From Macrostomum lignano (Eukaryota): a DNA stretch of 64,000 nt. Made by a program: the position numbers and the translations under genes. The notes beneath the pieces were generated by a model. It made no database searches. It worked only from the letters and a program-made list of their open reading frames with translations, and was not told where the DNA came from. Numbering within the stretch: the first letter of the stretch is position 1; each line of letters opens with the position of its first letter. Below, piece by piece: positions 1 through 64,000 of the stretch. The stretch is taken from NCBI GenBank assembly GCA_002269645.1, contig NIVC01000292.1, forward strand, positions 434,001 through 498,000, given 5' to 3'.

Positions 1-875
1 TGACGCGGAACGGCGAGGCCTGGCTGCACCTGGACTGCGCGCTCTGGGCTCCGGACCTGCACCTGTCCGCCTCTGCCGACCCGGCCGGCGGCGGTGGCGG
101 CCTGAAGCTGCGGGGCCTCGCCGAATGCCTCGCTGGTGGCGCAGGCGGCGACTGCGCGGTCTGCGGCATGTGGGGCGCCCAGGTGGCCTGCGCCCACAGG
201 CAGTGCCAGTCCGCTGCGCACCTGCCCTGCGCCATTGAGGCCGGTGCGTGCCGACTGCTTGCGTTGCTTTTAATTAGCTGGCTTCCAGGGCTTCTGTTGG
301 TCCGCTCTGGTTTGGCTCTGCCCTCATATCTGTGGACCTTTAATCCTCAGCCTTTCCATCCCGATGAGCCCTTGAATCCCAATGGCTCCTAATCCCTAGG
401 AGTCCTATAATCTCAGTGGCTCCTAACCCCCATCAGCCCCTTTAATCCCAATGGCTCCTAATCCCCATGGCCCCTTTAATCCCAATGGCTTCTAATCCCT
501 ACTAAGAGTCCTATAATCTCAGTGGCTCCTAATCTCCATGACTACTAATCCCCATGAGCCCTTTTATTCCAATGGCTCCTAATCCCTATGAGCCCTTTAA
601 GCCCAATGGCTCCTGATCCCCATGAACCCTTGAGTCTCAATGACTGCTAACCCACGTGGCCCTTAATCCCATCGTCTCTTTAATTTCCATAGCTCGTAGC
701 TAAATAAGTCTGTTATTTACTCCCGACTGCTACTGTAAGTAGTATCCGGCACTCTAAGCCACAGCACTCCCCCTTTCCCGCAGGCTGCCTGCTGGATGAG
801 GAGAAGCTGATCGCCTACTGCGCCCAGCACAGGCAGGGCGGCGGCAAGGCCGGCCCGAGGCCCCCGGCGAGCTGA
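1..875 (+). CDS. 3' end of a gene encoding a C-terminal extended PHD finger (zf-HC5HC2H), TCF20/RAI1-like; exons <1-243 and 784-875
   Basis: Frame 3 reads TRNGEAWLHLDCALWAPDLHL...LRGLAECL...CAVCGMWGAQVACAHRQCQSAAHLPCAIEA. The donor GT is at 244 and the acceptor CAG at 781-783. The last exon reads GCLLDEEKLIAYCAQHRQ...PAS* (TGA 873-875). The Cys/His spacing and terminal position match the TCF20/RAI1 ePHD (W.H..C..W...G...C..C...GA...C....C...H.PCA...C.L.EE....C..H). Confidence 0.8.
340..680. repeat. Degenerate ~30-35 bp minisatellite in the ePHD gene intron
   Basis: Recurrent AATCCCAATGGCTCCTAATCCCCATGAGCCCCTT-like units. Confidence 0.8.
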
Positions 876-2217
876 ACTGGACTCAGACTGCCCTGCTCAA
901 TCCATTTAGCTGTGTAAATAGAGCTGCATTTGTGCCTACCTGCAATATCCGGCATCTTTTGCGGAGTTTTCCTGCGCAAACTCTAAATTGGTATTTATTT
1001 TTTTAACTCATCTTCCTTCGTTTTTCATCTGCAGTGATGAGAAGTGCAGAAGCTTTTGTAACCTGCAGACAGCATTCTCTGCTTCTAGAAGCTGCTGCGA
1101 AGCAGGCCTGTGGGATTAGGGAATGTCAGGGGACTCAACCGCGCCTCTGAGCAAACAGCGCCTTCTGTGCTCTGCTTCACCTGGCTCTCCACATCTTGCT
1201 CTCTTGCAACCCAGCTCCCATTATCCCCACCTGTTTGCCTCTTCAATTGCCTAAGCTGAGTAACTATGCCGGAGCGGTTCCGGGTCCTCATCTGCGCACC
1301 TGCGCCGTCACGGCTGCCTGCTCAGCCAATTTTCAAGCAGCAGCCCTGAAGGGGGGCTCCCTGAGAGGCCTACGCTGACTTCCCGCCTGGGATGCTTTCT
1401 GCATTGTCAGCATTTTTTGTACTTTTTTTTAACACCAATGGCTGCCTCCCAGATGTCTCGCTAATGATCAAACTAATGAGGCTTTGGCCTGCTACCAAAC
1501 TGCCTAGCAGCCAGTGTAATGTTTGGCGACAATACGGTAACAACTGTGGCAGCCGGAGCTGAAGCAATTCGGCAACTCTGACTCCTGAAGTCGCAGGCAC
1601 GCACTGGTGCACACGCTCACACAAGGTATACAGCGGCCATGACTTTCTACTCTGCATCACCCCAGTGCGCTTATAATTGGAGTTTGCTTTGTAGCCTAGC
1701 TATCTTTTTACAGGTATTGCAAACAGAATCCCAGCGGATGCAGCAAGTGGAGGCTGTCGCCAATCAGTTTCTGTTCCGTCTCCTGCATGCCAAGCAACAG
1801 GCATTCATATTGCATTCCAAAGTCGCTCCGAAACGGTACTCAAATTCCATCGCTGAGGCATGCAGGCAATTTAGTAAAACAGAAGAGTAGAACAATTTTA
1901 ACAGTGAAAACTTGACCACCAGAGCCAGCATGCTTATCAACATACTCTGGTAGAAATTTGACAGAAAGCTTAAGTTTGGGTGGGATTGAATGTACTTAAT
2001 TAAGAAAGGTACTTGATTAGCTCGTAAATAAGCAGGTGGTCGTGTTCGTCTGACGTGGCTTGCAACAGAGAGAATAGTCTGCTTTATATATTTCAGATTG
2101 AAGTTAAAAGATTATAAAATTGTAATGAGCTTTTCTATTTTCTCATGCTTCAGATGGTTAGAAATGTCGCTAGTGTTTTCTATTTTTTCTGATACAGGCC
2201 CACCAAGTGTGGCCAAC

Positions 2218-3337
2218 TCAGCACAGGGCGTTGATCTCGGCCAGCTGAGCAGCCGTGAGCTGTCCAGCCGCCACGCCCCAGCAGATGAAGAAGCCGCGCA
2301 TGTTCTTGTCAGTGTTGAGGCTCGATGTGCCAAGGCGGAGACGGTCGTTCCAATCGCTGGTGAAATTGTAGTTAAAGTCGCTGTGGTAGCCATTGAAGAA
2401 GGTGCCGTTGAAGAAAAGCTGGTTAAAGCTGCTGCCATTAAAAGTGGCTGCAGTGAACACAGGCTCCGTGTCTGTCACTGTGAGCAGGTTGAACTCGTAG
2501 CTTCTCTTTTGCACTCTGTTGTCCGCAAACTGGGCTTCGATTGAGAGTTTCGTGAAATTGACATTGTCGCTGCTGCGGTATTCGTTCCAATGCCCGCCCG
2601 ACACGAAACTGCTCAGTGCCGTGAACTCCTGGATGTAAACGTATTTCTGGCCAGGCTGCCAGTAGCGCAGGTACTTGGCAAAGTAGGTGAACTGGGAGCC
2701 GTAGGTCAGGTGCTTGGTCAGGTTGCCGGACTCCGTGTCGATCTGCAAAAAATGGACAGTTTTGTACAAAGTCAAAATATGCTTATTGCGAGCCACCTTA
2801 TTATCGACCCACCTCGATGAAGGAGTCGGCGTGGCCGCTCAGCCAGACGCCGCGGTCGGTGAGCCTGGCCCCGGAGCCCAGGCTGGCAGCGAAGGACCGG
2901 TTGCCGGCCAGGTTCGGCAGGCCCAGCAGGAAGTTGTGAAACACCAGCAGCGCGGCCAGCGTCGTCTGCGACAGCGCGGCAACAGCGAAGCCTCCCGCCA
3001 AGCGTCCGGCGTTGACGACGGAGCGGCAGGTGTCGGAGCTGCGCCAGGTCGCGGCGAAGGCGGCCGCGTCGGCGAGTCGGCAGGCGGCCTCGGCCGGCGA
3101 GTGGGCCGCCGCGGCGCAGTTGGCTCGGGCGGCGCACTCGACGGCGCAGGAGCGCTCGGACTGCAGCCCAGTCAAGTTGGCCGGGGCGTTGGACGGCGGA
3201 CAGACTCGGACACCGCGAAAGGCGGCGCTCGTATTGGTGATGCTGGCCTCGGCGACGGCGACCAGCTGCGGACAGAGGAGAAGCGGCAGGTGGAGGAGCA
3301 GCAGCTGCAGCTGGGTGAATGGCTGGGCTCTGGCCAT
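2218..3337 (-). CDS. Secreted protein, 349 aa: signal peptide, PAN/Apple-like domain, LamG/concanavalin-A-like domain; exons 3337-2813 and 2742-2218
   Basis: The ATG at 3337 gives a hydrophobic leader, MARAQPFTQLQLLLLHLPLLLCPQLVAVAEA. A PAN-like motif follows: SERSCAVECAARANCAAAAHSPAEAACRL. A 70-bp phase-0 GT-AG intron (2812-2743) joins SFIE|IDTESG. The C-terminus RLRLG...MRGFFICWGV...QLTAAQLAEI fits the LamG-like pattern LG...F.G.i....L+..ei. Domain names come from motif recognition only. Confidence 0.7.
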
Positions 3338-4937
3338 GGCGTTGCTGGGAGCAGTCGGGCAGGTGGCTTTGCAGAGAGTCTGGGAGCAGTCGGGCAGGTG
3401 GCGCCGCTTCTCCCAGCGCTCCGCCGCTTTCATGAGCCGGGGGAGGGGGGCGCCAAGAGGCGAGGGGAGGCCGCCATCCCCTAGAGACCGGCCGGCATTG
3501 GCTGCTGTCTGTAGAAAGTAGGAGAGGAGAATTGGATTGACAGAAACAGCTCACGTCAGACATGTTTGCAGTTTGTCTGAAACCAAAACCCCACAGAGAA
3601 TCCACTCGCAATTTCCGTTCTCGCATCCGCAAATTTTCTAGCTGTCTTATTTTTTCATTATTCCGCTGAGTTTGAGGTGGTAAATTTTCTGTCACTTCCG
3701 GCCTGCTGTCTTGCAACCATCTGCAATGCTCTGCATTTTCATCGACCCCATGCGGTGGCCGTTCCGCGTTGCTTGCCGATTGCTGGACTTCTTTTGCTTG
3801 ATTTGTCGTCCACACAGGCTATGAAGAACGCTTGACTGCACTGCATCTCTAGCTGAGTGAGAAGTGCTTGCTGAGGATCTGTGGGACTTTTTTCAACAGA
3901 AAGCAGGAGCATTGATTGAGTATTGACTTACCGGCATTAACTTATAATACTATAAGTAGTGTTATTAATAACTTCGTCTCAGAAGCTTTTAAAAGAAAAG
4001 TCAAAGGCAAGGTTCGGATTTCCAAGAAAAAAAAAGTATAACTATTTAATTTTGTTGAATGTTTAACTGCCGTAACAGCCTCACTTTGCACAATTTTTCA
4101 CTTTCTTCTTGGCTTTTGCCATTCAATAATCACAATTTTAAAGCTCTAATTTCCCTCTAGTTTACGAGACAAAAAGTTATACTTTACAAAATGGTTCTGG
4201 TTCTAGAACCAGAACAAGCAATATGTAGAGCCTCCTTCAATTCCAAGCTATGAATACAAATGAACTGCATTATCATACGAGAGTGAGTCATACATGTACG
4301 ACCACAGATACTAAAATTCAGGCCTATATACTTAGTGAAACAGCTTTCTACTTTCAGTTCAGTAGCAATGAAGACTACACAAGCTATTTCATAAAAATAA
4401 TGGCAGCTGAAATGACTTTGATAAATTTAAAAGCCCAAGCTTGCAGGCGTAAACAAACTTTTAGTGGTCCTTGAAACAAACTTGCTAATTGGTTCAGCAG
4501 TAATGTACATTAGCCAGTCCCCTGCAATGTATATGGCAGCTTTAGGCTGGAATTCGGAGAAGAGCAAAAAAAATTGGGGCGGGGCGGGGGTAGTGTGAAA
4601 AGGCGCGGTTGGAGGGGTTTAACCATTTGGAAGCCAAAGGCCTGCACTGCAGGCCATACCGAAACGGCTCAAAAACCCAGAGATTGAAAAATGTCTATGG
4701 CATGAAAAACCATCTCCCAGTCACTAAAGCAAGTGCCCAGTATGGCCTGCTGTGCAGGTCATGATTAATTTAAAGAAGCCCTGCATTATGCATTTCCGTT
4801 ATGTTTTCACTCAAATGTTAAATGTGAAATAAGCGTGCACAGTGAAAACATGAGGTGATGCACAAATTTATGGTCGTATTAAATTTTAATCTCCTCACTA
4901 CTGACCTACGAGTATTAGTATTAGTATTAGTATACTA

Positions 4938-7765
4938 CAAGCTGTTGAAACCCGCGGAATTTGAACCGGGGAATTCCAATCCCCGGAACTATTTTTGCAT
5001 GTATTCTGAAATCTGAGCCCATCTGAAACAAAAACTTGTTAATAGTTAGTTAGTAGGATAAAGGTAAACAAAAATGGAGTACATTCGCATACAATTAGGA
5101 TGTGAGGCAAACATATTGTTGGCTAGGGGTGCTTTTACTTTAAATAGGCAATTAATGTCTGTCTGACTCTAAAACATGTATTGGCAAACTCTGGCCTCTG
5201 CCTCTGACTCTCCCTACGTCCCTTGGATCCTTTGAAACTTCTATCTTCTCTTCTGTTTCCTCTCTTCTCTCTCGTCCCTTGTCTCTTTTCTCCTCTCTTC
5301 TCTTTTTACTCTCTCCTCTCTCCCCTCTTCTCTCGTCTCTTCCCTCATTTCTCTTCTTTTTCATCTCTCTTATCTCATCTCTTTTCTTTTTCCTCTCCTC
5401 GCACTCTTCTCTTATATTTTCCTTCGCCTCTCTTCTCTCGTCTTTATTTGCTCTCTGATCTCTCCTTTCTCTTCTCTCTCTTCTCTTTTATCTCTTTTCA
5501 TTTCTCTCTGCTTCCCCTCTCTCTCTGCTTCCCCCTCTCTCTGCTTCCCCCCTCTCTCTCTGCTTCCCCCTCTCTCTCTGCTTCCCCCTCTCTCTGCTTC
5601 CCCCTCTCTCTCTCTGCTTCCCCCTCTCTCTGCTTCCCCCTCTCTCTCTGCTTCCCCCCTCTCTCTCTGCTTCCCCCTCTCTCTGCTTCCCCCCTCTCTC
5701 TCTCTGCTTCCCCCTCTCTCTGCTTCCCCCTCTCTCTCTGCTTCCCCCTCTCTCTGCTTCCCCCCTCTCTCTCTCTGCTTCCCCCCTCTCTCTGCTTCCC
5801 CCCTCTCTCTCTGCTTCCCCCCTCTCTCTCTGCTTCCCCCTCTCTCTCTGCTTCCCCCCCTCTCTCTCTGCTTCCCCCCTCTATCTTATCTCTCCTCTCC
5901 CATCTTTCTTCTCCTCTCTACTCTCTCCCCTCCATTCTCCTTTTTTCTCTCCTCTCGCCTAACTTACTTCTCTCTCCCTTTGTCTCTCCTCTCGTCTCTG
6001 TAATCTCTACGCTCCCATCTCTCGTCTGTTCATTTTCGTCTCTGCTCTCAGCTCATCCCCCCTCTTTCATCTGTCATCTTTACTGTCTTATATGTTCTCT
6101 CATTCTGTCCTCTCTGTACTCTTTTCTTTCACCTCTTTTGTCTCCTCACCTTCCTTTCTCCTTTCTCCTCTTCTCTTCCCTCTTCTATATACTCTCTCCC
6201 TCTCTTGTCTCGTCTCTTCTCTCTCCACTCTCCTCCTTTATCTCTCATCTCTCATTTCTCATCTCTCCTTTTTCCTCTTTACTAACTCCTCTCTGCTCTT
6301 CTCTCTGCTCTCCTCTCATCTGCAGCTCTCTGCTCTCTCCTCTCTACTCGCTCCTCTACTCACTCCTCTACTCTCTCTCTACTCGCTCCTCTACTCTCTC
6401 CTCTCTACTCGCTCCTCTCTATTCTCTCCTCTCATTGTCCTCGCTCCCTCATCTCTCCTATTATCTTTTATCTTTTCTCTTATTCTCTCTCTCACCTCTC
6501 CTCTCTTTTCGAATCGTCTATTCCTTCTTCTCTCCACTCTCAACTGCCCCTCAGCCATAAGCTGGATTCTTTTCTGGCCTTTGAGGTAAAAGTCTGCCCA
6601 TTCCTGCTTGGAAAGCCAGTTTGTGGGACGTAGTACTCTCATGGCTGTTCTCATGCTTTGATCATGTCATCTTTCTTGCCAATTTGCAAGCCCTGAAAGA
6701 AATTTGTGTATCTTCAGCTCCACTGCAGTCTGCATCAGTCTAACAACCAAGGAAATACGCATTTCTTAGGAGGACATTTAACTTTTAAAGTACCTTTAAG
6801 AGAAACCTAAAATTTCCATGATGTGACTAATTTAGTAGAGTTGTATTGCATTGCATCGCCTTTTCATAAATCTTTCGCTTTTACAAACCATGCTGGATTA
6901 CCCTGATTTGCCATCCACTACGTTAAACTGCTGCAGAGTTTGCCTATACAGAGGACAGTGGTTAGAATTTCTCACTAAAATGTTATGGATGGCTAAACGT
7001 AGCCTCTCAACGGGGGTGCAGAGAAGGCCATAAACAAAGCTATTCCAAAACACTGTACATTTTCTATGTACATTCAGTCCTATCGCCTGACCCTTCGTCT
7101 GGCTCTGGGGAATGAGTGAGTGAGTGGCACAAACAACAGAAAAAGCAGACAAACTTCACATGCTTACAGTTTCTTTTTCGGTTGAGTTACAGAGTTGAAA
7201 CTTTACATTTAGATAGAGAATGAGTTAATAAAGAATTGTGTCAAGTTTGAAGTCAATCGCTTTACGTGGAGCAAACTTATGGCAGCTGAAAATTAGTCAA
7301 TTTTGAAACCCTTTTACACATCTGGGCCCAGATCGGTATCGGAAAGAGAGGCAGGCGGGCGGAGGTTGGGGTGGTTGCTACGCTGAAAAAAACAGCCTAA
7401 CTTTAAAAGTGCACAGCACTGCTCAGGATTAACTTTGAAACTCGAAATTTTACACGATTGTGCCAAAATAGTTGAAAATTGTCTGTGTCAAATTTGAAGA
7501 GAATCGGTAGAAGTGGAGCGGCGCTATGGAGGATTTAGTGAAAAAATCGCGCATTTTGAGCAGTTTTTTGCACTTTTAGGTAGGAAGACTCAAATTTAGG
7601 AAATTTTAAGGTAGCCTAAGACATTCTCCGTAGTAAGTTTAGGGTGGGTGTAAAGTTTGGTGTAATTTGGTTGAGCGGTTTGGGAGTCCATAGCGATCAA
7701 AATTGTCCACACACAGACAGACACACACACAGACACACACACAGAGTTTTGATTTTTAGGTCGTA
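4938..7765 (-). mobile_element. Helitron-like family 1, unit 1 (2,828 bp, A-type)
   Basis: Starts CAAGCTGTTGAAACCCGCGG on +. CT-rich body about 5240-6550, then a conserved ~1.2-kb core ending in ACAG/AC repeats and TTTTGATTTTTAGGTCGTA. Confidence 0.8.
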
Positions 7766-8203
7766 CAAGCTGTTGAAACCCGCGGATTTTGAACCCGGGG
7801 AATTCCAATACCCGGAACTACTTTTGCATGTATTCTGAAATCTAAGGCCATCTCTCTCGTCCCTCGTCTCTCCTCTCTCCTCTCTCCCCTCTTCTCTCGT
7901 ATCTTCCCTCATCTCTCTTCTCTTCATTCTCTCTTATCTCATCTCTTGTCTCTTCTTTTCTCTCTCCTCTCCTCTCTCCTCTTCTCTCTCCTCTCTCCTC
8001 TCACCCCGTCTTCTCTCTGATCTTCATTCTCCTTTCTATTCTTTTCTCTCTTCTCTTAACTCTCTCCTCTACTCTCTACTCTCTCCTCTCTTCTCTCGTC
8101 TCTTCCCTCACCTCTTTTCTCTCTCGTTTTTGCTCTCTCATCTTTCCTTTCTCTTCTTTTATCTTTTCTCTCTTATCTCTTCTCATTTCTCTCTGCTCCC
8201 CCT

Positions 8204-8279
<76 letters not shown>

Positions 8280-8308
8280 ATCTCTTCTCATTTCTCTCTG
8301 CTCCCCCT

Positions 8309-8399
<91 letters not shown>

Positions 8400-10300
8400 T
8401 ATCTCCCCTCCTCTCTCTACTCTCTCCCCTCTCCATTCTCCTCTTTCCTCTCCTCTCTTCTCACTCACTTCTCTACCTTTGTCTCTCCTCTCTCCTCTCG
8501 TCTCTGTAACCTCTCCTCTGTTCTCTCTACTCTCCCATCTTTTATCTGTTCACTCTCGTCTCTGCTCTCTCATCCCCTCTTTAATCTGGCATCTCTGTCT
8601 TATATATTCTCTCACCTCTCTCCTCTGTACTCTTTTCTTTCCCCTCTTTTGACTCCTCACTTTCCTTTCTCCTTTCTTCTTTTTTCTTCTCTTCCCTTTT
8701 CTATACTCTGTCTCCCTCTCTTCTCTCACTCCACTCTCCTCTCTCCGTTATCTCTCATCTCTCATTTCTCATCTCTCCTTCCACTTCTCTCATCTCTAAA
8801 ACCTTAGAGATGTAGAGATGTATCTTTATCTCTTCTCTCTTCCCTTTACTCTCTCATCTCTTCTTTCACCTGTTTCCTCTCTGCTGTCTCCTCTCTCCTC
8901 TCATCTGCAGCTCTCTGCTCTCTCATCTCTCATCTCTCCTCTCGCTTTTCCTCTCTCCCCTCTTCTCCCCTCTCTCTCATCGTCCTCACCCCCTTATCTC
9001 TCCTATTATCTTTTATCTTTTCTTTTATCCGCTCTGTCGCCTCTCCTCTCTTCGAATCGTCTATTCGTTCTTCTTTCCACTTTCATCTGCCCCTCAGCTA
9101 TGAGCTGGATTCTTTATCTGGCCTTTGAGGTAAAAGTATGCCCATCCCTGCTTGGAAAGCCAGTTTGTGGGATGTAGTACTCTCATGGTTGTTCTCATGC
9201 TTTGATCACGTCATCTTTCTTGCCAATTTGCAGCCCTGAAAGGAATTTGTGTATCTTCAGCTCCACTGCAGTCTTCATCGGTCTAACAACCAAGGAAATA
9301 CGCATTTCTTAGGAGGCCATTTAAATTTTAAAGTACCTTTAAGAGAAAACCTAAATTTCCATGGTGTGTCTAATTTAGTAGGGTTGTATTGCATTGCATC
9401 GCTTTTTCATAAATCTTTCGCTTTTACAAACCATGCTGAATTACCTTGATTTGCCATTGCCATCCACTGTTAAACTGCTGCAGAGTTTGCCTATACAGAG
9501 GGCAGTGGTTAGAATTTCTCACTAAACTGTTATGGCTAAACGTAGCCTCTCCACTCTCGGGGTGCAGAGAAGGCTATAAATAAAGTTATTCTAAAACACT
9601 GTACATTTGCTATGTACATTCAGTCCTATCGCCGGACCCTTCGTCTTCATGGGGAATGAGTGAGTGAGTGGCACAAACAACAGAAAAAGCAGACAAACTT
9701 TACATGCTTACAGTTTCTGTTCTGATTGAGTAAGAGAGTTGAAACTTTACATTTAGACAGAGAATGAATCAAAGAAGAATTGTGTTAAGTTAGAAGTCAA
9801 TCGCTTCACGTGGAGCAAACTTATGGCAGCCGAAAGTTAGTCATTTTAAAACCCATTTACACCCTTTGCCCAGATAGGGAAAGAGGCAGGCGGGCGGAGG
9901 TTGGGGTGGCTGTCTCGCTGAAAAAAAACAGCCAAAATTTAAAAGTGCACAGCGCCGTTCAGGATTAACTTTGAGACTCGAAATTTTACACGATTGTGTC
10001 AAAATAGTTGAAAATTGATTGTGTCAAATTTGAAGAGGATCGGTAGAAGTGGAGCGGCGCTAAGGAGGCTTTAGTAAAAAAATCGCGCATTTTGAGCAGT
10101 TTTTTGCACTTTTAGGTAGGAAGACTCAAATTTAGGAAATTTAAAGGTAGCCTAAGACATTCTCCGTAGTGAGTTTAGGGTGGGTGTAAAATTTGGTGTC
10201 ATTTGGTTGAGCGGTTTGGGAGTCCATAGCGATCAAAATTGTCCACACACAGACAGACAGACAGACAGACAGACAGAGTTTTGATTTTTATAGTTAGAGA
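7766..10300 (-). mobile_element. Helitron-like family 1, unit 2 (2,535 bp)
   Basis: Same termini and core as unit 1; CT-rich body about 7850-9080. Confidence 0.8.
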
Positions 10301-12225
10301 CGAGGCCAACTCCTCCGATGGAGGAGAAAGGGGAAGAACTCCCATCACCGGAATTCCATTCCCTGAAATCCATCAGCTGAAATTCCATGACTTGAATCCC
10401 ATCTTCCAAATCATCTCCAAATCCTCTGTAAAGCCTTTCAAATACCATATCTTGTTTTCCCTGTTCGCAAAAACTGACTGCCATTGTCCAGACTCAGATT
10501 CTTCTGTCTCCTCTCTTCTCTTTTCTCTCCTCTCACGTCTCTCATCTCTACCACCTTATTTATCTCTTCTCCCTCGTCTTTCGTCTTTCTCTCCTGTCTC
10601 CTTTATCCCCTGTTTTCTCCTCTCTCCTCTCTTCTCTCCTCTCTCATCTCTCATCCCTCATGCCTCATCTCACTATTTCTTTCTCCTCTACTCTCAGCTC
10701 CTCTCTTCTCTCTCCTCTCATCTCTCCTGTCTCCCTCTGCTATCTCATATCTTCCCTCTCATCTCCTCTCTCCTCTTTTCTTCTCTCTCCCTCTTCGTTC
10801 CCGCCTTACTCCCCTCTTCTCTCCCATCTGTCATGTCTAATCTGTCCTCTCTCATCTCTACTCTCTTTTCTATAATCTCTTCTCTCTTCTCTTTTCACTC
10901 TTCTCTTTACCCTCTTTACTGACTGACTGAAGATACCAAATCCATAAAAATCCCTTCGTGAAACAGAAATCCTCTCCGCGAAACAGAAATCCTCTCCGCG
11001 AAACAGAAATCCTCTCCGCGAAACAGAAACCCTCTCCGTGAAACTGGACTCCTTTCGAAATCCAATCCGCGAAACAGAAATCCTCTCCGTGAAACTGGGC
11101 TCCATGGAAATCCTCTGAGTGAAACTGACATCCATCAAAATCGTCTCCGTAAAACAGAAATACATCTAGATTCTCTCCACGAAAAAGAAATCCTCTCCGT
11201 GAAACCGAAAACCATCAGAATACTCCGTGAAACTGGACTCAATCGAAATTTTCTCTGTCAAAAAGAACTTAACTCTCAGAATTCATTGGTTAGGGTTAGG
11301 GTTAGAGCTGCATAGAGCTGCGTGTTGAATTAATTGAATCAATTAATTGCGCAAACCATTTCTCAGTCAGACAGTATCAGTCTTATTTAAAGTTAAATAA
11401 ACGGTTGCGCAATCTAAATCAACCCTCCAATACGCAGCGGCAGACCCCCTTCCAATACGCCCAACTTTATCTATTACGTCTCGCAAAACTGAGTACAATT
11501 TTTGCAGAAAGTTAAAAGTATGGAAATAGTTTTTTAAATGCGGTGCTTTCTCTTTTCATATTTAAAGCATACAACTTATATCCCCGAACTCAGCGCTGCA
11601 AGATCTTTCCAGCAATATAAGTCTCTCCTCTCAAAGTTTAAAACTCGAGGAACAGTTAGCGTTTGAAATTTACCGATTTCCCGACTGCTTGCTAGAGAAG
11701 CTCGCAAGTTTATTCATTGAATTTCACTGCCAAACTAATACACAGGGCTGCCAATAATAAAACCAAATGAATCTCGACACAGTCTATCTATTTACACTGT
11801 ACAACTGCTATGTACACTCAGCCCAAGCCCAACCCCCGTTCTGGGGGAAGCATTAAATTTAATTCAACCCCCAATACGCGGGGGGTTTATTTGCATTGAA
11901 CCCAGAACACGCGCACCCACCACCCCTCAATACACAGCGGCCCGCGGGCGGAGGTTGGGGTGGCTATTTTTACAAACTGGCTGCAGCCCCAGGCAGAGTG
12001 GCCAAAGAAGGTTATTGGGGGTTAAAAAAGCAGATTTATGCTTTTTTAGGGATGTTAAAATGTGAAAATTAAAAATTAAAATAGCCTAAAGCCTGCTCCG
12101 GAAAATTTGCAGTTTTCCCATATAAGTTTCGACGCTGACTTACCAGAATTCTAGGAGTTCACTTGCAACATACAGACAGACAGACAGACAGACAAACATC
12201 GCGTCGGTTTTAGTATTAGGGGAGA
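10301..12225 (-). mobile_element. Second, distinct Helitron-like non-autonomous element (family 2) embedded in the array
   Basis: The minus-strand 3' end is CTCG, preceded by a perfect hairpin CTCCTCC-GAT-GGAGGAG (10310-10326). The minus-strand 5' end is TCTCCCC, with (GTCT)n at about 12175-12193 and AAAATAGCCTAAAGCCTGCTCCGG similar to the family 1/Lep1 end. It shares GGGCGGAGGTTGGGGTGGCT (about 11946) with family 1, but the interior differs. Confidence 0.65.
10960..11240. repeat. 20-bp tandem repeat GAAACAGAAATCCTCTCCG(C/T) inside the family 2 element
   Basis: Four near-perfect copies at 10960-11039, then degenerate copies. Confidence 0.9.
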
Positions 12226-12235
12226 TATGTAGAGA

Positions 12236-13056
12236 CAAGCTGTTGAAACCCGCGGATTTTGAACCCGGGGAATTCTAACACCCGGAACTACTTTTGCATG
12301 TATTCTGAAATCTAAGGCCATTCACAAACAAAAACTTGTTAATAGTTAGTAGGATAGAGGTAGACATAAAATGGAGCACATTCGTGTAAAATTAGGGTTT
12401 GAGACATTGTTGGCTGGGGTACTGCACAGAATGTCAGGCAATGTCTGTCTGACTCAAAAACATATATTGCTAAACTCTGCTCTCTCCCTGACTCTCCCTA
12501 CGTCCCTTGGATCCTTTAAAATTTCTATCATCTCCTTGTTTCCTCTCATCTCTCTCGTCCCTCGTCTCTCCTCTCTCCTCTCTCCCTCTTCTCTCGTATC
12601 TTCCCTCATCTCTCTTCTCTTTCATCTCTCTTATCTCATCTCTTGTCTCTTCTTTTCTCTCTCCTCTCCTCTCTCCTCTCCGCTCTCCTCTTTCCCCCTC
12701 TCCTCTCTCCTCTCACCCCCTCTTCTCTCTTATCTTCCTTCTCCTTTCTATTCTTTTCTCTCTTCTCTTAACTCTCTTCTCTACTCTCTCATCTCTCCTC
12801 TCTACTCTTTCCTATCTCTCTCCTCTCTCCCCTCTTTTCTCGTCTCTTCTCTCACCTCTTTCCTCTCTCTTTCCTCTCATCTCTTTTCTTGTTTTATCTC
12901 TTCTCTCTCCCCTCATCGCTCGTCTCTTCCCTCACCTTTCTTCTCTCTCGTCTGCGTTTTCATCTCTCCTTTCTCTTCTTTTATCTTTTCTCTCTTATCT
13001 TTTCTCATTTCTCTCTGCTCTGCTCTGCTCTCTCTCTCTCTCTCTCTCTCTCCCTC

Positions 13057-13133
<77 letters not shown>

Positions 13134-15452
13134 TCTCCTCTCCCATCTCTCTTCTCCTCTCTACTCTCTCCCCTCTTCATTCTCATATTTCCTCTTCTCT
13201 CTCCCTGTCTCTCCTCTCTCCTCTAGTCTCTGTTATCTCTTCTCTCTTATCTCTCTTCTGTTCTCTCTACTCTCCCATCTCTCGTCTGTTCACCCTCATC
13301 TCTGCTCTCTCATCTGTCATCTTTACTCTCTCATACGTTCTCTCACTTATCTCCTCTGTACTCTTCTCTTTCACCTCTTCTGACTCCTCTCTTTCCTTAC
13401 TCCTCTCTTCTTTTCTCTTCCCTCTTCTATACTCTCTCTCCTCTATTATCTTCTCTCGTCTCTCTGCACTCTCCTCTCACCTTTTTCATCTCTCATCTTT
13501 ACTCTCTCATCTCTCCTTTAATCTGTCTCATCTCTACAATCTCATCTCTCCTTTCTCCTCTCTTCTTACACCCATCTCTTATCTCTATTTCTTCTCTTCT
13601 CACTCCTCTCTTCCCCTCTTATCTCCTCTCTTCTCTATCCTTTCTACTCTCTCCTCTCTAATCTCTCCTCTCCTCTTGACCCTCTGTCATCTTCTTTCTG
13701 CTCTCTCATCTCTACTCTCTTCTCACTCTTCTCTACTCTCCTCTCATCGATCCTCTGTCTCATCTCTCCCCTCCTCTGTAGAGGAGAGTCTCTCTGCACT
13801 CTCCTCTCACCTTTTTCATCTCTCATCTTTACTCTCTCATCTCTCCTTTAATCTGTCTCATCTCTACAATCTCATCTCTCCTTTCTCCTCTCTTCTTACA
13901 CCCATCTCTTATCTCTATTTCTTCTCTTCTCACTCCTCTCTTCCCCTCTTATCTCCTCTCTTCTCTATCCTTTCTACTCTCTCCTCTCTAATCTCTCCTC
14001 TCCTCTTGACCCTCTGTCATCTTCTTTCTGCTCTCTCATCTCTACTCTCTTCTCACTCTTCTCTACTCTCCTCTCATCGATCCTCTGTCTCATCTCTCCC
14101 CTCTTCTCACCTTTACTTTTTCCTCTCCCTCCTTTCTCCCCTCCTCTCGCTTCCTCCTCCCTTCTTCTCTTATCCCCCTCTCGCCTCTCCTCTCTTCTAA
14201 TAGTCTATTCCTTCTCCTTTCCACTCTCATCTGGCCCGCACATAAGCTGGATTCTTTATCTGGCTTTTGAAGTAAAAGTCTGCCGATCCCTGCTTCGAAA
14301 GCCAGTTTGTGGGACGTACTACTCTCATCGTTGTTCTCATGCTTTGATCACGTCATCTTTCTTGCCAATTTGCAGCCCTGAAAGAAATTTGTGTATCTTC
14401 AGCTCCACTGCAGTCTGCATCAGTCTAACAATAAAAACCAAGGAAATACGCATTTCTTAGGAGGCCATTTAAAATTTACACAGTACCTTTAAAAGAAACC
14501 TAAAATTTCCATGGTGTGCCTAATTTAGTAGGGTTGTATTGCATTGCATCGCATCGCCTTTTCATAAATATTTCGCTTTTACAAACCATGCTGGATTCCC
14601 TCGATTTGCCAATTGCCATCCAGTGTTAAACTGCTGCAGAGTTTGCCAATACAGAGGACAGTGGTTAGAATTTCTCACTAAACTGTCACGGCTAAACGTA
14701 GCCTCTCCACTCTCGGGGTGCAGAGAAGGCTACAAATAAAGTTATTCCAAAACACTGTACATTTGCTATGTACATTCAGTCCTATCGCCTGACCCTTCGT
14801 CTGGCTCTGGGGGAATGAGTGAGTGAGTGGCACAAACAACAGAAAAAGCAGACAAACTTCACATGCTTACAGTTTCTTTTTCGGTTGAGTTACAGAGTTG
14901 AAACTTTACATTTAGATAGAGAATGAGTTAATAAAGAATTGTGTCAAGTTTGAAGTCAATCGCTTTACGTGGAGCAAACTTATGGCAGCTGAAAATTAGT
15001 CAATTTTGAAACCCTTTTACACATCTGGGCCCAGATCGGGATCGAGAAAGAGAGGCAGGCGGGCGGAGGTTGGGGTGGTTGCTACGCTGAAAAAAGCAGC
15101 CTAACTTTAAAAGTGCACAGCGCCGTTCAGGATTAACTTTGAAACTCGAAATTTTACATGATTGTTCCAAAATAGTTGAAGATTATCTGTGTCAAATTTG
15201 AAGAGAATCGGTAAAAGTGGAACGGCGCTATGGAGGATTTAGTGAAAAAATCGCGCATTTTGAGCAGTTTTTTGTACTTTTAGGTAGGAAGACTCAAATT
15301 TAGGAAATTTAAAGGTAGCCTAAGACATTCTCCGTAGTAAGTTTAGGGTGGGTGTAAAGTTTGGTGTAATTTGGTTGAGCGGTTTGGGAGTCCATAGCGA
15401 TCAAAATTGTCCACACACAGACACACAGAGTTTTGATTTTTATAGGTAGAGA
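12236..15452 (-). mobile_element. Helitron-like family 1, unit 3 (3,217 bp, B-type)
   Basis: Junction GTAGAGA|CAAGCTG at 12235/12236; contains a 330-bp internal tandem duplication. Confidence 0.8.
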
Positions 15453-16311
15453 CAAGCTGTTGAAACCCGCGGATTTTGAACCCGGGGAATTTCAATCCCC
15501 GGAACTACTTTTGCATGTATTCTGAAATCTAAGGTCATACACAAACAAAAACTTGTTATTAGTTAGTAGGATAGAGGTAGACATAAAATGGACACATTCG
15601 TGTAAAATTAGGATTTGAGGCAAACATTGATATTGTTGGCTGGGTACTGCACAGAATGTCAGGCAATGTCTGTCTGACTCTAAAACATGTATTGGCAAAC
15701 TCTGGCCTCTCCCTGACTCTCCCTATGTCCCTTGGATCCTTTAAAATTTCTATCTTCTCTTCTGTTTCCTTTCTTATCTCTCGTCCCTCGTCTCTCTTCT
15801 CTCCTCTCTCCTCTCTTCTCTCATATCTTCCCTCATCTCTCTTCTCTTTCATCTCTCTTATCTCTTGTCTCTTCTCTCTACTCTTTCCTCTCTCTCTCCT
15901 CTCTACTTTTCGTTTTCTCTCTCCTCTCCTCTCTCCTATCTTCTTTCGTATCTTCCCTCATCTCTCTTCTCTTTCATATCTCTTATCTCATCTCTTCCCT
16001 TTTCTTTTCTCTCTCCTCCTCTCTCCTCTACTTTTTCGTTTTCTCTCTTCTCCTCTCTCTCCTCTCTCCCCCTCTTCTCTCGTCTCTTCCTTCTCCTCTC
16101 TATTCTTTTCTCTCTTCTCTTAACTCTCTCCTCTCTCCTCTCTACTCTTTCCTCTCTCTCTCCTCTCTCCCCTCGTCGCTCGTCTCTTCCCTCACCTCTC
16201 TTCTCTCTTGTCTGCATTTTTATCTCTCCTTTCTCTTCTTTTATCTTTTCTCTCTTATCTCTTCTCGTTTCTCTCTGCTCTGCGCTCTCTCTCTCTCTCT
16301 CTGTCTCTCTT

Positions 16312-16376
<65 letters not shown>

Positions 16377-19300
16377 TCTCCTCTCCCATCTTTCTTCTCC
16401 TCTCTACTCTTTCCCCTCTTCATTCTCCTATTTCCTCTTCTCTCTCCCTGTCTCTCCTCTCTCCTCTAGTCTCTGTAATCTTTTCTCTCTTATCTCTCCT
16501 CTGTTCTCTCTACTCTCCCATCTCTCGTCTGTTCACCCTCATCTCTGCTCTCTCATCTGTCATCTTTACTCTCTTATACGTTCTCTCACTTATCTCCTCT
16601 GTACTCTTCTCTTTCACCTCTTCTGACTCCTCTCTGTCCTTACTCCTCTCTTCTTTTCTTTTCCCTTTCTATACTCTCTCTCTCTCGTCTCTCTGCACTC
16701 TCCTCTCCCCTTTTTCATCTCTCATCTTTACTCTCTCATCTCTACAATCTCATCTCTCCTTTCTCCCCTATTCTTACACCCCTCTCTTATCTATATCTCT
16801 TCTCTTCTCACTCCTCTCCCCCCCTCTTATCTCCTCTCTTCTCTATCCTTTCTACTCTCTCCTCTCCTCTTGACCCTCTGTCATCTTCTTTCTGCTCTCT
16901 CATCTCTACTCTCTTCTCACTCTTCTCTACTCTCCTCTCATCCATCCTCTGTCTCATCTGTCCCCTCTTCTCACCTTTGGCAAACTGCTGGGGTACTCCA
17001 CAGAATGCCAGGCAATGTCTGTCTGACTCTAAAACATGTATTGGCAAACTCTGGCCTCTCCCTGACTCTCCCTATGTCCCTTGGATCCTTTAAAATTTCT
17101 ATCGTCTCTTCTGTTTCCTTTCTTCTCTCTCATCCCTCGTCTCTCCTCTCTCTTCTCTCCTCTCTCCTATCTTCTCTTGTATCTTCCCTCATCTCTCTTC
17201 TGTTTCATCTCTTCCCTATTCTTTTCTCTCTCCTCTCCTCTCTCCTTTCTACTTTTCGTTTTCTCTCTGCTCTTCTCTCTCCTCTCTACTCTTTCGTTTT
17301 CTCCCTCCTCTTCTCTCTCCTCTCTCCCCCTCTTCTCTCGCCTCTTCCCTCACATCTTTCCTCTCTCTCTTTCCACTCATCTCTTTTCTTGTTTTATATC
17401 TTCTCTCTCCCCTCGTCGCTCGTCTCTTCCCTCACCTCTCTTCTCTCTCGTCTGCTCTTTCATCTCTCCTTTCTCTTCTTTTATCTTTTCTCTCTTATCT
17501 CTTCTCGTTTCTATCTGCTCTGCGCTTTCTCTCTCTCTCTCTCTCCCCTCTTCATTCTCCTATTTCCTCTTCTCTCTCCCTGTCTCTCCTCTCTCCTCTA
17601 GTCTCTGTAATCTCTTCTCTCTTATCTCTCCTCTCCCATCTTTCTTCTCCTCTCTACTCTCTCCCCTCCATTCTCCTCTTTTCTCTCCTCTCGCCTCACT
17701 CACTTCTCTCTCCCTTTGTCTCTCCTCTCGTCTCTGTAATCTCTTCTCTCTTATCTCTCTTCTGTTCTCTCTATTCTCCTATCTCTCGTCTGTTCATTTT
17801 CGTCTCTGCTCTCAGCTCATCCCCCTCTTTCATCTGTCATCTTTACTGTCTTATATGTTCTCTCATTCTGTCCTCTGTACTCTTTTCTTTCACCTTGTTT
17901 GTCTCCTCATTTTCCTTTCTCCTTTCTTCTCTTCTCTTCTCTTCCCTCTTCTATATACTCTCTCCATGTCTCGTCTCTTCTCTCTCCACTCTCCTCCTTT
18001 ATCTCTTCTCTCTTCCATTCTCTCTCTTATCTCTCCTTTCTCCTCTTTACTAACTCCTCTCTACTCGCTCCTCTACACTCTCCTCTCCACTCGCTATTCT
18101 ACTGTCTACTCTCTTCTATCTACTCGCTCCTCTACTCGCTCCTCTACTCTCTCCTCTCTACTCGCCCCTCTACTCGCTCTTCTACTCTCTCCTCTCTACT
18201 CGCTCCTCTCTACTCTTTCCTCTCTACTCGCTCCTCTCTACTCTCTCCTCTCATCGTCCTCACTCCCTCATCTCTCCTATTATATTTTATCTTATCTCTT
18301 ATTCCCTCTCTCACCTCTCCTCTCTTTTCGAATAGTCTATTCCTTCTTCTCCCCACTCTCAACTGCCCCTCGGCCATAAGCTGGATTCTTTTCTGGACTT
18401 AGAGGTAAAAGTCTGCCCATTCCTGCTTGGAAAGCCAGTTTGTGGGACGTAGTACTCTCATGGCTGTTCTCATGCTTTGATATGTCATCTTTCTTGCCAA
18501 TTTGCAAGCCCTGAAAAGAATTTTTGTATCTTCAGCTCCACTGCAGTCTGCATCAGTCTAACAACCAAGGAAATACACATTTTTTAGGAGGCCATTTCAA
18601 TTTCAAAGTACTTTTAAGAGAAACCTAAAATCTCCATGGTGTGACTGTGACTAATTTAGTAGGGTTTTATTGCATTGCATCGCCTTTTCATAAATCTTTC
18701 GCTTTTACAAACCATGCTGGATTGCCTTGATTTGCCATCCACTGTTAAACTGCTACAGAGTTTGCCAATACAGAGGGGAGGGCAGTGGTTAGAATTTCTC
18801 ACTAAACTGTCATGGCTAAACATAGCCTCTCCACTCTCGGGGTGCAGAGAAGGCTATAAATAAAGTTATTCCAAAACACTGTACATTTGCTATGTACATT
18901 CAGTCCTATCGCCTGACCCTTCGTCTCGCTCTGGGGGAATGAGTGAGTGAGTGGCACAAACAACAGAAAAAGCAGACAAACTTCACATGCTTACAGTTTC
19001 TGTTCTGATTGAGTTAGAGAGTTGAAACTTTACATTTAGATAGAGAATGAATCAAAGAAGAATTGTGTTAAGTTAGAAGTCAATCGCTTCACGTGGAGCA
19101 AACTTATGGCAGCCGAAAGTTAGTCATTTAAAAACCTATTTGCACCCTTTGCCCAGATCGGGAAAGAGAGGCAGGCGGGCGGAGGTTGGGGTGGCTGCCT
19201 CGCTGAAAAAAACAGCCTAACTTTAAAAGTGCACAGCGCCGTTCAGGATTAACTTTGAGATTCGAAATTTTACATGATTGTGCCAAAATAGTTTAAGATT

Positions 19301-19564
19301 ATCTGTGTCAAATTTGAAGAGAATCGGTAAAAGTGGAGCGGCGCTATGGAGGATTAAGTGAAAAAATCGCGCATTTTGAGCAGTTTTTTGTACTTTTAGG
19401 TAGGAAGACTTAAGTCTAGGAAATTAAAAGGTAGCCTAAGACATTCTCCGTAGTAAGTTTAGGGTGGGTGTAAAGTTTGGTGTAATTTGGTTGAGCGGTT
19501 TGGGAGTCCATAGCGATCAAAATTGTCCACACACAGACAGAGTTTTGACTTTTATAGGTAGAGA
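15453..19564 (-). mobile_element. Helitron-like family 1, unit 4 (4,112 bp, A-type with internal partial duplication)
   Basis: Junction at 15452/15453. The block CAGAATGCCAGGCAATGTCTGTCTGACTC recurs internally at about 17000. Confidence 0.8.
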
Positions 19565-22676
<3,112 letters not shown>

Positions 22677-23564
22677 CAAGCTGTTGAAACCCGCGGATTT
22701 TGAACCCGGGGAATTTCAATCCCCGGAACTACTTTTGCATGTATTCTGAAATCTAAGGTCATACACAAACAAAAACTTGTTAATAGTTAGTAGGATAGAG
22801 ATAGACATTAGGATTTGAGGCAAACATTGATATTGTTGACTGGACTGGGGTACTTCACAGAATGTCAGGCAATGTCTGTCTGACTCTAAAACATGTATTG
22901 GCAAACTCTGGCCTCTCCCTGACTCTCCCTACGTCCCTTGGATCCTTTAAAATTTCTATCGTCTCTCTGTTTCCTTTCTTCTCTCTCATCCCTCGTCTCT
23001 CCTCTCTCTTCTCTCCTCTCTTCTCTCGTATCTTCCCTTATCTCTCTTCTCTTTCATCTCTCTTATCTCTTGTCTCTTCTCTCTACTCTTTTCTCTCTCT
23101 CTCCTCTCTACTTTTCGTTTTCTCTCTTCTCTCCTCTCTCCTCTCTACTTTTCGTTTTCTCTCTCCTCTCCTCTCTCCTATCTTCTTTCGTATCTTCCCT
23201 CATCTCTCTTCTCTTTCATATCTCTTATCTCATCTCTTCCCTTTTCTTTTCTCTCTCCTCTCCTCTCTCCTCTACTTTTTCGTTTTCTCTGTTCTCCTCT
23301 CTCTCCTCTCTCCCCCTCTTCTCTCGTCTCTTCCTTCTCCTCTCTATTCTTTTCTCTCTTCTCTTAACTCTCCTCTCTCCTCTCTACTCTTTCCTCTCTC
23401 TCTCCTCTCTCCCCTCGTCGCTCGTCTCTTCCCTCACCTCTCTTCTCTCTTGTCTGCATTTTTATCTCTCCTTTCTCTTCTTTTATCTTTTCTCTCTTAT
23501 CTCTTCTCGTTTCTCTCTGCTCTGCGCTCTCTCTCTCTCTCTGTCTCTTTTCTCTCTCTCTCTT

Positions 23565-23633
<69 letters not shown>

Positions 23634-24434
23634 TCTCCTCTCCCATCTCTCTTCTCCTCTCTACTCTTTCCCCTCTTCATTCTCCTATTTCCTCTTCTCT
23701 CTCCCTGTCTCTCCTCTCTCCTCTAGTCTCTGTAATCTCTTCTCTCTTATCTCTCCTCTGTTCTCTCTACTCTCCCATCTCTCGTCTGTTCACCCTCATC
23801 TCTGCTCTCTCATCTCTACTCTCTTCTCACTCTTCTCTACTCTCCTCTCATCCATCCTCTGTCTCATCTCTCCCCTCTTCTCACCTTTGGCAAACTGCTG
23901 GAGTACTCCACAGAATGCCAGGCAATGTCTGTCTGACTCTAAAACATGTATTGGCAAACTCTGGCCTCTCCCTGACTCTCCCTACGTCCCTTGGATCCTT
24001 TAAAATTTCTATCGTCTCTTCTGTTTCCTTTCTTCTCTCTCATCCCTCGTCTCTCCTCTCTCTTTTCTCCTCTCTCCTATCTTCTCTTGTATCTTCCCTC
24101 ATCTCTCTTCTGTTTCATCTCTCTTCCCTATTCTTTTCTCTCTCCTCTCCTCTCTCCTTTCTACTTTTCGTTTTCTCTCTGCTCTTCTCTCTCCTCTCTA
24201 CTCTTTCGTTTTCTCCCTCCTCTCCTCTCTCCTCTCTCCCCCTCTTCTCTCGTCTCTTCCCTCACATCTTTCCTCTCTCTCTTTCCACTCATCTCTTTTC
24301 TTGTTTTATATCTTCTCTCTCCCCTCGTCGCTCGTCTCTTCCCTCACCTCTCTTCTCTCTCGTCTGTTCTTTCATCTCTCCTTTCTCTTCTTTTATCTTT
24401 TCTCTCTTATCTCTTCTCGTTTCTATCTGCTCTG

Positions 24435-24495
<61 letters not shown>

Positions 24496-26695
24496 CTCTT
24501 CATTCTCCTATTTCCTCTTCTCTCTCCCTGTCTCTCCTCTCTCCTCTAGTCTCTGTAATCTCTTCTCTCTTATCTCTCCTCTCCCATCTTTCTTCTCCTC
24601 TCTACTCTCTCCCCTCCATTCTCCTCTTTTCTCTCCTCTCGCCTCACTCACTTCTCTCTCCCTTTGTCTCTCCTCTCGTCTCTGTAATCTCTTTTCTCTT
24701 ATCTCTCTTCTGTTCTCTCTATTCTCCTATCTCTCGTCTGTTCCTTTTCGTCTCTGCTCTCAGCTCATCCCCCCTCTTTCATCTGTCATCTTTACTGTCT
24801 TAATGTTCTCTCATTTTGTCCTCTGTACTCTTTTCTTTCACCTCTTTTGTCTCCTCACTTTCCTTTCTCTTTTCTTCTCTTCTCTTCTCTTCCCTCTTCT
24901 ATATACTCTCTCCATGTCTCGTCTCTTCTCTCTCCACTCTCCTCCTTTATCTCTCATCTCTCATTTCTCATCTCTCCTTACACCTCTCTCATCTGTACAA
25001 CTTTATCTCTTCTCTCTTCCATTCTCTCTCTTATCTCTCCTTTCTTCTCTTTACTAACTCCTCTCTACTCGCTCCTCTACACTCTCCTTTCCACTCGCTA
25101 TTCTACTGTCTACTCTCTCCTATCTACTCTACTGTCTACTCTCTCCTATCTACCCTACTGTCTACTCTCTCTTATCTACTCTACTGTCTACTCTCTCCTA
25201 TCTACTCTACTGTCTACTCTCTCCTATCTACTCGCTCCTCTACTCGCTCCTCTACTCTCTCCTCTCTACTCGCCCTTCTACTCGCTCTTCTACTCTCTCC
25301 TCTCTACTCGCTCCTCTCTACTCTTTCCTCTCTACTCGCTCCTCTCTACTCTCTCCTCTCATCGTCCTCACTCCCTCATCTCTCCTATTATCTTTTATCT
25401 TTTCTCTTATTCCCTCTCTCACCTCTCCTCTCTTTTCGAATAGTCTATTCCTTCTTCTCCCCACTCTCAACTGCCCCTCAGCCATAAGCTGGATTCTTTT
25501 CTGGACTTAGAGGTAAAAGTCTGCCCATTCCTGCTTGGAAAGCCAGTTTGTGGGACGTAGTACTCTCATGGCTGTTCTCATGCTTTGATATGTCATCTTT
25601 CTTGCCAATTTGCAAGCCCTGAAAAGAATTTTTGTATCTTCAGCTCCACTGCAGTCTGCATCAGTCTAACAACCAAGGAAATACACATTTTTTAGGAGGC
25701 CATTTCAATTTCAAAGTACTTTTAAGAGAAACTTAAAATCTCCATGGTGTGACTGTGACTAATTTAGTAGGGTTTTATTGCATTGCATCGCCTTTTCATA
25801 AATCTTTCGCTTTTACAAACCATGCTGGATTGCCTTGATTTGCCATCCACTGTTAAACTGCTGCAGAGTTTGCCAATACAGAGGGGAGGGCAGTGGTTAG
25901 AATTTCTCACTAAACTGTCATGGCTAAACGTAGCCTCTCCACTCTCGGGGTGCAGAGAAGGCTATAAATAAAGTTATTCCAAAACACTGTACATTTGCTA
26001 TGTACATTCAGTCCTATCGCCTGACCCTTCGTCTCGCTCTGGGGGAATGAGTGAGTGAGTGGCACAAACAACAGAAAAAGCAGACAAACTTCACATGCTT
26101 ACAGTTTCTTTTTCGGTTGAGTTACAGAGTTGAAACTTTACATTTAGATAGAGAATGAGTCAATGAAGAATTGTGTCAAGTTTAAAGTCAATCGCTTTAC
26201 GTGGAGCAAACTTATGGCAGCCGAAAGTTGGTCAATTTTGAAACCCCTTTTACACATCTGGGCCCAGATCGGGAAAGAGAGGCAGCCGGGTGGAGGTTGG
26301 GGTGGTTGCTACGCTGAAAAAAACAGCCTAACTTTAAAAGTGCACAGCGGCTTTCAGGATTAACTTTGAGATTTGAAATTTTACACGATTGTGTCAAAAT
26401 AGTTGAAAATTGTCTGTGTCAAATTTGAAGAGAATCGGTAGAAGTGGAGCGGCGCTATGGAGGATTAAGTGAAAAAATCGCGCATTTTGAGCAGTTTTTT
26501 GTACTTTTAGGTAGGAAGACTTGAGTCTAGGAAATTAAAAGGTAGCCTAAGACATTCTCCGTAGTAAGTTTAGGGTGGGTGTAAAGTTTGGTGTAATTTG
26601 GTTGAGCGGCTTGGGAGTCCATAGCGATCAAAATTGTCCACACACAGACAGACAGACAGACAGACAGACAGAGTTTTGATTTTTATAGGTAGAGA
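22677..26695 (-). mobile_element. Helitron-like family 1, unit 6 (4,019 bp, A-type with internal partial duplication)
   Basis: Junction at 22676/22677. Same internal restart as unit 4 (about 23890). Ends GGTAGAGA|T at 26695/26696. Confidence 0.8.
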
Positions 26696-26828
26696 TTAGT
26701 ATTAGTATAACTAGTTTTAAACAAATACAAAATTTAACTGCATGGTTCCAAACAAAACAAGGACATGAAAAGAAAAGTGTAACAGGGTTCAAGTTAGGAG
26801 ACGCCAATGCAGGATCGCTCGTGGGACT

Positions 26829-28592
26829 TCAATGTGTCTCGTGCCAGATCCTGAAGCATGGATCTGGACAGAGACCAGGATGTCCGGGACAGTGGCTGCA
26901 GCAAAATACTGTCTTCTTAGCTGGAACGTCAGGTTTCAAAGAGCACATTCGGCATCGTTTGCTTGGGCGAGCCTGGGCTTCCGTTGCTGGGAGTCTCATC
27001 GGTGAATGAATTGGACGGTTAGCCTGCATCGGGGCTGGAACCTGAGTCGGTGGCCGAGCGCGTCCCGGTCCTGAGTCGCGGATCAGCGTCTTGATACTAT
27101 TCTCTAGGAAAGTCAAAAATTTGGCTGTCCCACCACATTTCTTGTACAGCGTCCAAGCGTTTCGTACAAGCGTGAGAATCAGGTGAAACGCGACTTTCTG
27201 GAACCATTTGTAGGACTTACGATTTGGATGGTAGAGATGCACGGACGCATCAAGTCGATCAACACCGCCCATGTTGCGATTGTACTGGATGACAGCCGTT
27301 GGCTTCGGAATTTGATCAACTTGACCACCGCGACGAACTCTGCGAACATCAGTGCAAGCGGCAGGCATGCTTGTGTCCAGAAGGTAGACAACCTTTGTTC
27401 CCGAGGCCTTTCTGTCTGCTAGCTTGATAGCGAGTGTCTGATTGCACCTCATGAAGCCCTGACCCGGAGCAACCACTAATTTTTCTTGCAATTCTCTCGG
27501 GATTCCACGATCCTTTCGAACAGTCCCGGTGAGCAAGGCCTTTTTTTCAAACAAGTAGATAGCCAATCTGTGTGATGTAAACCAACTATCCGCGTATATG
27601 TGGTATCCTTCACCCAGTAGTTCGCGGCTAAGCTCAACAACGACTCGTTCGCTCATGGAGAGCTCATCGCATTGGAGACCGGCACCGAAGGTTGCGTGTT
27701 CGGCCTCAACAGAATGCAGCAGGAAATTCCACAGGTATCCCGTCGTGGACTCAGTCAGACAATACAGTTTGATGCCGTACTTTGCCTTCTTGCTTGGAAT
27801 ATACTGCTTCAGCAGAAGTCTCCCCTTGTATAGAATCAGCGTCTCATCGATGGCGACATCCTGCTCTGGTCGATAGGTTTCGCGACAAATTCGGCTAATC
27901 AAGTCCAGAAAAGGCCTTACTTTGCACAGTGGGTCGTTGATATCGAACTCTCGGCAGTCGTAGCACCGGAAGTAGGCCAGTAGCTGAAGAAATCGCCAAC
28001 GGGGAAGGCTCTCGGCTTGCTGAAAATATGGATTCCGATACATGACGTCTGTGGACCAGTAGTGGCGTATGGTCGGCTTGCTGTTGATGCCCATGAAGAG
28101 CACCATGCCCAGAAACTTTTTCATCTCGGCCACACAGCATGGTTTAAGAGCAGACAGTCCAGCAGGCAACTCTTCCTCGCCAGTTTCTGCACTCTCCTGC
28201 TGAAACTCCCTGACTGACAACCACATTCTCTCATTGGTCCATGTGACAAGACTGGTGAGAAACTCTTCAGTCAGGAAGATTGATAAAAATTCCGCCATAC
28301 TTTCGTCTGGATTTTCTGGCAGATCGATGCTTGGATTGATGGTCGAAAACCCTCGGAATTCCGGCACCCGGTCGTGGTCAAACGAGTTGTCACTTCCAGG
28401 GGCTACTTCAACCCATTCCGCGGCCGCCTCATCTTGGCTCTGATCAGTTTCTGGATCCATGCTTTCCGACTCCGTTTCTGACTCAAAAACCGTCGACTCA
28501 TCGCTTGATAAAGCGTCATCCGAATCGGAATCGAGTCCCAGTCTGCGCAAGGCATCACTTTTAGCTGTCCTTTTCGGGCGCGTAGAAGCCAT
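26829..28592 (-). CDS. piggyBac (PGBD-type) DDD transposase, 587 aa, uninterrupted ORF
   Basis: Acidic N-terminus. Catalytic motifs VAIDETL, IYADSWFTS and NMGGVDRLD; KAKYGIK motif. C-terminal Cys-rich domain CRMC...CCSHC...LCPDPCFRIWH. Confidence 0.95.
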   Translation of the reverse strand: MASTRPKRTAKSDALRRLGLDSDSDDALSSDESTVFESETESESMDPETDQSQDEAAAEWVEVAPGSDNSFDHDRVPEFRGFSTINPSIDLPENPDESMAEFLSIFLTEEFLTSLVTWTNERMWLSVREFQQESAETGEEELPAGLSALKPCCVAEMKKFLGMVLFMGINSKPTIRHYWSTDVMYRNPYFQQAESLPRWRFLQLLAYFRCYDCREFDINDPLCKVRPFLDLISRICRETYRPEQDVAIDETLILYKGRLLLKQYIPSKKAKYGIKLYCLTESTTGYLWNFLLHSVEAEHATFGAGLQCDELSMSERVVVELSRELLGEGYHIYADSWFTSHRLAIYLFEKKALLTGTVRKDRGIPRELQEKLVVAPGQGFMRCNQTLAIKLADRKASGTKVVYLLDTSMPAACTDVRRVRRGGQVDQIPKPTAVIQYNRNMGGVDRLDASVHLYHPNRKSYKWFQKVAFHLILTLVRNAWTLYKKCGGTAKFLTFLENSIKTLIRDSGPGRARPPTQVPAPMQANRPIHSPMRLPATEAQARPSKRCRMCSLKPDVPAKKTVFCCSHCPGHPGLCPDPCFRIWHETH

Positions 28593-31378
28593 TTGTGAGT
28601 AGGAAGGTTTGAACAGGAGCTAGCAGAAAAACTCTGTGGTATACTTTACTTCTGGGCTTTTAGGGTGTGCACTCGATTCAGAAAAAAAGACAAATTTGTC
28701 TATTGACTGCTCTGCAGGCCTTTGGGCTTTTAAGCGATCTTACAGAACCAAGCTTGGGCGCGAAGTGGTTAAGCTGGGGGTGGTAAGAGCCAATAAACGA
28801 GCCTTGGTTTTAAAAAATACATTAAAATGCTTCTAACTTACTACTGAACTGAAATTATAAGCTTACACGCAAAGGTGCTGAGTGGCCAATCTAGTTATTC
28901 TATTATCTGTGTACGACTTGCGGTGCGTGCATTTAAACTTTAAGTTCAATTGTGCCATCGAAGTAGAAGGGTGGAAAGTTTCTTTTCTTAGAAAGTATTT
29001 TTGGGCTGGCTGTCTTTGGCTTCGGCTTTTTCCTTTTTTAGCACAAGCATTGCGACAGGTTTTATTGGAAGAAGTTCAAATGCTCATCTTTCAGCATAAC
29101 ATGGTCCCCTGATTTCGACTTTTGTCAAATAAAGCAATAAAGTCCTTAGCGATCACGAGCATAGATTAAAATAGGAGAGAAGAGTAGAGGAGAACATAGA
29201 AGAGAAACTCGAATCCCAGAAGTCCCATGGAGGAAAGAGAAGTCCATGAGAAGTCCGCGCATTCCGAGCCCGTCAGGTTCTGCTGCATCCAAGTCATTTT
29301 TAGCAACTAAGCCTGCAAAATCAGGTTCTTCCCGGATGCTAGTTCAGCCGCAGAGGAAGAAGCAATCTTCGGCTTTTTCAAAGCCAGCACAGACTCACAG
29401 AGCGCGCAATTGGGTCAGTCAGTTCGTTTATCTGCTTCTGCTGCTGCTGAAGTTGAAGGCTTGGCGCGTTGCCGTCATCTTTGTGCCTGTCGGATTGCTG
29501 GCGGTGAACCTCTTCTATGCTCCAAAACTATCCGACACCCTGCTGAGCACTAAAACTGGCAGAAACCGCAGCAACCATCTTGTCTTCTATGGCGCTTCCG
29601 ACTTTTCGGCGTCGAAGGCCCGAGTACTGATGGACAGCTCCGCCTTCCCGGCTGAAACGGCCGCCGCTACCAGCGTCATGAGTGCCGGAGGCGTCAATCA
29701 CGACTGGATCAAAGTTTGCGGCCCAGAAATCGACTGCAGAGAGCGCTTCATCCATCTCGAAGATGATGACGAAATCGTTGCCCTGATCCGCTACTCGAAG
29801 TCGCCTGCAAAGTCGCGGACCGTTTTGGAATGCCTGGTGCTCTATGGACTCACTGATGACATCAGATGCGCCTTCCTGTACAAACTTATGATTCTGTCAA
29901 TGGAAAAAGCTCTTGGGGTCGAAACTTTCAAGGACTTTCGCCTGTTTCAACTTTTGGACAAGTTCTCCATCAAGAATAAGACTACAGAGCTCTACAGCAG
30001 CAAAAAGATAAAACCGCTGCCCAAGTCCATTTGCGCAGACTGGATCAAAAAGAACCTCTTCGCCCTACTAACGCACTTTTACGTACCCTACTCAATCAGT
30101 CTTGCAGTGGTCGGAGTGAACTTCTACTTGCTCATCTCCACTGTATCCTGCATCCGCATGCTCAAGACCAATGGCTTCCTGCAGCAGCTGTTTCGCAGCG
30201 GCCTGTCCGTGTCTGCCTATTGGCTGGCAGTTTGGCTCATCACTGTGCTTGAGTGCCTAATCTTCGCGACCGTTTATACTCCACCTCTAACACACTACTG
30301 TGTCCTGGGGTTTTTCCGGCCCCAGCCATGGCCCGCCTCTTCATCTTCTTCACACTGTTTTGCCTCAACCTGGCTGCTTTCATGCTGCTGTTGGAGCTGC
30401 TGCTGCCACCTCTGGCTGCTGTGTCCATAGTGAGCTTCGTCGTGAGCCTCAGCATGCTGGTCTACAATTTATTGACCACAGCGTCAATGCGAAAACGGAC
30501 CAAATTCCTACTGTATATTTTTTCGCCACTTTTCTCAACCGAGTACATCGGCACGCTATTCAACTCTGAAGTGTGGCGACAGTTCTCAGCAATTCAGCTG
30601 CCGGATGAAGAGGAATCTGCGCGGCTTTCCCAGATTATGTACTGGACGATAGTCGGACTGCTGCTGTTCGTTCTGCTGCTGACTTACCTGGACTTCATCT
30701 TGAGCTGCGGCAACGGCCTGCTTTTGTCGCCGCTGTACCCGCTCATGCACAGCTTCTGGTGGCCGCGAGGTCAGAAGGATTGGAGCGAGGTGCCTCATAG
30801 CAAAACCCAAGCCGAGAGGATCGAGGCCAACATCGAGCCGGTGCTGGGACTGGAGCCCATCGTAATTGTCCACCACGTCAACAAGGCTTACAGAAACTGC
30901 TGCTTCCTCTGTCCTGATGGTCCGTTGGTTTTGAAGATGTCTTGTAAGTTGTTGTGTTAAACTTTTTCGGAGTTATTTTTTTTTCAGGCACACACGACCA
31001 AATCTACCACGAACCTAAAGAAGAGCGGACAAAACTGCACATGAAAGTGAAAAAGTCAGTACATACATATGCATGTAAATTATCAATTTGTTCGTCCATC
31101 AAATGCCAAATATCACACCAAATATTCGATTTGAAGAAATTAAGGCAATGCCACTGTGAAGTTTAGGTTTGCGTGCCGAGAAAGTTGGCCTCTGAATGGT
31201 TTTGTTAGCTCAATATATTTATTGGTCAATATTGTGGGGTGGGGTGAAGCAATGCGCGATTGGTCAATAACTGGTAAACAAGTTTAGGCGAGAGAATGAG
31301 TCATGAATAATAATGTGGGGCAGAGAGCGTAGCGCACGGCCTACAGCCACATCCAAATGCTACACTGTCTGCATAGAC

Positions 31379-31450
31379 TGCGACTACGTATAACAATATA
31401 CGTATTATATGCGACTACGTATAACAATATACGTATTATATGCGACTACG
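31379..31450. repeat. 31-bp tandem repeat (2.3 copies) with internal palindrome TACGTATA-ACAA-TATACGTA
   Basis: TGCGACTACGTATAACAATATACGTATTATA starts at 31379, 31410 and 31441. Confidence 0.9.
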
Positions 31451-34182
31451 CTTATTTGTAGTAAATTTCCCCGATGAAGTCCCTGTGAAACTGTCTGCGT
31501 TATCATTTCCCACGTCTTCCAGCCACCGCGCAATTCCGGCCGATTCTCACGGTTCCCCTTTCTCGTGCGATTTCTGAAATGTCTCTGTTAAAAATGTAAT
31601 TGAACCCCGCCCCACATAAAGGCATACAACCCCTCTAAAGTGGAAGCAGACTTTTAGGGCGGCCTGCACTAGCCCTTTGCAATGCCGTCATCAAGCACTT
31701 GTGGCTTTTTGTAAGAGTGCAGCTGTCCACAACTGCTACACTCCACCACGCTCTGATAACAATGCAATTCCCTAATTTCCTAAATCCTAAGTCCTATTCC
31801 TAATAGTTCCTACGATAGTCCCTAAATATCGGTTGATTACCATCCTTATAGCGGAATGGACTCTAGAGAAGTCATCAAGGCATTTCGAGCGGGCACTCTG
31901 ATGCTTCCTCAGCTTTTGGAAACTTGCAGTTTGCCTGTAGAATCGACTCCCGAGAAGGAAGAAAAACCAAAGCATCGGATAAGAAAGTCCAACCGAATGA
32001 GGGGCTCCACGCTTGCTCAGTTCATTGCTTTGTTTGCTCTGAATATGAAGCGGCAAGTGCGCTCGCGGGCCAACCTAGTGAGCCGAATCCTTGTGCCCGC
32101 CGCCCTGCTGGCAGTCATGGCTTTTTCGGCAGCATTGAGTCAAAGTACTTTAAAACAGAAGACTGATGACCCGGAATTTCAAAAGATGGATATTCTTGCT
32201 GTGCCGCAGTCGTTTCGAATTAATTTTTTGGCAAGTCTGAAATCCCCATTACTTGTGTGAGTGATGGAGTCTCGAACCTGATCTCTCTGCTCGATTGCGA
32301 GAGTCTGGCTCTTCCAGCTGCGGCAGAAGACAGCGGGAGCCGTCCGCCTATTCTCATTAAAAAATCTCCATTGCAAAGCATCGAGAACTTTCTGTCGCTA
32401 AAATCAACCTGAGATGAAATTTTTAAAGAGCTCAGGGCGAAAAACTGGATTAAGGGCGGGGCACAAATGACGCCATGCGCCGTGTACTACGCCTCGCCTT
32501 GGCAGAAGAACGTGTCGAACAAGGACCGATCCGTAAGCGTTAGGGTTTTGTACCAAGAAGATTCTGTATCCCCCAGGGTGCACATTTACAGAAGAGCGCT
32601 GGTGACCATCTTGAAGTTCTTTGGAATATCAGGACCCGAAGCAACCACTGCCCTGGCTTCAACATTCAGTTTTTCACGCTTCTCTTTGTATTCTGTCTGT
32701 TTCCTGTTTCGTACTTGAGCGATCCGATTGAAGACATGGCAATCAAAGCGCGCAACTACCTCGCCTCCACTGGTTTGACTTCCACTCCCTACTGGGTCAA
32801 TACATTTCTCATGCACTGGGTTCGGTACGTTATTTGCTACATGATAGCTGTCGGGCTGCTACTGATATGCGAGGAATACAGAAGCACGTATATAGCCCTT
32901 GCCGCCTTCTTGCCAGTGCTTCTCGCTGGAACCGTGTCCAACCAGCTGACCATCTGCGCCATCGCTGTTGTAACACAGACTCAAAGCACCGTGGTCTCGA
33001 CAGCCTGCGTTCTGACCGCAGTGCTTCTGCCCCCAGTATTGTTCATCACTCAGAACCATAAGACTTTCGTGACGCTTTTGTTCTGGATCCTGCCACCCGC
33101 AGCCCCGCTTGAACTGCTGTACAGCAGCGCCAACTACTATTTACTCAAGCTGGACTATTATCAGACCAATGACGGCGATGAGTTGCCTGGCATGGCTGAA
33201 AGTGTGTACAGAAATCCTCTAATATTACAAGCCCTACTGGCTATGCCAGTGCACATTTTCATCATGTTCGGCATCATTTTTTTCACAGAGCAGAGCGCTG
33301 TTATCAGAAAGTTAATCAGGGGTAACAGCGCCCAGATTACGCCTGATAACATTGATAGCGAAATGGAGGAAGGCGCAAGGAAAGAAGCAGAGCGGGTGCT
33401 GGCGGCTCCCAGGAGCTCCAAGAACATGCTGGAGGTGCGACAGCTGCAAAAGATTTACCCCAACGGAGTCCACGCTGTGCGAGGCGTCACCTTCGGAGCG
33501 ATGGCCGGCGAGATCTTTGGTCTGCTGGGCGCGAACGGAGCCGGCAAGTCCACCTCCATGTCGGTGATTGTCGGCGAGGAGGCCGCGACGGAGGGCGCCT
33601 GCGAGGTTCACGTGCAGGACGGCGCCTGGTTGTCCGGTCGGGAAGGAGCCACAGTCGGCGCCATCGGCTACTGCCCGCAGTACAACCCGCTGTTCAACAG
33701 AGTCACCGTGGCCGAGCACATCCTCTTCTACGCGGATATCCGCGGCCTGGACTCGACCGAGGCGGAGCAACAGACGACCCGGCTGATGCAGAGCCTCGGC
33801 CTGTCGCAGCACAGCGACAAGCAGGCCGGCCAGCTGTCGGGCGGCAACAAGCGGCGTCTCTGCCTCGCCATCGCTCTGCTGGGCGACCCGGCGCTCATCG
33901 TCATCGACGAGGCCTCGACCGGCGTAGATCCCGAGAACAAGCGCTTCATCTGGGGCGCCATCCGCCGCATGGTGCGCAAGAAAAGGTCAGTGATGGTCAC
34001 GACTCACAGCATGGAGGAGGTCGAGGCTCTGTGCAGTCGGGTCGGCATCATGAACAAGGGCAGGATGATCTCAGTGGGCACCGTGCAGCAGCTGAGGAGT
34101 CGGTGAGTATTAATTTGCAGCATTTCAAACCACTATTTGACAATAGAGCACGAGTGCGTGCCCGCTTGAGAAATTGATGAAA

Positions 34183-34370
34183 GGTTTTTTGTCAGCAGTG
34201 CTGTAACCGATTGGTTGGAAATTCTAGCAGGTTTTTTGTCAGCAGTGCTGTAACCGATTGGTTGGAAATTCTAGCAGATTTTTTGTCAGCAGTGCTGTAA
34301 CCGATTGGTTGGAAATTCTAGCAGGTTTTTTATCAGCAGTGCTGTAACCGATTGGTTGGAAATTCTAGCA
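34183..34370. repeat. 47-bp minisatellite x4 in the last intron of ABCA copy A
   Basis: GGTTTTTTGTCAGCAGTGCTGTAACCGATTGGTTGGAAATTCTAGCA starts at 34183, 34230, 34277 and 34324 with single substitutions. Confidence 0.95.
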
Positions 34371-35010
34371 GGTAGCACAAATGCAGCCCATATTCAGGCT
34401 CTTAACTTGTTTAAAAGGTGCATTTGATTTTTTACCATCAATTGACTTTATTTCGACAATTTTTCAATCAGCCATGGAGACGCGTACACGCTCGAGCTGC
34501 TGCTGAACGCCGAGTCCGAAACGTCGATCAGACGAAGAAAGTTATCCATCAGGCTTGCGGTGCTGGAGCAGTTCAGTGGAGCGCAGACGCAGGAGGACGT
34601 CGGCCTCAGCCTGGTGATGCAGTTTTCGGTGCCCAAGTCGTCAGTGAGCAGCCTGTCGGATGCGCTGAAGTGGCTGGAGACGAACCAGAGCGGATGGGGA
34701 GTGAGCTACTGGGCCTTCTACCAGATTTCTCTCGACCAGGTGTTCGTGAAGCTGATCAAGACGCACGACCCCTCCGTTCCGGAGAAAGCCGGCAATTCTG
34801 TTTGAGAAGACGCTAAAAAACAAAATACTTGAACAATGTCTGCATTTTTTCCAGTACTAATGCAGTATTTTACTGAATGTAACATAGTGGCAACTTTTTC
34901 GTTTAATAAAAGTACTATTTATTAACTTGTCTGTTGCACAGCAGATAACCAGGATATTTTTTAGTTTCAATCATGAAACAGAAAGAAATGAAAGAAATTT
35001 TCATTAGAAT

Positions 35011-35011
<1 letters not shown>

Positions 35012-35088
<77 letters not shown>
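35012..35088. repeat. (CAA)n microsatellite
   Basis: About 25 CAA units with one CAT interruption. Confidence 0.95.
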
Positions 35089-35689
35089 GAATACGCAGTT
35101 GGCGTCGCAGTGTTGGAATATTCTATATTAGAATTCAATATAGCTAACAGTTGCATACATGAGTGCATTGGTATTGTAGCTACGCTCGTAGTGTAAAGAC
35201 ATGTTCGGTACATCTTGCAAACTGTGCTCTTACCCGTTCTCTTACCTGTGCTCTCAGTCACTGTGCTCTTAGTCACTGAGCTCTCCAATGACCAGCGCCA
35301 CGTGGAAATTGAGGTAGCCTCTCCACCGCATTCAGGACGCTACACACGTGATTCGTCGAATATTTTTGAAGGCCGATTTCTTCATTTCGATATTCTTCAA
35401 TATTCTTCTTCAGGTCGACACGAGTGATGCATTCTAAGAGTGTTTTGACTTTTAACTTCTTTGAGGCTAGTTATAATTTTCTAATTGCAGCGCAAAGGTA
35501 CTAATCAAGTTATTTGAAGTCTTGTGCATTGGTCCATCTATCAAATCCCAGCCATTTGTTGTCCGGTGTCTGTTTTGTTAATTGTTAACTGGAATTTTTA
35601 AGGCTGTCAGAATATTATTAGGATTGAGGAGTTAAAAAATGCTGACATGGTGACATGACAACCATTGCAGACCCGACACCGTCGTGTAT

Positions 35690-36770
35690 CGTCACAATTC
35701 CTTGCCGAAACACCGAAAGCATCTGTGATCTGGCTGAAGAAAGCCGCGTCTCGCCTCTACACTAGCCATCTTGGTGCAGTTCTCTGTAGCGTGTTCTGAC
35801 CCACAGTCGGTGCAGTACACTTTGCCGCTCTGTTCTTGACGATTAGGTTGTCGCTCTTCTGACTGAGCAGTCAGGGTGGCTAAGGACGACTTTGGCCGAG
35901 CTATTCCACGACTGTGATTCGATAAATTGAGCTTCCTTACACCTACAGCAGCGTTCTCAGGGACTTGAATTGCAAGAGTTTGGAAGAGTTTCAAGAAAAA
36001 ACTCCACCGTGTCAATGGTTTTTTCAATAACTCGCGGGCTTCACCAGGTTGAGTCGAAATTCAGCTGGACATTTGCGAAGCAAGTTTTTTAGCAACTATG
36101 TCTCGTAAGTTGACGGAGGAACACCTTGAACCTCTAAGCTACGAACTCCGGCAGCGATGTTGTCATGAAAACTTCGCAGACTCGACAAGGTGATATCAAA
36201 TAACTGAACGTCAGAGAGCTGACTTAGGATTCTGCGATTAATTTTTTCCTTCCCAAAGCGTTTATTCAGAATATCGATGGCGATTTGATAATTGGGTCGA
36301 CATGATTGAAAGTGAATCCATCAGAAAATTTAAAGAATTTAAATTTAAAGAATTTTCAGAAAATTCCATCAGTTGTTCGGACAACTCCGCGTTCTCATCG
36401 CCAGAGGAAGACACTTGATCCCAGAAGGGCTGCCACATGGACACTGTACCATCAAATGTTGGGATCCTGCGCTTTGGTAGTTTGACTTGAGGCTTGGATG
36501 GACTCGACACCGATGCTCAGCCATTGCTGGACTGGTTCACACTCTTCTCTAGAAGCTTCATGTACTTCCGAGCCTTAAAGGTGTACTCCAGACTCTCTTC
36601 TTGATCCGCTTCTCGCTTCTCTTCATCCGAATAGGAATCTTCTCTTTCAGTGTGTCAATACAGACTTCCGCTTCCACAGTGAGCTTTACACCCACAGTAC
36701 CGACGACAGACAACAACTTCTCAGCACGGCTTGACGCTCTCTTCCTGATCAGTTCGTCCAGCGACATGAT
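35690..36770 (-). mobile_element. Decayed BEL/Pao LTR-retrotransposon gag fragment
   Basis: MSLDELIRKRASSRA at the start; KLPKRRIPTFDGTVSMWQPFWDQ and LRSFHDNIAAGVRSLEVQGV (DUF1759-type gag); zinc knuckles CTDCGSEHATENC...CFRCFGK. Broken by stops and frameshifts; no pol or paired LTR seen. Confidence 0.85.
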
Positions 36771-36789
36771 GATCAACACCAGCGACGGA

Positions 36790-37000
36790 GGAACGCATAG
36801 GCTTTCGGAAAAAGCCTATGCCTAAATCCTTTGACTGAAAGAAGATCGACTTCAGGGTCGCTTAACGCTTTAATCCACTTCTGGGCAGCAGAGTCGCTCC
36901 TAGGGAAGTTTTGAATCCATTACTTTTTGGTGGTGGCAATTTATGTATGCTGCAGCCCCGAACACAGCAGCCTCGAATTTAGCGCTCTTCTGCCCATTTG
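36790..37000 (-). pseudogene. Possible THAP-domain relic (DNA transposon derived)
   Basis: Frameshifted translation gives GCCVRGCS...NFPRSDSAAQKWIKAL...SLCV, matching the THAP pattern C.V.GC / FP / W..A(L) / LC. It is truncated where the BEL relic begins. Confidence 0.4.
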
Positions 37001-37947
37001 TTTGTTAGCAAAGCGCAACGTCGCGAGGACCAGTGAACTTTGTGTCTGTTGCGAATATTCTTGTAACCACGAAAGAAATATGTCTATGTCCCTTTAAGCT
37101 ACTGACCTCAGACTTGTGTTAAACGCTGTCGGCTTAATTAAATTTTTCTTGCAATTCGCGTGGTCGGTCTTTTCCTATTGAATGCACTGAGAGTGGCATA
37201 TCTAGGGAATATAAGATCTATGGTCAGAGTATCTGAATGTACACACAGATACACACATTGATTACTTTCCTCACCTTTGCACTCAGCCAGCACTGCACTC
37301 TGCCCCAATAGATCAAGCAAAATTGACCTTTGCAGAAAAGGCAGTTTTTCGATTTTTAGCACACGCATTGAAGCAGATTGACTAGTTGTAGCCGAAAGAT
37401 GCTTGAATGATTTGACATCGTTTGCAGCAAACCGGATCAAATTTGGTTCAGGCATTCAGTCAGTAGAGATGGCTTAGAGATTGATTGATCTAGACGTGTA
37501 AGAACCCTGCTAGCCCTGAGAAACCCTGCTAACCAAGCCTTCACTAAATCCTTGCAAAAGCGTTGCATCCGGGATCCTTGGTCTGAGTTCCGCTAGGATG
37601 CCCAAGCTTCCATGATCTACGAAGTACTTGAGGGGTGGAATGATAGTCTGTAAAAATGAGCAGGATACTGCAAATACTGGCTTTCAAATCCATAAATATT
37701 CTAAATCTCGATCAATATCATTGCTCAATCTTGGGATTATCCCCAAGCTTCTGCAGAATTTTTAAATAAATGTTACGCTACACTGAATGCAGGCATGCGC
37801 ATCGTTTGTATTTTGACTGCAATATACGAGTATGTAACAAAAATGGTAGTCACGATTTATGGGTACCATGGAAATTCGTTTTTACTTGTCTTATTGCAAG
37901 TTTTAAAGTACTCAGTCTGCATTTAAGTCGCCCCGGGGCGCAGACTG

Positions 37948-40900
37948 TTAAGCTTTTTCGGGATGCTTCCTAGCCGAACGGCTGAACATTGTGACCAGCT
38001 TCACAAACACCTGGTCCAGCGACATCTGGTAGAGGGCCCAGTAGCTCACCCCCAGCCGGCCCTGGTTGGCCGCCAGCCACTTCAGCGCACCCGACAGGCT
38101 CCGCACCGCCGACTTGGGCACCGAGAACTGCATGACCAGGCCCAGGCCGAGGTCCTCCTGCGTCTGCGCTCCTTTGAACTGCTCCGACACTGCTTTCTTG
38201 ATGACCAGCTTCTTCTGTCTGACTACTGACTCGGTCTCCGGGGCCAGCAGCAGCTCCAGCGTGTACGCGTCTCCGTGGCTGCGGACAGTTGGATTTTAAT
38301 TCTCTAGCTAATAATGCCCTAGTAATGTTGCGAAAGATAATTACGAGTATTTATTGCCAATTCAAAAAAAGAAAAACCAATAACTCGTGTGCCTACAACA
38401 AGGTGGTTAGTTGTCAGGGGTTTCAAAATGTCCTTTGCAAATAGTAAAAACAGAAGCTCTCACCGACTCCTTAGCTGCTGCACGGTGCCCACCGAGATCA
38501 TCCTGCCCTTGTTCATGATGCCGACCCGACTGCACAGAGCCTCGACCTCCTCCATGCTGTGAGTCGTGACCATGACCGACCTCTGCTTGTGCACCATGCG
38601 GCGGATGGCGCCCCAGATGAAGCGCTTGTTCTCGGGATCTACGCCGGTCGAGGCCTCGTCGATGACGATGAGCGCCGGGTCGCCCAGCAGAGCGATGGCG
38701 AGGCAGAGACGTCGCTTGTTGCCGCCCGACAGCTGGCCGGCCTGCTTGTCGCTGTGCTGCGACAGGCCGAGGCTCTGCATCAGCCGGGTCGTCTGTCGCT
38801 CCGCCTCGGTCGAGTCCAGGCCGCGGATGTCCGCGTAGAAGCGGATGTGCTCGGCCACGGTGATGCAGTTGAACAGCGGGTTGTGCTGCGGGCAGTAGCC
38901 GATGGCGCCGACTGTGGCTCCTTCCCGACCGGACAGCCAGGCACCATCCTGCACGTGGACCTCGCAGACTCCCTCCGTCGCGACCTCCTCGCCGACAATC
39001 ACCGACATGGAGGTGGACTTGCCGGCTCCGTTCGCGCCCAGCAGACCGAAGATCTCGCCGGCCATCGCTCCGAAGGTGACGCCTCGCACAGCGTGGACTC
39101 CGTTGGGGTAAATCTTTTGCAGCTGTCGCACCTCCAGCACGTTCTTGGAGCCCCTGGGAGCCGCCAGCACCCGCTCTGCTTCTTTCTTTGCGCCTTCTTC
39201 TATGTCGCTGTCTGCTTTTACAGGTCTTTTCGTTAGACTTTTTTTGCAGAAGAAATTCCTAATGTTCTCGATTGTTACCGTTTGGTTCTCAAGCATGCAG
39301 ATAGCACAGCACAGTAAAATTATGTGCAGTGGTAAAGCCAGCGTTGAATAAAAAACGTCTGAATACTTCCATATATTCCTCACGAGGCCAGGCAGCGCAG
39401 ATGCATCTTTCTTCTTGTAGTATTGAGCTTTGTAGACCACATACTCTACGCAGCAGCACATTAGGCGTAGTGGTGTCAAAGGCGGTAATATCGAAATCAT
39501 CACCCGCAGGGCCGTTACGTTTCTAACAGCATAAGAAACCATTACCAAAGAAATGAAGACGGCGTTGCAGCAGACAGTAACTACCATGCTCTTTCTCTTG
39601 CTGATGAGGGCTATCGTATAGATGGTCAGAAGGTTGGAAGTTATTCCAAAAATTAGCGCAGGCAGAAATCCTCCGAGGATGAGATACGCAGATCTGTGGG
39701 CTGCGGACAGCATTAGCAGGCCAAAAGCAGCGCTGAAAAAGGTCGCGTACTGAAGCCAGTGTAAGGCAAAGGTGTTGATCCAGTAGGAAAACCGGCCCAT
39801 ACCAGTCGACAGGAGGTAAGCACGTACTCTGCTGCTTATGTCTTCGATTGGGTCAGTCAGGTAGGAAGCTGGGATAAGATTAAAGAGAAAAAACATATAA
39901 ACCACTCCCATTCCAAAGTCAAAAAAACCGCCAAGCGGATTCAGATACGACAAGGCCGTTGATTCTCCAGGTTCAGTCGAGAGAAATTGTCCAAAGAGCT
40001 TGGCGATTCCCCTGCGGAAAATGTGCACTGGTAGAACACGTACACTTTCCTCATAATAGACACCTATGCTGATAGATCTGTTGGAGCCGGTTGCATTCAG
40101 CAGCCAGGAAGATGCATAATAGATTACGCAAGGAATCATCGATTTGCTATCTAACCAATTGTTTCTCTTCATTCCAGCTCGCAGTGCTTCTGTTGTAGAA
40201 CTCTGCGCCATAAAGTCATTCAGACTCTGAGACTTGGGCTTCACTAGAACAATTGGCTTCTTTTTCTGGGCATCACCACCCAGAGCCAGAGCTCTGCAGA
40301 TGTCGGAACCGCCAGCAATGTCAGTCTGATTCAAATCAAAGACACAAGCCGTAGCCAGCTCTGTGAAGCCGAAATCTGTTGCTCGAATTTTAGACTTTTT
40401 AGACATGGCGTCCATTTCGATTAAATCAATGTCGGTTTCATTTTTTCTTTTTGAATTCGTGTATGTAAGAGACTGATAAGTTATCAGAATCAGCAACACG
40501 GAAGGCAGTAAAACTCTGCTTAAAAGAGTAATCTAACCGCGCAACACTCTCTTGAAGTTTACCTGAAAGAATGCCACGAACTGTTTGATTGCAGAATGTT
40601 TTGTCTGACGCGATATCCCTTGTCCTTGTAGATCCGAATCTTCTTTCGCTAACCGACAAAACAGCGCGCTCTGAAGGCAGGGAGCGTGTCAGAGTATCCG
40701 ACTGAAATGCCTTGATGATCTCTTCGGAATCCATCCCGCCAAGCTTCATAAAAACGTCGTCCAGTGATGCTTGAGACAGACCGAACGTTTCAACCTCGCT
40801 GCTGGTCTCCAGCACCTGCACCGCCTCGGTCAAAACATCCGAGTTCAAAGCAGAAACCTCCAGCTGCAGCTCGGTCTCCTCCCGGCTCTTTAATCGGACC

Positions 40901-43469
40901 TGCTTCAGCTTGGCCAGCAACGACTCCGCGCCTGACTTGGACTTCAGCGACACATTCAGCGTGAAGCTGCAGCCGAACGCTCGCTTCAGAAACATCGAAG
41001 ACCCAGCGCACACGATCTTGCCGCCGCACAGGAAGATCTTGCGGTCCGCCAGGATGTCCGCCTCGTCCATGAACTGCGTGCACAGGATGATGGAGCGGGC
41101 GCTCTTCTCCTCCTGCAGCAGCTACCACAGCTGCCGCCTCGACACCGGGTCCAGTCCGCTCGTGGGCTCGTCGAGAAACACAACGTCCGGGTCGCCCAGC
41201 AGAGTCAGGATCGTGCTCACCTTCCTCTTCTGGCCGCCGCTCAGGTCGCAAGACAGCACATCCTCCTTGTCTCCGAGACCGAGTCTCTGCAGCATTCCGC
41301 GAGCTCTCTCAAGCTGGCTGGTGTCGCTGGCCGCCCTGCTGACCAGAGTGACTCGGATGCACTCCATCACAGTGAGCGAGTCGCAGAGGGCGTCGAACTG
41401 CGGACAGGTGCTGATCCGACCTCTGAGCGACAGACGGAGCAGCGAGTTCGTCACCAGACAGCCGCCGATGTGGGCCGTTCCCTCGTCTGGCAGCTCCTCG
41501 CCTGTGAGGATCTTAATAAGTGTCGACTTGCCAGCGCCGTTGTGTCCGATGAGAGCCGTGATCTGGCCTCGGTAAATCGTGCCTGCAGTTTTTAGGAATA
41601 TAAAATTAACATCTTAGAGAAAGAGCGTTAATTATTTAAGTACAGTGATGCTGCGAGATTTATTAAGTGTAGCAATGCCTAATGTGGCTGTTACATTCTC
41701 CAGTGTAAAAACAATTATTTACTTCTTTTAGCAGTATGCTATGTGGTCAGAATTTAAGGAGTAATAAACAATTCATTTTCTTATGATTAGTATAGAATAT
41801 AGATTGTATATACACACTAAATGCTTGCGCAAACAGCATATAGGCATATTGGTGATGCAGACTTACATGACAGCTGCTTCAACACGAGCCACTTCATTCT
41901 CCCGGAACAGCAGCCGCTGCTGTACGTCTTGCTGACCTCCTTGGCTTCAACAATCGAAGAAAGACCAATCACCGGCTCGATGTTGGGTTCGGATTTTTTC
42001 GCATCATTGCTTTTAGTATCTTCTATGGCAGCGCTTGTCGCCACCTGTGGCCGCCAGAAGCTGGCCCTGACTGGATAGCTCAGCGATAAGCAAAAGCCGT
42101 TGCCCGTCCTCACCAGAAAGTCCAAGTAAAATTTCAGCAGCATCAGGACGAAAAATCCTATCAAATTCGCGACTAGAATTTGAGACAGCCGGCTTGGATT
42201 GACCTTCGAATGTCTTTTTCCAGTCCAGAGACGCTCCTCGTCGAGGCTGAATTTTCCGCTAATGAACTCAGCGGAGAACAGTATTGGAAACAGGTGTAGC
42301 ATAACGGTCCCAGTGCTTTCCAAAAACTTACGGTTAGAAAATGCGGCGATGCAGACAATGCTGACGGCCATTGTAGATGAGACTACCAGAATGAATGACG
42401 GCAGCAGCAGCTCAAGCAGCAGTGCAAAGGCAGCCAGGTAGAGGCAGTAAAGCAGAAAGAAGCCAAATATGCTGGCCATGCCTGCAGCCGAGAATACGCC
42501 TGGACACTGAACTGTGTGAGATGCCGTATAAATTCCAGCAAAAACGAGACACTCAGTTAGAGTGACGAGCCAGATAACAAGCCAATAGGCGGATACCGAC
42601 AGTCCATTGCGAAACAGCTGCTGCAGGAAGCCTCCTGTCTTGAGTATTCGGATGCAGGATATGGTAGAGCTGAGCAGATAGAACATCATGCCAATAGCTG
42701 AAAGGCCGGCTGTGAAGCCTGTGCCCAGCTGAAACAAACTTTCAAGCGAGCCGTCCTTGACCCAGCCTGCACAGGTAGACTGCGGCAGGTCTGCATTCAG
42801 TTTCGCAGTCGAAGGCAGCTTATCAGCCGCCGAACTGTTGCTGGATTTAGTATGACGCTGCAAAAATAGCTGCAGGTTAATAAAATGCGCAGGTGAAAAT
42901 CGTTTCGCCATTGACTGAACCATGATGCTGTATAGAAAGGCGCACCTAAAGCTGGCCAGCTTGTACTGCTCTTCATCTTTAAAGCATTCAAGTACTGATC
43001 TTTTCGTTTCGGGTGTTTTTGAGTACCTGATAAGGGCAATCACTGACTCATCAGACCGATGGATGAACTGCTCCCTGCACTCGCTCTCTGAGCCGCAGTC
43101 TTCAATCCAGTTGGTGCTGCTGCCTCCGGACATCTGCACGATACTGGCTGCAGCCGTTGTCTCGGCGGAGAAGTCAGAACGGCCCGCCAGAACTTTGGCC
43201 TTTGATTTAGCAAAGTCCGCCGCTCCATAGGACAGGAATCGATCGTTCAATTCATCAGCGCCGGCGTTGGAAGTCGCGTGTGGTGTCAAGAACGGAAGCA
43301 CGTACTGGTTAGACATCAGCAGAGGTATTGGAATGATCAGAAAGGCGAAGCGCCATGACTTGAGCTTTAGCAGCAGCAGGAGCAGTTGTTTGCAGATCCA
43401 GAAGTAGCTTCCAGTCGTGGCTGAACGCTTGCTTTCATGTTGCTTATCGTCAATCTGGTTGCCTGACAT
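37948..43469 (-). pseudogene. ABCA-family transporter copy B (ABCA5/6-like), pseudogene; exons 43469-41867, 41582-38464, 38278-37948
   Basis: Same two intron positions as copies C and D. Lesions: CAG>TAG at 41124-41122 just after the NBD1 Walker B (SRRQLW*); a frameshift at about 40700-40610; an in-frame TAG at 40535-40533. The remaining TMD2-NBD2 frame (40499-38464) and the last exon are open. Confidence 0.85.
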
Positions 43470-43607
43470 TGGTTTGTTATATTTTTGTTGACTTTAACCT
43501 CGAGCTACCAATCGTATTGAGCAGAACTGGGGCCTAATACCTTTTAAATCTTTCAGTTGGCTTTGCGGCTTTTACTTTTTTAAAGCCAGCAAAGCTCTGC
43601 CCCCACA

Positions 43608-43642
43608 CATGGACTTCTATACTTAGTATATAGAAGTCCATG
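43608..43642. repeat. Perfect 14-bp inverted repeat with a 7-nt loop
   Basis: CATGGACTTCTATA-CTTAGTA-TATAGAAGTCCATG, flanked on both sides by CCCCACA. Confidence 0.9.
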
Positions 43643-43789
43643 CCCCACAACACCGCAAGGGTGCTGCGTCTCCTGCGCCGTACGTGCAGTGCCATAGACA
43701 GAACCGCATTTTCTCACGCCCAAATTTTCCCGACAGTTTTTTTTACCGCCGAGGTTTGGCTGCCTAGGTTATGCGGAACTATTAATACT

Positions 43790-44244
43790 AATCACCGGAA
43801 CTATTTTTGAATGCATTCTTAAATCTGAAGCCATATTCAAACAAAAAACTTTTTAATAGTTAGGATGGAGGTAACCAAAAAATTGGAGTAAATTCGCGTT
43901 AAATTAAGATTTGAGGCCTTTGAAACTTCTCTCCCCTTCTCGTATTTAACAATCTTCTCTTCTGTCTCCTCTCTTCTCTCTTCTCTTTCCTCTCTCCTTC
44001 CTTTCTTTTCTCGTCTCATCTATCACCTTATCTCGTGTCTCTACTCTCTCATCTCTCGTATCTCTCCTCTCCTCTCTGCTCTTCCATCCCTTCTCTCTCC
44101 TTTATTTTTCTTTATCTACTCTCCTTTTTTCTCTCCTCTTATGTTCTCTCTCATCTAATCTTTGACCTCTTCTCTCTCCTCTATTCCTACTCCTTTCTTC
44201 CCTCATCTGGCCCGCAGCCATGATCTCTTATCTGGCCCTCGAGG
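43790..44244 (-). mobile_element. Old, truncated solo copy of Helitron-like family 1
   Basis: AATCACCGGAACTATTTTTGAATGCATTCTTAAATCTG and AAACAAAAAACTTTTTAATAGTTAGGAT align to the array unit start. A short CT body follows, then CTCATCTGGCCCGCAGCCATG...TTATCTGGCCCTCGAGG, matching the body/core boundary. Confidence 0.8.
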
Positions 44245-44520
44245 ACTCACAACTGAAGGGTCGGGGTTCGATTCATTTTCTCGACTCACTTGGAACAAAC
44301 TGTGTCCTTGAGCAAGACACTTCACTCTGCATTGCTTCAGCTCACCCAGCTGTAAAATGGGTGCCACCAGCATTAGCTGGGGTAATTGGAGTGGGTGTGG
44401 CGACCCCCAGTCCTTGGACTGAACAGCCGTACGCAGCCTTCAGATGCGCCGCGCAATAGCTGCGACTTAGCTGTCGGTTGCACATCCGCCCATTAGGGTA
44501 GGTGTAATAAAAAATAATTA
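44245..44520 (+). mobile_element. tRNA-derived CORE-SINE, 5'-truncated
   Basis: B-box GGGGTTCGATTC at about 44261. The segment TGTGTCCTTGAGCAAGACACTTCACTCTGCATTGCTTCAGCTCACCCAGCTGTAAAATGGG matches the CORE (MIR-type) domain pattern. A-rich tail TAATAAAAAATAA. No A-box seen. Confidence 0.75.
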
Positions 44521-44800
44521 TGGTTGATCTCGGCCAGCTGAGCAGCCTTGAGCTGTCCAGCCGGGCGTGTAAAAGTTGCTGCTCTTCGCCTTCGCACTGC
44601 TGGCAGCAAATTTAGTGCTGATAAATGGAGGAGAGTTCCTGTTGCCGCTGGTGCTGCGAAACTCCTCCCACTGTCTGCAGACAGCCGCTCCGGAGTTCTT
44701 GGATATAAACCATAGTCTAGCCCGGGTGATGACGCAATGCTTGAGAGACTAGCTGAAGATGTCCGTCAGTTGTGGTTTTCCACTGTCGAGGCTCCATCAG
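44521..44800 (-). pseudogene. Decayed paralog of the LamG-like exon of the 2218-3337 gene
   Basis: GTTGATCTCGGCCAGCTGAGCAGCC-TGAGCTGTCCAGCCG is near-identical to 2230-2270. Translation ALRHHPG*TMVYIQEL aligns to YLRYWQPGQKYVYIQEF, and QWEEFRST...ISTKFAASSAKAKSSNF aligns to HWNEYRSS...IEAQFADNRVQKRSYEF. It carries a stop, a frameshift and an internal deletion, and its 3' end is cut by the SINE. Confidence 0.8.
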
Positions 44801-46454
44801 AGACATAAGAAATTTGCAACAGGGTCTTCATAGTCACCTGGTGTCAACTGTTGAAGTTCCAGAAGCTCCGCCTGGTGAAGTTATGAAATTTCGAGGCTTG
44901 GCAAGTCTGCACTGAGGCGCATTGCTGGTTGGCACAAAGGAAAAATCCGACCTTCTGGCACAATCGTTGAATATCTCTTTATGTCACTATTCCTTTGATA
45001 ATGCTGATCAATCAAAATACATCAATCTACTTTGTTTCATCAGAGTATTTCCAAGGGTGCTTGCGTTACTTGATTCATTGGAGCCAACGTTCCCGTTTTT
45101 CTGCTTTCATGGTTAAAGTACAGGTGCCCATCGAGGCATCGCGCATCCACTGTTTGCATGGCCAGTGATGTCGCCAGAGTGATGAACCGCGGGGCTCTTC
45201 GGTGAGGCGGTTACCCAACGAATGAACAACAACACACATAATCGTTTTTCAAGAATTTTGGCACTGAAAAGGTCTTCTTCTGGTCCTGTGCCACAAAGCT
45301 GTACCACCGGACTCAGTTACTGCGGTTTCAGCCGGTGTGGGATACCCGCGTCCTCAGCAAAATGGGTTCCGGCCCCATAGCGGATGAGTCATCGAAGAAT
45401 CGCGAATGCGCCTGTAGATCCTGATTGCTATCTTTATAGACTTTTTAATTCTGACGTCAGGGTCGTACTTCGAGCGTACAACATGACGCCATCAGGATCA
45501 GGGATGTCTCACAAAAGCTGATATACCGTTGATACCGGACGGCCTATCGGACTTCTTTGATACAACCCGTGAGGTGCTCAAGGGAGTCTAATGTTTGACT
45601 GGGTGTTTGACTGGACTGCTCTTCCTGCTTTCTGCTAAGCTAACGGGTGGATTGACGCCAGCTCAGCGTGCTTGGCTCAACCAGAGCTTAACCGTCCAGG
45701 GCACGATCCAACGACAGCTAAACAAGCTGCATGCTGTTGCAGCGAGTGCCAGCCTGATGGCCAACGCACAGAAGCTTGTTGAGCTCTGTGTTCAAGGCTG
45801 CAATTTTGTGCGGATACTGACGCACTGGCGACAAAACTTCAGCGCTGTCAGCAGTTTATCTGCCTCAGCGGTTGGGTTGCCAGGGGCTGCCTTTCGTTCT
45901 GGACGCTGACAGATCGCTCACAGCAATTTGATCCGAAGCACTCTGGCTTGCTGTGCGCCTTCAAAATCGGTGCTGAGCAAGGCTCCGACACAGCAGTATC
46001 GCTGCGCCGGCCTTGTCAGGCCAAGCGACCTGTTGCGCCGTCGGGGAGTCCAACTGGCAAACCACATCACCCGCGCCAAGTCATAGCTCTTTCACAAGGG
46101 GCGTTTCATCGACTGCTTGCTGGCTGACGCCGTTGCCCCGCCCTGTGACGCTGCTCCAGTTAAGACCCTGACTGAAAGCTGATGGTTAAAACCTACAGAA
46201 AAACAAAATTTAAAATTAAAAATAACTCAGAGCAGGAATATAAGCAAGATTCAGGCATCATAACAAAGAAAACTATTTAAAAACCACAATGCTCTCTTGT
46301 TGGAAGCTTCAGCGAGGCGAGACTACCATAGAGTACTGCTGAGTGCAGCAACATACAATTGCTCTATTCAGTAGGTGGGACGGACTTTGTTGCAGCCCAA
46401 CAGTGCAGAGTTTCGCAGTCGGCAAGCAAGCAACAAAAGCTACGAACCTCCTGA

Positions 46455-49400
46455 ATGCCACTCGTCAATAGAAAGCAGCCGTCAACAGCTGCGTCCAAGC
46501 CGGGGCAGACTCTGAACTCTAAAATATGGTTTGAACAGTTTAAGATGCTGCTTCTGCTGCTGCTGAAGCTCAAGGCAGCGCGCTTTGCTACAGTTTTTAT
46601 ACCCATAGCATTGGTAGCCTCCAGTCTTTATATAGTGCCTCTCCTTGGCGACATCAAATCGGAAACAGGAAAAAACGGCAGCGATCAGCGTGTCTTCTAC
46701 AGCGCCTCCGACTTTTCAGCATCGAAGGCCAAAGTTCTGGTTGACCGCTCCAGCTTCCCGGCTGAAACAGCAGCCGCGATCAGCATCATGAAAGCTGGAG
46801 GTGGCGATGCTAATTGGATTGAGGAGTGCGGGCCAGAGGCCGACTGCAGAGAGCGGTTCATCAATCTCGGAGGACACGAAGCCATTGTTGCCCTGATCCG
46901 CTACTCAAAAAAACCAGACGAATCGCGAGCTGTATTGGAATGTCTCCACCTTCATGGAGCCAAAGTCGATATCAGATGCGCTTTTCTGTACAAGGTGATG
47001 GTTCTGTCTGTCCAGGCAACCTTGGGGTTCGTGAATTTCAAAGAGATACAAATGTTTCAACTTTTTGAAAAATATTCAAACAATAGCGATCAGGTAGAGC
47101 GCTATGACAACGAAAAGACGAAATCCTTGCCAAACTCGGTTTGTGCCAATGGGGTTAAAAAAGATACATTTAGCCAATTGACGTCAATGTTTGTACGCAT
47201 CTCAGTCAGCCTGTCAGCGATCGGAGTGAACTTCTACCTGCTCGTCTCCACTGTATCCTGCATCCGCATGATCAAGACCGATGGCTTCCTGCAGCAGCTG
47301 TTTCGCAGCGGCCTGTCCGTGTCTGCCTATTGGCTGGTAATTTGGCTCGTCACTGCGCTCGAGTGCCTCTTTTTCGCGGGCGTTTTCACAGCATCGAACG
47401 CGCTGGAGTGTTTGGGAGTTTTTCCAGCCTCAGCCATGGCTCGAGTCTTCATCTTCTTCGCACTGTTTTGCCTCAACCTGGCTGCCTTCATGCTGCTGCT
47501 GGAGCTGCTGCTGCCACCTCTGGCACTCGTGTCCATGATGACCATAGTGATGAGCATCGGACTTCTGGTAGCAAGTTTCAACAGTACTTTTCTTCAAGAA
47601 CAAGCGAAATTCTTATTGTACATTTTTTCGCCACTGTTCGCCACCGAGTACATCATCAAGCTGTTCAACTCTGAGGTGAGGCGACAGTTCTCAGTAGCTG
47701 AGCTGAAGCATGAAGACGACTCTGAGCGACTCTCCCAGATTCTGACCTGGACAGCGATTGGGCTGCTGCTGTTTGCTCTGTTGCTGACTTATCTGGACTT
47801 CATGCTGAGCAGCGGCAATGGTCTTTGTCTACCACCGCACTACCCGTTCATGCCCGACTTCTGGTGCCCGAAAGGCCACAAGGACCGCAGCGACTCCGCT
47901 CCGAGCCAAGGCCCAGCAGAAAAGACCGAACTGAACATCGAACCCGTGATGGGGCTGCAACCCGTTGTCCTTGTGAAGGATGTCAGCAAGAAATATCAGA
48001 GCTGCTGTTTTTTCCTTTCAGACGGTCCAACTGTGCTAAAGAGACTGTCCTGTAAGCTGTTTCTCTGGCTCTGCCGTTGCCTAAAATCCAATTTTCCATG
48101 ACATACGCTCGTACTGCAAATTGAAAGTACCCAGGAGCTCCTGACATCTTAGAGCTGAGATAGTAGAACTGAGATGGAAGAGCTGAGATAGTAGAGCTGA
48201 GAACTTGGAGCTGAGATGATAGAGCTGATTCAGAATTAATTGTCAAGTACTACGAGGGGAGAAAAAACAATCAGTGCAAATCTTTCTATCGTAAAATTGT
48301 TTAATTGTCATTATCAAGATACCAGTGCACAGTGCAAAAAATTAAAATTATCAGTAACTGGCCAATCGCTATTAGTGGGGCGGGGGTTGTTTGCCGGCGC
48401 CCCTGTGTTTGGGGTGGGTCTTGTCGTGTATGGGGGAATAAATCGAAGCCTTTGAAGGGTGTGGATTTCGGTAGGGGGGGCTTTTTGGCTTGCTGTTCTC
48501 TCCTTCGCTTGGCTGGCGCTGCCTGATACAGCTAGCTATAAGTGATTTCCGCTCATTTCAAAATCAAATGCAGGCACGATTTACCGAGGCCAGATCACGG
48601 CTCTCATCGGACACAACGGCGCTGGCAAGTCGACGCTCATCAAGATCCTCACAGGCGAGGAGCTGCCAGACGAGGGAACGGCCCACATCGGCGGCTGTCT
48701 AGTGACGAACCCGCTGCTCCGTCTGTCGCTCAGAGGTCGGATCAGCACCTGTCCGCAGTTCGACGTCCTCTGCGACTCGCTCACTGTGATGGAGTGCATC
48801 CGAGTCACTCTGGTCAGCAGGGCGGCCAGCGACACCAGCCAGCTTGAGAGAGCTCGCGGAATGCTGCAGAGACTCGGTCTCGGAGACAAGGAGGATGTGC
48901 TGTCTTGCGACCTGAGCGGCGGTCAGAAGAGAAAGGTGAGCACGATCCTGGCTCTGCTGGGCGACCCGGACGTTGTGTTTCTCGACGAGCCAACGAGCGG
49001 ACTGGACCCGGTGTCGAGGCGGCAGCTGTGGCAGCTGCTGCAGGAGGAGAAAAGCGCCCGCTCCATCATCCTGTGCACGCAGTTCATGGACGAGGCGGAC
49101 ATCCTGGCGGACCGCAAGATCTTCCTGTGCGGCGGCAAGATCGTGTGCGCTGGGTCTTCGATGTTTCTGAAGCGAGCGTTCGGCTGCAGCTTCACGCTGA
49201 ATGTGTCGCTGAAGTCCAAGTCAGGCGCGGAGTCGCTGCTGGCCAAGCTGAAGCAGGTCCATGTCAAAAGCCTTGATGAAACCGAACTGCAGCTGGAGGT
49301 TCCCGCATTGAACTCGTCTGTTTTGACCGAGGCAGTTCAGGTTCTGGAGAACAGCAGAGAAGTCGAGACGTTCGGTCTGTCTCAGGCTTCTCTCGATGAC

Positions 49401-52400
49401 ATTTTCATGAGGCTGGGCGGGATGGATTCTGAAGACGTTGTTCGGGCATTTCAAGCGGGCACTCTGACGCTTTCCCAGCTTTCCCAGAAAAAATACTTAC
49501 CGGTTGAGACTCCCGTTAAGACGGAAGCTTCAAAGCCGTGGCTGATAAATTCTAACAAAGCAAAAACTTCTGCCCTGGTCCAGTTTGTCGCCTTGTTCAT
49601 TGTGAACATGAAGCGGCAGGTGCGGGATCCGTTCAATCTTGTGGGCAGAATTCTTGTGCCCGCCGCCCTGCTCGTAGCGATAGCTGTTGGCTCTGCTCGG
49701 TCAATAGATTTCGTGACGGAGAAGACAAATGCCTCAGCACAAAACCAGATGGATATTCTGGCCGTCCCTCAATCCATGCGACTCAGTTTTTTTGGAATGC
49801 AGGAGATTCCCATTGCGTGCGTTTCCGACGGAGACGCAAATCCCGTGTCCGTGGACGAGTGCAGGCGACTCGCTCTTCCAGAAGCGACTGGAAAGAAAGC
49901 ACCTAGTGCACCAATCCTTATCAAAAAGTCTCCATCTCAAAGCTTAGAGCAATTTCTGTCGCTGAAGTCAACCAAGGACAAGCTCTACGGCGAGTTGAAG
50001 GCGAAACAGGTCAAATATACGAGTATGAGAGAATTGATGCCATGCGCTGTGTATTACGCTTCGCCGTGGTTAAAAAGTGTAGCCAACACCGACCGATATG
50101 TGGGCGTTGGAATATTTTTTGGAGAAGAATTTTACTTACCTACAGCGCATGTTCACAAAAGAGCTCTTGTTCAATTGCTAATGTATTTCGGAATTCCGGG
50201 ACCGGAAGCAACCACCGCATTAGCGCTCATAGATAAATTTGACCATGCTTGGGTCAGTCTAGGATTTGAGTTGCGACTGTTTCTCCTACTAATGCCTTTG
50301 TTTGCAATCTCCTGCTTGAGCGATCCGATCGAAGACATGAGCAGCCGAGTGCGCAGCTACCTCGTAGCAACTGGCATGACGCACATGGCCTACTGGGTCA
50401 ACACATTTGTCACGCACTGGGTCCAGTACGCCATTTGCTACGTGATTGCTGTCGGGCTGCTAATGATGTCTCAGGCATACAACAGTGCTTACCTCGTACT
50501 AATCGCCTTCTTGCCGGCGTTTATTTTTGGAACCGTGTCCAACCTGCTGACTGTCTACGCCATCGCTGTACTCACAAGGAAAAGGAGCACCCTGGTCTCC
50601 ACAGGCTGCGTCCTGGTCTCTGTCCTTTTGCCCTCATTTGTAGTTATGTTTCAAAATTTTCCGGTTTATTTGAAACTACTCATTTGGATAGTTCCCACCA
50701 TGGCTCCCATTACCCTAATGTACTTCAGCACTGAGCATTTTTTATATAAGCTTGCCTACTATCAAATCATAGACGGCTCTGAGCTGCCTGGCATGATTGA
50801 CAGTCTGTGGACGAATTCCGGCATCTTCCACTCTCTCATAGCGATGCCGGTGCACATCATTATCTTGCTGGGCATCATTTTTGCCGTGGAAGAAAGCGCC
50901 GAAATCAAAGAGGCCGTGTGCCACCGCGGAGCCCAGACCAAGCCTGACAAGCTCGATAGCGACATGGAAGACGGCGCAAAGAAAGAAGCAGAGCGGGTGC
51001 TGGCGGCTCCCAGGAGCTCCAAGAACGTGCTGGAGGTTCGACAGCTGCAAAAGATTTATCCGAACGGAGTCAACGCTGTGCGAGGCGTCACCTTCGGAGC
51101 GATGGCCGGCGAGATCTTTGGTCTGCTGGGCGCGAATGGAGCCGGCAAGTCCACCTCTATGTCGGTGATTGTCGGCGAGGAGGCCGCGACGGAGGGCGTC
51201 TGCGAGGTCCGCGTGCAGGATGGTGCCTGGTTGTCTGGTCGGGAGGGATCCACAGTCGGCGCCATCGGCTACTGCCCGCAGTACAACCCGCTGTTCAACT
51301 GCATCACCGTGGCCGAGCACATCCGCTTCTACGCGGACATCCGCGGTCTGGACTCGATCGAGGCCGAGCGACAGACGATCCGGCTGATGCAGAGCCTCGG
51401 CCTGTCGCAGCACAGCGACAAGCAGGCCGGCCAGCTGTCGGGCGGCAACAAGCGGCGTCTCTGCCTCGCCATCGCTCTGCTGGGCGACCCGGCACTCATC
51501 GTCATCGACGAGGCCTCGACTGGCGTAGATCCCGAGAACAAGCGCTTCATCTGGGGCGCCATCCGTTACATGACAAAAAATAAAAGAGTTGTCATGGTCA
51601 CGACGCACAGCATGGAGGAGGTCGAGGCTCTGTGCAGTCGGGTCGGCATCATGAACAAGGGCAGGATGATCTCAGTGGGCACCGTGCAGCAGCTTTTGAG
51701 TCGGTAAGTTTGCATTACAAAAATTACATTCTCGCGAAAAAAGATAGCTTAGCGAGGTGTCTTAGTCTCATCAATGGTCCAGTCGCCTTAGGTCAGCATC
51801 TAGGATTTTGTACCTGGTTGCTACGATCTACAAGATTAGAATTTTGAGAGCTTTTAGTTATAGCGTTCCGGGGGCTCGTATATTTCTTGTGCGTTGCTAG
51901 ATCTTTAAGCTTACTGCGTAGTGTACAGTGTCGTTTATGGTTGATGGGGAAGGAACGATGGGAAAAATACAGCAACCATTAAGCTTATAGTAACTGCTAC
52001 AACTACCTCCCTCCAAAGGGAAGGTAAATTAAGGAGGGATCATAAGCAGGTGGTGCCTTTTGGAATGTGAAGAAAACAGGCATGTGCGCAGCAGATCGAC
52101 ATGTAGTTCAATCAAAAGTGCTAACTAAACTACTAAATAATGTGGAGCTCGCATCAGTTCACGTTTCTTCACGGAGGTAAATTGCGTGTCGTTATATGCA
52201 TACTGGCTTCGGTAGGGAGATGTCAAAATACTTATAGGAAGTCGGCTCCAGCGGTGGTGGCTTTTGGCATGCGGCAGTGTTGAGCGGGTTAATCACGAAA
52301 TGGTGAAGAACTTGAGTCTGGTGGCACAAAAACGGAAACATGAACTGACAGATCGCGCGGCGCGTCGTCAGCGATCTGTGTTTAGCTGGAAGGCTGAGGA

Positions 52401-53547
52401 TGTGCGAGGTGGTGCAGTCCCAAATCCAATCCATCTGGAACGAGTTCGTGTCGAATTGTTGGACACGCTCGTATTAGCAGCTCCGAGACATCGTAGAAGA
52501 GTCAGCTGTAGGCTTTGAGCTGACGTTTAGTCGCCGAAGAATTGGCAGCTAGCTACTCGATCTGCACTTGTGGCCAGTCCTAGTTGAATTTGACTGGCTG
52601 GTTAAACCGTCTAGCTAGACTGTTGACAGTGCAAAATCGTGTTGTGCCGATGGTGCGTGATGCCACGCAAACCATATCAGAGCACGAGGCTCTGGCCCAC
52701 GCTCTGCTACGTCAGCAGAGGCTAATTGTGCTCCCAGTTTGGAGCTGCAGCAGCTGGTGGACACTGCGTACTCTGCGATGCTGGGCTCTGCGTTGGGGCG
52801 TGCGCTGCGGCCCGGGCTCGGAGTCCAACGTCGCTAGGGCCTAATGCGGCCTTCTGAGCTGCGCGAGAGGTGACTCAGGATGGCTGGCCACGTCATCCGG
52901 TCGGAAAGTCGCTGCCTCGAGCCGCTACACGACTAGCTTTTGTGGACGGCGCAGGGTCCGCGGAGACGAGGACGACGGCGAACGATGCGCTACCCCGACA
53001 GCTGCTCCTGAGGGATGCGAGAGCTCCCGTTCGGACTCTGACTAGGGGCGCTGACTTTTTGAGAAGGACCGCCCTAAAGGTGTTTGACATCTCCCCTCCT
53101 GTGTCCACTCGTGGCCGGCGAGAGGTGTATTTTTGTTGCTGTTTTTGTTGCTATTGCAGGCAATGGGGCATTTTTATTGACACCCGCAGCTATGGAGACG
53201 CGTACACGCTGGAGCTGCTGCTGGCCCCGGAGACCGAGCCAGTAGTCAGACAGAAAAAGCTGATCATCAAGAAAGTGGTGTCGGAGCAGTTCAAAGGAGC
53301 GCAGACGCAGGAGGACCTCGGCATCGGCCTGGTCATGCAGTTCTCGCTGCCCAAGTCGTCAGTGCGCAGCCTGTCGGGTGCACTGAGGTGGATCTCAGTC
53401 CTTCAGAGCCGTCTAGGCGTGAGCTACTGGGCCCTCTACCAGATATCGCTGGATCAGGTGTTCGTGAAGCTGGTGAAGATGTTCGACCGTCCGGTCCCGA
53501 AGCCTGCAGGAAGAAGTCAAGAATACTTCAGAAGAAGACATCCTTAA
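46455..53547 (+). CDS. Full-length ABCA-family lipid transporter copy C (ABCA5/6-like), 1,694 aa; exons 46455-48051, 48574-51703, 53190-53547
   Basis: 1597+3130+358 = 5085 nt, spliced in frame through GT-AG introns. Architecture TMD1/ECD1-NBD1-TMD2/ECD2-NBD2. NBD1: TIYRGQITALIGHNGAGKST, LSGGQKRK, FLDEPTSGLD, CTQFMDEADILADRK. NBD2: GANGAGKST, LSGGNKRR, IDEASTGVD, TTHSMEE, GTVQQLLSRYG. Confidence 0.92.
48150..48232. repeat. Short degenerate ~14-bp tandem repeat (AGAGCTGAGATAGT) in intron 1 of copy C
   Basis: About six imperfect AG(A/C)CTGAGAT units. Confidence 0.7.
52260..52400 (+). mobile_element. Possible LTR-retrotransposon integrase fragment
   Basis: GSVERVNHEMVKNL resembles the integrase G.vER.N motif; very short. 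Confidence 0.3.
52580..53080 (+). mobile_element. Decayed 3' fragment of an RTE-clade LINE in intron 2 of copy C
   Basis: Frameshifted translation ELQQLVDTAYSAML...RER*LRMAGHVIRSE...LLWTAQGPRRRGRRRTMRYPD matches the RTE ORF2 C-terminal pattern Y.RML...R.LR.AGH..R...LLW...G.R.RG. Confidence 0.55.
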
Positions 53548-54020
53548 CGGGGTGTTGAGGTTTTTACTGTATTTACAATTAGATAAACAGATTACTTTTT
53601 TTAATAACTTATCCCTACTTATCACAACGCGTAATCCATGCTGCGTAAAGAATTTCCGTAATAAACTGACATACTATGAGAAGCGCTTGACTGGCGACCG
53701 GCTTCAGTGTTGTCTTCATTTATGCCAGCTGAAGATGGTTGAATGCGTAAAGTATATTAAGCTGTGGCTGTAGAAATTGTTGATGACCTGGAGATCGGCG
53801 CCTTCCCATGGATGCTGCGAGCTGTCATCGTGTCTCTCAAGCTATTCGTCGCACGTCGTTTCATGATCAAGGATGGCTATACTGTTGTGGTCAGCCATAT
53901 GAGTGACCGCGGTCACTGCTGCTTCCTACAGTGATTGTTGTATATGGTCTACAGTGATTGCTGCATTGCAAACATAAAACAATAGGTACTAATGAAAACA
54001 GACGAAAACAAAAACCATAC

Positions 54021-57000
54021 TGTGAAAACCACTTCGGGGGTAAGACCCCCCCCCCAAAGGCAGAGAGCTTGTATTTAATATAGCTGGCCAACAATAAAGG
54101 TTGTCTGACAAAGCGTCAGCCAATCACACGCGCGCGTGCAGGTGTACACCTGCACTGTACATTACACTGAGCGGAGCAACTGAGCAGACCCACGCTACCA
54201 CATCCCTCCCCATCTACATGGGGATCAGGGATCGCAAGAGAATACATTAGAGCAACACATTTTAGTGAGGAACAATAACTCAATAAATAACTTAATAATA
54301 AATAATAATTAACCAGCACCAAAACTACGCAACGCAAGATAGAAAAGCAACGACACAAACAGAATAAAGGAAAATAACCCATAACCATAACAAAGTTCAA
54401 AATCCAAAATTAAACGTCCGAACACTACAGTCAATCAAACAGTCTCTTCCACAGATGACGTCACCCATAGCTCAGGCGCTCCGGGGGACGTCGAACTCGC
54501 GAAGATCGGCGCAGAGACCCGTCGATCTCAGGGTCTCCAGGAGCAGCCAGGTTTGGCCGCACCACTCGGTCGTCGCCATCGAAGCCGCACAGGTAGGAGG
54601 TCGGATCGGCGGCACTGACAACACGCGCCGGCTTCCACCGACCTCCGTTGGCTCCAAAGTCTCTGGCCAGTACAGCGTCTCCAGTCTCGAAGGTCCGGAA
54701 CCGAGCTTTGCAGTCGTGGTGCTCTTTTTGCTGACTTTGCTTACGCTGTACTCTTGCTCCCAGGTCTGGCCGAGCTCGATGCACAGTCGCCGTCCCATCA
54801 GGAGTTCGCAGGGAGCCACACCAGTCGTCGCATGCGGAGTGACCCGATAGCTCAGCAGGAACCGGGCGACCTTATCCTCCAAGGAGCCTTCGCGCTGCTT
54901 CTCCAGGGACCGCTTCAGCGTCTGGACAGTTCGTTCCGCCAGGCCGTTGGACGCCGGATGGTAGGGAGCAATGTGCACGTGCTGAGTGCCGTTCTTCCGC
55001 AGAAAGTCGGACATCTCCTCGCTGACCAAGTTGGGCCCATTGTCCGACACCAGCACATCTGGCAACCCGTGCGTCGCGAAGCTGGAGCGGAGTTTCTGGA
55101 TGGTGACAGCTGAGGTCGCTGACGTCACCACATGCACATCCAGCCACTTTGAATGCGCATCGACGACAACCAGCAGCATCTTGCCAGACACCGGACCCGC
55201 ATAGTCGATATGCACTCGAGACCACGGTCGGTCAGGCCACGGCCACGACAACATTGGCGAAGGCGCCGGGGCGTTCTGCAACTCCTGACAGTCAGAGCAG
55301 GCCTTGACCAGATTTTCAATCTCCGATTCTAATCCTGGCCACTAGAAATAACCTCGGGCTAACGTCTTCATGCGAGACGCCCCCGCATGACCTTGATGCA
55401 GCACCTAGAGCAGTGCAGCTCGCGCTCCGACCGGGACCACCACTCGAGCGCCCCACAGGAGACAGCCGTCTTGCGCACTGAGCTCAGCCGCTCTCTTGGA
55501 GTATGGCAGCAGATCGTCACTGACCCGCTCTGACCAGCCGATTTGCGTGAAGTGCAGAGCTCGGGCAAGTGTAGGGTCCCTTCGAGTCAGGCCGCGTATC
55601 TGAGCTGCCGTGACAGGTCCATCATCCAGGTGGTCCATCAGCATGATCAGCTCTGCCAGCTTCGGGACCGTTGCCGGCTTGTCGGGCAGCGGCAGGCGAC
55701 TCAGGGCATCGGCGCACAGCAGTGAGGCTCCGGCTCGGTGAACCATGCCGTAGTTATAGCCAGACAGCAGCAGAGCCCACCTCTGAATTCTTCCAGATGC
55801 CAGGGCCGGCACGGCCTTGTTCTCAGCAAGCAATCCAAGCAGAGGTTTGTGGTCACTCACCAGCAGAAATGGGCGGCCGAACAGGTACGCGTTGAACTTC
55901 TTGACCGCAAACACTACCGCGAGGGCTTCCTTCTCGAGCTGCGAGTAGTTTTTCTCAGCGTCGTGCAACGTACGCGAGGCAAAGGCCACAGGCCGGACAG
56001 CTCCATCGATCCTGTGGCTGATGAGCGCGCCCAGACCGTAGGGGGACGCGTCGCACTCGAGCAGCAGGTCTTCGCTCGGGTCAAAGTGCGCCAATACCGG
56101 AGCCGAGGACAGCAGTGTCTTGCACTTCTCGAAAGCGGCGTTCTGAGCAGCGCCCCAGTTCCAGCGGTGTTGCTCGCGCAGCAGCAGGTGCAGCGTTGCC
56201 AGGACTTGAGACAATTTAGGCAGGAACTTGCCATAGTAGTTCACCATGCCTAGGAAACTGCGCAGCTGAGTTGCGTCCTTGGGAGCTGGAGCGCTGACAA
56301 TTGCCTCGACCTTGTCTTTGATCGGGTGCAGGCCGTCGGCATCGATGCGGTGACCGAGATAACTGACGCTCGTCTGCATGAACTGGCACTTCTCCAGCTT
56401 GCACCGGAGGCCGCTCTGGCTCAGCTTCTCCAAAACCTGCTCCAGAGAGTTCAGATGACTGCTGTCGTCCTTCCCGGTGATGATGAGGTCATCGATGAAG
56501 CAGGCGGTGCTGGTGATTCCTTACAGCAAGCAGTCCATCCGGCGCTGAAAAAGTCCGACCGCTGGCGAGACACCGAAAGGCAGCCGCGTATACTGGGAGG
56601 CCTCATCGAGTGGCAGCTGCATGTACGCCTGCGACAAGTCGAGCTTATTGAAGAGCCGCCCACCAGCCAGCTTCGCGAACAGCTCTTCGATCCGCGGCAG
56701 AGGATACGAGTCGGGCTCCACGTTCGGGTTGACGGTCTGCTTGAAGTCGTCGCAGACCCTCACAGAGCCGTCGGACTTGAGCACTGGCACCACCGGCGAT
56801 GCGTACTCGGAGTGCTGCACGGGCACCAGGATTCCTTGTTCGATCTTGCGGTTCAGTTGGCTCTCCACCTTGTCCTTCAAAGCGAAAGGGAGATTCCTGG
56901 CCTTCATAAAGCGGGTTGAGCATCATGTTTCATATTCAAACTCACTGGTGGTCCGTTGTACTTTCCTAGCTCAGGCGAAAAAACATCGCTGTACTTGTCG

Positions 57001-58359
57001 AGCAGCTGTTGCAGTCTGGGCGACACCTCAGGAGCAGCTGCCACCTGCTTGATTGATCTCCAGTCGAGCCGCAACTCGGACAGCCAGTCTCTTCCGAGCA
57101 GGTCGGATCCGCAGCCGGCAACCACAAGGAGGCTGAGTGGCTTGGGCGGTGCTTCAGCAGCTTCCACAGCAACGCAGATGCAGCCTTCAATTGGCACTTT
57201 CTTACCGGAGTATGTTCGCAGCTGCATGGACGCAGGCTGCAGTGCTGGCTGGGAGTTGAGCACGGTCCTGTAGGTCTTCGAGGATACCAGGGACACGGAG
57301 GCTCCGGTGTCCACTTCCATGACAACAGGTCGGCCATTGATGCGCACCGTCGTTGTAATTGGTGGCACCTTCGACACCCGCTTGCCGGACAGCTGGTACA
57401 GAGAGTCGGCCGTTTCCTCCTCGCAGCTGTCTTTTTCCTCACCGTCCTGCATCTGCAGAGCCTCTCTTCTATCGTCCTTCGACTGGGATTTGCAGGCAGC
57501 CGCAGTGTGGCCGGTCTTTGAGCACTTGTAACACTTTTGGGTGGCGAACGGGCACTTATTAGCGAGATGCTTCGTTGACAGGCACCTGAAGCACCTCCTT
57601 GTCGAAGATGACTTCTGCTGTTGCTTGACAATGCTGACGGACTCCTGACTGACTGGATCTGGCTTACTCGCTCCCGACACCAGCTGGCAGCCCTTGGCAG
57701 CGGACTCGTGGGCCAGGGCCAGATTCAATGCCTTCGCTAGAGTGAGATCGGGCTCCGCCAGCAGCCGCCGCTGAGCGCTGTAGTTGTTGATTCCCAGCAC
57801 CAGCCTGTCGCGAAGTATCGAAGTCAGGCTGTCGCCGAACTTGCAGTCGCGAGCCAGGTCTCGGAGGTTTGCGACGAAGTCAGCGACGCCCTCATCTTCC
57901 CTGCGATTTCTGGTGTAGAACCGGTAACGATGGACGATCTCGGACTCCTCAGGCTCGAAACGGCTCTTCAATGCTTCGCAAATTTCGGTGTAGCTCTTGG
58001 CTGATGGCTGTGCAGGAGACAGAAGACTGAAGGCCAGATGGAAGACTTTCTTGCCGCATGAACTCAGCAGAATCGCTCGCTTTTTCGCTTCCTCAGTGAC
58101 GTCATTGGCAACAAAATATTGTTCTAACCTTGCTTGGTACATATGCCACGGCTCAGAGCCTTCTTCGTATGGGCCGACAAGCCCTAGTGCACTTGCACTA
58201 CTCATTTGTGCCTACTCAGTCTCGTCGCCACTGTGAAAACTCCACTTCGGGGGTAAGACCCCCCCAAAGGCAGAGAGCTTGTATTTAATATAGCTGGCCA
58301 ACAATAAAGGTTGTCTGACAAAGCGTCAGCCAATCACACGCGCGCGTGCAGGTGTACAC
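54021..58359 (-). mobile_element. Ty3/gypsy (Mag-like) LTR retrotransposon, inactivated; 3' LTR 54021-54202, truncated 5' LTR 58232-58359
   Basis: The 3' LTR has TGTG...CACA ends. PPT GATGGGGAGGGA abuts the 3' LTR; PBS TGGCGACGAG (58230-58221) is complementary to a tRNA-Ser 3' end. Gag YQARLEQYFVAN...KKRAILLS with two CCHC knuckles; protease VDTGAS; RT (FIDD); RNase H CDASPYG; integrase HHCC plus IDYAG/SDNG/LAER. Lesions: -1 at about 56912; stops at 56521, 55405 and 55343; an RT deletion before TRLPFG. Confidence 0.93.
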
Positions 58360-58972
58360 GTTCTAATTTTCTGAGCGAAAAGCTTTATAAATATTGATAG
58401 AGCAATAAGAAAGGCACAACATATCAAAAGATGAACACTGGATCTGCCTCCTATCAAAAGCAAAATTTTTTTTCGAAAAAAACTGCCTTTAAACATTTTC
58501 GAAGAAACGAGGTTGCCCGTCCCTCTACTTAAGTCGTCCTTGTTCTGGGATATCAGTTGTGGGGCAGTGTACATCTGCCTCCCTCTTTCTCTCCCTTGCT
58601 CACTTGGTCCGGCGCTATCACTGCCCCGTACAAGTACGTACAGCCAACCACTCACTCACTTCAATAATTGATTTATTACGCAATAGTCATAGCCAACTAT
58701 ATAACTCGGCCCTGCTAAGTTCAAGCGGCCCTTTGAGTTATTTTTCATGCCTGCCTAGCACCATATCGCGGCACTGCCTTTTCTACATAAGTCTTTGGTC
58801 GAATTCTCAAAATTAGCTGCTCCAAAGACGCCTTTATGGCCAGAGACAATGAAAAGCCAGTCTTTAATATCTTGCTTCTCACTTCCCACCCTAAGAATTG
58901 TTCATTGGCTCAATTAGCCTGGAAAACGCTATCTAAAGTCTGCCGTTGAAGAAACGCACGACGGTTTTCTGA

Positions 58973-61900
58973 ATGTCGGTTGTTCAAAACAAGAAGCAAC
59001 CGCCATCGACTGCATCCAAGCCAGACCAGACTCAGGCTAGTCATGGATGTTTCGAGCAGTTCCAGCAGTTACTTCTGCTGCTGCTCAAGCTCAAGGCGTG
59101 GCGCCTCGCGGCAATTTGTGTGCCCATCGCGTTAGCGGCATCAGCTTTGTTCGTCCTGCCCATAGTAGCCAAGACATTGCAGCGTGATGGCTTGGGCACT
59201 AGCAGAAATGGCAGCGACCATCTCCTGTTCTACGGCGCCTCCGACTTGGCGGCATCGAAGGCCAAGGTTCTGGTCGACCGCTCCAGCTTCCCCGCTGAGG
59301 CAGCTGCCGCTACAAGCATCGTGAAGAACGAAGGCGGAAATTCCAATTGGATCGAGGAGTGCGCGTCAGAGACCGACTGCAGAGAGCGGCTCATGTTTGA
59401 TGAGAATGATGACGCAATCGTTGCGCTGATCCGCTACTCGAAAACACCTGACAAGTCGCGAAGTGTATTGGAATGCCCCAAACTCAAAGGACCCAAGGTC
59501 GAAATCAGATGCGCTTTTCTGTATAAAGTGATGGTTCTGTCAATGCAGAAAACGCTGGGCGCCGAGACTTTTAAAGAGATGCAAATCTACGAGCTGTTTG
59601 ACAAGCGCTCTAACAAGAGCGGCAAGGTCGAGCGCTACGACAATAAAAATACGAAATCCTTGCCAAACTCGGCTTGCGCGGACTGGATCAAAACGGGCCT
59701 CTATGAGCAAATAGCGTCACTAAGCGTACCCGTCTCAGTCAGCCTGTCAGCGATCGGAGTGAACTTCTACCTGCTCGTCTCCACTGTATCCTGCATCCGC
59801 ATGATCAAGACCGATGGCTTCCTGCAGCAGCTGTTTCGCAGCGGCCTGTCCGTGTCTGCCTATTGGCTGGTAATTTGGCTCGTCACTGCGCTCGAGTGCC
59901 TCTTTTTCGCGGGCGTTTTCACAGCATCGAACGCGCTGGGGTGTTTGGGAGTTTTTCCAGCCTCAGCCATGGCTCGAGTCTTCATCTTATTCACACTGTT
60001 TTGCCTCAACCTGGCTGCCTTCATGCTGCTGCTGGAGCTGCTGCTGCCACCTCTGATGCTCGTGTCCATAGTGACCATCGTGATGAGCATTGGCTTGCTC
60101 ATCGCCAATCTGAGCAACGCTCTACTTCACGAGAGTGCGAAGTTTTTATTGCATGTTTTTTCGCCACTGTTCGCCACCGAGTACATCATCAAGCTGTTCA
60201 ACTCTGAGGTGAGGCGACAGTTCTCAGTAGCTGAGCTGAAGCATGAAGACGACTCTGAGCGACTCTCCCAGATTCTGACCTGGACAGCGATTGGGCTGCT
60301 GCTGTTTGCTCTGCTGCTGACTTATCTGGACTTCATGCTGAGCAGCGGCAATGGTCTTTGTCTATCACCGCACTACCCGTTCATGCCCGACTTCTGGTGC
60401 CCGAAAGGCCACAAGGACCGCAGCGACTCCGCTCCGAGCGAAGGCCCAGAAGAGAAACTCGAGTCCCACATTGAGCCGGTGATGGAACTGCCGCCCATCA
60501 TTGCCGTCAAAGCCATCACAAAGACTTACAGAAACTGCTGCCTGTGCTGTCAGGACGCGACTGCTGTGCTAAAGAATTTATCATGTGAGTCTCATGCTAG
60601 CTGATCATTTCATCTTGATCACTGTATAAGCCCTTGTTTTGAGTCAGATAGTCTCAAGGTAAAGCACAATGTAAAGCACACTAGCGAGGAGGGATCCTGC
60701 AATTTTAATATCATTGTAGAACAGTTACGATTTCTTGTTGGCAAATAATAACCGAATAACCGCACTGTTTGCGGTTTAATGCTGCCAAAAAGCAAATTGA
60801 CCCATACCCAACGCATCGTCTTAGTACTCACCTGCTAGGCCTCAAAAGCTTCGAAATAAGTGAATAGGTCACGCAATTATTAGTATATTTGTAAGCGTGC
60901 ACCTTTTGGAGTTGACGTTTACGGTGGTTATTGACCGTTGCTTTGTCCACTTGTACTCCTTGTGTACTCTCTCTCTCTCTGTCGCCCCCTCCCTCTCCCT
61001 CTCTCTGCCCCGTGAGCACCCCCTCCCCCGATCTAAGGCCGTCTCGCGTTGATTTAGCGAGAATATCCGCAGCGTTTGCAATTCTGAATAAAGACAGTAC
61101 ATCTTTTTCTCTGCACAAAATTAACTGATACAGTTCTTGACAGGCCGCTGTTTTTTCACCACCAAATGCAGGCACGATTTACCGAGGCCAGATCACGGCT
61201 CTCATCGGACACAACGGCGCTGGCAAGTCGACGCTCATCAAGATCCTCACAGGCGAGGAGCTGCCAGACGAGGGAACGGCCCACATCGGCGGCTGTCTGG
61301 TGACGAACCCGCTGCTCCGTCTGTCGCTCAGAGGTCGGATCAGCACCTGTCCGCAGTTCGATGTCCTCTGCGACTCGCTCACCGTGATGGAGTGCATCCG
61401 AGTCACGCTGGTCAGCAGGGCGGCCAGCGACACCAGCCAGCTGGAGAGAGCTCGCGGAATGTTGCAGAGACTCGGTCTGGGAGACAAGGAGGATGTGCTG
61501 TCTTGCGACCTGAGCGGCGGCCAGAAGAGGAAGGTGAGCACGATCCTGACTCTGCTGGGCGACCCGGACGTTGTGTTTCTCGACGAACCAACGAGCGGAC
61601 TGGACCCGGTGTCTAGGCGGCAGCTGTGGCAGCTGCTGCAGGAGGAGAAGAGCGCCCGCTCCATCATCCTGTGCACGCAGTTCATGGACGAGGCGGACAT
61701 CCTGGCGGACCGCAAGATCTTCCTGTGCGGCGGCAAGATCGTGTGCGCTGGGTCTTCGATGTTTCTGAAGCGAGCGTTCGGCTGCAGCTTCACGCTGAAT
61801 GTGTCGCTGAAGTCCCAGTCAGACGCGGAGTCGCTGCTGGCCAAGCTGAAGCAGGTCCGATTAAAGAGCCGGGAGGAGACCGAGCTGCAGCTGGAGGTTC

Positions 61901-64000
61901 CCGCATTGAACTCGTCTGTTTTGACCGAGGCAGTTCAGGTTTTGGAGACCAGCAAAGAAGTCGAGACATTCGGTCTGTCTCAGGCTTCTCTCGATGACAT
62001 TTTCATGAGGCTGGGCGGGATGGACTCCGACGAAGTCATCAAGGCATTTCGAGCGGGCACTTTGAAACTTCCTCAGCCTTCTGAATCAACCAATGTGGCA
62101 GTGGCTACAGCTGAGACAAAAAAGAGTTTGGATGAAGGGTTAAAGAGTGCAAAACAATTGAGAACGTCCATATTCGTTCAGTTTGGCGCACTGTTGTCTA
62201 CTAACCTCAAGCGGCAAGTGCGGGTCCGGTCAAACCTGGTGAGCAGATTTCTGGTGCCTGCCGCCCTGCTTGCGCTAATGGCTGCTAGTGCCTTGATATT
62301 AAAAGAAACCAAGGAGAAAAGAACGACCGACCCAAAGGACCATCAGATGGACATTCTGATCCGTCCAGCAGCGCCTCGGATGGACAGTAATGGCTTAAAG
62401 GAAATTCCGATCGCATGCGTCTCTGATGGAAAGGCGAACTCGATTTCCAAGAAGGACTGCAAAAGTCTAGTTATTCCAGACGAAAGCAAGGCCAAGGCTC
62501 CGCCACCAATTGTGATAACAAAGTCCCCGTCCCAAAGCATAAAAGACTTCATGTCTCAGAGGTCAACCAGAGATCAACTTTATAACCATCTGAAAGACAT
62601 GAAGACATGGCGAATCCCGGCATGTGCTGTGTTCTACGCTTCACCCTGGCTCAAGAATGCGTCAAACAAAGACCGGTCGGTCAGCATCGGGGTTTTCTAC
62701 AGTGACGATCAATCAACAGTGCACGTTCACAGAAGAGCGCTGATCGAACTGTTGGCATATTTTGGAATGGCCGGATCCAAAAACACCACCGCTGTTGCTT
62801 TCCTTGAGCTGGCCAGCACGACTGTAGTTAAAACTGGGCTGCAACTGCCAGTGTTTTACCTCGTGTTCTCAATGCTGTCAGTGTCATATCTGAGCGATCC
62901 GATCGAAGACATGAGCAGCCGAGTGCGCAGTTACCTGATAGCAACTGGCATGACCCACCTGGCCTACTGGGTCAACACATTCGTGATGCACTGGGTTCAG
63001 TACGCCATTTGCTACGTGATTGCTGTGGGGCTGTTAATGATTTGTGATACGTTCAGAGGGACATATCTTGTTTTGGCTGCGTTCTTGCCAGTCTTTCTAC
63101 TCGGAACCGTGTCCAACCTGCTGACAATCTACACCATCGCTGTTCTCACAAGGACAAAAAACACCCTGGTCTCCACAGGCTGCATCCTGGCCGCCGTGTT
63201 TTTACCTGTCGCTATGATGCTAATTAACAGTTACTCCGTCATCATGAAAGTGCTAATCTGGACAGTTCCTCCAGCGGCTCCCCTTGGTCTGGTGTTCAGC
63301 TGCGCCAAATTATATTTCTTTAAGCTTGCCTACTATCAAAACAAAGACGGCTCTGAGCTGCCTGGCATGATTGACAGTCTGTGGACGAATTCCGGCATCT
63401 TTCACTCTCTCATAGCGATGCCGGTGCACATCATTATCTTGCTGGGCATCATTTTTGCCGTGGAAGAAAGCGCCGCAATCAAAGAGGCCGTGTGCCACCG
63501 CGGAGCCCAGACCAAGCCTGACAAGCTCGATAGCGACATGGAAGACGGCGCAAAGAAAGAAGCAGAGCGGGTGTTGGCGGCTCCCAAGAGCTCCAAGAAC
63601 GTGCTGGAGGTTCGACAGCTGCAAAAGATTTATCCGAACGGAGTCCACGCTGTGCGAGGCGTCACCTTCGGAGCGATGGCCGGCGAGATCTTTGGTCTGC
63701 TGGGCGCGAACGGAGCCGGCAAGTCCACCTCCATGTCGGTGATTGTCGGCGAGGAGGCCGCGACGGAGGGCGCCTGCGAGGTCCACGTGCAGGATGGTGC
63801 CTGGTTGTCCGGTCGGGAAGGAGCCACAGTCGGCGCCATCGGCTACTGCCCGCAGCACAACCCGCTGTTCAACAGCATCACCGTGGCCGAGCACATCCGC
63901 TTCTACGCGGACATCCGCGGCCTGGACTCGATCGAGGCGGAACAACAGACGACCCGGCTGATGCAGAGCCTCGGCCTGTCGCAGCACAGCGACAAGCAGG
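58973..64000 (+). CDS. ABCA-family transporter copy D (ABCA5/6-like), runs off the window; exons 58973-60584 and 61172->64000
   Basis: Exon 1 (1612 nt, phase 1) splices CAT|GT to CAG|GCACGATTTAC. Exon 2 reads open through NBD1, ECD2/TMD2 and into NBD2 with no stop seen. It is absent from the ORF track, probably because no stop falls in the window. Confidence 0.88.

What the first reader, a model, noticed from the sequence alone, without database searches (positions are those of the whole stretch)
2218..53547. Duplicated head-to-head LamG-ABCA module with reciprocal gene loss
With the 24-kb piggyBac removed, the PAN-LamG gene (-) starts about 1.85 kb upstream of ABCA copy A (+), divergently. 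The LamG relic (-, 44521-44800) lies about 1.65 kb upstream of ABCA copy C (+) in the same arrangement. In module 1 the LamG gene is intact and the ABCA is dead; in module 2 the LamG is dead and the ABCA is intact. This points to an ancestral secreted-lectin plus lipid-exporter pair, possibly co-regulated or functionally coupled, resolved by complementary loss.
Basis: inference. Interest (0 to 1): 0.7.

Follow-up and report, generated by a model that had tools for sequence, protein, structure and literature searches.

The report
ABCA gene cluster with co-duplicated lectin fragment
In a flatworm (Macrostomum lignano) a cluster of four lipid-transporter (ABCA) gene copies sits next to one secreted lectin-like gene, and a short decayed piece of that gene lies beside another transporter copy; this looks like ordinary local gene duplication and decay, not a functional gene pair.

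Summary
The window is Macrostomum lignano DNA (contig NIVC01000292.1). The coordinates in the finding are right.

What holds up:
- 2218-3337(-) is an intact, annotated two-exon gene. It encodes a 349-aa secreted PAN/Apple + ConA/LamG-like protein of a family found only in M. lignano.
- ABCA copy A is a pseudogene: three frameshifts, and NBD1 (its first ATP-binding domain) is deleted.
- Copy C reads through as a 1694-aa ABCA transporter.
- The 24.3 kb between the LamG gene and A is inserted DNA: a 2.5-kb piggyBac carrying a nested 21.8-kb CT-rich repeat array. Removing it puts the two genes about 1.6 kb apart.

What is weaker than stated:
- The "relic" is real but small. It is a 41-nt island (40/41 identical) plus about 170 nt of weak colinear similarity to exon 2. 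There is no trace of exon 1, and the family protein profile does not detect it.
- The locus is a four-copy ABCA cluster (A dead, B disabled, C and D open), not two modules.
- The DNA upstream of A and C shows no detectable homology apart from the relic.
- Four other loci holding LamG-family paralogs have no ABCA gene within 10 kb. One other ABCA paralog locus has no LamG.

Verdict: part of a neighbouring gene was copied along when the ABCA cluster expanded, and redundant copies then decayed. Functional coupling is unsupported. Low interest.

The parts
2218..3337 (-). Intact gene for a 349-aa secreted PAN/Apple + ConA/LamG-like protein. Exon 1 is 3337-2813, the intron 2812-2743, exon 2 2742-2218.
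   Evidence: Sequence and splice sites. 100% match to A0A1I8HH30 and PAA86160.1, including the exon junction. Family alignment A1. Pfam on family members. AF2 model and Foldseek.
4427..28733 (-). Composite piggyBac insertion of 24.3 kb, bounded by TTAA at 4427-4430 and 28730-28733. Terminal inverted repeat AAGCCCAA... (19/22 with one gap). The element is about 2.55 kb without its nested array.
   Evidence: An 8-nt perfect inverted run next to TTAA has p~1e-3 over the 56 TTAA pairs tested. No empty site was available to confirm the ends.
26829..28592 (-). piggyBac transposase ORF, 587 aa, uninterrupted.
   Evidence: Pfam DDE_Tnp_1_7 E=8.4e-65 and zf-Tnp_2 E=6e-7.
4936..26696 (+). Nested 21.76-kb array of about 8 direct copies of a 2.5-4 kb unit. 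Each unit has a CT-rich half and a mixed half ending in (ACAG)n. The array is flanked by the 15-nt direct repeat ATTAGTATTAGTATA.
   Evidence: Composition skew, tandem repeats, self-blastn, junction sequences.
29246..34799 (+). ABCA copy A, a pseudogene with three frame changes and NBD1 deleted.
   Evidence: tblastn with the C model: frames 2/1 in exon 1, frames 2/1/3 further on; no match to C residues 536-813.
37966..43469 (-). ABCA copy B, the most divergent copy. Disabled by an 11-nt deletion and a TGG->TAG change in the TM7 (seventh transmembrane helix) region.
   Evidence: The subgenome copy B' (L003) is broken at other places.
43784..44216 (+). Isolated fragment of the same repeat unit that builds the 21.8-kb array. 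It lies 300 nt from the relic.
   Evidence: Self-blastn, 68-78% identity to 4972-5108, 12271-12403, 13954-14240 and other copies.
44523..44757 (-). Degraded fragment of LamG exon 2 (the 'relic'). It consists of the 41-nt island 44523-44563 (40/41) and a weak colinear match 44584-44757. About 210 nt are missing between the two parts. Reading frames are broken and no exon 1 is present.
   Evidence: The same state is found in subgenome copy L003.
46455..53547 (+). ABCA copy C, with open exons 46455-48051, 48574-51703 and 53190-53547, giving 1694 aa.
   Evidence: Pfam ABC2_membrane_3 and two ABC_tran stretches. Best solved-structure matches are ABCA4/1/7/3 at about 1e-92. The exon 1/2 junction type is confirmed by the transcript-based protein P0004 for B'.
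54019..58359 (-). Ty3/gypsy-like LTR retroelement inserted between C and D. Its ~131-nt LTRs are 96% identical.
   Evidence: LTR pair. Pfam on separate ORFs: gag/zinc knuckle/protease, RNase H, integrase.
58973..64000 (+). ABCA copy D, the closest relative of C. It is open as far as the window runs.

Best explanation
This is a birth-and-death cluster of four ABCA lipid-transporter paralogs in Macrostomum lignano. It lies next to a lineage-specific gene for a secreted PAN/Apple + ConA/LamG-like protein.

Inferred history:
- One of the old local duplications that built the cluster (at about the depth of the A-C split) copied the neighbouring LamG gene, or part of it, together with the ABCA gene.
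- The extra LamG copy then decayed to a roughly 235-nt remnant in the B-C spacer.
- ABCA copies A and B also decayed, while C and D stayed open.
- Gene conversion keeps the ATP-binding-domain (NBD) segments of all copies 93-96% alike. A short conversion-like event probably accounts for the 41-nt near-identical island in the relic.
- Later, a piggyBac with a nested 21.8-kb repeat array separated the LamG gene from copy A.

Shown: the gene states, the homologies, the insertion anatomy, and the lack of LamG-ABCA adjacency at other loci. Inferred: that LamG and ABCA were copied in one event, and that conversion made the island. The adjacency is a matter of neighbourhood; nothing indicates functional or regulatory coupling.
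For: - Organism and gene identity.
- Four ABCA copies with mosaic identity: transmembrane-domain (TMD) segments 68-82%; NBD1 93-95% among B, C and D; NBD2 94-96% among A, B, C and D.
- Fourfold-site identity in exon 1: C-D 76%, A-C 59%, B-C 39%.
- A is dead, B is disabled, C and D are open.
- The relic is significant against real-sequence controls, and is colinear and on the same strand. Its aligned-pair identity of 70%, which local alignment biases upward, fits the A-C neutral divergence.
- The relic is identical in state in the 98.1%-identical subgenome copy L003, so it predates the recent genome duplication (PMC10733133).
- LamG-family paralogs at L004-L007 have no ABCA within 10 kb. ABCA paralog locus L002 has no LamG.
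- Insertion anatomy.
Against: - No homology is detectable between the reconstituted A-upstream DNA (3338-4430 + 28735-29335) and the C-upstream DNA (44801-46454); the best tile reaches z=2.9. No exon-1 remnant is seen. A single duplication spanning gene, spacer and ABCA is therefore inferred, not demonstrated.
- The 40/41 island inside an otherwise ~70%-identical remnant is not explained by uniform neutral decay. Conversion across such poorly matching flanks would be unusual.
- Copy B, which branched off before the A-C split, lies between A and the relic. A simple tandem duplication of a LamG-A unit therefore does not give the present order without further rearrangement.
- Only five LamG-family loci and two other ABCA loci could be inspected.
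Confidence: 0.72

Rival explanations
1. An ancestral, co-regulated or functionally coupled head-to-head pair (a secreted lectin plus an ABCA lipid exporter) was duplicated as a module and resolved by complementary loss. The surviving LamG gene and the surviving ABCA copy C still work together.
For: The orientation is the same, and the inferred spacing is similar: about 1.6 kb for LamG-A after removing the insertion, and 1.65 kb for relic-C. LamG is intact beside dead A, and the relic lies beside intact C.
Against: None of the four other LamG-family paralog loci has ABCA nearby, and ABCA paralog L002 has a SAM-domain neighbour. The cluster has four ABCA copies, with D also open and B also dead, so there is no two-way complementarity. 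The surviving partners are now 43 kb apart and no shared upstream sequence is detectable. One copy of each duplicated gene being lost is the null expectation.
Confidence: 0.07
2. The relic did not arise with the ABCA duplication. It is an independent small ectopic copy of LamG exon-2 sequence, for example filler DNA from break repair, a TE-mediated capture next to the repeat fragment at 43784-44216, or a short conversion patch. It happened to land in the B-C spacer.
For: The 41-nt island has abrupt borders and 40/41 identity, while everything around it is at or below ~70%. There is no exon 1 and no flanking homology. A repeat fragment lies 300 nt away.
Against: The additional ~170-nt match is colinear and on the same strand, and it exceeds all 762 real-sequence controls. 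That points to an older and longer homologous tract than a 41-nt patch. Landing within 45 kb of the source gene, in the matching orientation beside an ABCA paralog, is more economically explained by local segmental duplication.
Confidence: 0.16
3. The relic is a chance or compositional match and the pattern is not real.
For: The family profile HMM gives no hit on the relic. tblastn E-values within the window are weak, 0.019 and 3.1.
Against: A 40/41-nt match cannot arise by chance in 64 kb (blastn E=1e-14). The island is conserved in the subgenome copy. The remainder of the relic scores z~6 against real-sequence controls.
Confidence: 0.03

Closest known systems
Tandem (birth-and-death) gene-family clusters with pseudogenes and concerted evolution, as described for many ABC transporter, olfactory-receptor and immune gene clusters
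   Same: Several paralogs lie in mixed orientation within 35 kb and some are pseudogenised. Conversion homogenises the conserved domain-coding segments (NBDs 93-96%) while other segments diverge (68-82%). TE insertions sit between copies, and a flanking gene was partly co-duplicated.
   Different: Nothing essential. The specifics are new: this cluster is in M. lignano, and the co-duplicated neighbour is a lineage-specific PAN-LamG gene.
ABCA subfamily full transporters (ABCA1/3/4/7)
   Same: TMD-NBD-TMD-NBD architecture, ABC2_membrane_3 and two ABC_tran domains, and Walker A motifs in both NBDs. The best solved-structure matches are ABCA4/1/7/3 at E~1e-92.
   Different: At 1694 aa it is the size of ABCA3, with a short first extracellular domain. 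Substrate and expression are unknown. The copies in this window are not in the transcript-based NCBI annotation, although their subgenome counterparts on L003 are.
PAN/Apple + Laminin_G_3 (concanavalin A-like lectin/glucanase superfamily) secreted proteins
   Same: Signal peptide, an invariant cysteine pattern in the N-terminal ~60-aa module, and a C-terminal beta-sandwich. Two of eight family members hit Laminin_G_3 and five of eight hit PAN_1. Foldseek matches ConA-like lectin domains.
   Different: The window protein itself is below Pfam thresholds. All detectable relatives are from M. lignano. No ligand is known.
piggyBac DNA transposons
   Same: A DDE_Tnp_1_7 transposase with a C-terminal zinc finger, TTAA at both candidate ends, short terminal inverted repeats, and a size of about 2.5 kb without the nested insert.
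   Different: It carries a nested 21.8-kb repeat array. Its termini begin AAGCCC rather than the classical CCC. No empty site was available to confirm the ends.

Membership tests
Laminin G / concanavalin A-like lectin domain (Pfam Laminin_G_3, clan CL0004) | Significant match of the protein to the family HMM | tested here: not met
   No Laminin_G family at E<=1 for the 349-aa window protein.
Laminin G / concanavalin A-like lectin domain (Pfam Laminin_G_3, clan CL0004) | Homologs that align over the full length match the family HMM | tested here: met
   Two of eight aligned family members hit Laminin_G_3, best E=4.2e-6. P0010 also carries a precomputed weak Laminin_G_3 hit.
Laminin G / concanavalin A-like lectin domain (Pfam Laminin_G_3, clan CL0004) | Beta-sandwich jelly-roll fold | tested here: met
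   The AF2 model built on alignment A1 has pLDDT 67.6 and pTM 0.62, with mainly beta strands in residues 130-335. Foldseek against the PDB gives 109 hits at E<=1e-3. The 50 best listed are largely lectin-like jelly-roll domains by my reading of the entry names (toxin receptor-binding N-subdomains, the sialidase lectin domain, a GH43 accessory domain, PAPP-A), with TM 0.35-0.43 and 10-16% identity. Model confidence is moderate.
PAN/Apple domain | HMM match above Pfam's gathering score | tested here: inconclusive
   PAN_1 E=0.0014, 18.9 bits against a cut-off of 21.4, for the window protein. Five of eight family members hit PAN_1, best 2.4e-4.
PAN/Apple domain | Conserved cysteine framework | tested here: met
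   C46, C64, C68, C74 and C86 are invariant in the 8-sequence alignment.
ABCA full transporter | Two TMD-NBD halves with ABC2-type membrane domains, and closest similarity to ABCA proteins | tested here: met
   Pfam ABC2_membrane_3 and two ABC_tran stretches on copy C. Walker A motifs GHNGAGKS and GANGAGKS are present. The best solved-structure matches are ABCA4/1/7/3 at ~1e-92, against <=1e-32 for the full-length transporters of other subfamilies (ABCB, ABCG).
piggyBac transposon | DDE_Tnp_1_7 transposase | tested here: met
   E=8.4e-65 over the full profile, plus zf-Tnp_2.
piggyBac transposon | TTAA target-site duplication flanking terminal inverted repeats | tested here: inconclusive
   TTAA|AAGCCCAA... 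at 4427 and ...TTGGGCTT|TTAA at 28733. The inverted match is 19/22 with a gap, and further subterminal inverted repeats are present. No second copy or empty site was available to fix the ends.
Conserved divergent (bidirectional-promoter) functional gene pair | The adjacency recurs for paralogs or orthologs | tested here: not met
   None of the four other LamG-family loci (L004-L007) has ABCA sequence within 10 kb. ABCA locus L002 has a SAM_1 gene upstream and no LamG.
Conserved divergent (bidirectional-promoter) functional gene pair | Co-expression of the two partners | not testable with these tools
   No expression data are at hand. The gene identifier was not found in the paper library.
Segmental duplication with pseudogenisation | Paralogous copies of both genes in colinear order and orientation | tested here: met
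   LamG(-)/A(+) and relic(-)/C(+). A-C homology runs throughout the coding DNA. The relic is homologous to exon 2.
Segmental duplication with pseudogenisation | Homology of the DNA between the two genes | tested here: not met
   Tiled local alignment of the reconstituted A-upstream DNA against the C-upstream DNA stays within the null range, maximum z=2.9. This is expected if the DNA is old and neutral, so it weakens the single-event claim without excluding it.

The most novel reading that the evidence does not exclude
The LamG-family gene and an ABCA exporter were an ancestral divergently transcribed, functionally coupled pair, for example a secreted lectin-like protein whose loading or secretion depends on lipid export. 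The 41-nt island in the otherwise decayed relic would then be kept by selection, for example as a source of antisense or small RNA against the LamG mRNA, rather than by accidental conversion.
Probability: 0.04. Interest if true: 0.5.

Novelty: new member of a known kind. Interest (0 to 1): 0.12.

Why it matters
It matters little beyond annotation. The window documents three things:
- An M. lignano ABCA cluster that is turning over through duplication, decay and domain-restricted gene conversion.
- A Macrostomum-restricted family of secreted PAN + LamG-like proteins.
- An endogenous piggyBac with an uninterrupted transposase ORF.

If the coupling idea were true, it would suggest a new lectin/lipid-exporter partnership. 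The available tests argue against it.

Tried and rejected
- Single-sequence AF2 of the LamG protein gave pLDDT 39 and was unusable. The 8-sequence alignment was needed.
- The word-indexed homolog search found only the protein itself. Repeating it with the family alignment added nothing new. The full HMMER scan was what found the family.
- The family-profile search of six-frame fragments did not detect the relic or any other LamG remnant in the window or loci.
- An apparent exon-2 hit in L002 (score 20) turned out to be a CAG-rich low-complexity match.
- An exact look-up of the transposase to find other element copies returned nothing on record.
I did not attempt it by other means, so the empty-site test for the piggyBac could not be done.
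- Rfam found no RNA family in the window.
- UniProt's name 'Fibrinogen C-terminal domain-containing' for the LamG protein is not backed by Pfam or by the fold search.
- The gene identifier Mlig021333 does not occur in the paper library.
Full report
**Source and overall layout.** The gene at 2218-3337(-) is 100% identical to Macrostomum lignano proteins A0A1I8HH30 and PAA86160.1 (BOX15_Mlig021333g1). These sit on contig NIVC01000292.1 of assembly GCA_002269645.1. The window holds, in order:
- the LamG-like gene (-);
- a 24.3-kb block of inserted DNA;
- four ABCA paralogs: A(+) 29246-34799, B(-) 43469-37966, C(+) 46455-53547 and D(+) 58973 to the window end;
- a gypsy-like LTR element (54019-58359) between C and D.

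Just left of the window lies a ubiquitin-conjugating-enzyme gene. There is no further ABCA copy within 10 kb on that side.

**The LamG-like gene.** It has two exons, 3337-2813 and 2742-2218, separated by a 70-nt GT..AG intron. The junction (...SFIE|IDTESG...) is the one in the annotated protein. The 349-aa product starts with a signal-peptide-like hydrophobic stretch.

Pfam gives only a sub-threshold PAN_1 hit (E=0.0014, 18.9 bits against 21.4) and no Laminin_G hit. A full HMMER scan of 1.84 billion representative proteins found 13 proteins at E<=1e-3; all eight with a named organism are from M. lignano, and the two others looked up carry only an archive identifier. Several are ~330-380 aa long and align end to end. 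Five cysteines in the N-terminal module are invariant, and the C-terminal motif (...L.aaE...l..LC) is conserved. Five of eight members hit PAN_1 and two of eight hit Laminin_G_3 (4e-6).

An AF2 model built on this alignment (pLDDT 67.6) is mainly beta-sandwich from residue ~130. Foldseek matches it mainly to concanavalin-A-like lectin jelly rolls, with TM 0.35-0.43 and 10-16% identity. The top-ranked hits are the lectin-like subdomain of bacterial neurotoxin receptor-binding regions. This is generic fold similarity and not evidence of toxin function. 'PAN + LamG-like secreted protein' is therefore a fair label, established at family and fold level rather than by a direct Pfam hit.

**The relic.** Within the window, the only strong match to the LamG gene is 41 nt at 40/41 identity: 2230-2270 against 44523-44563, on the same strand. 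It encodes AGQL(T/K)AAQLAEIN, 12 nt before the stop codon.

Beyond this island, a gapped local alignment joins 2501-2691 to 44584-44757, with 117 of 168 aligned pairs identical. Its score is 21.5. Controls give 10.7 +/- 1.5 for 500 shuffles, and 11.2 +/- 1.7 (maximum 17.5) for 762 real segments of the window on both strands.

The two matched blocks are colinear, with about 210 nt missing in the relic. They sit in different reading frames, and stop codons interrupt the frames. No exon-1 similarity exists in 44801-46454 (score 11.5, below the control mean of 15.4). The family profile HMM does not detect the relic in six-frame fragments. No other remnant was found elsewhere in the window, in L002 or in L003 apart from the L003 counterpart.

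The relic is therefore real but small, and it is recognisable only at the DNA level.

**ABCA copies.** Copy C reads through three exons with canonical splice sites (donor GTAAG at 48052, acceptor CAG at 48573, donor GTAAG at 51704, acceptor at 53189). It gives a 1694-aa protein with both Walker A motifs. The exon 1/2 junction type is confirmed by the transcript-based protein P0004 of the B homeolog. The best solved-structure relatives are ABCA4, ABCA1, ABCA7 and ABCA3 at ~1e-92.

Copy A changes frame near 30290, 32240 and 32655, and it lacks any counterpart of C residues 536-813 (NBD1). About 900 nt of unrelated sequence lies there instead. A is a pseudogene regardless of possible single-base assembly errors.

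Copy B carries an 11-nt deletion and a TGG->TAG change in the TM7 region, relative to its 98%-identical subgenome copy. That copy (B', L003) is itself broken elsewhere, for example by a frameshift right after Walker A. D is open up to the window edge.

Identity between copies is mosaic:

| Segment | Nucleotide identity between copies |
|---|---|
| TMD-coding DNA | 68-82% |
| NBD1 | 93-95% among B, C, D |
| NBD2 | 94-96% among A, B, C, D |

Gene conversion therefore homogenises the NBD segments, pseudogenes included. Fourfold-degenerate identity in exon 1 is 76% for C-D, 59% for A-C and 39% for B-C. The branching order is B first, then A, then C/D.

**The 24-kb insertion.** The transposase ORF (26829-28592, 587 aa) is uninterrupted and matches DDE_Tnp_1_7 at 8e-65. 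Of the 56 TTAA pairs flanking it, one pair (4427 and 28730) is followed inward by a perfect 8-nt inverted repeat, AAGCCCAA. This extends to 19/22 with one gap, and further subterminal inverted repeats are present.

Inside the element, 4936-26696 is an array of about eight direct copies of a 2.5-4-kb unit (70-86% identical). Each unit has a strongly CT-rich half and ends in (ACAG)n. The array is flanked by the 15-nt direct repeat ATTAGTATTAGTATA. Without the array the element is ~2.55 kb, a normal piggyBac size.

Removing 4431-28734 puts the LamG ATG ~1.6 kb from the first ATG of A, or ~1.7 kb from the ATG homologous to that of C. The relic lies 1.65 kb from C. I could not confirm the ends with an empty site.

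**Is there a duplicated module?** Three points favour it. The orientation and spacing of relic/C mirror LamG/A. The relic lies in the same cluster. Its divergence outside the island fits the neutral A-C divergence.

Two points argue against a clean single event. The reconstituted A-upstream DNA shows no homology to the C-upstream DNA (11 tiles, best z=2.9). And B, the earliest-branching copy, lies between A and the relic. I therefore regard co-duplication of LamG sequence with an ABCA copy as the most economical reading, but as inferred.

The relic may have stayed functional for a time. That would explain why coding similarity outlasted the similarity of the spacer.

Four other loci with LamG-family paralogs (P0005, P0017 and two copies of P0010; 10-kb flanks where the contig allows) have a PDZ gene, a retroelement, amino-acid permease genes or an MFS transporter as neighbours. 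tblastn with copy C finds no ABCA sequence in any of them. The other ABCA paralog of this subfamily (P0003, 58% identical; locus L002) has a SAM-domain gene 1.3 kb upstream and no LamG trace.

With four ABCA copies (two dead, two open) and one LamG gene plus one remnant, 'complementary loss' is simply the usual loss of redundant duplicates. Nothing points to co-regulation. The surviving LamG gene is now 25.9 kb from a dead ABCA and 43 kb from copy C.

**Subgenome copy.** L003 (NIVC01001810.1, first 15.5 kb) is 98.1% identical to window 38010-53217. This fits the ~2-2.5% divergence of the three subgenome copies reported for this assembly (PMC10733133). It carries the relic in the same state, island included, so the relic predates the recent genome duplication. 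C' on L003 has a 1-nt deletion in a T run in exon 1, which could be real decay or a long-read assembly error.

**Unexplained.** The 40/41 island has abrupt borders inside a remnant that is otherwise ~70% identical. All 13 codons, synonymous sites included, are conserved apart from one replacement. Conversion is active in this locus, so a short conversion tract is my preferred explanation. Such a tract would be unusual given the poor flanking homology. Selection on the DNA or RNA cannot be excluded.

**Verdict.** The structural inference is plausible. This is an ordinary birth-and-death ABCA cluster with a co-duplicated fragment of a neighbouring gene. Interest is low.

Noticed in passing
window 4936-26696: A 21.8-kb array of about 8 direct copies of a 2.5-4 kb unit. 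It is strongly strand-asymmetric (GC skew down to -0.79, CT-rich on the + strand). Each unit ends in (ACAG)n. The array is nested inside a piggyBac and flanked by the 15-nt direct repeat ATTAGTATTAGTATA. An isolated fragment of the unit lies at 43784-44216. The unit may be a non-autonomous retroelement that was amplified in tandem.
   Followed up: partly
window 26829-28592 (-): An endogenous piggyBac with an uninterrupted 587-aa transposase ORF (DDE_Tnp_1_7 plus a C-terminal zinc finger). The paper on piggyBac transgenesis in M. lignano (PMC8717057) does not use the word 'endogenous' in its main text. An active resident transposase could matter for the stability of such transgenes.
   Followed up: partly
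window 44523-44563 vs 2230-2270: A 41-nt island with 40/41 identity and abrupt borders, inside an otherwise ~70%-identical decayed remnant. It is identical in the subgenome copy L003 (8652-8692). Uniform neutral decay does not explain it.
   Followed up: partly
window 33354-34107, 38459-39212, 50955-51708, 63529-64000; and 40670-41590, 48556-49483, 61154-62084: The NBD-coding segments of the ABCA copies are 93-96% identical, pseudogenes A and B included. The TMD-coding segments are only 68-82% identical. Gene conversion appears confined to the ATP-binding domains.
   Followed up: partly
L003 (NIVC01001810.1 1-15462) vs window 38010-53217: A subgenome copy that is 98.1% identical but carries different lesions. 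Window B has an 11-nt deletion and TGG->TAG. L003 B' has a frameshift after Walker A and several more. L003 C' has a 1-nt deletion in a T run where window C is open. This may be differential decay between subgenomes, or partly assembly error.
   Followed up: partly
window 54019-58359 (-): A Ty3/gypsy-like LTR retroelement between C and D. Its ~131-nt LTRs are 96% identical. The gag/zinc-knuckle/protease (433 aa), RNase H (342 aa) and integrase (269 aa) ORFs lie in separate frames, the RT region between them is broken, and no clean target-site duplication was seen.
   Followed up: partly
window 2218-3337 and proteins P0005-P0013: A family of secreted ~340-aa PAN/Apple + LamG-like proteins whose named relatives, in a scan of 1.84 billion representative proteins, are all from M. 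lignano. UniProt names vary between members (Apple, Lectin_legB, VDE, Fibrinogen C-terminal) and are mostly not supported here.
   Followed up: partly
window 358-698; 34182-34373; 35012-35088; 31379-31450: Minor tandem repeats: 16/34-nt units at 358-698, a 47-nt unit x4.1 (97% matches) between A and B, (CAA)26, and a perfect 31-nt x2.3 repeat inside the stretch that replaces NBD1 in copy A.
   Followed up: no
window 29246-64000: None of the four ABCA copies of this window appeared as an annotated protein in the homolog search, whereas their counterparts on L003 are annotated (P0004 and a 1232-aa product). The annotation of this contig may be missing genes C and D.
   Followed up: no
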